Shown here: positions 1-64,000 of the stretch, one piece after another | Numbering within the stretch: the stretch's first letter is position 1 | Layout: each line of letters starts with the position of its first letter | Assembly: GCA_963668025.2 (NCBI GenBank) | Contig: CAXXTH010000010.1 | Location: forward strand, 1,024,001 to 1,088,000 | Source of the DNA: Candidatus Hydrogenedentota bacterium | GTDB lineage: Bacteria; Hydrogenedentota; Hydrogenedentia; Hydrogenedentales; SLHB01 | DNA length: 64,000 nucleotides | Direction: 5' to 3' | Notes under the pieces: generated by a model | The model's input: the letters and a program-made list of their open reading frames with translations, nothing else | Database searches by the model: none | Told to the model about the DNA's origin: nothing | Position numbers and translations under genes: made by a program

Positions 1-265
1 TTTAGGTGGAAAAGATCGGATTACGCGGGAAAAACGATTCTATGTGGTTACCGGCCAAGCATATAATCGAAGTGATAGCACCTTGTATGGCGTACAAGTG
101 GTGGTGACCATATATGGATTCGGCAATGTGGTATATGATTCGAGCACGGTGAACATCGGAAAACTTAACGGTGGAGAGCGCCGGGCGTTCAGCATTCGTT
201 TCAGCAACTTTGAGACATTAGAAAATATCACACGCTATGAATGCGTGGGTAGTTTTGAACGATAG
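1..265 (+). CDS. 3' part of an FxLYD/DUF3426-like Ig-fold domain protein (truncated by window start)
   Basis: Frame is open from position 2. The pattern 'VTGQAYNRS...V.VVVTIY..G.V......IGKL..GE...FSI' resembles FxLYD domains. Confidence 0.55.
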   Translation, partial: LGGKDRITREKRFYVVTGQAYNRSDSTLYGVQVVVTIYGFGNVVYDSSTVNIGKLNGGERRAFSIRFSNFETLENITRYECVGSFER

Positions 266-272
266 GTGAAAC

Positions 273-1415
273 ATGAAATATGGCATGCTCATAGCGCTGT
301 TGCTGGCGTTTGTTGCGGGTGCGGGGTGGTCGCAAGACAGCCCCGACAAGCCGCAGCAGGTATCCGTATCGGTAAAAATCATCGAATTCCAAGCGACCAA
401 GGGGGTGGAAACCGGTTTGAGCGCCTATTTTAAGCGCCGTGAAACCGTGGATTGGTGGGGGATTGTCCACACGCCCAAACAAGGGCTTTTGACTGCGGAT
501 GTGACTTTTCCCACCACGGATGCAACCGATGGCATTATCGTATTCCTGGACAGGCTCCGGTTGAACGAAGGTGATGTCGAGATGCTTCTCCAGGGATTGG
601 TGGATGACAACCGGGCATTTATTTTATCTCAGCCGAAGGTCATGGTGATGATTGGCGGCACCCCGAATGAGATCAAAACCGTCCAGCGCATTCCATATGA
701 AAACACGGCGGTGGTAGGTGCGACCACCGTACAAAGCACGGACTTCAAAGACACGGGCGTCACGCTGAATATCGCCGTGCCGAACATATATGATATGGAT
801 GGAAACTGGCAGACTTCGCAGGATACCTATATCCAGCTCACTGTGTCGGCGGAAGTATCGGAGGAAGGCCAGCGCCTTGTTGTCGCACTCGCGGATAACA
901 CCGGGAGCACCACCAGTACAAGCAATTCCATCAGTGCGCCAGAGTTTGTAAACCGCAGCATCAAGACCATGGTGTATGTAAACTCAGGGCAAGTTCTGGT
1001 GATGGGGGGGCTATACAACAATACAAAATCCAAAACGCTCACCACCGTGCCTTGGCTTAAAGAAACAGAGGATGTGGCGGTGGGCCTGGCGGAGCGGGTC
1101 ATTCCAGGCGACAGTATTGAATCGCCTCTCTCTTCTGTTTTTGGACACCGCGATTCCACGACAACACGCCGCGAACTGGTCTTTTTGATTAAGGCGGAAG
1201 TTTGGCGTCCCTCTTACACGGTAGCGGATGAAAACGGCATGGCTTCTTCCGAAACCGAAAACAATGCTTCTAAAAAGGCAAGTCCCTCAGATGTGATTTC
1301 CAATGTCCTTACGGGGATTTCTGAGTTGCCGCAGGAAATAGGCGAAGGTCTCAAAAACAAGGATTCCGACGATTTAGGGATCGATTCGCAGCTTGGTGCA
1401 AAGGGGAAGAAATGA
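273..1415 (+). CDS. Short secretin (type II/III secretion or pilus outer-membrane pore family)
   Basis: Signal peptide. Secretin-core motifs 'QQVSVSVKIIE', 'ILSQPKVMV', 'GQVLVMGGL', 'RRELVFLIKAEV'. Confidence 0.8.
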   Translation: MKYGMLIALLLAFVAGAGWSQDSPDKPQQVSVSVKIIEFQATKGVETGLSAYFKRRETVDWWGIVHTPKQGLLTADVTFPTTDATDGIIVFLDRLRLNEGDVEMLLQGLVDDNRAFILSQPKVMVMIGGTPNEIKTVQRIPYENTAVVGATTVQSTDFKDTGVTLNIAVPNIYDMDGNWQTSQDTYIQLTVSAEVSEEGQRLVVALADNTGSTTSTSNSISAPEFVNRSIKTMVYVNSGQVLVMGGLYNNTKSKTLTTVPWLKETEDVAVGLAERVIPGDSIESPLSSVFGHRDSTTTRRELVFLIKAEVWRPSYTVADENGMASSETENNASKKASPSDVISNVLTGISELPQEIGEGLKNKDSDDLGIDSQLGAKGKK

Positions 1416-2566
1416 TGCGCATCCGCGCAATTTGCATAGGAGTGATGTTGTACGCTGTTGTGGCGCAGTGCCAAGAGCCCGCACCGCCGCCCGCTGCACC
1501 GCCTACGCCTGCACCGGAAGCAGCGGCGCCTGCCCCAGCACCAGCACCAGCACCTGAGGCGGCTCCCGCTCCCGCGCCTGCACCTGCACCTGCACCTGCA
1601 CCTGCCCCGGCTCCCGCGCCTGCGCAAGATATTCGGCAAGTGCAGATTCAGGTTTGGATTAGCGAGACCGGCGAAGAAGGCTTGCGTGACCTGGGCGCGA
1701 ATCTTACATATACCCGTTTTGTGGACAGCATAGAACAGAATGGGTCTGTTCAACAAATCAATACGAATGTACACGATTTGGAGAGTTCAGATTTCACCGT
1801 CACGCTTCCGGTGCAAGATCAGACATTATTTACGGCTCCCATGCGCCCCGATCAATCCTCGAATCTATCCGATGGCCTCCAGGCGCAAGAAGGGGTCGGG
1901 CTCACGTTTAGTATGATCCAAAGCAATTATGGAACTATTGACGGCGTATTCAGGGCGGTTGAACGCCATACGGATTTGGACCTCATTTCGAAGCCAGAAC
2001 TGCTGGTCATTAACGGCCAGCCCGCTGAGATTCATGCAGGCGGCGAGGTTCCGTATCAAGCCATTAAATACACGCCAGGAACGACCCAGGTGCAGTTGAA
2101 TGTGCTCTGGCAGCCCATTGGAGTCAATATGCAGCTTACGCCCACCATACTCCCGAATGATATGGTGCAGCTTAATCTCACCAAATTAGAGGTGAGCGAC
2201 ATCGCCCGCATTGATTCTATTCGTGGTATTGACATGCCGGTTTTTGCGAGCCGGACCCAAAGCGGCACCGTGTTGGTGCCGAATGGGCAAACTCTGGTTA
2301 TTGGCGGATTATCGAGCCGCGTGGTGCGCCGGACCGAACGGCGTGTTCCTGTTGTAGGGGCAGTTCCTTTGCTTGGAATGCCTTTCCGTGGCCGCAACTC
2401 GGAAGCGGATATCAACCACTTGCTCATTTTTGTTTCGCCCACGGTGGTGGATCTGAATAAACCCAGCGAAACGACGGTGAGCGCGCTCGATTTTTGGCGC
2501 CGTGAGAAATGGCAGCACGAAAAAGAAATTAATGATGAGGTTACCCGGCTTGGAGATGACCTCTAG
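1412..2566 (+). CDS. Second short secretin with N-terminal Pro-Ala linker
   Basis: Motifs 'QVQIQVWISE', 'ISKPELLVINGQPAEIHAGGEVP', 'GQTLVIGGL', 'VPLLGMPFR', 'LLIFVSPTVV'. ATGA overlap with the upstream gene. Confidence 0.85.
   Translation: MMRIRAICIGVMLYAVVAQCQEPAPPPAAPPTPAPEAAAPAPAPAPAPEAAPAPAPAPAPAPAPAPAPAPAQDIRQVQIQVWISETGEEGLRDLGANLTYTRFVDSIEQNGSVQQINTNVHDLESSDFTVTLPVQDQTLFTAPMRPDQSSNLSDGLQAQEGVGLTFSMIQSNYGTIDGVFRAVERHTDLDLISKPELLVINGQPAEIHAGGEVPYQAIKYTPGTTQVQLNVLWQPIGVNMQLTPTILPNDMVQLNLTKLEVSDIARIDSIRGIDMPVFASRTQSGTVLVPNGQTLVIGGLSSRVVRRTERRVPVVGAVPLLGMPFRGRNSEADINHLLIFVSPTVVDLNKPSETTVSALDFWRREKWQHEKEINDEVTRLGDDL
1478..1624 (+). repeat. Pro-Ala coding low-complexity repeat (includes cctgca x4)
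   Basis: Encodes PAPPPAAPPTPAPEAAAPAPAPAP...; synonymous codons vary along the repeat. Confidence 0.85.
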
Positions 2567-2570
2567 CCTG

Positions 2571-3665
2571 CTAATGCTTCGCCGCGCCGTTCCCTGTTTC
2601 TGTATCAGGCAATGGGGGACTGGGAGGAGAGGGCGCATGCTGCGCCTTCTCAGTAGATTCCGCGGGAGGAAGACCGAGCAGCTTTTCGAAACCCGTGGCC
2701 GTATAATCGCCTGAGATCACTAAGCCTTCCGCATGCGCCGTTCCCTCCATATTAAGGCCGAAGTTGCGCTGGATACGTGCGCGTGACTGGCCCATCATGC
2801 TGTTTAACAGGAAGGCAAGGCTGCTTGCATCAGAGTTCTGCAGTTCAGGCCTGCATTCTGCTTCGAGTTTTACATCCAACGTGGTGAGCGATGAAAAATC
2901 AGCCCAAAGTCGTATGCTGGCTAATTTCTTTAACAAATACACTACTTGCGTCGGATGCGAAGGGCTATTCACAGGCTCATGCCAATCCAGCAGCATTGTC
3001 ACTAAGGTGAATCCCCGGCCGTCCCGGAGGTCTAGGACGAGTTCGAACAGGTGTCCGCCGCGAAGTGTTAATGGTGATAATGGAGTTACCACTCCCCAGT
3101 GTTGCCGGACAAGCGAGACGCTTTCGGGCAGGATAGGCATTGTCCCATCAAGCAGCAAGACACCCCGGCGTTTTACAACCATCTCCGGGGGATCCCATGT
3201 AATGCCCATAACGCCTTGAAGCACGCCAGAACGCATCGTTGCTTGCTGGATGATCGGCGCACCGCGGCGTGTGTTCAAGAATACCCGTACGGACGCCGAA
3301 TTGGTGTTGAGGTCCGGATCGCAGAAGACCGCCGTTTCGTACGGCAGCACCCAGTCTAATATGCCGGCGGGCGCGGAGGTGCCTGCCAGATAATGTGTTG
3401 CGATAAAATCACGGGCTTTAGCGGGATCGATTTCCATGCGCAGCGCAGTCTGTTCGGAAGCTTCAGTGGTGTGGGGAATGCGCGGCTCAGGAAGCAAAAT
3501 GCCGAACTTCGCCTGAATAATAACAGCAGCAATCACAAGCAAGATGGCCAGCGCCATCATCAATACCAAGCAGATGCGCTTCAATTTCAACGGTTGCACT
3601 CCTTGCCATAAACGAGCCATATCTTTACTTATTCTGGAAGTATAACATTTACTGCCGCTCAGCAT
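2571..3665 (-). CDS. Hypothetical membrane-anchored protein
   Basis: 364-aa ORF with one N-terminal hydrophobic helix. Start uncertain. Confidence 0.65.
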   Translation of the reverse strand: MLSGSKCYTSRISKDMARLWQGVQPLKLKRICLVLMMALAILLVIAAVIIQAKFGILLPEPRIPHTTEASEQTALRMEIDPAKARDFIATHYLAGTSAPAGILDWVLPYETAVFCDPDLNTNSASVRVFLNTRRGAPIIQQATMRSGVLQGVMGITWDPPEMVVKRRGVLLLDGTMPILPESVSLVRQHWGVVTPLSPLTLRGGHLFELVLDLRDGRGFTLVTMLLDWHEPVNSPSHPTQVVYLLKKLASIRLWADFSSLTTLDVKLEAECRPELQNSDASSLAFLLNSMMGQSRARIQRNFGLNMEGTAHAEGLVISGDYTATGFEKLLGLPPAESTEKAQHAPSPPSPPLPDTETGNGAAKH

Positions 3666-3802
3666 CCCGCCGCCATGGGGAGGGGCGTTGTTTTATGGAA
3701 AAGCTAAGCCTCCCTACATCGTAGGGAGGCGCAGGATGCTTGTCAAACCGCCAAAACCGGCTCTGCATGGAAAGGGAGTGTACGCCAGCAAAATAAGGCG
3801 TT

Positions 3803-5275
3803 CTATTCTTTCAAAGAGGCTGAACAGGTATACGTGATGTCATCAAAATAGACGGTTACACTGTTGCCATCAATCCAAGGCGTGCAAATGCCATAACGAT
3901 TAAAAGAAGCCCCAATGGCTTTATGGCCGGGCTCGAGCGGCAATACACACTTCTGGCTATCTAGTTCAACTGAGATTTCTCCACTTCCATCCCCTCCATT
4001 AGGGTCATAACGAAACACCCAGTCGTGCAGCTTCCCATCAGGATGGATTTTGGGGGCATTCTCATGGCGATCCAGGGCCTTCTCCTCATCTCCGTGAACC
4101 CGGTACACGGGATAAAAATAAAAACCCTCGGGAGATGGCCCTTCGATATAAATTCCTACATAATCTTTCGGTATGCCATGCGTTTGGGATGGATTCACTT
4201 CCATGCTTGACGCCGCGTTGTAAAAGCCAATGGAAGCCGTACTGTCCGATACCGCGCGAGTCACGCAGACTTTCCCGCTTGCATAGAGGGGCGTATTCAA
4301 TGAGAGGGTTTCGATCTTACAGCCGTAAGAAGCCAATTTCTCCGGATACCGGCAATCGCCGCGAAAAATAAGCCCGCCCAATTCACCTGGTTTTTCTCCG
4401 CCTGCGAACGTGGTGGCGCTCCATCCAAAATCAAAGTTGGGGCGGCAGTTCCAGGTTTCATACGTGCGGCGATTGTTCATTTCATCCCAGTTTGGATCTT
4501 GGCTGAAATCGAATGCCTGCCCGTTGACGGATACATCATCAAGCCAGAACTCATTCGGCTCGTCCCAGCCTTTCATCACAGGGAGCACGCCGAAATGGGT
4601 GAAAGAAGCGCCATCCGCACGATGTTCTGGAAGCAGTGTGCATACCGCCTTTTCACCATTTAATGAAAAAGTGAGGAGGCCGTATCCATCCCCCCCTTTG
4701 GGATCATATTCCATCTTCCATTCATATGCGGTATCCGCAGGAAGCGCCCGAGCCTCGATGCGCTGGCCTCGGACAATTTCGCCGATCACGCCTGCTTCGA
4801 AACGCCACATACTGGTTCCGTATTCGGCATGGCAATGAAACCCTTCTTCGCCGCGCCCGTTGAGCCGCGCTACCATCGTGTTCGGCGTGCGCCATTCATT
4901 CAGCGTGCCCGCATTAAAAAAGCCGAGGAGAAAATTGCCAGAGCCCTTTGCAATATAGATGCGCCCCGATGCGTGCAGCGCATCATCAAACGTCATCCGC
5001 TTTGGCAGGCGGTATGCACAAAAAGCCGGTTCCGCCGCTGCTTGAATCCGGCCTCCCATCTCGCCGGGAGCGCCTCCCGCATGGCTGGTGTCCGCGCTAT
5101 ATCTGAAATCCTGTGTGACCGGCCTCGGCGCAAAGTGAGTGCATCGATTATTCACTCCCTCCCAATTGCCGGGCTCCGTATCGAAATTCTCGAACTGGGT
5201 TCCTCCGGATGCTATTCCCACGGGTAACAGCATCAAGATGAAAAGCGAAGAAATGGTGATAACGCCGTTTCGCAT
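3803..5275 (-). CDS. Secreted hypothetical protein made of two repeated beta-rich domains
   Basis: GGAGGAG RBS before ATG 5275, signal peptide, and a visible internal duplication. Confidence 0.75.
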   Translation of the reverse strand: MRNGVITISSLFILMLLPVGIASGGTQFENFDTEPGNWEGVNNRCTHFAPRPVTQDFRYSADTSHAGGAPGEMGGRIQAAAEPAFCAYRLPKRMTFDDALHASGRIYIAKGSGNFLLGFFNAGTLNEWRTPNTMVARLNGRGEEGFHCHAEYGTSMWRFEAGVIGEIVRGQRIEARALPADTAYEWKMEYDPKGGDGYGLLTFSLNGEKAVCTLLPEHRADGASFTHFGVLPVMKGWDEPNEFWLDDVSVNGQAFDFSQDPNWDEMNNRRTYETWNCRPNFDFGWSATTFAGGEKPGELGGLIFRGDCRYPEKLASYGCKIETLSLNTPLYASGKVCVTRAVSDSTASIGFYNAASSMEVNPSQTHGIPKDYVGIYIEGPSPEGFYFYPVYRVHGDEEKALDRHENAPKIHPDGKLHDWVFRYDPNGGDGSGEISVELDSQKCVLPLEPGHKAIGASFNRYGICTPWIDGNSVTVYFDDITYTCSASLKE

Positions 5276-5361
5276 GATATGGCTCCTCCCATATGAAGAT
5301 ACGGCGCATGAACTGGAGTTTTTCCAGCCATGCGCCGCGCCTTTCAAAAATGTATCCGCGC

Positions 5362-6999
5362 CTATTCGAAATCGAGGCAATAGATTTTTGCTTGCCGCAT
5401 TTTGAACCGCAGCACTACAGGCTCCCCGGGCTTGACCCCTAAGTCATCTGCATTCTTCCAACGCACCAGCGTTTTGAATTGATCGCCAACGATAGGAATT
5501 GCATCCTCGAAGGTTCTGCCAGGAATGGGCTTTCCTTGGAAATCCGCCGCTTCCACAAGCACTTCACCGGTGCGCGGAGTCAATGCGTTAATTACCAGTT
5601 TCGCACCTGGGGCTAGAACCGCCATGGTGGTGAAATGGCCCTCATCCGCTGCTTCCAGCGCCATTAGCCGCCCTTTGGGCCAGCGCGCCATGCCCCATTC
5701 TTCCGCGTAACAACCGCGCGGATATTTATGCGGCAGTAAATCACCCCGGTACGGCACCACCCAGCTTCCATCTCCCAGTTCGGTGAGGCCAGGGTTGGGC
5801 ATCCACAGCGTGCCGCCATCCCAGTTTCCATAATTGGAGGCCGTTAGCACCGGACCGCCTGGCGACTTGTGCCAAACCTTGCCATCCGTACTAGAATAGA
5901 GATCGATGGCTCCCGAATCCTCTGCTTGGATATACCGGGAAGGAAACATGAGGTGGTGTTCGGGCGCATTCGGAATCGTGGTGTACATGCAGAAATAAAA
6001 AGAATCCGTGGGGGCCATGTCATTATCGGTTTCGACGACCACATCCGATAATGGAAACTCACGGAAATTGCCTGTTTCCGCCCGCCCAATCGCCCGCCGT
6101 GGCGAGAATTGATGCCAGCGCTCATGTTTCAATGGATACTCTTCGGCGCGCGGCCCCACCATATACGTCCGGGAATACATCACGTATTTTTTGATGAGGG
6201 GGTCATAGTAGATATATTGCCCGCCGTCGCTCATCTCGACACTGATGGGGTCTGGCAGCTTCGTCCAGGTGATGCCGTCAGGTGAAACGTACCCGAAGAT
6301 GGCGTGGACTCGTCCGGGATCGGTTTCCGTGGCCATGCGCTGCCAGGGCCGGCGCTGTTTGTAGGCTTCAAATTCCGCTAGATCATAATCACTGTTGGAT
6401 GCCGCTTTGAAGCGTTCTTCCGGCGGAGCGCTGGGGTCATAGCACACCCGATCCTGGGAGTCGCGGACCAGATTGTTCTCTTTACTGCCATCAAACTCCA
6501 CCAATCCTAATTTCGGCCGTATCCAGGTGGTTCCGTCCGTTGACTCCAAATAGCATTTGCCGCCGGGCTTGCATTCTCCCCAAGCCATGATCTTGCCTTC
6601 AACTTGGAGTAATGAATGGATTTTAATGCCTTCTGCTTCCCATGGATATTCCGGCTGGATCGCGAGTTCGCCTTTCTCCGCAGGCTCGCATACCAGCCGG
6701 ACGCCATGCGGCACATCCATTTCCACCCAATGCACATTCGGATCATTCGGCTCCGCCTTTACATCACGATTGGCGAATACGCTTTCCCCTTCATTATTTT
6801 GCCAATCGAAGCGGCCAGGGCGAATCCAATACCAAGTGGTGAAAACCATCCGCTTGCCCCTTAATGCATAGGGCTCGCCATAACCCAGCTCGTGGTTCAT
6901 CGCTTGCGCCAAAGGCGCTACAATATAGAGTGCTAGGCACACTGTCCAAAAAGCGCACGAGAACCATGCAGCACCGTTTGTATGAAATCGAAATGCCAT
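5362..6999 (-). CDS. Secreted beta-propeller glycoside-hydrolase-like protein (GH32/43/130-like fold)
   Basis: Signal peptide, repeated S-x-D-G-x-x-W boxes, C-terminal 'LVINA...GEVLVE...G.PIPG' beta domain. Confidence 0.65.
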   Translation of the reverse strand: MAFRFHTNGAAWFSCAFWTVCLALYIVAPLAQAMNHELGYGEPYALRGKRMVFTTWYWIRPGRFDWQNNEGESVFANRDVKAEPNDPNVHWVEMDVPHGVRLVCEPAEKGELAIQPEYPWEAEGIKIHSLLQVEGKIMAWGECKPGGKCYLESTDGTTWIRPKLGLVEFDGSKENNLVRDSQDRVCYDPSAPPEERFKAASNSDYDLAEFEAYKQRRPWQRMATETDPGRVHAIFGYVSPDGITWTKLPDPISVEMSDGGQYIYYDPLIKKYVMYSRTYMVGPRAEEYPLKHERWHQFSPRRAIGRAETGNFREFPLSDVVVETDNDMAPTDSFYFCMYTTIPNAPEHHLMFPSRYIQAEDSGAIDLYSSTDGKVWHKSPGGPVLTASNYGNWDGGTLWMPNPGLTELGDGSWVVPYRGDLLPHKYPRGCYAEEWGMARWPKGRLMALEAADEGHFTTMAVLAPGAKLVINALTPRTGEVLVEAADFQGKPIPGRTFEDAIPIVGDQFKTLVRWKNADDLGVKPGEPVVLRFKMRQAKIYCLDFE

Positions 7000-7025
7000 T
7001 TTTTTTACCTCCGGTTGAGCCGCCG

Positions 7026-8504
7026 TTAATCAGATAGATAAAAGCCAAAAAAACGGGCGTTCTTAAATAGAAATTCCAGGCGCACCTCCTTTGTTTTTAA
7101 CTCTTCGAGGGGCAGTTTCCACTTCACTTGCGCATGCGGCGCATTGTCCGATATGGGAGTGCAATCAGCATGGGAATAACCAGGAATAGGTTTATTCTCT
7201 TTATCGAGAAGGCTAACGGTCATTGCGCCATTGGCGGCATCGGCGTTCACATGAATCTTGCCGCCTTTCCATGCCAGCAAGGGCGTCCGTATCATGCCGC
7301 CTTCAGGGCCCGCGCGCCTGCTCACATACCGATCTAGATCCATACGCATTAATCCGATCTGCCGTTCTTCAAAACGGTTCACTTTATGGCCCCGCGCATA
7401 TCCGCCATAATACAGGAAGGTTTTATCCTCCACGATGAGCTGTTCATCAATCCAGGCATGGGAATGGTCCCACGCACTACGCTCTGGATTCCGCTCAAAG
7501 AACGGCTCGGTGTCGCGCACCCAGGTCTTGCCGTCCCGGCTCCAAGCAAGAGCGGTGTAGCCTATTCCGTACGCATCCGATGGAGCAGGAGGTTCATCCG
7601 CGCGCAGGTCATCCCGCAACACCTTCACCATGCCGATGAGCAGGCCTCCCCGTGCGAGGTAGCCGTCCATGGCGTAGAACTGCATTTCTCCTTCATCCCG
7701 TTTGGAATCCGGCAGCAGCACATACCAAGGCTCGGACCACGTGCGCAGATCGCGGCTTTGGGATTGCATGGTAATGCGCCGGTTTCCCTTCCAGTATTCG
7801 TCTGCATCTTTACGGACCGATAATGTGGCGGTGTAACACTTGCGGATGGGATCAAAATACAAGCCGTTGATATCATGATTTTGGTGGAGAACCGGTTTCG
7901 GAAATAGGGGCGTCCAGGCAAGCCCATCCGGTGACACGGCAATTTTGAGCCCGTCTTCCATGTGCCATACATATTTGAAACGGCTCGATGGATCCGCATA
8001 TCCAGGGCCATCGTCCACCACGGAAACGCCAAACTGGATGGGCGCGGGCTCCGCAAGGGTGCGTGCAGGACGTTCCCAATGGATTCCATCGCCAGATTCG
8101 ATATATCCGATATGTGAACGCAACGTATTAAAATCTTCCGTATGGCGTCCGTACCACATACGAAATCTGCCTGTTTTATCATCCCGCAACACGGTCAAGT
8201 AGGGCTGGAAACAGCCATCTTCCATGCCCGTGATGAGGGGATTCCCAATCGCCGGATCCCGGAGGGGCGATTCCACCACTCGAACCACGCCCCGGCTTTC
8301 CGCAATCAAATAATCATCAATGAACAGGTATGGCCCTGGCTCTAGGGGGATAGGCGATTCCAGAGCGGGCGCGGCTCCCGGCGTATATATCTGGGCGTAG
8401 GTGTAGGTGATAGGCGTGTTTTCGCAGGATATTGCTTCATCTGATGCATTTGCTATTTGCACAAGCGGCATGAGCATTAGCAAGAAACACAGGGCATATG
8501 GCAT
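7026..8504 (-). CDS. Secreted beta-propeller glycoside-hydrolase-like protein, paralogue of 5362-6999
   Basis: 'YLFIDDYLI', 'ESGDGIHW', 'SPDGLAW', 'WSRDGKTW', and the same C-terminal domain. Confidence 0.7.
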   Translation of the reverse strand: MPYALCFLLMLMPLVQIANASDEAISCENTPITYTYAQIYTPGAAPALESPIPLEPGPYLFIDDYLIAESRGVVRVVESPLRDPAIGNPLITGMEDGCFQPYLTVLRDDKTGRFRMWYGRHTEDFNTLRSHIGYIESGDGIHWERPARTLAEPAPIQFGVSVVDDGPGYADPSSRFKYVWHMEDGLKIAVSPDGLAWTPLFPKPVLHQNHDINGLYFDPIRKCYTATLSVRKDADEYWKGNRRITMQSQSRDLRTWSEPWYVLLPDSKRDEGEMQFYAMDGYLARGGLLIGMVKVLRDDLRADEPPAPSDAYGIGYTALAWSRDGKTWVRDTEPFFERNPERSAWDHSHAWIDEQLIVEDKTFLYYGGYARGHKVNRFEERQIGLMRMDLDRYVSRRAGPEGGMIRTPLLAWKGGKIHVNADAANGAMTVSLLDKENKPIPGYSHADCTPISDNAPHAQVKWKLPLEELKTKEVRLEFLFKNARFFGFYLSD

Positions 8505-8522
8505 GGGGCCACCTCCTTTTTG

Positions 8523-9605
8523 TCACCATCTCCGAAGAGACGGGAGCATTGCACGCGCGTGTTCGATGGAAGGAACAACGGGCTGCACGCATAAGCCATT
8601 TGGCGAGAGGGCTTTCTTCAGCGCCGCCACATCGTTTTCGCTGAAACGGCCTTTAAGCAGCAGGCATCGGCCGTGTTCCTGAATTTTCACCAGGCTTGGC
8701 AGCATGTCTTCTATTCGTATGCCGCCTTCATCTTTAGATACTTGGAAAACGCGGATGCCTTTGATATCCAGCAATTCATCCAGCATGAATATCGCGCTGG
8801 CATGTATATGCATTAAGGTATAATCCCAGTTTTCCGCCAAATGGGCATTCAGCGGCTTGAGATGCTCCCGGTATAAATCCGGAGTGAGCAGAGAGGCGTT
8901 GTCCTCCTGAATACGCGCCACGGAACCAGGGGCCCATAATTCATACTGGCCGATCACATGGCCGCCCGCGAATTCAGGGAGGTGCGCCATTTGGCAGTGA
9001 TAAAATGCTTCCAAAAAAGCATTGAGATCCCGCAATACTGGATCAGCCGCTTCGGGCTGCGTCATAAGCAATAAAACGGCCTGCTCCGGCCCGAATAACG
9101 CGGCGAACAAATCGGAAACGCCCCGGAGCACGGATTGCCCTATTGGATATTCGCCGTCAAACGCCCGGCTGTAGACATCCAAAAACTCCATATACTTCCG
9201 CACCCATGGATTGGCGGCGTCGAACACAACCGGTTCATACGCCTCGATTCCAGACAGATGCGATTGGCTGGCGAATTGGGCGTTCGTGGATACGACGGAG
9301 CAACCGAGCGCTGCTTCCATCCATGGCAGCGACGCAAAAGGCATAGCGGCGCGTAAAAGGTCATCTCCTACCGCTGACGCCTGTTCGAGGTAGTGGCGTT
9401 GTGCTTCCACAAAATCTTCGGGCAGGACATCTTCCGGTTGAATGCAGGATTTTCCCCATAATTTCGCCGCGCCCGGATTGGACTGCCAATAGCTCCACGA
9501 ATCGGGGCCCGAGCCGGCGATCATTCCCAACAAGGGGCTTTTAACCGCATCCCGGTTCAAGAATGCTTGGTGGCGCTCCGTAATGAGGCGGATATCTTCA
9601 TTCAT
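8523..9605 (-). CDS. UroD/MtaA (methylcobamide methyltransferase-like) TIM-barrel protein, divergent
   Basis: 'PWMEAALGC', 'LRGVSD', 'IQEDNASLLTP..Y', 'MHIH'. Confidence 0.6.
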   Translation of the reverse strand: MNEDIRLITERHQAFLNRDAVKSPLLGMIAGSGPDSWSYWQSNPGAAKLWGKSCIQPEDVLPEDFVEAQRHYLEQASAVGDDLLRAAMPFASLPWMEAALGCSVVSTNAQFASQSHLSGIEAYEPVVFDAANPWVRKYMEFLDVYSRAFDGEYPIGQSVLRGVSDLFAALFGPEQAVLLLMTQPEAADPVLRDLNAFLEAFYHCQMAHLPEFAGGHVIGQYELWAPGSVARIQEDNASLLTPDLYREHLKPLNAHLAENWDYTLMHIHASAIFMLDELLDIKGIRVFQVSKDEGGIRIEDMLPSLVKIQEHGRCLLLKGRFSENDVAALKKALSPNGLCVQPVVPSIEHARAMLPSLRRW

Positions 9606-9639
9606 ATGCGGTTATTCCTTTTGCATATATGTATCTAGT

Positions 9640-12135
9640 TCATGAATGGAGCGCGAATGGGAATTCCCCATTTGGAGCGGGCTGCAACGGCTTTCCATTC
9701 ACCTTCACCTGCGCCTGGGCTCCCATGCCTTCTGGTGTTCGTATGATGCCGCTTATGCCCGCTGGCAGCGTGGCATGCAACGTGAATATTCCCGTTTCAT
9801 CAAAACGCCAGGAAACATGTATGGCGCCTTTAGGGCAATGCCAGGCCCCTTCCGCCCATGTGAGATCGGCGGGCTGGGGGGCGAGCAGGACTTCTTCAAA
9901 TCCTGGACGCAACGGCCGGATGCCCAAGACGTACCGGCTCAACAGGCTGGCCCCGATCACGCCGGGGCCCTGGGCGGCGGACCGGCTGTCTCGGGAACGC
10001 CAGCGGCCCGTGAAGCGCTCCCCTAGCAAGTTCCATATTTCCGGCACGGTGGACAGGCCCTGGTTGCGCACCCAATCAAAACGCGTACGCAACAAGTCCA
10101 GCGCCCACTGGGTGCGGCCGCGATGAAACAAACCTTCCAGCGCCCACAGAAAGCATAGATTCAACTGCCCATCATTCATTTTCGGGACGCGGAGGGCTTT
10201 TTCCATGGCGTTGCATTCGGCATCAGAGGCATAATCAAATAGCATCATCAGGAAATTCACGTGCTCGCTGGTATGAGCCGAACGTTCTCCCTCGATTAAG
10301 GCGTCGCTGTAAACGCCCCGCTCGGGAAGCCAGTATTGTTCCCGTAGCCGGGCGGCCAGCCGGGCGTGCTTTTCCTCGAACGCGGATGCTTCCTCGCTAA
10401 GGCCAAGAACGGACGCCATTGCCCTCAAGCACTGGAGTGCCCGGGCGTAGAGGACATTCGAGATGAGCGGTGCGCCACGCCGTTCGACATCCGCCCAATC
10501 GACAAACAGCGTGAACGGAGAAGGCCCGAGCAGCCCATCCGCGTCCAGATAACGTTCAATGAAAGCCAGCAGCTCACAAAAGTGCCGGTAAAACGCATCG
10601 ATTAAGAAACGTTTTCCTGTCAATCCGTAATAGCGATATAAATGGATAATCAGCAAGAATTGGGATTCAACATACAAGCTATACCGTTCGTCTTTGTTGC
10701 CTAATACGGTGTGAGGGAAGAAGCCGTACGCGAGCCTCGATCGCAATATGTCCATGAAGTATTTTTCATTAATAGCGGGATCACCGAAAACCGCGCAGAG
10801 CGTCTCCACCATCGCCAGCAGATCACCCGCATACTCCCGCCTTTCCCTGACTGGATTGTCCATTAAGCGGTCATAGGTGCATAATTCCAGCGTTTTCCGG
10901 CAGGCGCTCCAGATCCAATTGAGCCTCTCGTCGCTGCACTCAAACGCCCCGAGCGGCTCGAAGGGATACCGTTCGGACTCGAAACTCACTTTGTGGAGTT
11001 GGATGGGCTCCGCATGGCAGCGGAACGTGAGCCGCACATATCGGAAATGGCGCCAATGATAGGTCTTTGCTATTTGCCGCCCGTCTCGTGTAATGAATTC
11101 ATCGGCTAACGGGGTGCGGTGGGATAAATAGGGCGTTACTTCTCCATCCACTAAGAACTGGGCATATGCGATATCAATGAGCGCGCCTGCCGGAGCGGAT
11201 ATGTCCATGCGCACCCGGCCATTCATCAATTGACCCGCATCGAGCGTGATGCATGCGTCGTGGATGCCGGGGAAATCGCCTTCTCCGAAATCATTCCTCA
11301 TGGGGAAGATGCACACGTCCGCCGCCGCAAGGCTCAACAGACTCTCTTCGGATTCAATTTGGGTATATTGCGAAGGTTTTGGATGTTCCAGCGACATGCG
11401 GGCCGCTAGGTCTTCCATACGCCCCGGTTCGGCCCGCTGCAAGACTTCGCCAATCCCTACGATGGATTGAGGAAGGTGTTCACTGGTCTCGAAATAGGGT
11501 ATTGGGCGCTCCTCGAGCGCCAGCCAGGGCAATACCGTGGACCGGGCTGGATTCCAGTTCCATTGCTCCACATCCGCGCCTAATGTAACCAGTTCCGCCA
11601 TGGGCCACATGCAATCATCAAAATCCGCTGTGTCCCATCCTATCGGCTCTTTCCGGACATCGTAGAATTCCGCATAAGTCATTCGGTCTATTTTGGGCGC
11701 ATCGCGCCGCCAAGCACGGGCGCTGGCGCACCGCCACGAGGCATCGGAAACCACGCAAAGCGAATCCGCGTCCAATTGGCATAAAAACCCGCCCCGGCTC
11801 CAAAACCTCGAATTGGAAAGAGCAGCATCGGACCCATTGCCGAAATGATAAACTATCGCGGATACTATATTGCGGCCCGGCTGAAGTTTTCCGGCAACAT
11901 CATAGCTGTCGTAGCTTTGCCATCTCGGCTCGGTCATCACGGGGCCGCGTCCCACCAAGGAGCCATTAAGATGCAATTGGTAAGAAGTGTCGGCGGTGAT
12001 GCGAAGCCATGCCGCCGAAGGCAGTTGCTCGATAGTGAATGTTTTGCGGAAATACACAAAGGTATTTGACTGCGCGGGGTCATGTCCTGGCTGCCAAATC
12101 CATTGAGCCTTCCAAGGATTATGGATACTGCACAT
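9640..12135 (-). CDS. Alpha-L-rhamnosidase family (GH78) protein
   Basis: 'ITADTSYQLHLNG..VGRGP', 'MDNPVRERREYAGD', 'FVDW', C-terminal 'PQPADLTWAEG...PKG.I.VSW'. Confidence 0.85.
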   Translation of the reverse strand: MCSIHNPWKAQWIWQPGHDPAQSNTFVYFRKTFTIEQLPSAAWLRITADTSYQLHLNGSLVGRGPVMTEPRWQSYDSYDVAGKLQPGRNIVSAIVYHFGNGSDAALSNSRFWSRGGFLCQLDADSLCVVSDASWRCASARAWRRDAPKIDRMTYAEFYDVRKEPIGWDTADFDDCMWPMAELVTLGADVEQWNWNPARSTVLPWLALEERPIPYFETSEHLPQSIVGIGEVLQRAEPGRMEDLAARMSLEHPKPSQYTQIESEESLLSLAAADVCIFPMRNDFGEGDFPGIHDACITLDAGQLMNGRVRMDISAPAGALIDIAYAQFLVDGEVTPYLSHRTPLADEFITRDGRQIAKTYHWRHFRYVRLTFRCHAEPIQLHKVSFESERYPFEPLGAFECSDERLNWIWSACRKTLELCTYDRLMDNPVRERREYAGDLLAMVETLCAVFGDPAINEKYFMDILRSRLAYGFFPHTVLGNKDERYSLYVESQFLLIIHLYRYYGLTGKRFLIDAFYRHFCELLAFIERYLDADGLLGPSPFTLFVDWADVERRGAPLISNVLYARALQCLRAMASVLGLSEEASAFEEKHARLAARLREQYWLPERGVYSDALIEGERSAHTSEHVNFLMMLFDYASDAECNAMEKALRVPKMNDGQLNLCFLWALEGLFHRGRTQWALDLLRTRFDWVRNQGLSTVPEIWNLLGERFTGRWRSRDSRSAAQGPGVIGASLLSRYVLGIRPLRPGFEEVLLAPQPADLTWAEGAWHCPKGAIHVSWRFDETGIFTLHATLPAGISGIIRTPEGMGAQAQVKVNGKPLQPAPNGEFPFALHS

Positions 12136-12215
12136 GGGCGTTTCCTTCCAGGCCCTTCTCATTTGCCCTCTTTTGATAGGCGGTAGAGCGGGCCCATGCA
12201 AGGTTGCAGATTAAT

Positions 12216-12233
12216 TTGAAATACGTATTTCAA
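12216..12233. promoter_or_regulatory. Putative LacI-family operator
   Basis: Perfect 18-bp palindrome TTGAAATACGTATTTCAA with central CG, upstream of the GH78 operon and divergent from a LacI gene. Confidence 0.7.
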
Positions 12234-12549
12234 TTCACTTATTCTATACAAACACTTCCCCACTTTCAAGCCTCTTTTTTCGGTAGCCAGATAGGTGTTG
12301 CTTTAATATGGCCTATTTTCTATAGTTTCAACCAGTTTCGCTGCTACAAAATGCCGGTTCGAGTCCGGGTGTACATAAAATACACAGCTTTCTTGACACA
12401 CGTGATTCATACGTTGTATCATATATCAACGCAATAAAATGAACATCGGAGCGCATATGCATATAATTCAAGTGCGCCCCAATTACGCATCGATATACAA
12501 TGCATGCATGGTTCATTTGTTGCGGAAATAAAACGAGAAAGAGAACAAA

Positions 12550-13689
12550 ATGGCTCCTGGAGCTCCGAAATCAAAAAACGGGAACAACGTCACCATGCGG
12601 AATACCCGCCAGACGCTGCAATCCATCGCGCGTTTGGCTGGGGTCAGCTATTCCACGGTAGCCCGCGTCCTATCTGGCAATGCAAAATACCCGGTCAGCG
12701 CGAAAATGCGGGAGCATGTCATGAAGGTGGCGGGTGAACATGGATACTCGACCGATCCATTCGCGCGCTACATGCGCAAGCAGCGCAGCGATATTATCGG
12801 CATATGCGGCCATATGACCCGCGCCAGTTCGGAAGGAGACGCTTCGGATCGTTTCAATCTGAACCGGCGTGTCGCAGGCATCCATTCCAGCATTGAAGCC
12901 ACGAATTACAACTTGATGGTGCTGCTGCGCGATGACATGGATCCGAATCTGGAAATGCGCATGACGAAGAGTGTGGCGTATTTGGATGGCCTCATCTACA
13001 GTTATCCCATTATCCGGCATAAACCGTTCTTGTTGCGTCTGGCGCAACGATTGCCCATTGTCATCGAACAAGGCGAAGGCATAAATGAGTTGTGTTCCGT
13101 ATCCGTGGACCAATATGGGGCGATTGTCGCCGCCACGCAATTATTGGTGAACAGGGGCTGCAAGCGCATCGCACTGATGACCCACTATGGAACGGAGTAT
13201 TATCACAACCGTATCCGCCTTGGCGCATTCCAGGATGCGATGAAATCTTGCGGCCTTTCCCTTGAAGAAGACCAGATTATCACCGGCTGCCGTGGGGCCC
13301 GCAGCGCATTCGAATCCGTATCACGCCTGTTGCATAAATCCAAGCGGATTGACGGTTTGATCGCGCCCCGTGACGCCCAGTTAGCGGGCTCCATCAACGC
13401 GATCGAAGAAGCCAGCCTGGTAATAGGCAAAGACATCCGGCTCATATCCATTAACGAAACGGAGCTTTCCCGGCACATGAAGCCGGGCATATCCGTAATC
13501 CGCTTTCCAACAGAACAGGTCGCACGCGAATCGTTCGAGCTGCTGCTGCGTATCTTAGAAGGCCAGGTTCAAGAGCCTGAGCACATCCTCATTCCCGCCA
13601 CGATTGTCGAACGGCAATCCACCGCAGGTGACTCAGCCACATTGGGTTCTCCCACGCATGGCGAGGTGACGCTATTCCCGGATGAATAA
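12550..13689 (+). CDS. LacI-family transcriptional regulator
   Basis: HTH 'TLQSIARLAGVSYSTVARVLSG' plus a sugar-binding domain. Start may be 12595. Confidence 0.9.
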   Translation: MAPGAPKSKNGNNVTMRNTRQTLQSIARLAGVSYSTVARVLSGNAKYPVSAKMREHVMKVAGEHGYSTDPFARYMRKQRSDIIGICGHMTRASSEGDASDRFNLNRRVAGIHSSIEATNYNLMVLLRDDMDPNLEMRMTKSVAYLDGLIYSYPIIRHKPFLLRLAQRLPIVIEQGEGINELCSVSVDQYGAIVAATQLLVNRGCKRIALMTHYGTEYYHNRIRLGAFQDAMKSCGLSLEEDQIITGCRGARSAFESVSRLLHKSKRIDGLIAPRDAQLAGSINAIEEASLVIGKDIRLISINETELSRHMKPGISVIRFPTEQVARESFELLLRILEGQVQEPEHILIPATIVERQSTAGDSATLGSPTHGEVTLFPDE

Positions 13690-13777
13690 GGAGCATGGCC
13701 TCCACCAGTGCGAACGGGAGCTGCAAGCAGCATCCCGTGCGGGGGGCTGTTTTTTGCCAAATGAGAGGAGATTTTGT

Positions 13778-14665
13778 ATGGATTCAACATCATCCACTGC
13801 CACGCCGCCGCAACGGCCCGGGCCCGCAAGAAATGGAATGGATTTGGACATAGGCCAGCTTGAATGCATGGCGCGCCAATTGCGCATCGCTATTATCAAG
13901 ATGATTCACCAAGCGGGTTCTGGGCATCCGGGCGGCTCGCTCTCCATATGTGAGATCTTGTCCACCTTGTATTTCTCCGAACTGCAACTGGAGCCTCAAC
14001 AGCCATCCAAACCTTCACGGGACCGGTTTATTTTATCCAAGGGCCATGCCGCGCCCGCGCTGTATGCCGTCATGGCCAAGCGCGGATTCTTCCCCGAGGA
14101 AGAGCTGGCCACCCTGCGCAAGATCGGCAGCCGCCTCCAGGGACACCCTGACAGCAAAAAACTGCCCGGAGTGGATATCTCCAGCGGCTCGCTTGGGATG
14201 GGCATTTCTTTCGGCATCGGCTGCGCCTTAGCTGCCCGGTTAAGCGGCCAGCAGTATCGCACGTATGTTTTGACGGGATGCGGCGAATTGGATGAAGGCC
14301 AGAATTGGGAAGGATTGATGACCGCCGCTAAATATGGCCTAGACAATCTGATGGCCATCGTGGATTATAACAAGGTGCAGCTCGACGGTACGAACGACGA
14401 GATCCTCCCTCTCGGGGATCTATGCGCGAAACTCCGCGCGTTCTCCTGGAACGTGCTCGAATGCGGCGGCCATAACATCCAAGAATTACTCGATGCGTAT
14501 GAACAAGCGCGCGCCACAAAAGGGATTCCCACGGTGCTGGTGGCCCATACCATTAAGGGAAAGGGCGTCTCTTACATGGAACATAAATGCCAATGGCATG
14601 GGGCCCCCATCAGCGAACAGCAATGCGCGTGCGCCATGTCGGAATTGGAAGGAGTATCCATATGA
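13778..14665 (+). CDS. Transketolase, N-terminal (TPP-binding) subunit
   Basis: 'SGHPGGSLS', 'RDRFILSKGHAAPALY', 'LQGHP', 'SGSLGMG'. GAGGAG RBS. Confidence 0.93.
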   Translation: MDSTSSTATPPQRPGPARNGMDLDIGQLECMARQLRIAIIKMIHQAGSGHPGGSLSICEILSTLYFSELQLEPQQPSKPSRDRFILSKGHAAPALYAVMAKRGFFPEEELATLRKIGSRLQGHPDSKKLPGVDISSGSLGMGISFGIGCALAARLSGQQYRTYVLTGCGELDEGQNWEGLMTAAKYGLDNLMAIVDYNKVQLDGTNDEILPLGDLCAKLRAFSWNVLECGGHNIQELLDAYEQARATKGIPTVLVAHTIKGKGVSYMEHKCQWHGAPISEQQCACAMSELEGVSI

Positions 14666-15612
14666 GCAACAAGCCCCTGCGGGACATATTCGGGGAAGCG
14701 CTTCGCGACTTGGGTGCGCAGAACCCAAAAGTAGTCGCGCTGGACGCGGATTTAGCGGGAGCAACGCGCTCTGGCGTTTTCGGCAAAGCCTATCCCGAAC
14801 GTTTTTTCAACGTAGGCATCACCGAAGCCAATATGGTATCCGTAGCGGCGGGGCTGTCCACCTGTGGATATATCCCCTTCGCTTGCACCTTTAGTTTCCT
14901 GATGACCTTGCGCGCCGCCGACCAAATTCGCAGCCAGGTGTGTTATCCTAAGCTCAACGTGAAGCTTGTGGGCACCAATGGGGGATTATCCGGATTCGGC
15001 GATGGAGCCACCCATCAAAGCGTCATGGATCTGGCCATCATGCGCGCCATGCCGGGCATGACGGTCATCATTCCCAGCGATGCAGCTACTTTACGCGCGG
15101 CGGTTTTTGCCGCCGCCGACTACACCGGCCCCTTGTTTTTGCGCGTGCCGCGCGTTCCCGCACGAGATATCCATGATGCGTCGGAGCCTTTCGCCATCGG
15201 CAAAGGATATAAGCTGCGCGATGGCAAGGATGTCACTTTGGTGGCCACGGGACTCATGGCCGCCATAGCGCTAGACGCCGCCGACGCCCTCTGCGGCGAA
15301 GGATTGAGCGCTGAAGTCATCGAGATTCCCACGCTCAAACCGATGGATTCCATGTTGATCGCTGAGAGCCTAGCCAAAACCCATGCCGTAGTCACCGTGG
15401 AAGAGCATTCCCGGTTCGGCGGCCTTTTCTCCGCCATAGCCGAGACCGCCGGGGAAATGTCGCCCTCGGCCATGGGCCACGTCGCTATAGAGGACCGTTT
15501 CGGCGAATCGGGTGAGTATGACGAGATTCTTGAATCCTGTGGGCTGACCGTGGCCCATATCGTGGAAGAAGCTAAAAGCGCGATGGCGCGCAAACAGGCT
15601 ATGGCAAGCTGA
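14662..15612 (+). CDS. Transketolase, C-terminal subunit
   Basis: 'YPERFFNVGITEANMV', 'DGATHQ', 'VVTVEEH'. ATGA overlap with the upstream gene. Confidence 0.93.
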   Translation: MSNKPLRDIFGEALRDLGAQNPKVVALDADLAGATRSGVFGKAYPERFFNVGITEANMVSVAAGLSTCGYIPFACTFSFLMTLRAADQIRSQVCYPKLNVKLVGTNGGLSGFGDGATHQSVMDLAIMRAMPGMTVIIPSDAATLRAAVFAAADYTGPLFLRVPRVPARDIHDASEPFAIGKGYKLRDGKDVTLVATGLMAAIALDAADALCGEGLSAEVIEIPTLKPMDSMLIAESLAKTHAVVTVEEHSRFGGLFSAIAETAGEMSPSAMGHVAIEDRFGESGEYDEILESCGLTVAHIVEEAKSAMARKQAMAS

Positions 15613-15666
15613 CGAATGCCCATTTTATGCCACATCGCTTGATATATCGAAAAGAAGGAAACAGCT

Positions 15667-16434
15667 ATGAGCACACAATTATTTGACTTATCTGGAAAAA
15701 TCGCACTGGTTACGGGTTCCAGCCGGGGGCTGGGTTTCACCATCGCCAAAGGGCTGGGACAAGCAGGCGCCACGGTCGTACTAAACGACAATGTGCAAGA
15801 ACGCCTCGGCGCGGCGTGCAAAGACTTGCAACAAGAAGGCATGCAAGCACACGGCTATGTGTTTGACGTGACCGACAAGAATCAAGTGAAAGATGCCGTC
15901 GCCAAGATAGAACAAGAGGTGGGCCCCATCGGAATTCTGGTGAACAACGTCGGGATACAGATTCGGCGGCCTCTCGAAGAGTTTGATGAAGACGACTGGG
16001 AGCGCATCGTTAAAATCAATCTGACTAGCATGTTCATTGTCAGCAAATACGTCGTACACGGCATGATTGAACGAAAAAGCGGCAAGATCATCCTTATCGG
16101 CTCGATGCAATCGGAACTCGGCCGCCCCACCATTACTCCCTACGCGGCCACGAAGGGCGGTGTGAAGATGCTGATGCGCGGCATGGCCACGGAATGGGCG
16201 AAACATAACATTCAAATCAACGGAATCGGGCCCGGCTACTTCATTACCGACATGACCAAAGCGTTGGTGGAAGACGAAAAATTTAACTCGTGGCTTTGCT
16301 CGCGCACCCCGGCCAACCGGTGGGGAAATCCAGAGGAACTCATCGGCGCCGCCGTGTTCCTGTCATCCAAGGCCTCGGACTATGTGAATGGACATATGCT
16401 TTATGTGGACGGCGGCATGCTGGCGTGCGTGTAA
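15667..16434 (+). CDS. Gluconate 5-dehydrogenase-like SDR (IdnO/KduD type)
   Basis: 'FDLSGKIALVTGSSRGLG', 'QSELGRPTITPYAATKGG', 'RTPANRWG', 'YVDGGMLA'. Confidence 0.85.
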   Translation: MSTQLFDLSGKIALVTGSSRGLGFTIAKGLGQAGATVVLNDNVQERLGAACKDLQQEGMQAHGYVFDVTDKNQVKDAVAKIEQEVGPIGILVNNVGIQIRRPLEEFDEDDWERIVKINLTSMFIVSKYVVHGMIERKSGKIILIGSMQSELGRPTITPYAATKGGVKMLMRGMATEWAKHNIQINGIGPGYFITDMTKALVEDEKFNSWLCSRTPANRWGNPEELIGAAVFLSSKASDYVNGHMLYVDGGMLACV

Positions 16435-16469
16435 ACAGCCTAAAATGAATCTAGAAAGGATTCCGCCAA

Positions 16470-17399
16470 ATGAGTATGCAACAGGGGCCTGCACTCTGGC
16501 CTAAAGGCGTCATTGTTCCACTAGCGACTCTCATCACCGAAACAGAACAACTGGACCGGCATGCGTTTGAAGAATTGCTTTCCCTCCAACTCGATAACGG
16601 CGTGGACGCCCTCTTCGTATTGGGTTCCGTAGGTGAAGGGCCCATGCTTGCCGACTCAGTCCGGCTAGATGTCGTCCGGGCGGCGGTGGGGTTCGCCAAT
16701 GGACGCGCGCCTGTATTTGCGGGTGTGATGGATAATTCCGTCGCGCTCGTGCTCGAACGCATCAAACGCATCGCGGAAGCAGGAGCGCAAGCAGCAGTAA
16801 CCACACTCCCTTATTATGGCTGGTACAACAACGAGGAGAGCGCCCGGGAGTTTTTCTTCTCCATCGCCGATGCCTCGCCCATTCCCATCATCGCTTACAA
16901 CCTGCCCCGCGTCACGGGTGTCAGCCTCAGCTACGAGGTGCTTCGCGATATGGCGCAGCATCCGAATATTTGCAGTGTGAAAGACACCCGGGCCGATCTC
17001 GAAAGCATGCGCGCCGCCGCTGCCATGCCGGAGCGTAAAGGCCGGATGAGCTATGTCGCGGGCAACTCCGCATTCGCGGGTGAATTGATGGCCTGCGGCG
17101 GGGACGGCGTCGTCAGCGTGCTGGGCAACTTCTTTCCGGAGCTTCTGGCGGCGCTATACAAAGCCCATCAGGCCAATGACGCTCCGCGCGTGGCGGATAT
17201 TTCCGCTATTCTGGCGGGTCTTTCCAAGGTGTTGAGTCTGCCCACCACGCCCGGCGGCGTGAAGTGCGCGCTGGAACTCCGCAATATCGGCACATCGCGT
17301 ACGATCCGGCCTTGGCCTAAAGTGCTGCCCGAACACAAAGCGCAGATTGTTCAATTGATAGACACCGCCAAAGCAGCGTTTAACGTGCTGAGCAACTAA
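16470..17399 (+). CDS. DapA/NanA-family aldolase or dehydratase
   Basis: 'GSVGEG', 'YNLP', catalytic Lys in 'SVKDT'. Confidence 0.85.
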   Translation: MSMQQGPALWPKGVIVPLATLITETEQLDRHAFEELLSLQLDNGVDALFVLGSVGEGPMLADSVRLDVVRAAVGFANGRAPVFAGVMDNSVALVLERIKRIAEAGAQAAVTTLPYYGWYNNEESAREFFFSIADASPIPIIAYNLPRVTGVSLSYEVLRDMAQHPNICSVKDTRADLESMRAAAAMPERKGRMSYVAGNSAFAGELMACGGDGVVSVLGNFFPELLAALYKAHQANDAPRVADISAILAGLSKVLSLPTTPGGVKCALELRNIGTSRTIRPWPKVLPEHKAQIVQLIDTAKAAFNVLSN

Positions 17400-17414
17400 A
17401 CAAGCGGCAGATCT

Positions 17415-17464
17415 CGTAGCATGGCCGTCCCGGCCATGAGCATGGGCGGGACGCCCATGCTACG
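17415..17464. repeat. GTAG-type REP doublet (inverted pair) between convergent genes
   Basis: cGTAGCATGGCCGTCCCGGCCATG-ag-CATGGGCGGGACGCCCATGCTACg. Confidence 0.7.
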
Positions 17465-17500
17465 GGATAACTCACAAAATGTACGCTTAAATCTACCTCT

Positions 17501-18181
17501 CTATTCGGCCGACAGCCGCCATTGTATTTCGAAGCGCTGGCCGAGGTTTTTCCATTGGATGGTGGGGCGGCCGTTTTCGATAGATTGGCGCTTAGGTTTC
17601 GGTTCCACACCGAGCACTTCGGCCTTCGGCGGCAGCACTACCGTGACTTCATTGTGACTGCCCAAACCAGGATGGTTGGCATCATGCCAAACACCGGATT
17701 CATCCCGATACAACCCATATCGCTTTCCTTCATGCTCAACGAAGCCCATAGGGGCTTGCCGCTTGGTCCGCACGGTATAGCAAAGCCGCCCGCCCTTGAA
17801 TACAGGCGGCTCCAATTCCGCCACATAACGCGTCATGGAACCGTCAGGCTCACTACGCCATGAAAGCGGCTTCCCTTCCCCATCCCACCCTTGTATGTCT
17901 TCCGCTGCCGGATTGTCTGGCTGCATGGCGGCAGCGCCACTTACGAACGAGACTTCGCGCTTCGGCGTATCGCCCTTGTAGGTCTTGTCAATATGGAGCA
18001 CCCATTCCGATGCGCCTTGGGCGTCAATATACGTGAATGCCTGAACCGTTCCGAGCGATTGCATGGAAAACGCATGGCCAAAATAACTGCCGCAGAGCAT
18101 GGCTGGAACCACAATAGCGATGCTTGCGATGCGGCTTACGGTCTTGACCGGCATTTGAGAGAATAAATTCATTGTCCGCAT
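17501..18181 (-). CDS. Hypothetical membrane-anchored or exported protein
   Basis: Third gene of the ECF sigma operon; N-terminal hydrophobic segment. Confidence 0.6.
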   Translation of the reverse strand: MRTMNLFSQMPVKTVSRIASIAIVVPAMLCGSYFGHAFSMQSLGTVQAFTYIDAQGASEWVLHIDKTYKGDTPKREVSFVSGAAAMQPDNPAAEDIQGWDGEGKPLSWRSEPDGSMTRYVAELEPPVFKGGRLCYTVRTKRQAPMGFVEHEGKRYGLYRDESGVWHDANHPGLGSHNEVTVVLPPKAEVLGVEPKPKRQSIENGRPTIQWKNLGQRFEIQWRLSAE

Positions 18182-18576
18182 GTGTCCTTATCCTCCCCAT
18201 GGACGCTGGCGGGCGCTACCGACGCCGCGAGTTCCGCCAACTGTTGTTGCACCTGCTTCACTTCACGCATCATTACATTCCGGCTATCCACCACCCAATA
18301 CCAGAGCCGGATGAGCACGGTTGTTTCCAGGCCGATCATCAACACGGCGAATCCCATGATGGTGATGCGCACTTCACTGGCAAGAAGTATAAAAAAACAT
18401 CCCAATACCATGAGCCCCATGCCGGCCAGCATGCCTATTGTCGTGTGCAAAATGAGCAGCTTGCGCTTGTTCTCCATTTCCTGGGTGAGCCGCTGGCGAA
18501 GGGCCTCCAGAGCACTATCTTCAATGGATGCGCCGCCAAATAGCAGCTCTTGGGCGCCCGGTGGTTCTCGTTTCAT
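18169..18576 (-). CDS. Two-TM putative anti-sigma factor
   Basis: Coupled to the ECF sigma gene. Two TM helices followed by 'LWYW...RN..MREVKQVQQQLAEL'. Confidence 0.65.
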   Translation of the reverse strand: MKREPPGAQELLFGGASIEDSALEALRQRLTQEMENKRKLLILHTTIGMLAGMGLMVLGCFFILLASEVRITIMGFAVLMIGLETTVLIRLWYWVVDSRNVMMREVKQVQQQLAELAASVAPASVHGEDKDTCGQ

Positions 18577-19118
18577 TGATGCATTTCCTCCATGGTTCGC
18601 CGCAACTGAATACGGCAATGGTGCAGGCGTGATTTCACCGTACCTACCGGTATGCCCAGCGCCTCTGCAATTTCACCAATCGTCAATCCTTCAAAGTAAT
18701 AGAGCGAAATCAAGGCGCGGCCTTCCGTCGGAAGCATCTTCAACGCCTGGGCCAAGGCCTCGCCGCGCGGATCCTCCAACGGTGTGGAATCCGGCGTATC
18801 AGACTGCGCCTCTAAATGTTCATCCAACCGGCGGCGGCGCTGCTGTTTGCGCACCCAGTCCACCGACTTTCCATGCGCGATGCGAAACGCCCATGCTGGA
18901 AATGCCCCCGGCTCATCGAGATCAGCCAGTTTCTTCACAATGGCCAGCCAAATCTCTTGGGTGACATCCCACGCCGCATCTTCATGGGTCAACAACCGCA
19001 CATGCCTCAGCAGACGGGGCGTCCAGCGCCGGACCAATTCATCCAGCGCCGATGCGTCGCCGCCCTGGCTTCGCACCACTAATAACTCCTCATAAATCTC
19101 ATCTGCTCGCTTAGTCAT
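18573..19118 (-). CDS. ECF RNA polymerase sigma-70 factor
   Basis: 'DAAWDVTQEIW', 'FPAWAFRIA', 'EIAEALGIPVGTVKSRL'. Confidence 0.92.
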   Translation of the reverse strand: MTKRADEIYEELLVVRSQGGDASALDELVRRWTPRLLRHVRLLTHEDAAWDVTQEIWLAIVKKLADLDEPGAFPAWAFRIAHGKSVDWVRKQQRRRRLDEHLEAQSDTPDSTPLEDPRGEALAQALKMLPTEGRALISLYYFEGLTIGEIAEALGIPVGTVKSRLHHCRIQLRRTMEEMHQ

Positions 19119-19446
19119 CACTATAAGGTCGTTTCGCAAAGGACAGAGGTTCAACCAGAATCCATAGATAGAAATGGACGGAAAGAGCGTTATTTTGCAT
19201 ATCCTACCACCCGCCTGCACGTATGAAGTTAAAAATCATCATTGCATGGCGTATGGACCGATCTCCCAGATAATGAATTTCTCGCATTTTATAATAAAGG
19301 GCAACTATTTGCCGCCCTGTATACTGAACATATAGATAGGTTGACAAACAGAAAATGATCGGGTACGGTTATTGAGTCTGATGTGATGTGATGTGATGCT
19401 TTGGCCAGCACCTACCTATCCATCTTGTAGCCGAGGAGAACATGCT

Positions 19447-20832
19447 ATGCGACACTTTTCACATTTAGCTATTCAAAAAGCCGACGATCTGTTATTTGGC
19501 TGCGCTCCAAAACCGGTTGCCACGAAAAGCGGGATGCTTATTGGAGGCGGCCGGGTGTATCCAGAACTCAATTTCACCTTGCCGCCCATTGAATTGATCG
19601 ATGCGAACTATGCGGAAGTCCGGCGGCATTATCGCCAGATTGTCTCGGATGCCTTGCGGCGTGCGGCGGACCTGGATGCAGCGGGCGTGGTGTTGGAATT
19701 TGAGACCTTGCCGCCTATGACGCACCGTCCGGAATGGGGGGAAGACCTGTGCAAGATACTACTGGATGGCATGGCGGACGCCCAAGCTTCCCATGGTTTG
19801 CGCAGTGCGCTTCGCATGACGCCGAACGACAACCGGGAGATGGTGCGCCCGCCCAAAATGCGGAGCGGGAAGTATTGGGAGCACATGCTCGATACTTTCG
19901 AGCGATGCGCCGCCGCCGGAGCGGATTTCTTGAGCATCGAGTCCGTGGGAGGCAAGGAAGTCCATGACGAGGCGCTCACCATGTGCGACATTCAACAGGT
20001 GATATTCGCCCTGTGCAGCATGGGCGTACGGGACATGCGCTTCTTATGGACCCATATTGTAGAGATCGCCCAGCGTCATGGCGTTCATGCTGCGGGCGAT
20101 ACGGCGTGTGGATTCGGAAACACCGCCATGGTGCTGGCTGAGAAAGGGATGATCCCCCGCACCTTCGCCGCAGTGGTGCGCGCGGTATCGGCAGTGCGGT
20201 CCTTGGTTGCTTATGAATGCGGGGCGGCCGGGCCTGGCAAGGATTGCGGGTATGAGAACATCATCTTGAAAGCCATCACGGGTTGTCCCATGAGTATGGA
20301 AGGCAAAGCCGCCACTTGCGCCCATTTAAGCCCCGTCGGAAACGTGGCGGCGGCGGCATGCGACCTATGGAGTAATGAATCCGTTCAGAACATTCGCCTG
20401 CTGGGCGGCATGGCTCCCACCTGCTACCTCGAGAATCTGGAATATGATTGCCGCCTGATGAATGAAGCCTTGTCGCATGGCCCTGACGCGGCGCGGCAAT
20501 TACAAAGCTGGATGGCGGCGTCTGATGCCCGCCTGGATCCGCAAGCCTACATCCTGACGCCAGAAAGCGCGGTTGCATTAGCCAATACCATCGTTGAAGC
20601 GCCCAATGCATATATAGCAGGAAAGAACGCCGCTATGAAAGCCGTGGGTCTTTTGAGGCAAGGATACGAGAGCCAGGCGTTGCGCATACCAGACCGGGAA
20701 TTGCCATATCTTGACATGATACAGTCAAGCATCGAGTCCATGCCAGAAGAAGAAGAAACCTTCATTGCATCCATGCTCTTGTCGGGCAATACAAAACGCT
20801 ATATCCCCGAGGATTACGAATTAGTGCATTAA
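19447..20832 (+). CDS. mtaB: Methanol:corrinoid methyltransferase MtaB
   Basis: 'IGGGRVYPELNF', 'LSIESVGGKEVHD', 'GDTACGFGNTAM', 'GPGKDCGYE', 'EGK...CAH.SPVGN', 'DLWSNES'. Confidence 0.9.
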   Translation: MRHFSHLAIQKADDLLFGCAPKPVATKSGMLIGGGRVYPELNFTLPPIELIDANYAEVRRHYRQIVSDALRRAADLDAAGVVLEFETLPPMTHRPEWGEDLCKILLDGMADAQASHGLRSALRMTPNDNREMVRPPKMRSGKYWEHMLDTFERCAAAGADFLSIESVGGKEVHDEALTMCDIQQVIFALCSMGVRDMRFLWTHIVEIAQRHGVHAAGDTACGFGNTAMVLAEKGMIPRTFAAVVRAVSAVRSLVAYECGAAGPGKDCGYENIILKAITGCPMSMEGKAATCAHLSPVGNVAAAACDLWSNESVQNIRLLGGMAPTCYLENLEYDCRLMNEALSHGPDAARQLQSWMAASDARLDPQAYILTPESAVALANTIVEAPNAYIAGKNAAMKAVGLLRQGYESQALRIPDRELPYLDMIQSSIESMPEEEETFIASMLLSGNTKRYIPEDYELVH

Positions 20833-20853
20833 CCAATTCCATTGTGGGACGGA

Positions 20854-20890
20854 AGCGGGCAGCCGAGTATATCGCTGCCCGCTATGAAAA
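20854..20890 (+). terminator. Hairpin downstream of mtaB
   Basis: AGCGGGCAGC-N10-GCTGCCCGCT. Confidence 0.5.
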
Positions 20891-21173
20891 AACATGCAAT
20901 GAGCGTTTCGGGAAACGGCTTCGGGAAGGACTCGATAAGGCAGCCAAGGCGTACATAAACAGCAAGAACCTTGGAATACACAAAATGTAGTGAAGACTTT
21001 GAAAGATCAATCCAGCATTACCAGCCACTTACCAAAATAGCTGCGGATATTTGGCTAACAGCCCGAAAACGGATTCCCATTCAACAAGCCGAGATTGAAT
21101 GTCGTCACAAGTGTTGTCAGTAAAACAAGACCCCAAGGACTTGTTTTTACAAGCCCTTGGGGTTAAATACTTT

Positions 21174-21221
21174 AGGTGGTGGGCGGTACAGGACTCGAAC
21201 CAGTGACCTCTTGCATGTTAA
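21174..21221 (-). repeat. att site: duplicated 3' half of tRNA-Val
   Basis: aggtggtgggcggtacaggactcgaaccagtgacctcttgcatgttaa matches 35921-35968 with 3 mismatches. Confidence 0.93.
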
Positions 21222-21321
21222 TGAGTAATAGTTTGTATATTTGGTGTAACAACATGTTAGGGTAATATGCACAAAAAGCCTTGAGTTCCCTAGAGTTAAA
21301 GCCTGTTTTGTGTTTTACCTC

Positions 21322-21350
21322 TTGACACATATCGTTACATGGTGTATGCT
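21322..21350 (+). promoter_or_regulatory. Sigma70 promoter of the integrase
   Basis: TTGACA-N17-TATGCT. Confidence 0.65.
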
Positions 21351-21355
21351 TGAAA

Positions 21356-21378
21356 ATGATCCATGAGTGATCCATGGA
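21356..21378. repeat. Putative integrase arm-type binding repeats (TGATCCAT x2)
   Basis: aTGATCCATgagTGATCCATgga, matched by aTGATCCATaacTGATCCATgga at ~35833-35855. Confidence 0.7.
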
Positions 21379-21421
21379 TCAGAATGCGGCTGATCACCGC
21401 GAGGCGAGAAAGGGATCAACC

Positions 21422-22696
21422 ATGGGAAAGGTAAACCTAACAGCAAAGGCAATTCGAGACGCCTTGCCTACTGAGCGGGAATATACGCTCACCGATCTCG
21501 TTGTCCGAAACCTGGCTTTGCGTATCCTGCCTTCCGGCCAAAAAATCTACACGCTTTTATATATGGATCAGGCAGGCCGCCGTAAACGCCTTACGCTTGG
21601 CAACGCAGATGTTCTATCTGTTGCGCAGGCCCGAATACTCGCCAGGCAACGCCAGGCAGATATCGCAAAGGGCATTGACCCTTCCGAGGAAAAGAAAAAA
21701 GCCAAGCGCAACCTGACATTGCGGCAGTTCATGGACGAACATTACACGCCGTGGTTACTCAGTAATCTCAGAAGCGGTAAAGAAGTTGATAAATCTTTGC
21801 GGCGCGCGTTTAAGAGCCTTATGAATATGAAGTTGAGCGCCATATCCGCTTTTCATGTTGAAAAAGTACGCGCCGAACTCACGAAAGCAGGCAAGCGCGT
21901 GGCCTCAAATCGATATAGTGCGCTATTTAAAGCTCTCGTAGCCCGCGCCCATAAATGGGAATTCCTCGAAACGAATATCATTGCCGGTAAAGTATCTCGC
22001 CACAAAGAAGACCGGGGGCGTGTTCGATATCTAGATGCGGCAGAAGAGGCCCGCCTACTCGAAGCGCTCGACCGCAGACAGGATAAGCAGAGGGAAGAAC
22101 GCGCCCGTATGATTGCGTGGGCACAAAAACGGCATCTCCCGACGTTGCCCGATCTGAATGGGCTCACCTATACCGACTACCTTAAACCGCTCATACTCGC
22201 AGTGTTGTACTCCGGTATGCGCCGGGGTGAAGCGTTCAGCCTGCTATGGTCTGATATCAATTGGGAACAGAATACCATCACCATCCGCGCGGAGTCCGCG
22301 AAGTCGGAGAAAATGCGGCATATCCCTATGTGCGCCGCGCTACGGCAGGTGTTGGAGCAATGGCAAGCCCAAGGTATGGGGCAAGGTCTTGTGTTTCCAA
22401 GCCCCAAGACTGGCGGACGCCTCGACAATATTCAAACATCATGGGAGCGTCTCATAAAAGATGCGAAGATTGAAGGCTTCAGGTTTCATGATCTGCGGCA
22501 TTCGTTCGCATCAAGGCTGGCTATGGCGGGCGTGGACCTGAACACCATCCGCGAATTGCTTGGGCATTCGGATCTGAAAATGACCCTACGATACGCGCAC
22601 CTATCACCGGCCCGGACGCAAGCGGCGGTGAATGTGCTCGACCGAATTGACAACGTGCTCAAGTTTGAACGGAAAGGGGAAGGGGGGAATGTATGA
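21422..22696 (+). CDS. int: Tyrosine integrase with N-terminal arm-binding domain
   Basis: Catalytic motifs 'SGMRRGE', 'RFHDLRHSFASRL', 'LLGHSDLKMTLRYAH'. N-terminal 'RKRLTLG....LSVAQAR'. Confidence 0.95.
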   Translation: MGKVNLTAKAIRDALPTEREYTLTDLVVRNLALRILPSGQKIYTLLYMDQAGRRKRLTLGNADVLSVAQARILARQRQADIAKGIDPSEEKKKAKRNLTLRQFMDEHYTPWLLSNLRSGKEVDKSLRRAFKSLMNMKLSAISAFHVEKVRAELTKAGKRVASNRYSALFKALVARAHKWEFLETNIIAGKVSRHKEDRGRVRYLDAAEEARLLEALDRRQDKQREERARMIAWAQKRHLPTLPDLNGLTYTDYLKPLILAVLYSGMRRGEAFSLLWSDINWEQNTITIRAESAKSEKMRHIPMCAALRQVLEQWQAQGMGQGLVFPSPKTGGRLDNIQTSWERLIKDAKIEGFRFHDLRHSFASRLAMAGVDLNTIRELLGHSDLKMTLRYAHLSPARTQAAVNVLDRIDNVLKFERKGEGGNV

Positions 22697-23331
22697 GCAG
22701 TATTGCCCCGATTGAGAGCATCGAGGCCGTTATCCACACCGTACGTGGTGAACGGGTGATCTTCGATACAGACCTTGCAGAACTGTATGGCGTGCCCACA
22801 AAGGCGCTCAACCAAGCTATTAAACGCAACGCGGAACGTTTCCCGCAGGATTTTATGTTTCTCCTTACCCAGCAGGAGTTTACAGATTTGAGGTCACAAA
22901 TTGTGACCGCAAACGCGGGCGGTCGTGGTGGACGCCGCACCTTACCGTATGCCTTCACCGAACACGGGGCCATCATGGCCGCCAATGTCCTGAACTCAAA
23001 AAAGGCCGTGGAAATGAGCATGTATGTGGTGCGGGCATTCGTACACATGCGCCGCGCCTTAGCCGACCACAAGGAATTGGCCGCCCGTCTAGACGCCGTC
23101 GAGAAGCACATGGAAGAGCATGACGAATCCATCAAGGCATTGGTGCAGGCAATGCGGGCGCTCATGACGCCACCATCCAAGGAGCACAGGCAGATAGGCT
23201 TCAAGAAAAGCCATAAGACATTGCCCGGACATCTTCTGATGGCGGCGGGCTGGCGTGTGCTGGCCCGCCCTTATGGCTCTATTTGGTGTAAGGAGCGCGT
23301 GAAATGGATCAAACAACCGCAGGGTGCATGA
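22693..23331 (+). CDS. ORF6N-domain DNA-binding protein (antirepressor-like)
   Basis: 'RGERVIFDTDLAELYGVPTKALNQAIKRNAERFPQDFMF', 'PYAFTEHGAIMAANVLNS'. Confidence 0.92.
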   Translation: MSSIAPIESIEAVIHTVRGERVIFDTDLAELYGVPTKALNQAIKRNAERFPQDFMFLLTQQEFTDLRSQIVTANAGGRGGRRTLPYAFTEHGAIMAANVLNSKKAVEMSMYVVRAFVHMRRALADHKELAARLDAVEKHMEEHDESIKALVQAMRALMTPPSKEHRQIGFKKSHKTLPGHLLMAAGWRVLARPYGSIWCKERVKWIKQPQGA

Positions 23332-23759
23332 AGTATGGGTGTCTGACTTTGGTTGTACTGTTCGTTGCTTCTGTGGTAATCAACCTTATTACCGAAAACA
23401 GCAAATCATCCCCACCACCCAGGCCGCCCGCGCCCGTTTACCAGGCAATAGCACCCCGAAACCCAACGAACACACAATTACCACTTGACGTTTATGAACT
23501 CAAGATCGGAGCGATGTATCGAACCGCCAAGCCTGATACGCCGCTATGTCCGACACCAAACCCTCAAGCGCGATCATTTAATGAAGGGATGCAGGCTATT
23601 GCTCAGATACGGCTACTCCCATCAGGTATGCGCTTCAGGATATTGCAAAAGGCAGAATATCGAGGTGACGTATGGTATGCCGTTGAAACCGAATCGCCCA
23701 TGTTGCGAGGTTGGTTCAATTGCGTTGCGCTGGCAAGAAACGTAGAGGAAGTCAAGTGA
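23304..23759 (+). CDS. Membrane-anchored protein with Pro-rich linker and SH3-like C-terminus
   Basis: TM helix, 'PPPRPPAP', and 'LPSG.RFRIL......VWYAV.......GW'. Confidence 0.6.
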   Translation: MDQTTAGCMKYGCLTLVVLFVASVVINLITENSKSSPPPRPPAPVYQAIAPRNPTNTQLPLDVYELKIGAMYRTAKPDTPLCPTPNPQARSFNEGMQAIAQIRLLPSGMRFRILQKAEYRGDVWYAVETESPMLRGWFNCVALARNVEEVK

Positions 23760-23777
23760 CGTAGTGTTTACACCTCC

Positions 23778-23806
23778 TGGACTTTCCGCCGCAAACACAC
23801 TATACT
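23778..23806 (+). promoter_or_regulatory. Sigma70 promoter
   Basis: TGGACT-N17-TATACT. Confidence 0.6.
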
Positions 23807-23812
23807 GATACC

Positions 23813-23923
23813 GTAGGTTTAGGGTAGCCGTTCTTGATGGCCATCGAGACGGCTCACGGGAACCGCCACCCCGGCAGCACTCCGCCAAGGGTGGCGCTTC
23901 CCGGCCCGCAACAATAGGAGTGC
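23813..23923 (+). ncRNA. Candidate structured 5' leader RNA with anti-SD loop
   Basis: Two long hairpins; loop GCACTCC (23877-83) is complementary to GGAGTGC (23917-23) over the RBS. Confidence 0.45.
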
Positions 23924-23930
23924 ATACGAA

Positions 23931-24584
23931 ATGCCATTTAACTGGAACATCCCTCCACTACCCGAGCATATCGAAGCCCAACCCTTTCCTGTAATTCATA
24001 TCGAGAAGATTCTGCGCGGGATGGACCCGCCAGAACCGTGGGATATCGCCGAATGCTCTGCAATAATCGCCCGGTACAGCACGTTAGAAATATCTGAGCA
24101 AATGGCATGGTTTACGAATTTATATCTTGCCATGACTACGGAAATCGAACGTTGCAAGATACTGGTTATTGAGACCCTGGATAAAGAAATCCCTGTGATT
24201 TCCCGAGGTGATGCGGCCCGCATTGCGCGCAAATGGAATTACCCCGTACCGCCGAATTTTGAGCAGCCCGTGGCGGCGGAGATGAATCTGATATCTCTCG
24301 CGACAGCCAAAGAGATTACTATTAAGGCGTGTGGGTATAATGGAGATAAAGCCGAAAAACAAGCCCAGAACTTTATTGACCACCACAAGAATACTATTCT
24401 TGATAATGGCAAAAAGGGTAAAGCCCGTAAGATAGACGAAATATCGCTACGTGTTACCCTGCACAGATTTATGAGTAAGAAGGGCGACACCACAAATCGT
24501 CCCACTCCAACCAATACCCCTGATGGAGAGCCCAAAAACGCATCATTAAAACAGCTTGAAGCCATCAATCGCTCAAAATTCTAA
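23931..24584 (+). CDS. Hypothetical protein, possible C-terminal winged-helix (excisionase-like) region
   Basis: AGGAG RBS, 217 aa, basic 'DNGKKGKARKIDEISL' segment. Confidence 0.6.
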   Translation: MPFNWNIPPLPEHIEAQPFPVIHIEKILRGMDPPEPWDIAECSAIIARYSTLEISEQMAWFTNLYLAMTTEIERCKILVIETLDKEIPVISRGDAARIARKWNYPVPPNFEQPVAAEMNLISLATAKEITIKACGYNGDKAEKQAQNFIDHHKNTILDNGKKGKARKIDEISLRVTLHRFMSKKGDTTNRPTPTNTPDGEPKNASLKQLEAINRSKF

Positions 24585-24633
24585 TCCATTGGGAGATCCC
24601 CCGGCTCTGCCGGGGTCTGGAGTTTCTCCATTA

Positions 24634-26013
24634 TCAAGCAGCCGCGGCGCTTGCCATTGTTGCTCTGGAGGTTTCTATGCCGAGTGGACGGAGCAAATGG
24701 GGCTGTTCGTCCATCTCTTTTCTCAATAGAGTGATGAGAGCGAGGCACGATGGGCGTGTGGCGTGTTTTCGCCACCGTGGCAGCGGGGCGTATGCACTAT
24801 TTCGTTCGGGGCCAAAGGTTTTTATGGCGGCCAGTAGCAATGCGCTGTAGGCGGCGATGGCAAGCGGGGGCTGCTTGGGTATGGCATTGGGGTTCCAGAG
24901 CTGAGCTTGTCCGACGCCCAAGGTGTCCTTTTCCTCGCGATGGTTGACTTCAATCTGCCAGCGGTCGAAGTAGATCTGGAGCAGCCTCTGTGCGGCGTGA
25001 ACCCTGTCGGTACAAAGAAGGTAGGCTGGTTGCCGGTAATAAAGCTTACTGCTTTTCCGCTTGCGGTAGGGGGTGGGAGCGATAGCGAAAAGGCGGAGGG
25101 GAAGACGGCGCGCGCCGCCTTGCCAGTAGAGGGTCTTGATTTCCTTGTAGCGGACCTTGCGGCGTTTGCCGCCGTAGAATAGCTTCGTAGTCTTCCAGGG
25201 GATGCTATCGTCCTGGCGTACTTGCTCGGGGGTGAATTTTTCTTGGGCATAGAAACGCCGCGAACCCTCTGGAGCGCCAAAGCATAGGACTGCGTCCTTG
25301 CGGGCACGGGCGATGAGGTGGGTGCGGTCGCGTTCAGCGTCGAAGACGGTCTGGTTGCAAAAGCTGCCGTCGAGGGCCATGACCAAGGTTTTCTCCCTGG
25401 CGCCGACGGCGTCGAGGGATGCGCGCAAGGAGTCCATCATCGCCACGCAATGGGTTGAAAGGTTCTTCTCTTTACGGCGCTGCTTGTACGCCATCCACTC
25501 CTCCTCGCTTGCGCGCTTGCCAGGCTTCTTGGCGGGGGAAGGCTCCTCGAAACGCACGGGCAAGGCGCGGCAACTAAAGGCGCCGCCTTGGTGAAGCGGT
25601 ACGAGAAGGGAGGCCTGCAGGAAACGCAGGCCCAGAATGAGATTGGTGTGGAACGGCGGGGACAGGGGGTCGCGCTGATGAAAAGCCTGGACAATGCACC
25701 GGCCGGTCTTGTGCAGCTTGGTATCATCGACGGCGACGCCTACAAGCGGGTCTTCACACTGGGGCAGGGCTCCTTCCCAAATAGGGTCGAAGAGCTGCTG
25801 GGGGTCCCACTTGGCGCGGCCGTACATGTGGTATTCAGCCTGCCACGGCAGATTCTCGCGACCACAGGCCCAAAGGGTCCGCGTGATTGTGCGCCGCCCC
25901 AAACAGACCAGTGACCCAAGTCCCTGCCGCACCGCACGCACGGTGGTGCGCTCTTGGGCAAAAGCATCGCGCCAGCGCTCGGTAACGTTGAGCCATTCGT
26001 GTAAAAGACTCAT
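24634..26013 (-). CDS. DDE transposase (IS701/IS4-like)
   Basis: 'VAVDDT', 'LDGSF', and YREK-like 'YFDRWQIEVNHREEKDTLG'. Confidence 0.88.
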   Translation of the reverse strand: MSLLHEWLNVTERWRDAFAQERTTVRAVRQGLGSLVCLGRRTITRTLWACGRENLPWQAEYHMYGRAKWDPQQLFDPIWEGALPQCEDPLVGVAVDDTKLHKTGRCIVQAFHQRDPLSPPFHTNLILGLRFLQASLLVPLHQGGAFSCRALPVRFEEPSPAKKPGKRASEEEWMAYKQRRKEKNLSTHCVAMMDSLRASLDAVGAREKTLVMALDGSFCNQTVFDAERDRTHLIARARKDAVLCFGAPEGSRRFYAQEKFTPEQVRQDDSIPWKTTKLFYGGKRRKVRYKEIKTLYWQGGARRLPLRLFAIAPTPYRKRKSSKLYYRQPAYLLCTDRVHAAQRLLQIYFDRWQIEVNHREEKDTLGVGQAQLWNPNAIPKQPPLAIAAYSALLLAAIKTFGPERNSAYAPLPRWRKHATRPSCLALITLLRKEMDEQPHLLRPLGIETSRATMASAAAA

Positions 26014-26345
26014 CGCTTGCCTCCTTTGAGTCCGAAGGTGTTCTTGTCCGCGCGGACAAAGCGGTCTTCCCGAGCCACCTTTTTGGTGAGGGAAGACACC
26101 AGGCTTTCCCGGTCCACCGTAATGCCGAAGACCGCATGAATGCGACTCAGGATCTCATTGACATGAAGGGGATGAGCGGCCCTCAAGAGTATGTCATATG
26201 CCATATCTACTTGCGACATACTTGTTCTGGGTCGTGGCTCCTCCCTGGATTCTTCCCCCCTACGCAGACGGCGCACCGCCCGAAGCTGCGCCTCAAGCCC
26301 TTTTTCCATAGCCTCTAGGATCGTGTCACGCAATTCGTCATTCAT
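26010..26345 (-). CDS. Winged HTH (HARE-HTH-like) accessory protein of the IS
   Basis: 'AYDILLRAAHPLHVNEILSRI...FVRADKNTFGL'. Overlaps the transposase start; GGAGG RBS. Confidence 0.75.
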   Translation of the reverse strand: MNDELRDTILEAMEKGLEAQLRAVRRLRRGEESREEPRPRTSMSQVDMAYDILLRAAHPLHVNEILSRIHAVFGITVDRESLVSSLTKKVAREDRFVRADKNTFGLKGGKR

Positions 26346-26532
26346 GGCGCCGCCCTCCTGCCTAGCCAACAAGATTGTAGCACAAACGAGTCGGTATGTC
26401 AATATATCTTTTCAATGACCGGCCTATTCGGCGAAAGGGAAGCTACGACAAAGACGATAAGCTGTGCGATGGCAAGAGAAAAAGCGTGTCCACCTCGCCC
26501 AAAAAAGGTAGAAACTCCAGGCCCCCGACTCC

Positions 26533-28371
26533 GGGCCTGTCGATGTAGTGCGCCGGGGTAGAATTTATATAGACATATAACTCGATTTCTAGTAGAATAG
26601 AATTTATTATTGGTGTCACCAGGGAAACCCACATGAACGCACGAGACATTCTATTCGCCACTCCGAAGGCGCAGCGGCATCAAATGGTGCTGTATCCCCA
26701 GTATCTGGACGAGATGCTCCCGGCGGATGCGCCCATCCGGATATTCGCACGGATTTTGGATGAACTGGATTGGAGCGCTTGGGAGGCTGCCTATGTGGGC
26801 GTTGGCCAGCCGCCGATCCATCCACATTACCTGGCGGGAGCTATCCTGTACGGGCTGATGCACCGCGTGCGTTCGTCGCGCGAGCTGGAAATGGCGGCGT
26901 GCAAGCACCTGGATTTCATATGGTTCCTTGAAGGGTTCACGCCCGATCACTCCACGTTCGCCAAATTCCGGGTGCGCCACGCCAAAGCCATCGACGAGTT
27001 GAAGCGGCAAATCGCCCAGCTCCTGCTAGGTGAGCGCGAGAAGCCGCTATTGGAATTGCTCATCGACGGCACCCGTTTGCGGGCCGACAGCGACCGCCAC
27101 GGGGCGCGCACGGCCGGGACCATCGAGAAGATTATAAGGGAACTGGACCGCCGGATGGAGGAAATGCGGCGCAATGATGCCCAAGCCCTTCCTGAAACCG
27201 AGTTTCTGGCGGGCATGGAGCCGGATGGAGACGTTGCGGAACAGTTGGAAAAGGCCAGCCAGGAAATCGCGCGGCTCGAAACGAAACGCAAACAGCTTCA
27301 AAAAGCCCTCGACGCCGCCCGCAGGCGAGACGCGAAGTCCCAAGAGCACAATGGCAAGAACGCCAAACCCGTCCGAGTGCCCGTGAGCGATCCGGACTCC
27401 CAAATCACCCCCAACAAAGAAGGGGGCTACGCGCCGAATTACACCCCCGTGGCCGCGATTGACGCGCAAACAGGCGCTATCCTCTATGATGATGTGCTGG
27501 CGGGTTCCGACGAGGCCAGCGCCGTTTGCCCGGCGGTGGAGGCCGTTGAAGCCCTTACGGGCGAGAAGCCTTGCGCAATCGCCGCCGACGGCAATTTTGC
27601 CGCGGGCCAAGTGCTCGAAGCCCTTGAGGCCCAAGGGATAGAGGCCTACATGCCCACCCGCTCGGCCTCTGGGGCGGACAATCCGGCTCAACGCCCCGAG
27701 CCCGCGCTTCCCGTGGCCCAAGAAGCGGTGGAACGCCTGCCCAAACAAGGCGGCCAGTTCGCCCGCACCGCATTTGTGTACGACGAACAAGCCGACTCCT
27801 ACCATTGCCCCATGGGCCACGAGATGGCGGCCTCGAAACACGGCACGGACAAAGACGGCGTTTCATACGCCACCTACCAATGCGAAGCCTGCCCCGGCTG
27901 CCCGCTGGCGGGGCAATGCATCAAAGGAAAGGCCACGCACCGGACCATCACCCGCGACGAACACGAACCGCTGCGCGAGGCCGCGGACGAGCGCATGAAG
28001 ACCGAAGAAGGCCGGGCCATCTACAAGAAACGCGCCCCGGGGATCGAAGGATTGTTCGGCGTCATCAAGTCGTGCATGGGCATCCGCCGCTTCGCCCGGC
28101 GCGGCCTGGAGAAAGTCCGGTGCGACTGGTCCTGGATTTGCACCGCGTATACCCTCAAAAAACTTCTGGCCCGCAAGGCAAACATGGCCACCGGCTTCCC
28201 CCAAGGCGGCCATCCTGGCGTAAACACGGTCCTGGCGGGGCTTCATGCCGCAGCTAGAGCCGTAGCCTATGCTTTTTTCCCACGAATAACGTCGAATTGG
28301 CATCCCCGGCGCATTCCTGTCGATGCGGTGGAGATATACCCTATCGAGGCGGCTGCTTAATCGACAGGCCC
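26533..28371 (+). mobile_element. IS1182-family insertion sequence
   Basis: TIRs GGGCCTGTCGAT / ATCGACAGGCCC; TCC (or CTCC) duplicated on both flanks. Confidence 0.88.
26633..28360 (+). CDS. IS1182-family transposase
   Basis: 'SSRELE', 'PDHSTFAKFR', 'IDGT', 'ADGNF', Cys-rich insertion, 'YKKRAPGIEGLFGVIK...G.RRF'. Confidence 0.92.
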   Translation: MNARDILFATPKAQRHQMVLYPQYLDEMLPADAPIRIFARILDELDWSAWEAAYVGVGQPPIHPHYLAGAILYGLMHRVRSSRELEMAACKHLDFIWFLEGFTPDHSTFAKFRVRHAKAIDELKRQIAQLLLGEREKPLLELLIDGTRLRADSDRHGARTAGTIEKIIRELDRRMEEMRRNDAQALPETEFLAGMEPDGDVAEQLEKASQEIARLETKRKQLQKALDAARRRDAKSQEHNGKNAKPVRVPVSDPDSQITPNKEGGYAPNYTPVAAIDAQTGAILYDDVLAGSDEASAVCPAVEAVEALTGEKPCAIAADGNFAAGQVLEALEAQGIEAYMPTRSASGADNPAQRPEPALPVAQEAVERLPKQGGQFARTAFVYDEQADSYHCPMGHEMAASKHGTDKDGVSYATYQCEACPGCPLAGQCIKGKATHRTITRDEHEPLREAADERMKTEEGRAIYKKRAPGIEGLFGVIKSCMGIRRFARRGLEKVRCDWSWICTAYTLKKLLARKANMATGFPQGGHPGVNTVLAGLHAAARAVAYAFFPRITSNWHPRRIPVDAVEIYPIEAAA

Positions 28372-28857
28372 TCCACCGGTGCGCTCAGTGTAACCGGCGC
28401 GGAGAACCTAAGAAAGCCTAGTATTCAAGAGGCGCTTAGGCAGTTAAACGCACCGGTAACAGACAAACTGAATACCAACAGAGCGGCACGCGTGAGGTAT
28501 TTGAGCGCTGTAATGCGCGGCGAAGTGGCCGAAGACGACGGCGCTATTCCCTCCGTTGCCGTCCGCGTGAGGGCTTGCGAAATTCTGGCCCGCATCGAGG
28601 GTGACATGGTCACTCGCATCGAGGCGACGGTCCAGCGTGCGCCCGATCCGCAGTTCGACCTATCGAAGCTCACACGCGATCAAGTGGTGCTTGTGGAGTG
28701 CCTGCAAACCCGGGCATTGGTGAATCCTGATGAGCATAGTCGCTATCAGATGACAATGCTACAGGAGGAATTCGACAGATGGCCGGATGAACGGAAGTTG
28801 GCCATTTTTGTGAAGAAACCCGAACCCGCCGAAACCGGCGAAACCCAAGGAGAATGA
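28372..28857 (+). pseudogene. terS: Phage terminase small subunit, N-terminal HTH lost
   Basis: 'GAENLRKPSIQEAL', 'YLSAVMRGE', 'RVRACEILAR', 'DLSKLT'. The 5' end is cut by IS insertions. Confidence 0.75.
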
Positions 28858-29396
28858 ATATGTCATATCTTGAAGATGGAAAACTTGCCGATCTGCCACC
28901 AATCACGATGCCACGTTTCGTGGATGATACCGCTTCACTGGTTGACGCAAAGGCCAAAGAAATGGGCGTGGCGCTTCACCCTATTCAAAAAATGCGCATC
29001 GTTGAAGATGTTCACGCCTATTGCCAGCAGAAAATCGATCATGGGCGCGCGCCTAGCCCGCAAGAATTCCACGACGCCATTCGTCGCGAAATTTGGCAAC
29101 TGACCCCGGTTGGCCGCAACGTGACGGAAGGCATAAAGCAGCGGCAAGCCGCCGCCGCCCAGGTCGCGGCCAAGCAAGCCGCCGATGCCGCCGCGAAGGC
29201 CGCAGCCCGGATTGAAAACGAAAAACAGGCGTTCCTTGCCAGCGCCCGCAAGGCATGGCCCGGCAATCATGCCGATTTTGACAAGCGGGCTGACGCGCTT
29301 TGGGCTGACGAATGCGAGCGCCGGACAATCGAGAAAGTGACCAATACGCAGGCCACCACGGCGCGCGTGGCGGGCGCTTATCGGGGGGCAATCTGA
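28854..29396 (+). CDS. Hypothetical helical protein
   Basis: AGGAG RBS, ATGA overlap with terS, Ala-rich coiled segment. Confidence 0.75.
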   Translation: MNMSYLEDGKLADLPPITMPRFVDDTASLVDAKAKEMGVALHPIQKMRIVEDVHAYCQQKIDHGRAPSPQEFHDAIRREIWQLTPVGRNVTEGIKQRQAAAAQVAAKQAADAAAKAAARIENEKQAFLASARKAWPGNHADFDKRADALWADECERRTIEKVTNTQATTARVAGAYRGAI

Positions 29397-29773
29397 TGAA
29401 ACCTCTCGATTTCGATGACAAAATGTGGCGCACTCTCGCCGATGGACGGGGTGCGTTACTGGACCAGGACATTGCCGCACTATATGGTGTTTCGGTTCGT
29501 GAAGTCCGCAAGGTTGTGGTGAGACATAAACACCTTTTGGGCGATGACGTGGTTGTCCTAGACGCCACGGAACGCCTCAAATTCGCCAAAGAAGCCGGAT
29601 GTAGGCCCGCAGATATCGAGATAGCGCTTGCGGGCCATTCAGCGCTGCTTCTTGCTCCGTACTTCGATTCAAAAAAAGCGCAGGCGATTCACAAAACGAT
29701 TGTAGATGCGTTTTTCGTGAAAAGCTTTGCCGAATTAACCGCCCGGTTAAGCGCCGCCAAGGAAGGGGTATAG
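29396..29773 (+). CDS. Divergent ORF6N-like protein
   Basis: 'LLDQDIAALYGVSVREVRKVVVRH', 'DSKKAQAIHKTIVDAF'. TGATG overlap with the upstream gene. Confidence 0.65.
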   Translation: MKPLDFDDKMWRTLADGRGALLDQDIAALYGVSVREVRKVVVRHKHLLGDDVVVLDATERLKFAKEAGCRPADIEIALAGHSALLLAPYFDSKKAQAIHKTIVDAFFVKSFAELTARLSAAKEGV

Positions 29774-29774
29774 C

Positions 29775-32579
29775 ATGGACCTTGGAACCTTAGCTATCCG
29801 TTTTCAGTCTGACGGCCTAATCCAGCTCAATAACGACATGTCGAATCTCCGCACGCAGGCAAACGCGAACTTCGGAGAGATCACCCGTACCGTGGGCGCA
29901 GGCATGACGACGGCGGGTGCGGCCATCACCGGCGCGCTCGGGCTGTCTGCGAAGGCCGCCAGCGACTTTGGTGCTGGCTTAGCGAATCTTGGTACGCTTG
30001 GAGTAACGAACCTGGATGAAATGGGTGAAGCCGTCCTGGATTACTCGGTCGCTATGGGCCAGGACGCATGCCAAGCAAACGAAAATCTATATCAACTCGT
30101 TTCGCGCGACGTTCCAAAAGACAATTTGACCGATGTTCTGACCGCATCCGCCAAAGGTGCGGCGGTAGGCGTAGGCACCGTGAACGACGCGCTTGTGCTA
30201 GGCACTTCAGTATTAAACAACTACTCCCGGGACATGGTAAAAGGCGCGGATTACACACAGAAATTCGAGCAAGTCATGGGTATAGCGGCGTCCGCGATCC
30301 AGGTGGGCGCTACCACGATGGGGGAATTGGGCACCACGATAGGCCGGGTGGCTCCCATTGCGTCTAAGGCGGGCATCTCCCTGGAAGACCTATTCGCGTC
30401 CGTTGCGACGATTACATCCACTGGCACGCAGACCAGCGAGGCGGTATCCGGGCTGAAAGCGGCGATCTCGAACATCATATCTCCGACAACCGAGGCGTCC
30501 AAGACCGCAGAGGCGCTCGGGCTTCAGTTTGACGCGGCGGCCATAAAGTCTAAGGGATGGTCCGGCTTCCTACAAGAGCTTCACACGAAGGTCAATGAGG
30601 GTGTGCCGAAACTCGGGCAATACAAAGCGCAATTGCAGCAGCAGGCCCAGCAGATGGGGCTTACTGCCGAAAAGACCAAGGAATTGCGCGATAAGTTCAA
30701 GTCGCTTGAAGGCGTGTCGGATGACTCAATCACGGTATATGCCCGGTTATTCGGCAGCGTAGAAGCATTAAATGCCGTCCTGGCGCTCACGTCCGAAAGC
30801 GGGGCCAAGAAGATGGTTGCCGCCCAGAAGGACATGGCGAACGGAATGGAATTACTAAACGACCGCTACGGTGAGTGGGCGAAGAATAATCCCGAGCTTG
30901 CGTTCAAGCAGTTGCAGGCGGCCACAAAGGCGCTGGCGATTTCCGTTGGGCAGCTATTACTCCCAGCGCTCACGAAGATAGTGAATGTCGTTCGGCCAGT
31001 GGTGAATGCGTTCCGCGATATCGTGTCCGCGTCCGGGTGGGTAGGCACGGCGTTTGTGTCTATTATTGGCGGCGCCGGATTGGTAGGCTTGGCCCTTGGC
31101 CCAGTAATCTATTCAGCCACGAATCTCGTTGGCGCTTTCAAGCTCTTAACGGGCGGGCAAATACTCACGTCACTGACGAGCATGGCCACCGGCGTGAAAT
31201 CCATCGGCGTAGCAGCCACGGCGGCGCGTATTCCGATGCTCGCAATGGGCGGCAGCTTGACTGCAACAGCGGCGACCGCAGGCGCGCTTGCAATCGCCAT
31301 AGGGGCGGCTGGAACATTTATCGCTGCCGATATCGTGATGTTCAAGAAGTGGCGCGATGCAGTTGAGCAGCGCAAAGAATCAGAGCAAAAACTTCAGGAC
31401 AAGATCATTGAGCGCGCCAAGCAGCTCGAGGCCCAGGGCGTGTATATCGATTGGGCAGCCATGAAGGAAATGACCGCCGATCAGCAAGTCATGTATATGA
31501 ACGACCAGAAGGCAGCACAAGAAAAGCAACAATTCCAAGACTGGATGACACGCACTAACCAGAAAGCACTCACCGAAGAACAAGACGCCCAGCGCCACAA
31601 CATCCAGCTAAACTGGAACCTAACCAGCGAAGAGGCCTACAACGCCTCACTGTCTGACGCTGACGCCGCCACGAAACTGAAGCTAGTCCAGGCCGATGAA
31701 ACGCACACGCAGCTTATCCTTGAACAACTCGGTATCCGCACAGCCGAAAGCCGCACACAGTTAAGCGAGCAAGCGCAGGCCGCCATTGCGGCTGCCGAAC
31801 AGCAGAAGGCGGCAACTGAGACGGTGCTACAGTCACTTGACAAAAACATAGGCGCGATTACCGAACTCGGAACCGTTGCGAAGTCCACCGGAGACGCCAC
31901 GAAGACCGCCACGGACACCATGAAGGACGGCTTCCAGGAAGCATCCAAAGATGTTCCGAAATACTGCAAGATCATCACGAGCGACAAAGACGGCATCGTG
32001 ATTATCAAGAAGTCATCCGCAGACCTGCGAGAAGAGATCGGCAACGTGCCCGGCGCTATGCGCAACGGCATGAGTGAGGCGGCGAAATACGTAAGCCAGT
32101 ATTGCGCAGATATGAACGCCAGTATCCAAGAGGTGATCGACAAACTCAACTCCATAGACCCGTCCGTGCGGCATTCGCCCTCCATAAACGACCGTATCGA
32201 GGTGGGCTTATCCCAGATGGGCGGCCTATTCAATTCCGCCTTGGACGGGATCACCTCGAAGTTCGCGAGTTCACGGAACACCATGGCCAGCCTGGCGGCG
32301 TCACTATCCGCCATGATGGGCAGCATAGGCTCTACGGGCTACACGGTGCGCAACGGCGACGTGGTGAAATCATCCAGCGCTACAGGCACAACGACCGCCC
32401 CGGGTGCCGAAGCCCCGATATCGCCCGTTGGCAACACAAACCCTATCGGCATATACCCACCACAGGTGACCGTGAACATCAATCACCCGGTGCTGCATAA
32501 GGACGCGGATATCAACGTGTTGTTATCGAAGATGGGGCAGATGCTCCGCGCGCAGAAACTCGCTAAAGGGGTGGGGTGA
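29775..32579 (+). CDS. Phage tail tape measure protein (TP901/PhageMin_Tail type)
   Basis: N-terminal 'MDLGTLAIRF', Ala/Gly/Thr-rich core ('GISLEDLFASVATIT..G..TSEA..GLK', 'LFGSVEAL'), central hydrophobic helices, 'HSPS', C-terminal 'VTVNINHP'. Confidence 0.9.
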   Translation: MDLGTLAIRFQSDGLIQLNNDMSNLRTQANANFGEITRTVGAGMTTAGAAITGALGLSAKAASDFGAGLANLGTLGVTNLDEMGEAVLDYSVAMGQDACQANENLYQLVSRDVPKDNLTDVLTASAKGAAVGVGTVNDALVLGTSVLNNYSRDMVKGADYTQKFEQVMGIAASAIQVGATTMGELGTTIGRVAPIASKAGISLEDLFASVATITSTGTQTSEAVSGLKAAISNIISPTTEASKTAEALGLQFDAAAIKSKGWSGFLQELHTKVNEGVPKLGQYKAQLQQQAQQMGLTAEKTKELRDKFKSLEGVSDDSITVYARLFGSVEALNAVLALTSESGAKKMVAAQKDMANGMELLNDRYGEWAKNNPELAFKQLQAATKALAISVGQLLLPALTKIVNVVRPVVNAFRDIVSASGWVGTAFVSIIGGAGLVGLALGPVIYSATNLVGAFKLLTGGQILTSLTSMATGVKSIGVAATAARIPMLAMGGSLTATAATAGALAIAIGAAGTFIAADIVMFKKWRDAVEQRKESEQKLQDKIIERAKQLEAQGVYIDWAAMKEMTADQQVMYMNDQKAAQEKQQFQDWMTRTNQKALTEEQDAQRHNIQLNWNLTSEEAYNASLSDADAATKLKLVQADETHTQLILEQLGIRTAESRTQLSEQAQAAIAAAEQQKAATETVLQSLDKNIGAITELGTVAKSTGDATKTATDTMKDGFQEASKDVPKYCKIITSDKDGIVIIKKSSADLREEIGNVPGAMRNGMSEAAKYVSQYCADMNASIQEVIDKLNSIDPSVRHSPSINDRIEVGLSQMGGLFNSALDGITSKFASSRNTMASLAASLSAMMGSIGSTGYTVRNGDVVKSSSATGTTTAPGAEAPISPVGNTNPIGIYPPQVTVNINHPVLHKDADINVLLSKMGQMLRAQKLAKGVG

Positions 32580-33022
32580 TGGCGGATACAAATGCGTGGC
32601 TTGAGTGGAATGGCGATGAAATCATGATACGCCTGCGGAATGCCACGAAGGACAGCATCAAGAAGATCGCGCTGGCCGTCGAAGCTCAGGCCAAGGTGAA
32701 TATTGAAAAACCATTCCTGCATAAGCAAGGCCGTAAACGCAAAGATAGCCGCGACTGGAAGGGCCGATTTCTCAAAAAAGGATCATCCGCAGATGAGCAA
32801 CTCATGCGAGGCCAGATCGACACAGGCGCGATGATCAACTCCACGCGCGCGGTGTTCAATGGTCTGCCAGTGGGTACTGAGGCCGCTGTTATTTCCCCCC
32901 AGGAATATGCGGAGTACCAAGAAGCTATCCGCCCGTTCCTTATGCCCGCCGTTGATGAGGTCGTTTCAGATAAAGCGGAAGGGATCATTAAGAACCAGTT
33001 TAAAGCGGACGGCATAGATTAG
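32579..33022 (+). CDS. HK97-gp10-like phage head-tail protein
   Basis: 'A..VEAQAK', 'IDTGAMINS', 'EYAEYQE..RPFLMPA'. Confidence 0.7.
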   Translation: MADTNAWLEWNGDEIMIRLRNATKDSIKKIALAVEAQAKVNIEKPFLHKQGRKRKDSRDWKGRFLKKGSSADEQLMRGQIDTGAMINSTRAVFNGLPVGTEAAVISPQEYAEYQEAIRPFLMPAVDEVVSDKAEGIIKNQFKADGID

Positions 33023-33061
33023 CCCGACACCCGGGCGGCCCGTGATGCTACCCGGTTTTAT

Positions 33062-33104
33062 GCCCCCAGCGGTTCGCTCCCAGTGGGCCGCTGGGGGCTT
33101 TGGT
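33062..33104 (+). terminator. Intrinsic terminator ending the terS-TMP-gp10 operon
   Basis: GCCCCCAGCGG...CCGCTGGGGGC followed by TTTGGTGTTT. Confidence 0.6.
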
Positions 33105-33127
33105 GTTTCTAGTTATGCTTAGCAATA

Positions 33128-34949
33128 GAGGCATTTGCGAAATAGCGTGGTTTGCGAACGCGCGGACGGTGCGGGCACACGCGGAGCGGTTTTCGCCTGT
33201 GGCAATGGGATTACGCCTCCGCTACGGGTGCAATAAATCATGCAGGAGGTTCGCGTGTAGGACCCTTGCGGCCCGAATGGGCATGGTTTGCCCTTGATTC
33301 GGGCCATCATTGCTTGTGCGGATTCGATGTGATCTATGCGGCGCGGGGCTGTCCGAGGAGCGAGCGCATGCGTTCTGCCTGGCCGGCTTCGAGCCATCCC
33401 AGGGCCATGCCGAGCATGACGAGGAGGGCTAATCCGGTGCGGGCGCGCATCTTTTTCATACCGCGGATGTAGTGGCGCTCGAATCCGTATGCGCCGTCGA
33501 GTCGGCTGTTGACTCGCTCGATGGCGGTGCGGTGTTTGTATTCGCGGCGCCAGGATTTGGCGCTGCGGGGCAGGGGGGTAAAGATGCGCCGGTCGATAGC
33601 GATGGGCACGCGGACAATCCGTCCGTGTTCGGGCTGGCATCCTTGGTTGCAGAGGTCTTGCTGGGTACAGGCGCTCCCGCGTGCCTTGGCTGGGCAACGG
33701 TATTTCAAGGTTCCCCGATCTTGCTCGAATCCTTGGTAGGCCATGGAATCATAGTTGTCGCGTTCGTTTGGGGCGCCGTTACGACACCGGCAGAGGACTT
33801 CACCTCGTTCGGTATGGAAGATCGTGTCTACCCGTTCGGGATATAAAGGGCGGGGCCGTTCCGGTTCTTCTTTCCAGGTCGCCCGGATGTCCACGATGGG
33901 CCGGATTTCATGTTCCTCGAAGAGGCCCTTGTTGTTGGCTTCGGAATCATAGCCCTTGTCGGCGCTGAGGTACTCGGCGCGTTGGACGAGTTCGGGGTGG
34001 CGCGCGTCGAGAGCCGCCACGAGGGGCAGCAGAAAGGGCGAGTCGTTGGCGCTGGCTTTCGTGACCGCGTAGCCCAGCGGCAATTCATATTTCGTGTCCA
34101 CGATGAGGTGCAGCTTGTAGCCGAACCACCGTTTGACCTTCTCCCAGGGCGTGCCGTCCTTGTGAACGCCCTTGTAGGTTTTCGTGCCCCAGTCTGCGTC
34201 GCGGTCGCGCCGCCCGTCCGGCTCTTCGTTTTCCAGGACCGCGTCTTTGCGCGGAGGCTTGGCGTGGGTTTGGATGGCTTTCGAGTCTACGGCCAGACGC
34301 ACCCCGAGATCCGGCAAGCGTTCCATCAGCCGGACGATGAGCGCGTCGAACATCCGGTCCACTTCTTTCCAGTGGCGCAGTAATCTGGCGAAGAACCGCG
34401 TGTACACCCATTCGGGCGGGACCGCCTTGGCGCCCCGCAACACGTCGAATCCGCACAACTGGCGCAATTGCCCGTTTCGGGCTAGTTCGCGGCGCAGGCT
34501 TTCGACGCCGTCGTGCTGGAAGACGATCCCCGCCAGTATGCTGTTCCACATCGCGCGGATAGGATAATCGTCGCGCCGCCCCTTGCGTTCGGCTTCCATC
34601 GCCCGCATCAAATCTTCATCCGGCAGCGCCGCCAGCAACAGGTTCAGCCGATCCAGATCCGACGCCGCGTCGACCTGGTTCCACGAGAACAACCCCATTT
34701 GGTGTATAATGGCCATCGCAAACGTCTCCTTGGTGTGTGCGTGGTTATGTGGTCAACTATACTACAATCACACACGGGAGACGTTACGCCTTTTCCCGCT
34801 CGCCGAGGGCATTTGGGGTGATTTTTCACAAAAAATCCTTATTCATGCCCCCGCCAAGCCCCTTTCCCCGCATTCTCCGGGGTAGGCGCCAATTCCGCCG
34901 CTTTGTAAACCCTTGTCAATACGGATTTTCTTTATTTCGCAAATGCCTC
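33128..34949 (-). mobile_element. IS (IS5/IS1182-like, DUF772 plus DDE)
   Basis: 17-bp perfect TIR GAGGCATTTGCGAAATA; 7-bp target duplication AGCAATA (33121-27 and 34950-56). Confidence 0.9.
33334..34716 (-). CDS. DDE transposase
   Basis: 'LAVDSK', 'FGYKLHLIVD', 'SADKGYD', 'YKHRTAIERVNSRL'. Confidence 0.92.
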   Translation of the reverse strand: MAIIHQMGLFSWNQVDAASDLDRLNLLLAALPDEDLMRAMEAERKGRRDDYPIRAMWNSILAGIVFQHDGVESLRRELARNGQLRQLCGFDVLRGAKAVPPEWVYTRFFARLLRHWKEVDRMFDALIVRLMERLPDLGVRLAVDSKAIQTHAKPPRKDAVLENEEPDGRRDRDADWGTKTYKGVHKDGTPWEKVKRWFGYKLHLIVDTKYELPLGYAVTKASANDSPFLLPLVAALDARHPELVQRAEYLSADKGYDSEANNKGLFEEHEIRPIVDIRATWKEEPERPRPLYPERVDTIFHTERGEVLCRCRNGAPNERDNYDSMAYQGFEQDRGTLKYRCPAKARGSACTQQDLCNQGCQPEHGRIVRVPIAIDRRIFTPLPRSAKSWRREYKHRTAIERVNSRLDGAYGFERHYIRGMKKMRARTGLALLVMLGMALGWLEAGQAERMRSLLGQPRAA

Positions 34950-34964
34950 AGCAATAAACAAACA

Positions 34965-34981
34965 GTTCCCTTTTTGGGAAC
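34965..34981. promoter_or_regulatory. Putative HigA operator, next to a TATACT -10 box
   Basis: GTTCCC-TTTTT-GGGAAC inverted repeat upstream of higB. Confidence 0.6.
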
Positions 34982-35016
34982 CATGTGGTATACTTTAGCA
35001 AAGGGATAGAATCTCA

Positions 35017-35328
35017 ATGCGAATAATCAAACGGAAAAGCTTGTTGGAGTTTTGGGCGAAACATCCAGATTCAGAACAGGCGTTAAAGGCTTGGTTTACT
35101 GAAGTTGAAAAAGCCACATGGAAAAACAGCGATGATGTCAAGAGAACATACAGATATGCGAGCATCATCAATTCAGATCGTGTGGTGTTCAATATCTGTG
35201 GCAACAAGTATCGCCTTATAGTGAGTATAAACTACCCAGTGGGTGTAGTCTACGTGAAGTTTGTCGGCACCCATAGCGAGTATGATCGTATTGACGCGGA
35301 GGCCGTGAAATGGAAGCAAAAGTCATAA
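35017..35328 (+). CDS. higB: HigB toxin (RelE-fold mRNase)
   Basis: 'MRII...L.EFW.KHPD....L.AW', 'RVVFNICGNKYRLIV', 'FVGTHSEYDRID'. Confidence 0.93.
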   Translation: MRIIKRKSLLEFWAKHPDSEQALKAWFTEVEKATWKNSDDVKRTYRYASIINSDRVVFNICGNKYRLIVSINYPVGVVYVKFVGTHSEYDRIDAEAVKWKQKS

Positions 35329-35696
35329 AAACAGAAGCGGATTACGAAGCCGCTCTTGAGATGGTAGAGCGCTATATGGATGCTCAAGAAGGAACACCTG
35401 AAGCTGAAGCGCTCGAATTGTGGTCGCTTCTCGTGGAAGAATACGAGAAACGAACCTATCCCATTGATATGCCCGATCCTATTGCGGCGATTCGTTTCCG
35501 TATGGAGCAAGAAGGGCTTGATGCGAGCGATATGCAAACCTACCTAGGCAGTAAAAGCAAGGTATCTGAGGTACTGAGTGGGAAGCGCTCCCTTAGTCTT
35601 CCCATGATACGAAAGCTGGAAAATGGACTAGGGATACCCGCAGAGGTACTCATACGTGAAAATCCATCGAAAAGGCAAAGCATGCCCGCTTGTTGA
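35310..35696 (+). CDS. higA: HigA antitoxin (HTH)
   Basis: 'IKTEADYEAAL', 'PDPIAAIRFRMEQ', 'VSEVLSGKRSLSL.MIRKL'. Confidence 0.93.
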   Translation: MEAKVIKTEADYEAALEMVERYMDAQEGTPEAEALELWSLLVEEYEKRTYPIDMPDPIAAIRFRMEQEGLDASDMQTYLGSKSKVSEVLSGKRSLSLPMIRKLENGLGIPAEVLIRENPSKRQSMPAC

Positions 35697-35832
35697 TATG
35701 ATTGCTTCTGATATTACTACGGAACCCGCAAATGAAGTATCTTGATCCACTATCAGGTTGAGCCATATCACCCAGAGGCTTCCAGTGTCCCTCACTGGCG
35801 AGTAGAATCCACACGCTAGGAATCCTTTCAGA

Positions 35833-35855
35833 ATGATCCATAACTGATCCATGGA
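35833..35855. repeat. Putative integrase arm-type repeats (right end)
   Basis: aTGATCCATaacTGATCCATgga. Confidence 0.7.
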
Positions 35856-35923
35856 AGGATTTTGACTAGAAAAGGCCTCAAGGACCATCTCTTGTAAGTC
35901 CTTGAGGCCTAGCGCTTTAAAGG

Positions 35924-36000
35924 TGGTGGGCGGTACTGGACTTGAACCAGTGACCTCTTGCATGTCAAGCAAGCACTCTAACCACCTGAGCTAACCGCCC
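35924..36000 (-). tRNA. tRNA-Val (GAC)
   Basis: 77-nt cloverleaf, anticodon arm CTTGC-TT-GAC-AT-GCAAG, encoded CCA; TTGACA/TATGAT promoter at 36014-36043. Confidence 0.97.
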
Positions 36001-36073
36001 TTTGATGGGCCGAATCATAACAAATTTTTTTTGGATCTGTCAATTTTTGGATCATCCAGGCCTACTTGTGAAT

Positions 36074-39000
36074 TCATTCGATTTCCAATGCTTGTAGGAT
36101 CGCGTCGTTGGCTCCGGTGGCGGATATTTTTACAGTGATATTACCCCCGGCGTCGGGCGTGATATCCGATGCACGCAGGCTCATCGCCATTCCGGTCTTT
36201 CCGGCGGCCGACGCGGGATCCCAGTTCGTCCAGAGTTTCTTGCCATTGATCTCGATATCCATAGGCCTTTCGCCGGGCGAGGCCAGCCAGAGTTCGGCAA
36301 ACTTGAGTTGAACGGAGTAGAGGCCAGACGGCACGGGGACCTTGTACGTTAGCACACGCCCCGTGCGCGCGGTCTGGTAGAGCCGCTGGTCGTTGAGGGT
36401 AGGGGTGGCAAGCTCGACCGGAGACGATGATGTTAGGACTTGTCCGCCTTCATGGTAGGCATCCTGGCCCCAGACAAAACCGTTCCAGTCGATATGGTTC
36501 ACACTCGCGCCTGCATCGATGCGAACGGCGGGCTTCAGTTCCGGCAGCACCTCGATAGCCTGAATCATCGCCTTGTTCGATTTCTGGAGCGGATCGAATC
36601 CGCCCGCGAAACGCAGTGCGATCTGGTTGTTCTGATCCGGCACGACGTACCGGAAGACCCGCGCATAGGCGCGCCGGGGACCTCGCGCGGCCTGGCATAC
36701 ATCGAAGTTCGTGAGCACCTGGCGCCCGTTGATATAGACGTTGAATGGGCGCTCGAAGAACCACTCGTGATTCGTCTCGGCAAAGAGTAAGCGAACGGCG
36801 TATAGCCCCGGCTGTACGGGAATGGCGTACGTGAAATCTTCGCCCTCCCGCCCGCGCTCATACAGCGCCATATCGTCCTGCGTGGCCATTCTAGCGCCTT
36901 CAACATTCTTCTGTTCTATTGCCGTGCCGCCTGCGTAATTCCGCTCATCCGGCAGCCAGGCGTTTCCCTGTGAATCGGTGTACGGCTCGCTGGCGCCGCA
37001 GAGAAGGCGCACGCTTGAGCCATTGGACGGATTGCTTCCCCTGTTTTCCGGGTCGGTGTAGACGATCCGAGGCATCCAAGCAACGACATCATTGTCCGGA
37101 TCGGTTCCCACATCGAGCACAAACCGGATGGCATCGCCTTCTTTCACATCCACGGTGACATCGTGTGGACATCCGAAATCGTCTCCAACAGGCGCATCGC
37201 CCCAGCCCGATGCCGGCCATATCTGCTGCTGGTTCTGCATGATCCGAACGCGCAGGGCCGCGCCCTTGTCCACCCGATAGTGTTCCTTCATCGCGCGTCC
37301 AAGAATCCGAATGGTCCCGGTAGACGGAGCGATCCACTTGCGCACGCACTGGGCGCTCTTCGAGGCTTGCTGCCATCCCCGGCCGCACCGGGCGGTCTCC
37401 GCTCCCTCCCAGTAGCCTTCGACGCCGCCCACCTGATTGCCCGTGCCGCCGACATCGCCGAATGGATTTTTCACGGGTTTGACGAAAGCCATTGGATTGA
37501 ACACGACTCCGTCGGTAGTCGTTTCCTCGTACCATCCGTCGCGCCCGGCCTCTGGGAAATGCCCTCCAAGAGCGGAAGCCGTGAGCGGCTCGTCAAACAT
37601 TGGTTTCGCAGGCGTCCATCCGCTGGCGTTTCCGTCGCCGTCCACAGTTCGCACGTCGTATTGGGCTTGCGGATTCCAGCCTTGCGCGTGATCGAAGAAA
37701 TACGCACCCGCGCTGGCTTTGCCTATCGTCTGGCCATCTCGGCGGACCTCGTAGTAGTTGACGAAATTGTCGTCGGCTCCCGGCGACCAATACACGCCGA
37801 CGCCACTATGGCCGATCTCCGTCTCGCGGCGGCACAATACGGAACCCGGGGCGTCGGGAGGCGTAGAGTCCGCGCCGCCTCCGGGCCGTAGAGGAAGTCC
37901 GAGATAGATGGCTTCGCCGGGCGGCGGATCCGTGATGGTGATGCCATTTTCCATCAGATCAGCGCCGGTCCGTGTCGAGACCGCTTGCGTGGAATCGAAT
38001 CCCACGGCGTAGCTGTGGTCTGGAAGCAGTTCTCGAGGATGGATGGTTACAGTTCCAGATGGCCTGTGCTTGAGTATAATCCAGGCCTTCTTGTGATCAT
38101 AGCTTGTCCGTTGTGAGTAATAGTACTCCGTATCTCCCTCGACAATGGGATGGAGAAGATACGTCCATCGCCCCGTGAGGCCTTCGCGCGTCATGTAACG
38201 ATATATCACGCCTATCTGCCGCCGGATTTCTTCGATGGATGGTTCGGTGGGCTGCCATTTGATTTCCCAACTTGGGGTCATGGTAAGCACCTGCTTGGAC
38301 TTATCAGGCTCATATACCCCGCCCCCATGAATGCTGGGGATTATGTCCGTCCATCTATCGGGCGTATCGAGGTACGAGAAATAGTAGTTTGTCTGGTCTC
38401 CGCCGCCGCCGTCCATATGCATATTGATATCGGCATATCGCTGTATCTCGAAGGTGCGCGCGTAGCGGCTGCCTCCGCTGCACGTGTGGAACGACGAACG
38501 AGGATGCTTCAGAAGGAATGATGTCATCCGCTTGTAGCGGGCTTCCTGAGTGGCGATATCCTTGATGTCCATCGTGTCGGTCCGCCATTGGAAATCGCCC
38601 CAACTGCCGACCTCGTTGTCCAGAATGCCCTCGCTCGGCCATCCGCAATGCCAGGCAAGCATGCCCATTCCCGACTTGTTCAAGTGCCGGATGACGTTCG
38701 CGAAATCCGGCCCATGCCACGTGGGCGTCCAGATACCCGGACTCTCCGACCAGCCCGCGTCGTTCCACACCATTTCCATGCCTGTAGTGCGCGCGGCATC
38801 GGCGGCCAGCATATCGAGATCCGCCAAACGGCCAGCGAAGTTCTCCTGGAGATTGCGGACATCGTTATACCAACCGGGCACGAACAGCATGCGCCCATAC
38901 CATTCGTTGTTGGTGTAATCCCACCGGTGCGCATATTGCCAATCGTAAAGCCTTTTCTGCATGTCCTCGAGCGAATCGCGAAACACTCCCAGCGTAATCA

Positions 39001-40417
39001 CGGGAAGAGTGAGCGAACCGCCTGGGGCTATCGGGTAACCGGCCAGCTCGGGAATGTTTGCCGATACCGCCACGCGGCCAGCGCTGTCCCGATCTACTCC
39101 GAATATCCACACCATGTTATATTCGGCGGCCATAAACCAGCCGTCGCGTTGCTCGCGCCGCTGCATGGCCATCCAGGGCGTGTAGTAGTCGGTGTTCACT
39201 CCGATGTTCGCCTTATGGTAAGAGCCCGACACCTCGGCGCTCTGGAGCAAGCCCGCGTTTTCCCGGCTATTGCCGCCAAACATCCAGTAATGGGTGAACG
39301 TACCATCGGGCATCGGGATGGCGAACTGGCTGGCCGACTCGAGGGTGGCGGGCGCGGTTCCCATGTTCTCGAATTCCGCCCAGTGCCGAAGCACCGTTGC
39401 GCCGTGGTAAGCAACCACATGATAGCGTGCGCGCAGATCACCCTTGTGCAGGTTGATGTCGAGTCCGACCGCGGGACGCCCGCCATCAACCACCTGCCGC
39501 ACTTGGCTGTCCTCCAGTTGCCAGCCGCCGGGCGTTTGCTCGATGGGCTGTTCCCGGAACCGTACGACCGATACCGTCACCTCGCCCCCGGCCACGCTCG
39601 CCGCGCCGCTTATGCTCACGGCACCGTCTTTCGGGGCCCGCCATATGCGCATTGAAGTGGTCGCCCACGAGGGATGCAGCCTCTTTTCGTTGGCGAGCGG
39701 CGTGTATAGCGGCTGGGCATACGGGCAATACGTGGACGTGCACCGAATCCGCTCCGCGTTCGGGTCGGGAGCGCTTGCACTTCCCTCGATAGGCTGCAAC
39801 GCAATATTAAACTGAACGCCGTTGGATGATACTTGATCGACCGAGTCCAGGTATTCGATAAAGCGGGAACCGGGCGTACGAATGGCGTAATACCATATCG
39901 GGCCTTGGTTTAGCGTGGCGTCGTCAGTCGAGAGATAGCGCTCGCCCCCGGCATACTCGACTCCGGTGATCCACTGGGTATTGTCATCCGTCGCGTTGCC
40001 GCCGGAATCGGCCTCGAAGCCAAGCAGGTCGCCCTGCTTGACCTCGATTTTCAGGTTATCCGCCGCCGGATCAGCGCTTTGCGCGCCGGTCAGCGGCTTC
40101 GTCCACAAGACCTCTGCCTGGAATCCGCCGGCGTTCTCCGCTAAAAACGCGGGCAGGGCTATCGCCGGATCGACATAATTCGCCGCGCCGGGACAGAGCT
40201 TGTTCTTGAAACCGGTGAGCCGAAGCGCTCCATTGTCCAACTGGAACTGAAGCTCCAAGGCCGCATTGCCGATGGTCCAGGAAAGGCCATCCGGGGAGGG
40301 GGCCGCATACGCATCATTCTCCGGTGGATAGGCCGTGGCCGTTGCCGGTGAAGCGATTATCGCAAACACATATAACATGGCAACCGAAAACATTATCGTT
40401 CGGAAATTCATGTCCAT
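36074..40417 (-). CDS. Large secreted modular glycoside hydrolase: divergent GH36-like barrel, FN3, two malectin domains
   Basis: 'WNDAGW', 'CSGGSR', FN3 'DDNFVNYYEVRRDG...VRTVDGDGN', two malectin motifs 'G.Y.V.L.FAE'. Start uncertain (40453/40417/40411). Confidence 0.75.
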   Translation of the reverse strand: MDMNFRTIMFSVAMLYVFAIIASPATATAYPPENDAYAAPSPDGLSWTIGNAALELQFQLDNGALRLTGFKNKLCPGAANYVDPAIALPAFLAENAGGFQAEVLWTKPLTGAQSADPAADNLKIEVKQGDLLGFEADSGGNATDDNTQWITGVEYAGGERYLSTDDATLNQGPIWYYAIRTPGSRFIEYLDSVDQVSSNGVQFNIALQPIEGSASAPDPNAERIRCTSTYCPYAQPLYTPLANEKRLHPSWATTSMRIWRAPKDGAVSISGAASVAGGEVTVSVVRFREQPIEQTPGGWQLEDSQVRQVVDGGRPAVGLDINLHKGDLRARYHVVAYHGATVLRHWAEFENMGTAPATLESASQFAIPMPDGTFTHYWMFGGNSRENAGLLQSAEVSGSYHKANIGVNTDYYTPWMAMQRREQRDGWFMAAEYNMVWIFGVDRDSAGRVAVSANIPELAGYPIAPGGSLTLPVITLGVFRDSLEDMQKRLYDWQYAHRWDYTNNEWYGRMLFVPGWYNDVRNLQENFAGRLADLDMLAADAARTTGMEMVWNDAGWSESPGIWTPTWHGPDFANVIRHLNKSGMGMLAWHCGWPSEGILDNEVGSWGDFQWRTDTMDIKDIATQEARYKRMTSFLLKHPRSSFHTCSGGSRYARTFEIQRYADINMHMDGGGGDQTNYYFSYLDTPDRWTDIIPSIHGGGVYEPDKSKQVLTMTPSWEIKWQPTEPSIEEIRRQIGVIYRYMTREGLTGRWTYLLHPIVEGDTEYYYSQRTSYDHKKAWIILKHRPSGTVTIHPRELLPDHSYAVGFDSTQAVSTRTGADLMENGITITDPPPGEAIYLGLPLRPGGGADSTPPDAPGSVLCRRETEIGHSGVGVYWSPGADDNFVNYYEVRRDGQTIGKASAGAYFFDHAQGWNPQAQYDVRTVDGDGNASGWTPAKPMFDEPLTASALGGHFPEAGRDGWYEETTTDGVVFNPMAFVKPVKNPFGDVGGTGNQVGGVEGYWEGAETARCGRGWQQASKSAQCVRKWIAPSTGTIRILGRAMKEHYRVDKGAALRVRIMQNQQQIWPASGWGDAPVGDDFGCPHDVTVDVKEGDAIRFVLDVGTDPDNDVVAWMPRIVYTDPENRGSNPSNGSSVRLLCGASEPYTDSQGNAWLPDERNYAGGTAIEQKNVEGARMATQDDMALYERGREGEDFTYAIPVQPGLYAVRLLFAETNHEWFFERPFNVYINGRQVLTNFDVCQAARGPRRAYARVFRYVVPDQNNQIALRFAGGFDPLQKSNKAMIQAIEVLPELKPAVRIDAGASVNHIDWNGFVWGQDAYHEGGQVLTSSSPVELATPTLNDQRLYQTARTGRVLTYKVPVPSGLYSVQLKFAELWLASPGERPMDIEINGKKLWTNWDPASAAGKTGMAMSLRASDITPDAGGNITVKISATGANDAILQALEIE

Positions 40418-41433
40418 CACGGTTGGTTCCTTTCTGGCTGCTAAACAGGCCATAAATTAGTGGGCATCCTTGTGTGTTTGCGCCATACTGGATGCATGGG
40501 AAAAGCTACCCGTTTTCTCAATACTGACGCCCAATATGCGCCACGGCGGCGCGCCGTCAAAGCCGTCCCGGGTGGAATGAGCCAAAACAAAACCGCCGAT
40601 TCGCGAAGCGGCAAAAAAGAAGAACGCCTTTGTTTATTGAAGGAATGAGATAGGAGCGCGTTAGGGCCATTAGACGAGCCGCAAACGCGCCCAGAAAAAG
40701 CGCATGGGCCATGTATGCCGCTACATCGAACGCGGAAGGGCAAATCTTAGTATCGTGAAAAGATATTTCCATGACCGATACCATTCCCTCGTCGAAAACC
40801 ACTAGATCAAATTTTTCAAGTCCGCCTATTGCGGCCTCTGGCTTCTACGGTTCCGAAGTGCGCTTGAGCGCCTTGGAGCGGAAAAGCTCACGTTCCTTGG
40901 CAACCACCGGGAAAATCACCAAGCCACTCGTGGCCCTTGAGTTTTGGTCTACGAGGGTAATAGGAGCAAGCCTTCGCCCATCCACAACAGTATAAGTGAG
41001 TTTTATACTCATCTTAAACATATGCTTTTCTTAAACATATAGACAAGAAAAACTAGTGTACATTCCCTTCTGAGAGCAGTTATGAATATGATAATCTGAT
41101 TTTCATATATAAAGGAAATCGTTTAAAAAAACTTGTCCAGTTTGGTTATTGTTTTGTACAATTCACCGATCTTGGATTCAAACATAACAAATCTTGTTCT
41201 TCTATGTAACTCTCATCATAGGTATAGTATAGTGTGTCTAATCGCGTAGAAGTGTCTTCTTGTGGTTTCTGGCTAGGTGAAAAGAAGGACTGTATGAATT
41301 ATGCGCAAACAGGTTATCCCCGTGTTTGAAGAATAAAGCTTTAATCGCATGAAAGGAGTCGGGTACTCTATTCTTCAACGTGTAGATAGGATTCCCTAGG
41401 AATCGTATGACCATAATGCAAAGAGAGGTTTTT

Positions 41434-42630
41434 ATGACCGAGATCCAATTGTTCAAAATCCGAATCGCGCTGGTGCAAGCTTTCCTGCAGGAGAATGGCT
41501 ATGATGGCGTCCTTCTGATGCGGCAAGATAACTACGCCATGGCCACGGGCGGCAGGCGGAACTATATCTGCACCCAGTCTGATTTTGGCGCAAGTGGTTT
41601 GTTTGTAACCGCCGAAGGCCGTACGTTTTTCGTGGGCAATAATATCGAGGCTACACGCCAGATGGAAGAGGAATTGAAGCCTTTCGGTTGTGAGGTGCTC
41701 GATTTTCTCTGGTTTGAGAATACGCCCGCGGAGGTGGTGCGTAAACGGTTTTCCGGCAGGCTGGTTTCGGATGATGGTTCGCTGGGTCCAAATGTGAATA
41801 ACCAATTGGCTTCATTGCGGGCAATATTAACGCGTACGGAGCTTGAGAAATACCGCCAATTGGGCGCGTTAGCCGCTGAAGCGATGACGGAGGCCTTGTA
41901 TGCGATCACTCCGGGCATGGCCGAGGCGGATGTAGCCGCCCTTCTTGTGGCGGAAGGCGCTAAGCGGCGATGCCTCGTGAATGTTGCCCTTGTGGCCGCG
42001 GACAAGCGTATCGCGAAGTTCCGCCATCCGCTGCCGACGGAGCGCCCCATGCTTGGCGGTAGTTTGCAGGAGCGTAGCGTGCTCGGGTATGTCATGGTCG
42101 TCGGAGGCTTTAGCCGGGAAGGGCTGGTGGCCTCCATCACGCGTTTTTGCCAAGTAGGCGCTATTCCTGCCGATATTCCCGATGCGTACGGCCGTATTTG
42201 CGCCGTGGAAGCCATTATGCAGGAAGAGACGCGTCCTGGGCGCACGCTGGGCCGCGTTTTTTCTTCTTGCCAGCAAGCATATGCGGATATGGGATTCGCA
42301 ACCGATGAATGGCATAGGCATCACCAAGGTGGTGCGACTGGATATGGAAACCGCACCTGCAAGGGCGCACCAGAAGAAGGCTTCTTGATTGGTGAGCCGC
42401 GCTGGACAAAACGGGTGGGCGCTATTCTTGGAAATGAGGTGGAATTCGGCATGGCTTTCGCCTGGAATCCCACTGCTCCCGGTGTGAAATCGGAAGACAC
42501 CTTCATTATTAATCCCGATGGGGGCGCGGAAATCGTCACGAAAACACCCCGGCTTCCCCAGGTGGATCTTGGCCGCGTATTAGGCCGGGAAACAGATGTG
42601 GTGAAATCGGGCATACTCACTCGCCGTTAA
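41434..42630 (+). CDS. M24-family (Xaa-Pro) metallopeptidase-like protein
   Basis: 'GLVASITR', 'EWHRHHQGG.TGY', 'FAWNP...GVKSEDT'. Confidence 0.85.
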   Translation: MTEIQLFKIRIALVQAFLQENGYDGVLLMRQDNYAMATGGRRNYICTQSDFGASGLFVTAEGRTFFVGNNIEATRQMEEELKPFGCEVLDFLWFENTPAEVVRKRFSGRLVSDDGSLGPNVNNQLASLRAILTRTELEKYRQLGALAAEAMTEALYAITPGMAEADVAALLVAEGAKRRCLVNVALVAADKRIAKFRHPLPTERPMLGGSLQERSVLGYVMVVGGFSREGLVASITRFCQVGAIPADIPDAYGRICAVEAIMQEETRPGRTLGRVFSSCQQAYADMGFATDEWHRHHQGGATGYGNRTCKGAPEEGFLIGEPRWTKRVGAILGNEVEFGMAFAWNPTAPGVKSEDTFIINPDGGAEIVTKTPRLPQVDLGRVLGRETDVVKSGILTRR

Positions 42631-42639
42631 TGCAAGACG

Positions 42640-43347
42640 ATGATTCGATTCGAGGAACTTGAGCAATTGGGCGTCCAAGTGGCGCTTATCACCGATAAAT
42701 CCGATGGTGATTGCCGTAGTGCTCCCCCTGGCGCGATTTCGGATTCGCGTATGCGGGCATGCCTGGCTTGCGGCATAGATCCCGAAAGCCTTGTTTGTGC
42801 GCGCCAGGTCCATGGCATAGCCGTCTCCAGCGCGACGGAGGCGGATCGCGGCCGCGGCTCGATGCCAGGCCGTGAGACCTTCAGGGATACCGATGGGCTT
42901 ATCACGGATGTGGCGGGCTTGCCACTCGTGATATCCGTGGCGGATTGCGCGCCTGTCTATCTAGTGGACCCTGTCCGCAAGGCAATTGGATTGGTGCATG
43001 CGGGGCGTGAGGGCACTTTCCATGGCATCAGCAGCCAGGCCGTTGCTGTTATGCGGAAAGCGTATGGTTGTGAGCCTTCGTCGCTTCATGCACTCATCGG
43101 TCCTTCGGCGGGGCCGGAGCAGTACGAGGTTTCTCCCGATATCGCCGAAGCCTGGAGGCGTGCAGGCCTGCCCGCAACAGGCCGCTTGCTGGATATATGG
43201 GAGGCCAACGCCCTGCAACTTGAAGCTTGCGGCCTTGCTGCAAGCCATATCCATCAGCCCCGCATATGCACCATTAGCGATATGCGTTTTCACTCCCACC
43301 GCCGCGATGCGAACGGTGCGCGCAACATGGCCCTCCTGATGCTTTAG
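42640..43347 (+). CDS. pgeF: PgeF/YfiH (laccase-domain purine nucleoside phosphorylase)
   Basis: 'QVHG', 'DGLIT', 'VADC.PV', 'HAGREG', 'IGPS', 'ICT...FHSHRR'. Confidence 0.88.
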   Translation: MIRFEELEQLGVQVALITDKSDGDCRSAPPGAISDSRMRACLACGIDPESLVCARQVHGIAVSSATEADRGRGSMPGRETFRDTDGLITDVAGLPLVISVADCAPVYLVDPVRKAIGLVHAGREGTFHGISSQAVAVMRKAYGCEPSSLHALIGPSAGPEQYEVSPDIAEAWRRAGLPATGRLLDIWEANALQLEACGLAASHIHQPRICTISDMRFHSHRRDANGARNMALLML

Positions 43348-43641
43348 CCCCAGTCAGTAATAAAGATAAGTTTGCGGCGTGCAGAGCATCCCATATGGGC
43401 ATTTTCTCGCCCCATGATTGGTTAATTCTGAAAGACTTAAGATCGCCGCCGGATGAGTTGGCGGTATTTTCGTTGGTTTTGCGTGAGCGAAGTCAAAGTC
43501 TCTTAAAAACGATGGCGGATTGCTTGTTACCTTCTCTAGTGGAGGAACGAGAGATATCCAGGAAAACTTGAACCGCTAACCGGATTCCAGTATCTTCCGT
43601 AAAATTATCCGGGGCTGGGTTTTAGCCCAGTCACAACAGAT

Positions 43642-44745
43642 ATGAGGCAAACAGTGAAAAAGGCGCTTTTAGCAACCGAAAATGGGCTGGTGTTTGAAGG
43701 CCGCGCCGTGGGCGCTGATGGCGAAACCACAGGCGAGTTGGTATTTAACACAAGCATGACCGGCTACCAGGAGATCCTGACGGACCCGTCGTATGCCGGC
43801 CAAGTGGTCACAATGACCTATACGCTGATTGGCAATTATGGCGTTAATCCCGAGGACGCGGAGTCGCGCCAGCCGTTTGCGAATGGTTTTGTCATGCGGG
43901 AATGCTGTTTTGAACCGAGCAATTGGCGCTGCAAGCAAACGCTGCCGGAATATCTGAAGGAACATGGCATTGTGGCCATAGACGGCGTGGATACGCGCCG
44001 AATCACCAAAATGCTGCGTACGGAAGGCGCGAAGAAATGTGCCGTCAGCACGGTGGATCTCGAGCCGGATAGCTTGATTCAAAAAGCGATTGATTCGCCC
44101 GATATGGCGGGCAGCGATTATGTGAAGGCCGTCTCCGTGAAAGAAGCCTATACATGGAATCCGGATTTTGAAGGCAAGTATAAAGTGGCGGCCTTCGATT
44201 ATGGCATTAAATACAACATTTTGCGGCGGCTCGAACAAGCGGGCTGCCAAGTCGTGGTGCTCCCGGCTACGGCTTCGGCGGAAGAAGCATTGGCATGCAA
44301 TCCTGACGGCATCTTCTTGTCGAATGGGCCTGGCGATCCTTCGGCGCTGCCATATATCTATCCGACGGTTCAAGGATTGTTTGGCAAGAAGCCCATTTTT
44401 GGCATTTGTTTGGGACACCAGATATTAGGCCACGCTTTTGGCGGCGCGACCTTCAAGCTCAAGTTCGGCCATCGCGGCGGCAACCAGCCGGTCCTCAACC
44501 ACGACACGGGCAAGGTCGAGATTAGCGCGCAGAATCACGGATTTGCGGTGGATCCCGATTCGCTCGACGCCAGCATGGTGCGCATTACGCACACCAATTT
44601 AAATGACAACTCCGTTGAAGGCATGGCCCACAAGGAACTCCCGGTTTTCAGCGTGCAATACCACCCGGAAGCTTCACCGGGCCCCCATGACAGCCGGTAT
44701 CTGTTTGCCCAGTTTGCGGCATTAATGGACAAGTGCAAAGGATAA
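43642..44745 (+). CDS. carA: Carbamoyl-phosphate synthase small subunit
   Basis: 'GELVFNTSMTGYQEILTDPSY', 'LSNGPGDP', 'GICLGHQ', 'QYHPEASPGPHD'. Confidence 0.97.
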   Translation: MRQTVKKALLATENGLVFEGRAVGADGETTGELVFNTSMTGYQEILTDPSYAGQVVTMTYTLIGNYGVNPEDAESRQPFANGFVMRECCFEPSNWRCKQTLPEYLKEHGIVAIDGVDTRRITKMLRTEGAKKCAVSTVDLEPDSLIQKAIDSPDMAGSDYVKAVSVKEAYTWNPDFEGKYKVAAFDYGIKYNILRRLEQAGCQVVVLPATASAEEALACNPDGIFLSNGPGDPSALPYIYPTVQGLFGKKPIFGICLGHQILGHAFGGATFKLKFGHRGGNQPVLNHDTGKVEISAQNHGFAVDPDSLDASMVRITHTNLNDNSVEGMAHKELPVFSVQYHPEASPGPHDSRYLFAQFAALMDKCKG

Positions 44746-44760
44746 CGCCGCATCAATTGG

Positions 44761-44803
44761 ACGGCTGGAGCAGTGTTTCGATGCCTGTTCCAGCCGTTTT
44801 TTT
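44761..44803 (+). terminator. Intrinsic terminator after carA
   Basis: ACGGCTGGAGCAG...CTGTTCCAGCCGT followed by a T run. Confidence 0.75.
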
Positions 44804-44992
44804 TGTTGGATAGCTCATAAAGAAGGATGTTCTTGGAAAGCTGTCTTCATTTGGAAATCGAGCGGTTTGGATTTGAATGATCAGGAAGTTTACACTGTAC
44901 TCTACTGATATTCCGCCGCATAAGTGAGTACGGCGAATAGGCTTTGGAAGGAAATTGCGTTTTGGCGCCTGTCGTTCGGTGAATAAAGCGCT

Positions 44993-47251
44993 TTGCCATC
45001 TTGGACCCAGTTGATGCGCGGATTCTTTTTTCGCATGATCGTCTCCATCACGGGAGATAATGTCCGGAAACGGATGCGGGCGGCTATCGCCTCCGTCTTG
45101 CGCCGGTTTGCGCCTGGTTTCCCCACGGATTCCGCTCTAAGAGGCCCGAAGGTTCCCGCGCCGATTTCCCGCTGTATCGAGCGTGGGGGATGGTTTTGGC
45201 CATTCCGCAGGCTGCGCCGCATGTATTGGAGAAACAAATCGAGCCTGCCGCAAGCGCCGCCAAATCCCAGGCCGCCGAGCCTTGCCGCCTTGCCTTGCAC
45301 CATTATTATTCCGGTATGTAATCAGCCCCGAGATATCCGGGCCTGTGTTCAAATTCTCAAGCGCTGCACGGACGAGGCGTATCGGCTGGTGCTCATAGAT
45401 AATGCTTCTGATTCCTATGAAGCCCGCATGCTGGAAGAGCTGGCGGCCTCTTATCCGCAAACGAAGCTGCTGCACATACCGGAGCCAGTGTCTCCCGCGG
45501 CTGCATGCAATGCTGGATTGCAGGAAGCTGGCGGCGGGCCCTGTGTTTTTCTGGATGCGCGCATGCGCGTTGCGCCAGGCTGGCTGGCGCGGATGCGGCG
45601 CTGCGCACAGTCTGATGCGCGCATCGCCGCCGTGTCCCCATTATCCAATGGCGCGGCCCATCTTTGGCTGCGCTTGAATCCGGGAGATTCTCCGGATGGC
45701 ATGGCGCAACGGCTAGGTGAAATGGGCTTGCATGCATACCCGGATATGGCGCTACCGGATGATGGCTGTTTGTATGTGGCGGCGGGAGTCATGGAGCGCT
45801 TGGGAGGGCTCGATGCGGCGTACGCTACCTTGGCTGGGGCGCTGGCTGATCTGTCATTGCGGGTGCGGCGGATGGGGGAGAAAGCGGCATGCTGCGAGGA
45901 AGCCTATGTGTTTAGGCCGGATTTGAGTTATGCCGTGGAAGAAGCGCATGCGCGCTGGGCCGATGGGCGCAGAATCGCCGCCCGGCTTGGAGCGGTTTAC
46001 GACAAAGCCGCAGCCCGGTTTCAGGTGGAAGAGCCGCTCGATGGCCTGCGGCGAAGGGTTGCATGCCAGAGGCCCCCTCGAGCCTTGGCGATAGAAGAAT
46101 CGAAGAACTATGTGTATGAGCGGGCCGTCGATATTCTGAAAGAACCCGATTTGGCGCAGCGGAAAGCGGCATACGCCGATGCGTTACAGCGCTATCTTGC
46201 ATCGAAGCGCCCACGTCGAACACACCCGCGCATCGTTTTTTTGGCGAATGTGCTTAACCAGACCGGGGGGGCCCTTTCTGTAGCCCAGCTCGTGAATGAC
46301 CTTATCTCGCTGGGGCACGACGCCCGTTTGATTGTGCGCAGTCCTGATGGGTATAACCCGGCTACGCCCCTTCTGGCGGAGCCTGTGTTTTATCCGAACC
46401 GGAAAGCGCTGCTCGAGCACCTCGGGGAAGCGGATATAGTCGTGGGCACTCTCTGGCCGACCATGTATTACATCATGCACGCGTTTTTGCACCGGCCTTC
46501 GTTTGTTCCCGCGTATTTTGTACAGGACTTCGAGCCATTTTTTTATCCAGAAACCGATCATGCTACTCGATGCCTTGTACAAGACACCTATTCACTCACT
46601 CCATTCTGCTTCGCAAAGACTCCCTGGATTTGCGAGCAGGTGCGGGCTGCCGGGGGGCATATCCAGGAAGTGCCTCCCGCGCTGGACCTGGATTTGTTTT
46701 ATCCGCGTGAAGTGGAGCCGTCTGATACAAAAATCATTCTGGCCATGCTGCGGCCCTCGACACCGCGCAGAGGATTTGGCATGGCTATTGATGTGCTTGC
46801 ACGTTTGGCTATGGAACGCAGAGATATCGAAATCCATGTTTTCGGAGCTTCGGAACGCGAACTGGAAAAACATGCGATTCCGTTCGCGTTCACCAATCAT
46901 GGAATCCTTTCGAATGAAATGCTGCCAGCCCTGTATTCCCGCGCCTATTTATATGCGGATTTCTCAGAGTTCCATGGATTCGGCCGAACGGTGGCGGAGG
47001 CGATGGCCTGTGGCGCGCCTTGTGTGATCACGGAAAGCGGAGGAGTGAGCGCTTTTGCCCGCGATGGACACAATTGCCTGATGGCTCCGCCGAATGATGC
47101 GCAGAAAATGGCCGCGCTCATGCGCCGCCTGCTCGACCATCCTTTGCTGCATAAACGCCTTTCCAGCAGCGCACGGGAAAGCGTCGCGCCTTTTGAACGC
47201 ATGCATTCCGCCCGGGAAACCGCCGAGTTTTTGTTGAGCTGCCTGCAGTAA
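44993..47251 (+). CDS. Bifunctional glycosyltransferase (degenerate GT2 plus GT4)
   Basis: 'IIIPV', 'LIDNASD' (GT2); 'YFVQDFE', 'GFGRTVAEAMACGAP' (GT4). Start uncertain. Confidence 0.85.
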   Translation: MPSWTQLMRGFFFRMIVSITGDNVRKRMRAAIASVLRRFAPGFPTDSALRGPKVPAPISRCIERGGWFWPFRRLRRMYWRNKSSLPQAPPNPRPPSLAALPCTIIIPVCNQPRDIRACVQILKRCTDEAYRLVLIDNASDSYEARMLEELAASYPQTKLLHIPEPVSPAAACNAGLQEAGGGPCVFLDARMRVAPGWLARMRRCAQSDARIAAVSPLSNGAAHLWLRLNPGDSPDGMAQRLGEMGLHAYPDMALPDDGCLYVAAGVMERLGGLDAAYATLAGALADLSLRVRRMGEKAACCEEAYVFRPDLSYAVEEAHARWADGRRIAARLGAVYDKAAARFQVEEPLDGLRRRVACQRPPRALAIEESKNYVYERAVDILKEPDLAQRKAAYADALQRYLASKRPRRTHPRIVFLANVLNQTGGALSVAQLVNDLISLGHDARLIVRSPDGYNPATPLLAEPVFYPNRKALLEHLGEADIVVGTLWPTMYYIMHAFLHRPSFVPAYFVQDFEPFFYPETDHATRCLVQDTYSLTPFCFAKTPWICEQVRAAGGHIQEVPPALDLDLFYPREVEPSDTKIILAMLRPSTPRRGFGMAIDVLARLAMERRDIEIHVFGASERELEKHAIPFAFTNHGILSNEMLPALYSRAYLYADFSEFHGFGRTVAEAMACGAPCVITESGGVSAFARDGHNCLMAPPNDAQKMAALMRRLLDHPLLHKRLSSSARESVAPFERMHSARETAEFLLSCLQ

Positions 47252-47395
47252 CCTGCGATACATGAAAAAGCGCAGGTTAGCCATGCAATCCTGGTTCTTT
47301 TACCTACTGGTTTACTTTTCCTAATGAATGGAGTATTCTGCTTTCCGTTATGACCGTTATCATCAGAATATGAACATAAGCGGAAAGGAAAATCG

Positions 47396-48181
47396 ATGAA
47401 GATAGACTTATCTAATCAGATAGCGGTAGTCACGGGGGCGACGGGCGACCTCGGCCGCGTCATTACTCGTACGCTGGCGGAATGCGGCGCGGATATTGTA
47501 GTTCATTATCACACGAATCGAGCCAAGGCCGAAGAGTTGGTGCATGAAGTGGGAAAGATGGGCCGCCGGGCCGTTCCCATACAAGCGAGCGTTACCGATT
47601 ATGACGCCGTATGCGCCATGCAAAAGCAGGTGTCGGCGGAGCTGGGCGACGCTTCCATCATCGTCAATAATGCGGTGATTCAATACCAATGGACCCAGAT
47701 TCTGGAACAGGATCCCGCGGACTACGAGCATCAGTTTCAGTCTTGTGCAATGCATAACTTGTATATGGCGAAGGCGTTTGTCCCCGCGATGATCCAGAAG
47801 CGATGGGGGCGGGTGATTGGAATTAACACGGAATGCTCGCTTCAATGCTGGCCTTCGCAATCCGCGTATGTGAGTGGAAAGCATGGCATGAACGCGCTGT
47901 TGCAGTGCTTGGCGAAGGAAGTAGGCGTTCATGGCGTCACAGTGAACCAAGTCGCCCCGGGGTGGATGTTCAGTGATCGGGATCGCGGCCGAAGCGATAC
48001 GCCGTTGGAATTGCAGCAAGTCATTGATTCGTATTCGGCCATGCTGCCGCTGAAGCACCGGGGTGAAGATCAGGACATTGCCAACACGGTGGCTTTTTTT
48101 GCCTCTGATCTAGCCAAGTTCATCACGGGGGCATTCCTTCCCGTAAATGGCGGAGGCGCGGTGCTGCCGCCATGGTTATAG
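47396..48181 (+). CDS. SDR-family oxidoreductase
   Basis: 'VTGATGDLG', 'NNA', 'YVSGK', 'VAPG'. Confidence 0.9.
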   Translation: MKIDLSNQIAVVTGATGDLGRVITRTLAECGADIVVHYHTNRAKAEELVHEVGKMGRRAVPIQASVTDYDAVCAMQKQVSAELGDASIIVNNAVIQYQWTQILEQDPADYEHQFQSCAMHNLYMAKAFVPAMIQKRWGRVIGINTECSLQCWPSQSAYVSGKHGMNALLQCLAKEVGVHGVTVNQVAPGWMFSDRDRGRSDTPLELQQVIDSYSAMLPLKHRGEDQDIANTVAFFASDLAKFITGAFLPVNGGGAVLPPWL

Positions 48182-48221
48182 GCGTTTGCCTCGCATGCCG
48201 GTTGCGGAGCCAATCCATGTG

Positions 48222-49271
48222 TTACGGCGTGCTTTCGCGGACAACGAGCGTCGGTTGAAACTGGATGCGGCGGATCGCGGGATCCTTTGCATTGTCATCA
48301 AGTATCAGCTTGACTGCCGTGCGCCCAAGATGGCGGTAATCCAACTGGACAGTAGTCAGCGATGGCACCGTATATTCTCCGAGCGGAAGTCCGTCGCATC
48401 CTACGACCGCCACATCTGATGGACAGCCAATGCCGCGTTCGTGCAATTTTCGCAGGACTCCCAGCGCCATTTCATCGTTTGTGAACACGCCATCGAATTG
48501 AACGCCCTGGGCGTAAAGAGTATCCACGAAATCGCCAGCCGTGCCAGGAGTGGAATCCGCACAGCATATTAGTTTGGGGTCCACTTCAATGCCGGCTTCG
48601 GAGAAGATATCCCGATATCCTTGTTCGATATCCCGGGAGAAACAGTGTTCAATTGACGCTTTGATGAGGAGAATGCGCTTGCGGCCGCATCGGAGAAGAT
48701 AGCGCACGCCTTGCCGCGCCGCATCGACATAGTCATAACAAACCGATTTATAGGCGCGCGCCAGTTTCGGATCTCCGGAGTAGTCCACCAAGATGGAATC
48801 CGGCTTGAGCGCAAGGAAGGCGGACAATTGAGTGACGGGCATATATCCGACAATGAGCGTTCCTGCGGGCTGCGAACGTTCAATGGCCTGATAGAGCCAT
48901 AGGAATTCGGAATATTCACAGCTCGTGGTGCGAATCACGCAGTCATATCCGTGGGCGCTCAATTCTTGTTCGATGGCGATGAGTAGATCGGAATAGAACA
49001 TATCAGCGGGCACTTTACTCGTGGCTAACACGACATCCACAAATGGAGGCCGTTCTTTCGTGACGAGCTTTGGCCGCCCCATGCCTGCCTTTGGATGATA
49101 TCCCATCTTGTGTGCTGCTTTAACAATTTGGGCCCGGGTGTCTTCGGTTACGGCGGCATCATGCCGCAAGGCGCGGCTAACGGTCATGCGGCTCACGCCG
49201 CATGCTTTCGCGATTTCGGCAATACCGATGCCTCTGCTATTTTTAGCCACTTCTGGACTTTTCTCCTTCAT
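48222..49271 (-). CDS. LacI-family transcriptional regulator
   Basis: 'IAEIAKACGVSRMTVSRAL', 'NDEMALG', 'PSLTTV'. Confidence 0.9.
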   Translation of the reverse strand: MKEKSPEVAKNSRGIGIAEIAKACGVSRMTVSRALRHDAAVTEDTRAQIVKAAHKMGYHPKAGMGRPKLVTKERPPFVDVVLATSKVPADMFYSDLLIAIEQELSAHGYDCVIRTTSCEYSEFLWLYQAIERSQPAGTLIVGYMPVTQLSAFLALKPDSILVDYSGDPKLARAYKSVCYDYVDAARQGVRYLLRCGRKRILLIKASIEHCFSRDIEQGYRDIFSEAGIEVDPKLICCADSTPGTAGDFVDTLYAQGVQFDGVFTNDEMALGVLRKLHERGIGCPSDVAVVGCDGLPLGEYTVPSLTTVQLDYRHLGRTAVKLILDDNAKDPAIRRIQFQPTLVVRESTP

Positions 49272-50080
49272 TTCTGATGAGTTTGCCCTCCGCGCCATGC
49301 GTTTTATTTGAGTTGCATGGAGAACGGAGGCCGAAATAAATAAAAACCGGCTGCTGTGCGGCATTTTTCCCAGCTTGATGGCGGAAGCGCTGCCAGAGCA
49401 AGCAGTAGTTTTGACGCGCAGGGAAACACTCTTTGCAGAGCCCGAATCCACAATAAAGACAACTCTGGTAAAGTATAGTTATTTGTTCTCTTGTCCGCAA
49501 GCACCCGGGAAGGAGCACCCGGGAAGGAGGCATAATCTGTATCCAATTCTTTCATTCAAACCGGCAACGACGCCAAACAGTTGATGCATGCAATGCTCAT
49601 TACTCAACAGGAGCGAACGCTCCACAATTCTGGGTGCACAATTCTGGGCAATGAATAAAAAGTGAGGGATCAATACGCTGTTGATTGGTGATAATGTACA
49701 AATAATAACTGCTTAATCGAAACGAAAACGCGTCTTTACATTCTGTCGTGCAAGGCCAAGTCCTTCGGGGGAGAACAACCCTGCAACCAATAGTTGCAGG
49801 GTTGGGGCATCTACCACCAGCAGCAATTCATCTTATTTCTGGTGATATTGTGGTTGTCGCGCATCCATATGCAAAAGTAAAATCACAGAACATCCAGAAA
49901 GCCGCCGCCAATTATTTGCGGGAAACGGACAATCATCCCCGCTCTGTAGAAGCCTTGTCATGGAGCTGCTGCTCACATGGATAAAAAGGCCTGTATGCGG
50001 CGGCCGTAAACAGAAAGGTATAGGCAAGCGCGAATGGCGTCGTCCAGAGTATACCGAAGCATGTACAAGGAGGAATCAAA

Positions 50081-51361
50081 ATGGCTCTTTCCCCTAGAGA
50101 ACGTGTGCGCAATACTATTAGTCATCGCGAGTCTGACCGCGTTCCACTTGACTTTGGAGCAACTCCCCAGAGTGGCATTCATGCGTCGACTCTGGTTAAG
50201 TTGCGCTCCGCTCTGGGGCTTGAAGAGCATCCCGTGAAACTATGGGAGCCATTTCAGTGTTTAGGGGAAGTGGAGCTGGATCTGATACAGAAACTTAATG
50301 TTGATGTAGTTGGCGTATTTTGCCCAGGAACCTTTCTTGGTTATCGAAATCAGGACTGGAAATCATGGCAGTTGCCAGATGGAACTAATGTACTAGTTGG
50401 CAATGGATTTGTGTATTATGTAGATGCGCAAGGGAATACAACAATCTATCCACAAGGTGATCGAGCTGCATCGCCTTCGGCGCGAATGCCTAAGGGGGGA
50501 GCGTTTTTCGATGCGATCATTCGCCAGAAACCTTTGGATGAGGCTGCTCTTGATCCAGCGGAATATGCGGAAGAATTCACCCTTTTCACGGATGCCGACC
50601 TTGAGGCTATTCAAAAACAAGGAGAGTTCTGGCGTCATGAAACTGATTTGGCAATGATTGGAGTATTTGGGAAAGCCGGTTTTGGAGATATCGCGACTGT
50701 GCCGGGTGTTGCACTAAAAGAACCTAAAGGCATCCGGGATCCGCAGCAGTGGATGATTGCACACATGACGCATCCTGATTATATAAACGAAATCTTCGAA
50801 CTTCAGTGTGAGGTGGTCATCAAGAATCTTGAGCTGTATCGCCAAGCACTCGGCAGCATGGTGGATATTATAACGATTAGCGGAACCGATCTCGGCTCGC
50901 AGATGGGGCCTATGCTATCCGTAGAGATGTTCCGGAACCTATATAAACCCCATTTTAAGCGGGTAAATGATTGGGTGCATTCAAATACCACGTGGAAAAC
51001 CTGGTATCACTGTTGTGGAAGCATTGCGCCATTGATGGAAGATTTTATTGATATGGGCGTTGACATACTAAATCCCATCCAATGCTCCGCGGCAGGAATG
51101 GAGCCTCGCATGCTCAAAAAGCGATTCGGTGAACAACTCGTTTTCTGGGGAGGCGGCGTTGATACGCAGAATACCTTGCCTTTTGGCGCGCCGGAAGAAG
51201 TCTATCAAGAAGTCCTTGAAAGGATTGAGATCCTATTTGATGGCCACACAGGCTTTGTCTTCAACACGATTCACAATATCCTGAGTAATGTGCCTATCGA
51301 GAATATTCTGGCGCTCTTCCGGGCGGTAAACGATTCGCGCAATCTGCCATCATCGTTTTGA
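50081..51361 (+). CDS. UroD/MtaA-family protein
   Basis: 'RERV...H.E.DRVPLD.G', 'DLGSQ', 'HCCGS', 'FWGGGVDTQ.TLPFG', 'IHNI'. Confidence 0.88.
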   Translation: MALSPRERVRNTISHRESDRVPLDFGATPQSGIHASTLVKLRSALGLEEHPVKLWEPFQCLGEVELDLIQKLNVDVVGVFCPGTFLGYRNQDWKSWQLPDGTNVLVGNGFVYYVDAQGNTTIYPQGDRAASPSARMPKGGAFFDAIIRQKPLDEAALDPAEYAEEFTLFTDADLEAIQKQGEFWRHETDLAMIGVFGKAGFGDIATVPGVALKEPKGIRDPQQWMIAHMTHPDYINEIFELQCEVVIKNLELYRQALGSMVDIITISGTDLGSQMGPMLSVEMFRNLYKPHFKRVNDWVHSNTTWKTWYHCCGSIAPLMEDFIDMGVDILNPIQCSAAGMEPRMLKKRFGEQLVFWGGGVDTQNTLPFGAPEEVYQEVLERIEILFDGHTGFVFNTIHNILSNVPIENILALFRAVNDSRNLPSSF

Positions 51362-51376
51362 TAGAAAGTAGAACAT

Positions 51377-52786
51377 ATGATGCCGCAATCTGAGATATCA
51401 TCCAATATTAATATGGCATTCCTCTGGCGCATTTGCCTGGTCGCCACGATGGGAGGATTGAACTTCGGGTATGACTGGGTCGTGATTGGCGGAGCCAAAC
51501 CTTTTTACGAACCCTTTTTCAACATATCCGATAGCTCTTTGCTTCAGGGGTGGGCCATGTGCAGTGCGCTTGTGGGGTGTATGGCAGGCGCATTGGCCTC
51601 TGGCGTCTTGAGCGATCGTTTTGGACGCAAACGCTTATTGATTCTTTCTGGATTATTGTTCACTTTTTCCGCCGCAGGCACGGGATTAGTATCAAACTTT
51701 ATGTGGTTCACTGTTTTTCGCGCGATTGGCGGCGTGGGGATAGGATTGGCTTCAACTCTTTCTCCAATGTACATTGCCGAGGTATCGCCCGCACACATAC
51801 GAGGGCGGTTCGTCTCGATCAATCAGTTGACCACCGTCATCGGACTGCTAGCAGCGCAAATCGTAAACTGGCTCATCGCCCAGCCTGTGCCCGATGCCGC
51901 TTCACTCGAGTTTATCCGGCAGTCTTGGAACGGCCAGTATGGCTGGCGGTGGATGTTTGGGGCAGAAGCCGTACCGGCATTTCTATTTGTTCTGTTGATG
52001 TGCTACGTGCCGGAGAGCCCTCGATGGCTAGTCAAATACGGACGAAGCATCCAAGCGCATCGCATTCTTTCACGAATCGGCGGCGAGGCCCATGCCCGCG
52101 TGGAACTGGCGGATATCCAGACGACGCTGGCCAATGAAGAATCCTCCCATGTTAACTATCGCAATCTGGCCGAACCGAAGCTTTTAAAAATCGTCTGCCT
52201 GGGTGTATTTCTTGCTGTTTTCCAGCAATGGTGTGGGATCAACATAATTTTCAATTATGCCCAAGAGGTTTTCGTGAACGCGGGATATGGTATCAGCGGG
52301 GTCATGGTGAACATCGTGATTACGGGCTTTGTTTTTGTATTGTTCACCTTCGTGGCGATCTTTACAGTCGACCGGTTCGGCAGGCGTATCCTAATGTTGA
52401 TTGGGGCCGGGGGGCTCGCCTGTATTTATGCGGTCCTGGGCGCGGAATACGCACGGCATAGCACCGGCATGCATATGGTTCTTCTCCTCGTTTCCGCTAT
52501 AGCCTGTTATGCGATGTCACTTGCGCCCGTTACTTGGGTCATCCTATCCGAGATTTTCCCCAATCGTATTCGAGGCGCCGCAATGTCGGTGGCGGTCTTT
52601 TCATTGTGGGGAGGCTGTACTGCTCTGACGTTCACGTTTCCATTTTTAAACCGGTCCATGGGTGCGCATGGGACCTTCTGGTTGTACGGGGCGATCTGTG
52701 TGATTGGATTCGTCGTGATCCTGGCGAAGCTTCCTGAAACCAAAGGCAAGTCGCTGGAAGATATCGAACGCGAGCTTGTGGATTAA
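51377..52786 (+). CDS. MFS sugar porter (XylE/AraE-like)
   Basis: 'GGLNFGYD', 'DRFGRK', 'PESPRWL', 'FQQWCGIN', 'PETKGKSLE'. Confidence 0.93.
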   Translation: MMPQSEISSNINMAFLWRICLVATMGGLNFGYDWVVIGGAKPFYEPFFNISDSSLLQGWAMCSALVGCMAGALASGVLSDRFGRKRLLILSGLLFTFSAAGTGLVSNFMWFTVFRAIGGVGIGLASTLSPMYIAEVSPAHIRGRFVSINQLTTVIGLLAAQIVNWLIAQPVPDAASLEFIRQSWNGQYGWRWMFGAEAVPAFLFVLLMCYVPESPRWLVKYGRSIQAHRILSRIGGEAHARVELADIQTTLANEESSHVNYRNLAEPKLLKIVCLGVFLAVFQQWCGINIIFNYAQEVFVNAGYGISGVMVNIVITGFVFVLFTFVAIFTVDRFGRRILMLIGAGGLACIYAVLGAEYARHSTGMHMVLLLVSAIACYAMSLAPVTWVILSEIFPNRIRGAAMSVAVFSLWGGCTALTFTFPFLNRSMGAHGTFWLYGAICVIGFVVILAKLPETKGKSLEDIERELVD

Positions 52787-52864
52787 GCGCTACGGATGTT
52801 ATGCCATTACCAGACGTTTGCTTAGAGCTAGAACAGATAGAACTAAAATATAAGGAGATAGGAA

Positions 52865-54670
52865 ATGAGACTGATTACGCATCTAAGTTTTATCTCGTTA
52901 TTATTCCTGGTAATTGATATGCCAGCTCATGCTCAGAAGCTGGAAGAGGTTAAACCGGCCATGTCAAATACAGCGCTACAGCAATTCGGGAACGCCGAAA
53001 CTACCAATGAAAATAACCTCCAATTTAAAGTTGGTTTTATTGGCTCTCCTCCTGCCCCCAATTTAGAATGGAACAGAGAAAACTTTGAGCGCTTGAAGGA
53101 ATTAGGCTTCAATACTGTCCAACTCAACATCGCCTGGGCATATCGTCCTGGTGGAGAACCATTGAATCTGGAAGATTTGATTGATGTGCCTGAAGAACTC
53201 CTTGGCGCCACACCGATGCTGGGGGATCAGTCACCCGAAAAACGTGTTCAGCGGAATAAGGATCTCCATCAGCGATCCCGGTTAGCCAAAGAGATGGGAT
53301 TTCGTACTATTTTTCATTTTGGCGTGCCTTATGTTGGAGACTCATACTATTCGGATATGCCACCCAACTGCCTGCTGGACGGCAAAACAATAGACCGATG
53401 TGTATACCTGCTGCGGGAGTTCGCAAGAGAGTTTCCTGAGGTCGATGACATCCTAATCTATAACTACGATCAACACGCGTGGCTTTGCAGTGAGTTTGGC
53501 CCCTGCCCACGATGCGCCGGTATTCCCCTGTCTGAACGATTGGTTCCATTTCTAGATACGATGAAATCAGTATGGCGCGAGAACCATCCTGATGGCCGGT
53601 TATGGTGGGAGCCTTGGGAACTCTCGTCCGGCCAGCTTTTTCAATGCATAGACCGCATTGATCCTACTGGTTTAGGTTTGGCTATCCACTGTAACGCCGC
53701 GGAAGTTATGACCGCCATCCCCACGGACCGCATGCTTAAAAACACCGCGCAACTCGCTGGCGAAAAAGGGATCCCGGTGATTGTGGAGTATTTTCTCGGG
53801 GCCGCGAGCGAAGAGGTCGAGCCCTATCTAAACCTCGCGCATCCATTGGCTACCTTGCGAGGCCTCAAAGAGATCGCCCGCATTCCCTATGTGTCCGGCA
53901 TCAAAGAATATTACGGCCTTATGCCCGATAGAGAAGATCCGAACCTGCGTATGACAGGATTGTTTTTCAATCAACCTGATATACAAGAGGCGGAAGCGCT
54001 TGATTTGTTGGCCAAACCATATGGCGAATCTGCTGAGGCAATGAAGGCATTCTGGCGTCTGACTAGTAAATCCGTGGAGCTGTTCCCCTGGGATTGTTCA
54101 TGGACATCCCGGGAGATTGGTAAAAGTGATCCTTCTCATTCGATGAGTGCCGCACTCATCCGGGCCGTATCCTTTCATACTCCAAGCTGGATGTCCACAC
54201 GCAGGGCTGTCCTTATGAATACAGAACCGAATGAAAACCCCGATCCATGGATGCTCGAGGATGTGCAGCTTCGGTGTGAAGCGGCCGCGGATTGCATGGA
54301 AAAAGCGCTTTCAATTGGCCGAGACATCAAAGAGGCCTTGCCAAAGCCTTTAGCTGAAGATTTTGAGAAGAATCTGGAAGATCTTGATGGGATGTGGCGG
54401 CGCACTCGGGCGTATGTATATCACATCCGAGAGACTAATCTTGCGACGAGCATGCGAGTTCTTCGTAATCAAGGCCTTCAGATCCCGCAACGCGCTCTTG
54501 ACGAAATGCTCGCTGTCCTCAAGGCAGACCAAGCGAATCAGAAGCAAGATGAACCCATCGCATCTGCCGTGGCCCTGTTGCAAAAAGATCCCGATGAGTT
54601 TCTCAGGCAGTACTTTACGTCTGGACCGGATAAGTGGTCAAAGGGAGTTTTCAGTTTAACATCGCGGTAA
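52865..54670 (+). CDS. Secreted hypothetical protein, possible TIM-barrel hydrolase
   Basis: Signal peptide; 'LKELGFNTVQLNIAW'. Confidence 0.65.
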   Translation: MRLITHLSFISLLFLVIDMPAHAQKLEEVKPAMSNTALQQFGNAETTNENNLQFKVGFIGSPPAPNLEWNRENFERLKELGFNTVQLNIAWAYRPGGEPLNLEDLIDVPEELLGATPMLGDQSPEKRVQRNKDLHQRSRLAKEMGFRTIFHFGVPYVGDSYYSDMPPNCLLDGKTIDRCVYLLREFAREFPEVDDILIYNYDQHAWLCSEFGPCPRCAGIPLSERLVPFLDTMKSVWRENHPDGRLWWEPWELSSGQLFQCIDRIDPTGLGLAIHCNAAEVMTAIPTDRMLKNTAQLAGEKGIPVIVEYFLGAASEEVEPYLNLAHPLATLRGLKEIARIPYVSGIKEYYGLMPDREDPNLRMTGLFFNQPDIQEAEALDLLAKPYGESAEAMKAFWRLTSKSVELFPWDCSWTSREIGKSDPSHSMSAALIRAVSFHTPSWMSTRRAVLMNTEPNENPDPWMLEDVQLRCEAAADCMEKALSIGRDIKEALPKPLAEDFEKNLEDLDGMWRRTRAYVYHIRETNLATSMRVLRNQGLQIPQRALDEMLAVLKADQANQKQDEPIASAVALLQKDPDEFLRQYFTSGPDKWSKGVFSLTSR

Positions 54671-54808
54671 TCATGACAACCGAGATATGTTTAAACATGA
54701 TGTAATATTTATGCAACAAGTGTCTGCACATATGAGTAGGGTGTGCAGGCGGTATTATTCGGTAGTTTGATTCGATAAAAAAAGACAAGGAAAAAAAGGA
54801 GAATATTT

Positions 54809-55849
54809 GTGAACCATCGAGAGTGCCTGGATGCTTTTTGGGCGGGTGAGCGTCCTGAGCAAATTCCCTACACGATCTATTGGTTGCTATGGCGGGATCA
54901 CCCGAATGATCCCGCATGGCTTCCGATGTTTGAAAAGGGGCTGCGTATAACACATCCCGCCATGGTGGCTATAGAGAGGATGAATGGAGTTGATTTCGAG
55001 GATATAACGTACAGTGAAAATGGAGATGCCATCCGCCGGCTGACAATGAAAACGGAGGTGGGTGAGGTTTCTGCAACATGGCGGAATGGCTGGCAAGATA
55101 CCTACTGGCTAAAGGCCCCTGAAGATTATGCCATCATGCAATATATCGTGGAACACACCACATTATCAGCCGACTACGAGGCAATAGCGCGCACGGAAAA
55201 TGAACTCGGCGAATTTGGCATTGTCCATGGATGGATTGGCCGTACGCCTTTGCAGAAAATATTGGTGGACTACGCCGGCCTAGAAAATTTGGGCATTCAT
55301 CTTCTCATCCACGAAGAAGAAGTACGGAATTTGTATGATGCGCTGTTGGACAATTTCCGCAAGGTGGTTGAAATTGTCGCAAAAGGAACAGCGCGGTATG
55401 TCACCTGTATTGAGAACTTTACCGCCGAGACCTTAGGTTCTAAATTCTATGCGGATATGCTTCTGCCAGTGTATAAGGAGTGTTTTCCAGTATTGCAAGA
55501 AACGGGGAAAATTGTAGGTACGCACTACGACGGAAAGATTGCCTGCTGCAAGGAACTCGTCGCAAAAAGCCCAATCGATATAGTCGAATCCTTTACCGCG
55601 CCTCCAGAGGGAGACATGACATACGATGAGGCGCGCAACGCATGGCCGGGCAAACTTATCTGGTCTAACATTAATGTGTCATCCTATAATCTCAAACCAG
55701 CGGAATTACGCGGGAAGATCCAAAAGTATGTGGCGGATGCGGCCCCGGATGGCCGTTGGTTGGCCTTTGAAGTCTCGGAGGATCTACCCCGGAACTGGCG
55801 GCAGTCCTTGCCCGTCGTGTTGGAGGCATTAAGGGAAATGCGAAACTGA
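54809..55849 (+). CDS. UroD/MtaA-fold protein, divergent
   Basis: 'GERPEQIP', 'RTPLQ', 'ENFT', 'HYDG', 'ESFTAPPEGD'. Confidence 0.7.
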   Translation: MNHRECLDAFWAGERPEQIPYTIYWLLWRDHPNDPAWLPMFEKGLRITHPAMVAIERMNGVDFEDITYSENGDAIRRLTMKTEVGEVSATWRNGWQDTYWLKAPEDYAIMQYIVEHTTLSADYEAIARTENELGEFGIVHGWIGRTPLQKILVDYAGLENLGIHLLIHEEEVRNLYDALLDNFRKVVEIVAKGTARYVTCIENFTAETLGSKFYADMLLPVYKECFPVLQETGKIVGTHYDGKIACCKELVAKSPIDIVESFTAPPEGDMTYDEARNAWPGKLIWSNINVSSYNLKPAELRGKIQKYVADAAPDGRWLAFEVSEDLPRNWRQSLPVVLEALREMRN

Positions 55850-55977
55850 GAAAGCGCCAGGAATTTGGGGCTGAGTGAGTTTGCCCGCTATGCTTTATCG
55901 CATCGAACGAGAGGAATTTTACGTGTTCTGGATTTGTCCTGCTCGTGTGCGGACTGTTCTATGGATGGGGAGCAGCT

Positions 55978-56847
55978 TCATCTTTCGGCCGTCTTGCCGC
56001 CAGACGAATCTTCCTGAGCCGCTGCTTCTATATTTTTAGTGCTCTGAAGCGCATGGGTGATTATGAATTCGACGAGCGACTGGCTTTTGAAAAAACAGTC
56101 AGAGACTTGATGGCCGATACCGTCGATTGCGATCAGTTTGGCATTTCCACCAATATCGCGATAACGGCGCACAATTTCTTCTGAGTTAAGCCCGATGGGA
56201 ACTGGCTGGTCTGCTGTGCCGTGAATATGTAAAATCGGAACGTTCTGTTTCACCAAAGGTAACAGATTCTTGCTAAGGTCCATCCACGGTCCTGCGCCAT
56301 GGATGGCCACAATCTGGTTTCGCCACTCATCCAAGCCTGGCTGCGTCTCAAGTGTTTTTCGGAAACTCTCTAAGTTCGTTAGGGGATGGATGCCAGCCAC
56401 GCAACTCACCCGATCAGGATTTTTCTCCGCCCATTTGTATAACATCAGCCCTCCGCGGCTTTGCGCCAAAAGGCACGGTTTGGCCGACATTCCCCACGAG
56501 CCTGTCAGGCAGTCATAGAAAGCATCGAAGACCTTGACCCCCTCGTCGCTGCCCCAGGACTCACCAACGTCAATGCCTGCTATTGCGATTCCGTGTGCTT
56601 CAAAGGCCTCAAACATCCACTCGTGCGACGCGTCTGGGAGCGAGCCCGTCAATGTGGGGGCATACCACACCCAGGGTTGGGAAATATGGCTTTGCCGCAA
56701 GCCCCGGATGAAGCCATTGTGGCCCATCGCTTCAATTTGAACGGGAGCTTTGCTGCAACCTATTTGGGCGCTGGAGAGCGGCGTGGTAGGTATAACGGCT
56801 GTAAGCGTGACTGTCAGGAAAGCTATCAACATGTTCTGTACCCCCAT
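55978..56847 (-). CDS. Secreted alpha/beta hydrolase
   Basis: Nucleophile elbow 'AQSRGG', 'HIHGTADQPV', 'GIGH'. Confidence 0.8.
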   Translation of the reverse strand: MGVQNMLIAFLTVTLTAVIPTTPLSSAQIGCSKAPVQIEAMGHNGFIRGLRQSHISQPWVWYAPTLTGSLPDASHEWMFEAFEAHGIAIAGIDVGESWGSDEGVKVFDAFYDCLTGSWGMSAKPCLLAQSRGGLMLYKWAEKNPDRVSCVAGIHPLTNLESFRKTLETQPGLDEWRNQIVAIHGAGPWMDLSKNLLPLVKQNVPILHIHGTADQPVPIGLNSEEIVRRYRDIGGNAKLIAIDGIGHQVSDCFFKSQSLVEFIITHALQSTKNIEAAAQEDSSGGKTAER

Positions 56848-57427
56848 TCAATATCAGAAACCACTCAGATGCCATCAATCATATTGATCTGCCCATTATT
56901 CTTTCAATCGAGTATGGCAACCAAAATAGGATGCTAAGGAAGCCCGGAGCCAAACCAACGGCCTATTATTATTATTCTAAGTTTGATCTTGAGAAGAACG
57001 CTTGCACGATATCACCAAGTATATTTCTTCTGCTTTTCTCAATCGACTGTTCTCGCCGTGTCAGGTTCTCGCATAAACAAGCATCGGAACAGGTATGCGT
57101 GTTGGTGATATGGTCATAGTGCATATTCAAGAAACAAGCATCTCCCGCTTTCCCCTTGGCAAGTACACCGCAGGTTAATGAACTTACAGTGAATATGTTT
57201 AAGTTGGTGATATCGTGCAAGCGGGCGTATGGGTAATAAACGCAGAATATAGTCAGTTTTAAAAAAGATGAGTATATAAAAAAAGTAAAAAGCGGGCAGA
57301 TATTTTAAGGGCATAAAACTTCTAATGAATATATAAATGAACGTCTTCTCGTACTCGAACAAACCCAAAAAGTCTGAACAATAACAGGGCTTGATACTGG
57401 ATTCAAAATATAAGGAGAACTAGTACG

Positions 57428-58474
57428 ATGAGTAGACATGGGCGCGGATTCACGTTGATAGAATTGCTTGTCGTGATAGCGATAATAAGCATTCTTGCCG
57501 CTATTCTTTTACCTGCGCTAGCAAGAGCGCGGGAAGCTGCCCGGCGGGCTTCATGCGCCAACAACCTCAAGCAGTGGGGAATCGTCTTGAAGATGTACGC
57601 GAATGAAAGCAAAGGAATGCAATTTCCTCCCCAACAGCATTATAGGCTGGGGGGAATCGGCTATTTTATGGGCCCTGCTTCCGATGAGCTTTATCCGGAA
57701 TACTGGACAGATCCTAACATCATGATTTGTCCATCGGATACCCGCGCAACGGCAGACAACTTTCAGAATTTTCTGCCGTCAGGCTCATTGGATATTCCTG
57801 TAGACATTACCGGAGCGTTGCCGAAAGCAAATTCCGGTGTGGATAAAGAATACACAAAAGCTTGTGTGAATTGTTTACTCTCGCATCCTGTTTCGTATCT
57901 CTATAGTTCGTTTACCTGCCTTGACGGCGCTCAGTTCTACGCTGCGGCGGTGACCAATGCTAACCGGCTCGCAGCCAACTCGATAATGACTACTTTTAAG
58001 CAGCCTGGCCTGCGTAACGCGGGATGCCCGTCACGTTGGAGTACATGCGTCCAAATGACTGGAGATGATGGAGATATCACGCAGGCCGACATGAAGAAGT
58101 GGATGTGGGCAGGCTGGACGGATTCCTATGGCCAGATCCTTACCACAAAGACGATTCCGCGGATGCGCGAAGGCGCGGAACGGTTCTTCATCACCGACAT
58201 CAATAACCCCGCAGGGAGCGCTCAATCCCAAAGCAATCTTTTCGTAATGATCGATGCTTGGGGAGCTTGTTTTTATTGGGGGCCGTCCGAAGACCAAGGC
58301 CAAGTAGCCCGGTTTAATCACGTGCCTGGTGGTAGCAACGTGTTGTTCATGGATGGCCATGTCGAGTTTCAAAAATATGGAGAAGGATTTTTACCGAAAG
58401 GCGACGAAAACAGCAGTCCGGATTTAAACGGACAACTCGCTTTCAGCATGGGGAATTTAGGTGGCATGGGCTGA
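57428..58474 (+). CDS. Prepilin-type N-methylation / DUF1559 protein with H-X9-DG C-terminus
   Basis: '[39 protein letters not shown]', 'CPSD', '[16 protein letters not shown]'. Confidence 0.92.
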
Positions 58475-58601
58475 ACCTTTTCACTGCGAAAATGATTGAG
58501 CATTGGCGGGGTCTTCGTCCAGGGTTGGGATATGCGGGCACTTCTGGACGGAGGCCCATTTCTGTTGACATTTTATCAGATGACTTTTAATAATTGTGTG
58601 T

Positions 58602-59477
58602 ATGGAATCGGAGCACAATTTTACATTTGGGAAAACTGAAGTACGGTTTCCGTTTCATGTTTTCTTTAACACCTTTCATTCCCGCACTTTCGGGAATCAT
58701 AATCATGATTTCTGTGAACTTGTCCTCGTGCGCTGTGGCAAGGGGAAATTCTTGCTGGAAAAGATGCAATATGATATCAGCGCAGGTGATGTCTTTTTAA
58801 TAGATGCCCAAGAGGAACACGGGTATTCTGATCAAGGTGATTTGGAGCTTTGTGGATTTCAGTTTAACGCAGATGCTTTTCTGGACAGAAACAGCGATTT
58901 GCTACATTTGCCAGGGTACTCGGTGCTGTTTCATTTCGAGATCGCATTTCGGCAAAATCATAAATTTCGGAGCAAACTCCATCTAGATAAAAACCAGCTA
59001 TTGCAGGCATGCTATATAATCACAGCGATAGAAAAAGAATACCAGGAGCAACAACCTGGCTACCATACAATGGTCACCTGTCATTTTGGCTTGCTCGTGG
59101 GCTTTCTGGCCCGGCAGTATGTAGGGCCTTTCACGCCTGAAACGTTCGAGGTGATGAATCTTGCAAAGGTCACGGCTTATATTCAGCAGAATTACCAGCA
59201 GCCTATCACCTTAGACGAACTGGCCAAGGTGGCTTGCATGTCGAAGAACTCGCTGCTTAGAGCGTTCAATCGTTATTATCGCGATACTCCCATAGCCTAT
59301 TTGATCGATCTTCGCATACGGAAAGCGTCCGCGCTGCTCAAACTACACGATTATTCAATTACCGAGATCGCCTACATCGTGGGTTTTTCTGAAAGCAGCT
59401 ACTTTACTAGGCAATTCTATCGAGTACACGGAATGTCTCCCCGGCAATATCGCGCTCGCACGAAAAGCATCCCTTAA
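58602..59477 (+). CDS. AraC-family regulator (RhaR/RhaS-like)
   Basis: Cupin 'HNHDFCELV'; 'SITEIA..VGFSESSYFTRQF...GMSPRQYR'. Confidence 0.92.
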   Translation: MESEHNFTFGKTEVRFPFHVFFNTFHSRTFGNHNHDFCELVLVRCGKGKFLLEKMQYDISAGDVFLIDAQEEHGYSDQGDLELCGFQFNADAFLDRNSDLLHLPGYSVLFHFEIAFRQNHKFRSKLHLDKNQLLQACYIITAIEKEYQEQQPGYHTMVTCHFGLLVGFLARQYVGPFTPETFEVMNLAKVTAYIQQNYQQPITLDELAKVACMSKNSLLRAFNRYYRDTPIAYLIDLRIRKASALLKLHDYSITEIAYIVGFSESSYFTRQFYRVHGMSPRQYRARTKSIP

Positions 59478-59612
59478 AATCCATTGTTCGTGTGGCAGGG
59501 GGCCATCCCAGCACGAAATAGCACAAGAGATGGGACTTAAAAAAAGTAGCGGCGCGAAATCTGAGCTGTTCCGCGCCGCCATTATTTCTTTTACAGAGTC
59601 GCAGAAGCGATA

Positions 59613-62600
59613 TCACCGGGCCGCCACAGTAAGCTCAAATGGGCCATTAGCGGCTTCCACGCGGCCGTACTTGTTTATAGCCTCGACAGTCCAATAATAC
59701 GTTCCCGGTTTTAAGCTGGGCACGGCGCATTCCGGCTGGCTCGTCTCAATGCGCTGGCTGTCGACAGCAAGGCCTCGCTCTTTGCCAAGCAGGACAACCC
59801 AGGATTCTGCGCCTGCGGCGCGCTCCCATTGGAAAGATGCGCCCGCCTCGCCGTTTCGGGGTGACACTAAATGAAATGGCGATGGCGGCAGGGTGGAGCT
59901 TGGGAACCATGACCGATACGGTGTTCCGGTCATTCCCGCGCTGGAGAAATCGCATGCGGTGAACTGGCTGCCTGCGTGGTCTTTTATCCGCGTGAGTATC
60001 CAGGGTTGTGGTGCGGTGTTTTCTTGCATGGGTTCGAAGGCAAGACTCTGGCAGTCTAGAGCCGGCATGTTTTCCTGCGTTATGTTGTTGAACCGGGCGT
60101 CAAAGGTATACAGAATGGGGCCACGGTACACGGCTAATTTGCCGCTACATTCCTGTTCGCCCGCCCAGAACCATGGGGAGAAATCCAAGCGGAGTTCCAC
60201 CGTATCTCCTGCGCGCCATTTACGGGTAACCGCCAGGTAATTGCCCGGCGCCAGCCCCTTGATAGCCTTCCCGTTCACACTGCATTGACTCGTTTTCGAC
60301 CACCTGGGGATGCGCAGATGAAGCGTGAAGCGTTCGGCCTTCTCCGGTGTGACGGTGATGCGGACCAGCCCATCCGCGGGATATCGGGTGTCTTGCTTGA
60401 GCGACACTTTGTTTCCCGACGGGAGTTGGGCGGACCAAGCAGACGGGCCATAATAGTTCAAAAACAATCCATCTTTATCCTGCATAAGGCCCCATTCGGA
60501 CAACATGCCCAACGCGCGGTATGCATTCGTGGAGCAGCAGTTGAGTTCCGCGCCATCTTTTGGCCCCTGGAAAATCTCTTTTCCATAGTGGCGCGCGCCG
60601 TCGGGCTGGTTCGAGTAGGTCGAAGTGCTGCCGTCAAAGGGGATCGAGCCTAAGGCGCTGTTGAGCGTGCTCCATTCGAGCTCGTCCGCCACCCGGGCAT
60701 CGCCCGTGAGCTTGAGCATGTCGGTGCTGATGATGATCCAGGCCACCGTGCAGCAGGTTTCGATGGTGCCGGGATTGTACGGCGTGCCGAGAAGGCCTTC
60801 ATTGGTGGAGAAACCGCCGGTGATATGCCGGTCTCCCTTGGCCAGTTCCCACCAGATGTTCTGGTAGGCCTTGGCGTAGTCCTCGTTACCTTCGAGCCAA
60901 TACATTTCGGATAGGGCGCCCAGGTTGTGGATGGTTTCCCATCGGCGCATAGGGAATTTGGCCACCGGCCGATGCTCCAATCCGCAGTTCAGCAAATCCG
61001 GCCCGCCCGGTTCAGACCATGCTTGTTTCATGACATAGTTCACGAAATCGAGATAGACTTGTTTGCCGGTGCGTTTGTACAGTTGAGCCATGGCGTGGCA
61101 GATGGTCTCGTTGGAACCGCCGGAGATGTTTAGAGAAGCCCCATCAGGCCCGTAGGTGGCCGCCAATAGGTGGCCCAGTTTCTCACATGCGGCCAGCGCG
61201 GCTGCATCCTGGGTGTCATCATAATACTGAAGAAGCCCAATCATCGCGCTGTAGTGATTCCACAATTCACACCATCCGCGAAGGTCTTCGAATGGCCCTA
61301 AATACCCGTCTTCCCGCTGGCTGGCAATCAATCCGTCCACATAGGCGTCTATGGCCGCCTTGAGCTTCTCATCGCGGGTCACCCGCCAGAGCAATTCCGC
61401 CGAACTCAGGTATTGGCCAGGAAATACCCCAGCCCAACCAGGAATGTCTTTCTCGGGGCGCTCGCGCAGCATGCGCAGAAGGCCCGGATTACGTTCATTG
61501 TAATCCGTCAGATACCGCACCATGTTCCCGACTCGTTCGCGCAGGTAACCGTCCAATTCGATCCGGACGCCTTGCGCGGTTTGTAGTTTTTGTGAAGCCT
61601 TCTCTTTGGGCGTATTGGTAACGCCAGGCTCCGCCCATGTGTAGAAGTCCAGGCGGCGCATTTCGTGGGCGGGCGTTTCACCATGAGCGGATTGGGCGAT
61701 CACGGTCCAATAAATGGTGGATTGGGGCGCGACGCTAGGTTGGATGATAAGCTTGGTGGCGTTTCCGGCTTCAAGCTTATTAATAAGGCGGGAGGCCGCA
61801 GCGTCTTCATAGAGTGCGACGGCATATGTCTCAGAGCCAACCGAAGGACGCCAGGATAATTCGATGCCGGCTGTTTTATGCGACTGCGAACCCGTGACGG
61901 GCAACAGCAATTCGGGCGCTACGGGAGGCGGAGGCGTGCCGTCCTGGGATTCCAGCGGCCCAATATTCACCAGGGGATTCGCTTCAGATAAGCTGAGCGC
62001 CTCAGCGGCCATCCATGCGTTCGTGCGGGACACAGCCGCCATGCGTACTTCGTCCACATCTCCCAAAAAATATAGTTCCGCGGGATTGAGCAATGCGCGC
62101 CCGAATTTTATAGTATCAAATGGGCCTGCGAGGCCAGGATATGCGCCTTGAGCCATGGCGGCGCCATCCACAGTGAATTTATACTGCTTTTGGACATTGT
62201 CCACAGCAACTACGATAGAGTGCCAACGCTCGGGTTCCACGCCATTTCCATACGGCAAAGAGGAGCGTACGACGTCCTGGATAAGGTCCACGCTGGCCGA
62301 GTCCGGAGCAACAACCGCCTCCATGCCATTCTTGGCGTCCGCGGCACTCGCCGCGAAGAGCACCCGTTTTTCGGTTCCCTTCGGGCGGAAACGCAAGGTG
62401 AATGTGGCAGTAGGGCCGAGTTTTTGTAGTATTTCGGGATTCACGTTAAGTGATCCCGGTCCTAGGGTGCAGAAAGTGGCCCAAGGATGCGACTCGGCGG
62501 ATATGAGCCCTGGCGTCCAGCCATTCTGGAACATACACCCCTCGCGTTTTACCGGCTCTACTGTGCCCAATGCGTCAGCCATGTCTCCCTGAAGGTGCAG

Positions 62601-63002
62601 GATCAGATGATATGCATCATCCCACACCCGGACAGGCGGCGTCTCGGGGGCGTCCGGATTGCCAAAGTAAACATAGAGATGCTGGCCGCTGCCTGTTTTG
62701 AGCTGTGGCATACGGATATAGATCTCCACGCCGTCCGGTTCCCATGCAACAATCTCGTGGGCGAGTTCTTGGCCATCCGCGTTGATGATGCGCATGTCCC
62801 GGCCTTGCGGAGCCGCCAATGCTCGTGCGAATTGGCCATCCGTCATATGCAAGCGGAGAGGGAAATTCTCCAGGTTTTCCGTAATATCCTTAGTATTGAT
62901 GGAAACTTGCTGCCGGTAATGCCAGGAGGCATTCCACCAGCCATCGTCCGCCCAAGCCCCCGCGCACATAATCACAGCCGTTAATATGATTCCTCGTATC
63001 AT
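59613..63002 (-). CDS. GH127-like beta-L-arabinofuranosidase with N-terminal DUF2341 and LamG domains
   Basis: 'WWNASWHYRQ...NFP', 'F.GDVDEVR', 'QREDGYLG', 'ETCC', 'NCC', 'LRIPRW'. AGGAGG RBS. Confidence 0.85.
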   Translation of the reverse strand: MIRGIILTAVIMCAGAWADDGWWNASWHYRQQVSINTKDITENLENFPLRLHMTDGQFARALAAPQGRDMRIINADGQELAHEIVAWEPDGVEIYIRMPQLKTGSGQHLYVYFGNPDAPETPPVRVWDDAYHLILHLQGDMADALGTVEPVKREGCMFQNGWTPGLISAESHPWATFCTLGPGSLNVNPEILQKLGPTATFTLRFRPKGTEKRVLFAASAADAKNGMEAVVAPDSASVDLIQDVVRSSLPYGNGVEPERWHSIVVAVDNVQKQYKFTVDGAAMAQGAYPGLAGPFDTIKFGRALLNPAELYFLGDVDEVRMAAVSRTNAWMAAEALSLSEANPLVNIGPLESQDGTPPPPVAPELLLPVTGSQSHKTAGIELSWRPSVGSETYAVALYEDAAASRLINKLEAGNATKLIIQPSVAPQSTIYWTVIAQSAHGETPAHEMRRLDFYTWAEPGVTNTPKEKASQKLQTAQGVRIELDGYLRERVGNMVRYLTDYNERNPGLLRMLRERPEKDIPGWAGVFPGQYLSSAELLWRVTRDEKLKAAIDAYVDGLIASQREDGYLGPFEDLRGWCELWNHYSAMIGLLQYYDDTQDAAALAACEKLGHLLAATYGPDGASLNISGGSNETICHAMAQLYKRTGKQVYLDFVNYVMKQAWSEPGGPDLLNCGLEHRPVAKFPMRRWETIHNLGALSEMYWLEGNEDYAKAYQNIWWELAKGDRHITGGFSTNEGLLGTPYNPGTIETCCTVAWIIISTDMLKLTGDARVADELEWSTLNSALGSIPFDGSTSTYSNQPDGARHYGKEIFQGPKDGAELNCCSTNAYRALGMLSEWGLMQDKDGLFLNYYGPSAWSAQLPSGNKVSLKQDTRYPADGLVRITVTPEKAERFTLHLRIPRWSKTSQCSVNGKAIKGLAPGNYLAVTRKWRAGDTVELRLDFSPWFWAGEQECSGKLAVYRGPILYTFDARFNNITQENMPALDCQSLAFEPMQENTAPQPWILTRIKDHAGSQFTACDFSSAGMTGTPYRSWFPSSTLPPSPFHLVSPRNGEAGASFQWERAAGAESWVVLLGKERGLAVDSQRIETSQPECAVPSLKPGTYYWTVEAINKYGRVEAANGPFELTVAAR

Positions 63003-63338
63003 GGCAACCGAATCCCTCCTTGTTCCGTGAGCACGGCATGGCAGCCGTGCATTTTCAAATATAGTTGTATTCACACAATAGAGATTCTGCAATTATATAT
63101 ATGTTTTTATATTACGGTTAAAGTATATTCAGCCGTTCATCATCAGCATACAGTATGTAAAATCCGCCGGGAGCATTATTTAGTTGCTAACTAAAATTCT
63201 TCGTGTTGGTGTTTTATGCTCGCAGTCTACCAAAGATACGTTTCTGTCATTATCCTACCAATAGTTTACAAATCCCCTCATTTGTCTCGGTTAAAAATAG
63301 CACAAAATAACGTTAAATGCAAGATGAAAAGAAAGTTC

Positions 63339-63368
63339 TTGACGTAATATGGGAGATCGTGTTATAAA
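63339..63368 (+). promoter_or_regulatory. Sigma70 promoter with extended -10
   Basis: TTGACG-N18-TATAAA with TGn, about 300 nt upstream of the prepilin gene. Confidence 0.5.
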
Positions 63369-63674
63369 GTGTCATATTAAGTGGAGGCGCTTCGTGGATG
63401 GCTTGATGATGGGGTTCCTCCACGAGGCAATGGCTTCGTAAGTTCTATAGTTTTCTGAGTTCATGTAAGTGGAAAGTGTTCACTCATCACTCGGCGCTAG
63501 ACTGTCTCTAGTGTCTGATGTGGAGCCGGGGATTGGCTCCTCTCCAAATCCCCGGTCCCACGGCTAAAAAATGATAGGGCTTGGTGCGACGGATTTGAGA
63601 TTTATATGGTATCGAAAGATACGCATCTGTATTGAAAATTGAACGGGTGTAATAAAGGTACGGAGACGAAAAAA

Positions 63675-64000
63675 ATGAAAAAGAAACAAGGTTTTACGCT
63701 CATCGAGTTGCTGGTGGTGATCGCCATTATCGCCATATTAGCTGCTATCTTATTGCCAGCGCTCGCACGCGCCCGTGAAGCCGCGAGACGGGCTTCCTGC
63801 GCCAGCAACCTTAAACAATGGGGCATCATCTTCAAGATGTACTCCGGCGAGAACAAGAGTGGGCTCTTTCCTTCAGGGCCGCAGTATTTGCCGTCCAACA
63901 ACGGTGGAGGCGTTACGTTGTCCTATCGCGGCGTTGCCGCGAATGTGCTTTATCCGGATTATTGGAATGATCCAAGCTTAATGCTTTGTCCGTCTGATTC
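63675..64000 (+). CDS. Prepilin-type/DUF1559 protein, truncated by window end (missing from the ORF track)
   Basis: ATG 63675: [50 protein letters not shown]. Confidence 0.92.

What the first reader, a model, noticed from the sequence alone, without database searches (positions are those of the whole stretch)
21174..36000. tRNA-Val-integrated phage-satellite-like element carrying a tape measure protein and small terminase but no capsid or tail machinery
Seen: both att ends are present. After subtracting three ISs (~5.6 kb) only about 9 kb remain: int, ORF6N, membrane protein, unknown, terS, unknown, ORF6N, TMP, gp10-like, higBA. Known: PICIs carry int and TerS to redirect helper packaging; cf-PICIs make capsids and borrow tails; the Vibrio PLE satellite encodes its own tape measure. 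Inference: a compact int + TerS + TMP + gp10 element does not fit the satellite families I know. It could redirect helper packaging with TerS and swap in its own TMP, changing tail length or the DNA-ejection channel, or poisoning helper tail assembly. This copy is probably partly crippled by IS insertion.
Basis: partly seen in the sequence, partly recalled or inferred. Interest (0 to 1): 0.88.

Follow-up and report, generated by a model that had tools for sequence, protein, structure and literature searches.

The report
Phage satellite with own tape measure
A small mobile island in a tRNA-Val gene looks like a phage parasite (satellite) that carries its own tail-length ruler and a neck protein but no head or other tail genes, and a second, less damaged copy in the same genome suggests this compact layout is a selected design rather than a one-off wreck.

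Summary
A 14,795-bp element (window 21174-35968) is bounded by a 48-nt repeat of the tRNA-Val 3' half. It carries a P4-type integrase, three multicopy IS (5,567 bp), a truncated terS, an orphan 180-aa gene, an ORF6N-like gene, an intact 934-aa tape measure protein (TMP), an HK97-gp10-like gene and higBA.

A second copy (element B, 15,038 bp, perfect 48-nt repeats) sits at another tRNA-Val in the same genome. It has the same terS-orphan-ORF6N-TMP-gp10 operon, plus an AlpA-like regulator, a D5-type helicase and an intact TerS. It also has no capsid, portal, TerL or other tail genes.

TMP and the gp10-like gene diverged under purifying selection (dN/dS 0.19 and 0.18). Their order is inverted relative to the siphophages holding their nearest relatives (38-48% identity).

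A distant analogue occurs in one further genome of 135 in the phylum: integrase, primase-helicase, MuF, an HTH protein and TMP.

Best reading (about 0.55): a PICI-like satellite that supplies its own TMP and neck protein for chimeric tails. The window copy is crippled. Satellite TMPs are already published for PLEs, some cf-PICIs and EPIPs, so this is a new variant of a known kind. No helper, excision or packaging was shown.

The parts
21174..21221 (.). attL: displaced copy of the tRNA-Val 3' half (48-nt direct repeat)
   Evidence: aligned with element B attL
21355..21378 (+). 24-nt double TGATCCAT motif in the attL arm. Candidate arm-type integrase site; it overlaps the int start
   Evidence: The same motif is in both arms of element B
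21374..22696 (+). P4-type tyrosine integrase with an arm-binding domain (440 aa)
   Evidence: PF00589 9e-31, PF13356 3e-16; phrog_1 6e-61; 95% aa identity to element B int over the aligned codons, dN/dS 0.19
22693..23331 (+). ORF6N / anti-repressor-like protein (212 aa)
   Evidence: PF10543 6e-32; phrog_4792 3.7e-25
23304..23759 (+). 151-aa protein with an N-terminal hydrophobic segment. Variable cassette; element B holds a lipoprotein-like 119-aa gene at the same position
   Evidence: no family above threshold; sequences
23931..24584 (+). 217-aa protein of unknown function, weakly similar to element B 243-aa protein
   Evidence: 33% over 73 aa, E 1.8e-5
24617..26521 (-). IS#1 (DDE_5 transposase 24634-26013 plus HTH ORF 26010-26402), multicopy in the genome
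   Evidence: inverted repeat I4; many copies at 99% or more
26533..28372 (+). IS#2 (DDE_Tnp_1_6/DUF772 transposase 26633-28360). Four further copies at 99.9% elsewhere in the genome. It cuts terS
28372..28857 (+). terS 3' remnant. It lacks about the first 32 codons present in element B TerS
   Evidence: phrog_51 1.5e-4; B: Terminase_2 1.5e-15; 94% aa identity to B residues 33-187
28854..29396 (+). orphan 180-aa all-helical protein, function unknown
   Evidence: only itself or its paralogue among 5.8 and 1.84 billion proteins; pLDDT 80, helices; no fold or feature match
29393..29773 (+). ORF6N-like 126-aa protein directly upstream of TMP. Highly diverged allele between copies (45% aa)
29775..32579 (+). 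tape measure protein, TP901/PhageMin_Tail family, 934 aa, intact
   Evidence: dN/dS 0.19 against element B
32576..33022 (+). HK97-gp10-like (Neck1 / tail completion) protein, 148 aa
   Evidence: phrog_5 4e-4; Atlas, HK97-gp10_like clusters, score 0.95; homologues in phage loci L010 and L013, upstream of the major tail gene
33128..34949 (-). IS#3 (DDE_Tnp_1 transposase 33334-34716), perfect 17-nt inverted repeats, about 30 copies in the genome
   Evidence: (I7)
35017..35696 (+). higB-higA toxin-antitoxin pair (cargo; absent from element B)
35832..35855 (+). 24-nt double TGATCCAT motif in the attR arm
35921..36000 (-). attR repeat (35921-35968) within tRNA-Val(GAC), 35924-36000

Best explanation
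The window holds one of two copies of a PICI-like phage satellite that integrates into tRNA-Val genes.

**Make-up of the family, best seen in copy B**
- A P4-type integrase with arm sites in both att arms, and an AlpA/excisionase-like HTH protein.
- A D5-type helicase module for replication.
- One tightly coupled late operon ending in a strong terminator: terS, an orphan 180-aa helical protein, an ORF6N-like protein, a TMP and an HK97-gp10-like neck or tail-completion protein.

**Proposed mechanism (all steps inferred)**
1. A siphovirus helper, related to the uncultured phages L010 and L013, triggers excision and replication.
2. The satellite TerS directs the helper's large terminase to satellite DNA.
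3. The satellite TMP and its matched gp10-like partner replace the helper's counterparts. Particles then carry chimeric tails, as shown experimentally for Vibrio PLEs.

**What is shown**
- Gene content and att structure.
- Two collinear copies at different tRNA-Val genes.
- Purifying selection on the operon.
- Origin of TMP and gp10 from one siphophage lineage, with rearranged order.

**State of the copies**
The window copy (A) is defective. IS#2 truncates terS, and the replication module is missing next to IS#1 and IS#2.
For: 1. **A second copy exists.** Element B lies at G000:C10, about 643.2-658.2 kb. It is 15,038 bp, has perfect 48-nt repeats and sits at tRNA-Val(TAC). It is collinear with A from terS to the gp10-like gene at 88-91% nt identity; the integrase region is 95.7% identical.
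2. **B has a satellite chassis.** It holds int, HTH_17/phrog_66, D5_N/DUF5906/Pox_D5 helicase (phrog_1156 1e-89) and TerS (Terminase_2 1.5e-15). Apart from int, the IS transposase and TMP, no ORF exceeds 347 aa, so there is no room for capsid, portal or TerL.
3. **Selection.** dN/dS between A and B is 0.19 for TMP (121 synonymous against 79 non-synonymous differences over 934 codons). It is 0.18 for gp10-like, 0.25 for terS and 0.19 for int. dS is mosaic (0.15 to 1.28), which implies recombination with other alleles.
4. **Source and order of the tail genes.** The nearest TMP and gp10-like relatives (38-48% identity) occur together in phage loci L010, L013 and L108. There gp10-like lies upstream of the major tail gene, the chaperone and TMP. 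In the element it lies directly downstream of TMP. A simple deletion of a collinear prophage cannot give this order.
5. **Operon structure.** Start and stop codons overlap or abut from terS to gp10-like (coordinates). A 16-bp-stem terminator follows in B, within the stretch that aligns with window 32998-33112 just after the gp10-like stop.
6. **A distant analogue.** Contig G050:C447 (L105) carries int, a Toprim/D5 primase-helicase, Phage_Mu_F, an HTH_23 protein and then a TMP start about 2.3 kb after the helicase.
7. **Precedent.** PLEs build chimeric tails with their own TMP (PMC12987554, passages read).
Against: - **No helper found.** The genome (93.75% complete, 24 contigs) has no match to Phage_capsid, Phage_portal, TerL_ATPase or Terminase_6N, and no TMP other than those of A and B. 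ORFs of the related phages hit only TMP, gp10-like and helicases.
- **No sign of activity.** No excision, circular form, packaging or expression was seen. The public runs are contigs only and gave no usable junction.
- **Both copies are damaged.** A lacks the terS 5' end and the replication module. In B an IS replaces the last codons of the gp10-like gene, and the helicase is split into 126- and 347-aa ORFs where a related island on contig C6 has one 478-aa ORF.
- **The family is nearly confined to this genome.**
  - The 180-aa protein has no relatives.
  - TerS has none above 52% identity, over 32% of its length.
  - Close TMP relatives are absent from the 135 genomes of the phylum.
  - No compact relative was found among the 80 IMG/VR loci kept or the 6 metagenome loci.
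- **No chaperone or capsid-size gene recognised.** No tail assembly chaperone of the phage type was found, and no capsid-size gene.
- **Limit of the dN/dS argument.** dN/dS below 1 shows past selection, not present function.
Confidence: 0.55

Rival explanations
1. Decayed remnant. A and B are two copies of a degraded prophage or larger capsid-forming satellite. It lost its head and tail genes before it duplicated or moved within the genome by its integrase. The TMP and gp10-like genes are leftovers with no current role in transfer.
For: - Both copies carry damage, and the genome is rich in active IS.
- No helper or other phage structural genes are in the genome.
- Every TMP relative whose context could be read, apart from B and L105, is in a normal phage tail module.
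- The family was not found outside this genome.
Against: - The compact operon is shared by both copies, so it predates their divergence (dS about 0.2). Since then TMP, gp10-like, terS and int evolved under purifying selection (dN/dS 0.18-0.25).
- The order of TMP and gp10-like is inverted relative to the source phages. A simple deletion cannot produce that.
- The two copies occupy different tRNA-Val genes, with intact repeats and arm motifs.
- Mosaic dS implies exchange with other alleles.
Confidence: 0.2
2. Interference island. The element is an integrative island whose TMP, gp10-like protein and TerS act mainly as decoy or poison subunits. They would block tail assembly and packaging of invading siphophages. 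This is abortive defence without the element's own transduction.
For: - Tail-assembly interference by mobile elements is documented. Examples are Rta of PLE11 (PMC12987554, passages read), and Tai and Tab systems (PMC11364771 and PMC10884400, search listing and abstracts only).
- The element also carries higBA and variable membrane or lipoprotein cassettes.
- No capsid-size or chaperone genes are recognisable.
Against: - A full-length 934-aa TMP conserved end to end with phage TMPs is costly for a mere decoy (alignments; L010 match over residues 3-932).
- The TerS, integrase, AlpA-like and helicase set is the standard mobilisation kit of satellites.
- Interference and satellite transfer are not exclusive. 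PLE does both.
Confidence: 0.15
3. Small autonomous virus or non-viral function. The element encodes unrecognised capsid proteins among its orphans, or the TMP-like protein has a function unrelated to tails.
For: Several ORFs have no detectable family: the 180-aa orphan and B's 184-, 243-, 143-, 95- and 101-aa ORFs.
Against: - No unassigned ORF is long enough for a portal or a large terminase. The largest is 243 aa.
- The 180-aa protein is predicted all-helical, not HK97-fold.
- TMP matches annotated tape measure proteins of cultured siphophages and 14 PHROG families, 13 of them annotated as TMP.
Confidence: 0.05

Closest known systems
[quoted passage not shown]
   Same: A satellite without capsid genes that encodes its own TMP plus TMP-associated partners. 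It builds chimeric tails from helper parts (PMC12987554, passages read). This is the closest in proposed mechanism.
   Different: - PLE TMP comes with a tail assembly chaperone and a baseplate hub (BhuB). Here the partner is an HK97-gp10-like neck or tail-completion protein, and no chaperone is recognisable.
- The PLE helper is contractile-tailed (PMC12987554, passages read). Here the TMP relatives are in siphophage modules with Dit and a major tail protein.
- The chassis here is a P4-type tyrosine integrase at a tRNA gene with TerS. From recall, PLEs use a serine recombinase and have no TerS.
- No sequence relationship to PLE was tested or seen.
PICI (phage-inducible chromosomal islands, Gram-negative type) as defined by SatelliteFinder
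   Same: Element B has int at one end, an AlpA-like regulator, a primase/replication-type helicase and TerS. Its size is about 13 kb without the IS, and it has att repeats. PMC10085698 (passages read) describes five core components and elements of four or five components.
   Different: [quoted passage not shown] This element has a TMP and a neck protein, so it would probably be rejected by that model. SatelliteFinder was not run. No capsid-morphogenesis gene was recognised.
cf-PICI (capsid-forming PICI), some with predicted tmp genes
   Same: PICI-related chassis. The legend of Extended Data Fig. 10 of PMC12987554 reports cf-PICIs that encode putative tmp genes.
   Different: cf-PICIs encode capsid, portal, head-tail adaptor and connector, and TerL (PMC10085698, passages read). 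None of these is present here. The figure and the supplements could not be seen.
EPIPs of Mycolicibacterium aichiense (preprint PMC12822802)
   Same: Proposed satellites that carry a TMP and TerS and have altered tail lengths (passages read).
   Different: EPIPs have a serine integrase, scaffold, major capsid protein, and head-to-tail adaptor and stopper. None of these is here. They are in Actinobacteria.
Siphophage tail modules of uncultured phages (IMG/VR loci L010, L013; metagenome locus L108)
   Same: They hold the nearest relatives of both TMP (43-48% identity over the N-terminal half or more) and the gp10-like protein (38-41%). They are the likely source lineage and helper type.
   Different: They are complete modules ordered gp10-like, 141-aa protein, major tail, chaperone, TMP, Dit and further tail proteins. 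The element keeps only two of these genes, in the opposite order, fused to a terS operon.

Membership tests
PICI | Integrase at one end and att-bounded integration | tested here: met
PICI | AlpA/Stl-type regulator next to the integrase | tested here: inconclusive
   B has an HTH_17 match below cut-off (E 4e-4) and phrog_66 'excisionase and transcriptional regulator' at 2.6e-8. A has an ORF6N anti-repressor-like gene instead.
PICI | Primase/replication module | tested here: met
   B has D5_N, DUF5906 and Pox_D5, with phrog_1156 at 1.2e-89. The gene is split into two ORFs and no primase domain was found. The module is absent from A.
PICI | Small terminase (TerS) for packaging redirection | tested here: met
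   B matches Terminase_2 at 1.5e-15. In A the gene is truncated by IS#2.
PICI | No phage structural (tail) or lysis genes; tail profiles are 'forbidden' in SatelliteFinder | tested here: not met
   TMP and a gp10-like gene are present. The rule is quoted from PMC10085698 (passages read).
PICI | Induction and packaging by a helper phage | not testable with these tools
   No helper was found in the genome. The runs are contigs only.
cf-PICI | Own capsid, portal, head-tail adaptor and connector, and TerL | tested here: not met
   No such family was found in A or B. The genome-wide search for PF05065, PF04860, PF03354 and PF03237 gave no match.
PLE | Satellite TMP together with a tail assembly chaperone and a baseplate hub | tested here: not met
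   TMP is present. No protein similar to the chaperones of related phages was found, and there is no hub-like gene. Sequence similarity to PLE proteins was not tested.
P4-like satellites | Psu, Delta and Sid capsid-size and transactivation genes, with alpha primase-helicase | tested here: not met
   Only the P4-type integrase, an AlpA-like protein and a D5 helicase were found. No other P4 core family appeared in the Pfam or PHROG scans of all ORFs. The P4 core list is recalled.
TP901-family tape measure proteins (PF10145) | PhageMin_Tail domain above the Pfam cut-off in a long protein next to tail genes | tested here: met
   89.4 bits against a cut-off of 33.2. 13 TMP PHROG families matched. 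Annotated TMPs of cultured phages matched.
HK97 gp10-like / Neck1-tail completion | Match to PF04883 or phrog_5, and position between head-closure and tail-terminator genes | tested here: inconclusive
   - phrog_5 at 4e-4; 1.8e-5 for the L010 homologue.
- Atlas look-alikes are in PF04883-bearing clusters, score 0.95, for 20 of 30 hits.
- No Pfam hit at E up to 1.
- The structure model is too poor to use, pLDDT 55.6.
- No PDB sequence match.
- Position fits in L010 and L013.
Complete temperate prophage | Head, packaging (TerL), full tail and lysis modules | tested here: not met

The most novel reading that the evidence does not exclude
These elements would represent an unrecognised satellite family of an under-sampled, largely uncultured bacterial phylum.
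- It has a PICI-type chassis whose late operon fuses terS to a TMP and a matched HK97-gp10-like neck protein, plus a true orphan helical protein and an ORF6N-like specificity factor.
- It would be the first satellite to remodel a non-contractile (siphovirus) tail from the head-proximal end rather than from the baseplate.
- A possible benefit is that its particles escape TMP-targeted exclusion or defence in cells that already carry the helper.
- Current satellite finders reject elements with tail genes, so such families may be systematically overlooked.
Probability: 0.3. Interest if true: 0.75.

Novelty: new variant of a known kind. Interest (0 to 1): 0.55.

Why it matters
Until recently, manipulation of tails by satellites was unknown. 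It has now been shown for Vibrio PLEs and suggested for some cf-PICIs and EPIPs.

This element would extend the idea in three ways:
- to a capsid-less PICI-type chassis;
- to a siphovirus-type tail;
- to a different partner protein, at the neck rather than the baseplate hub.

It also exposes a blind spot. SatelliteFinder lists tail genes as forbidden components for PICI and cf-PICI (PMC10085698, passages read), so TMP-bearing satellites are likely to be discarded or called defective prophages.

The pair of diverged copies gives a natural comparison. It shows which genes are kept (TMP, gp10-like, terS, int) and which are swapped (the ORF6N-like gene and the membrane cassettes).

Tried and rejected
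- **Function of the 180-aa orphan.** None of these gave a lead:
  - The word-indexed search of 5.8 billion proteins found only itself and its paralogue; full HMMER over 1.84 billion representatives found only its own cluster.
  - Pfam at E up to 1 gave nothing credible.
  - The AlphaFold model (pLDDT 80.2, all helices) had no Foldseek match at E up to 0.001 in BFVD or PDB.
  - ESM Atlas gave no usable hit.
  - Its role as chaperone, scaffold or something else stays open.
- **Fold of the gp10-like protein.** The model was too poor (pLDDT 55.6), so no fold search was run. The PDB profile search gave nothing below E 0.1.
- **Chaperone test.** The proteins just upstream of TMP in L010, L013 and L103 are homologous to each other but to no element protein.
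- **Wider family.**
  - Single-protein scans of IMG/VR with TerS and with gp10-like found nothing.
  - The TerS search gave 7 hits. One was the window's own remnant. The rest were at most 52% identical over at most 55% of the query.
  - The genome-contig scan gave 1 relative of 206 stretches, in a normal head-tail module.
  - The first metagenome scan gave none of 422 stretches. The second gave 6 of 76. Five are L010/L013-type TMPs. None of the six has hits to the element's int, helicase or TerS. L111 was not annotated further.
  - TMP searches in relatives found 6 of 61 genomes (protein query), then 10 of 133 and 12 of 135 (profile query). All outside this genome were weak or partial.
  - L104 (G029) was fetched but only screened by tblastn.
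- **Excision or empty site.** The four public runs are contigs only. No RNA holder is listed. The joint 21209 to 35976 has only 25 letters on its shorter side and 19 foreign letters between. I read it as other tRNA-Val genes, not an empty attB. The joint 33101 to 35789 matches the layout of element B.
- **Tools and files not available.**
  - Supplements of the papers were not read. The list of tmp-bearing cf-PICIs in PMC12987554 may bear on novelty.
  - SatelliteFinder and geNomad could not be run.

Full report
**1. The observation**

ARAGORN finds one tRNA in the window: tRNA-Val(GAC) at 35924-36000 on the minus strand. A 48-nt direct repeat at 21174-21221 and 35921-35968 (45 of 48 identical) covers the 3' part of that tRNA. 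Its 41-nt core occurs exactly twice in 64 kb, against none in 100 shuffles.

Inside each end lies one copy of a 24-nt motif with two TGATCCAT half-sites (21355-21378 and 35832-35855). These are the only two matches in the window. They are plausible arm-type sites for an integrase that carries an Arm-DNA-bind_3 domain.

- integrase 21374-22696
- ORF6N 22693-23331
- a 151-aa protein with a hydrophobic N-terminus
- a 217-aa protein of unknown function
- three IS
- a terS remnant
- a 180-aa protein of unknown function
- an ORF6N-like gene
- a 934-aa TMP (PhageMin_Tail 3.8e-25; 13 TMP PHROG families)
- a 148-aa gene
- higBA

The three IS (24617-26521, 26533-28372, 33128-34949) total 5,567 bp. Each is present in many near-identical copies elsewhere in the genome. 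That leaves 9,228 bp of element.

**2. A second copy changes the picture**

The window is G000:C10:1024001-1088000. The TMP has a 94%-identical paralogue 400 kb away on the same contig. Its surroundings (locus L003) form a second element, B.

- It is 15,038 bp, with perfect 48-nt repeats at L003 3184-3231 and 18174-18221. It sits at tRNA-Val(TAC).
- It has the same arm motif in both arms.
- Its genes run in this order:
  - integrase
  - an HTH_17/phrog_66 excisionase-regulator
  - small ORFs, including a lipoprotein-like gene and a ParB-HTH-like gene
  - a D5_N/DUF5906/Pox_D5 helicase (phrog_1156 1.2e-89)
  - three small ORFs
  - an intact TerS (Terminase_2 1.5e-15)
  - the 180-aa gene
  - the ORF6N-like gene
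  - TMP
  - the gp10-like gene
  - one IS
  - the tRNA
- Apart from the integrase, the IS transposase and TMP, no ORF exceeds 347 aa. There is no capsid, portal, TerL, major tail, Dit or lysis gene.

A and B compare as follows:

| Region | Nucleotide identity |
|---|---|
| Integrase region | 95.7% |
| terS 3' part to the 180-aa gene | 88.5% |
| TMP to the gp10-like gene | 91% |
| attR arm | 88% |

Homology to B resumes in A exactly at the right end of IS#2. This corresponds to codon 33 of B's terS. The 3.9 kb that in B hold the helicase module are missing from A next to IS#1 and IS#2. So the window copy has lost replication and the DNA-binding end of TerS.

B is less damaged but not pristine.
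- An IS replaces the last codons of its gp10-like gene.
- Its helicase is split into 126- and 347-aa ORFs. A related island on contig C6 has one 478-aa ORF.

**3. Remnant or design?**

Three results argue that the compact layout is maintained.

- **Selection.** Both copies share the operon's junctions, so the layout predates their divergence. Since then the genes evolved under purifying selection. This is a simple Nei-Gojobori estimate on two sequences.

| Gene | dN/dS | Note |
|---|---|---|
| TMP | 0.19 | 121 synonymous, 79 non-synonymous differences over 934 codons |
| gp10-like | 0.18 | |
| terS | 0.25 | |
| int | 0.19 | |
| 180-aa gene | 0.44 | |
| ORF6N-like gene | 0.41 | only 45% aa identity |

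- **Mosaic divergence.** dS ranges from 0.15 to 1.28 along the operon. That is the signature of allele exchange with other, unseen relatives.
- **Rearranged gene order.** The nearest relatives of TMP (43-48% identity) and of the gp10-like protein (38-41%) sit together in uncultured siphophages (IMG/VR loci L010 and L013, metagenome locus L108).
  - There the order is gp10-like, a 141-aa gene, major tail, chaperone, TMP, Dit and further tail proteins.
  - In the element the gp10-like gene follows TMP directly, with overlapping stop and start.
  - Deleting parts of a collinear prophage cannot give this order.

The five genes from terS to gp10-like overlap or abut (coordinates). In B they are followed by a 16-bp-stem terminator, within the stretch that aligns with window 32998-33112 just after the gp10-like stop. 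They therefore look like one transcription unit.

**4. How widespread?**

Very little was found.

- **TMP.** Among 5.8 billion proteins, the best TMP hits outside this genome are 31-48% identical.
- **180-aa protein.** It is a true orphan.
- **TerS.** The best outside hits are at most 52% identical over at most 55% of its length.
- **The phylum.**
  - 12 of 135 genomes, G000 included, match a TMP profile at E up to 1e-8. 28 of 135 have a D5_N helicase.
  - The two lie on the same contig within 4 kb in only 2 of 135 genomes: G000 (element B) and G050.
- **The G050 contig (L105).** Its genes run in this order:
  - a 5'-cut integrase
  - small ORFs
  - a DUF1580 protein
  - an 846-aa Toprim/D5 primase-helicase
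  - a 184-aa ORF
  - a Phage_Mu_F head-morphogenesis protein
  - a 113-aa ORF
  - an HTH_23 protein of small-terminase-like build
  - a TMP start, at which the contig ends

  This is an independent but incomplete example of the same theme.
- **Other contexts.** The others I read are ordinary phage modules: G123:C580 and the Deltaproteobacteria MAG contig L090.
- **tblastn screens.** tblastn of all element proteins against 86 fetched loci gave only the gp10-like hits and a weak integrase hit. The six metagenome loci behaved the same way.

**5. Helper and activity**

The genome is 93.75% complete in 24 contigs.
- It has no match to Phage_capsid, Phage_portal, TerL_ATPase or Terminase_6N.
- It has no TMP other than those of A and B, and only B's TerS.
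- ORFs of the related phages hit only TMP, gp10-like and helicases.

So no resident helper was recognised. A helper would have to come from outside, or belong to families I did not search.

The public runs that hold the element are contigs from two studies. They give no usable attP or empty-site junction.

**6. Mechanism and comparison**

The intact copy has the PICI kit of integrase, AlpA-like regulator, replication helicase and TerS, at PICI size. According to the SatelliteFinder paper, PICIs typically lack structural genes, and tail profiles are forbidden components of the PICI and cf-PICI models (PMC10085698, passages read). The element therefore fails that membership rule while working, most likely, like a PICI in excision, replication and packaging redirection.

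For the tail genes the best precedent is PLE. PLEs encode TMP, a chaperone and a baseplate hub. They incorporate their own TMP into shorter chimeric tails, and so evade a PLE-encoded inhibitor of the helper's TMP. The same paper's figure legend reports putative tmp genes in PLE-like elements and in some cf-PICIs (PMC12987554, passages read; figure and supplements not seen). A preprint reports TMP-bearing EPIP satellites with capsid genes in Mycolicibacterium (PMC12822802, passages read).

The element here differs from all three:
- It has no capsid genes, unlike cf-PICIs and EPIPs.
- It has a tyrosine integrase at a tRNA gene and a TerS. From recall, PLE does not.
- Its TMP is of siphovirus type.
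- The partner is a neck or tail-completion protein, not a hub or chaperone.

My inference is that TMP and the gp10-like protein are a co-adapted pair taken from one phage lineage. They would replace the helper's pair, giving tails of satellite-set length or entry properties. The benefit is not addressed by any result here. It could be escape from TMP-targeted exclusion, interference with the helper, or both.

**7. Verdict**

- The satellite reading is the best supported (about 0.55) but rests on comparative evidence only.
- The remnant reading (about 0.2) and the pure-interference reading (about 0.15) remain open.
- Satellite-encoded TMPs are now in print, so this is a new variant of a known kind. 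It is of moderate interest, partly because current satellite finders would reject it.

Noticed in passing
G000:C18:52000-71500 (L091), about 16240-18165 minus strand: A third island has a related but apparently disrupted integrase. tblastn gives two pieces, 54% and 81% aa identity to A's int, followed by an ORF6N gene 87% identical to A's. It sits next to large plus-strand genes of 815, 339 and 897 aa. A tRNA-Asn lies at L091 3193-3268. A's left module looks recombinant with this island type.
   Followed up: partly
G000:C6:89000-108500 (L092): Another P4-type integrase island: int is about 39% identical to A's. It holds a 2,161-aa ORF and an unsplit 478-aa D5-type helicase. The helicase is 70% and 48% identical to the two ORFs of element B. 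No TMP is present, and the cargo is not annotated.
   Followed up: partly
G050:C447 (L105) 1-10316: A compact contig from another family of the same order. It runs integrase, Toprim/D5 primase-helicase, Phage_Mu_F protein, HTH_23 protein and TMP start, with no capsid, portal or TerL in between. The contig ends inside TMP.
   Followed up: partly
window 24617-26521, 26533-28372, 33128-34949; L003 15906-17597: The genome is heavily colonised by at least four IS types at 99-100% identity. IS#3 alone has about 30 copies. Both satellite copies were hit independently.
   Followed up: partly
window 21131-21173 and L003 3141-3183: The chromosomal flanks just outside attL of both elements carry a similar hairpin-plus-T-run (about 84% identical), although they lie at different tRNA-Val genes. 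The element's own attR arm carries a comparable hairpin. This may be a trace of earlier occupancy or of terminator replacement by related elements.
   Followed up: no
window 29393-29773 versus L003 12294-12677: The ORF6N-like gene directly upstream of TMP is only 45% identical between copies (dS 1.28), while its neighbours are 77-94% identical. It looks like a swapped specificity allele.
   Followed up: partly
window 19393-20832: A methanol-cobalamin methyltransferase MtaB gene (PF12176, 2.6e-169) lies immediately outside attL.
   Followed up: no
window 36074-40453 (minus strand): A 1,459-aa protein with two malectin-domain stretches lies next to the tRNA-Val gene.
   Followed up: no
window 32576-33022: The element's gp10-like protein, in both copies, has a 23-residue basic insertion (around residues 63-85) that is absent from the phage homologues in L010 and L013.
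   Followed up: no
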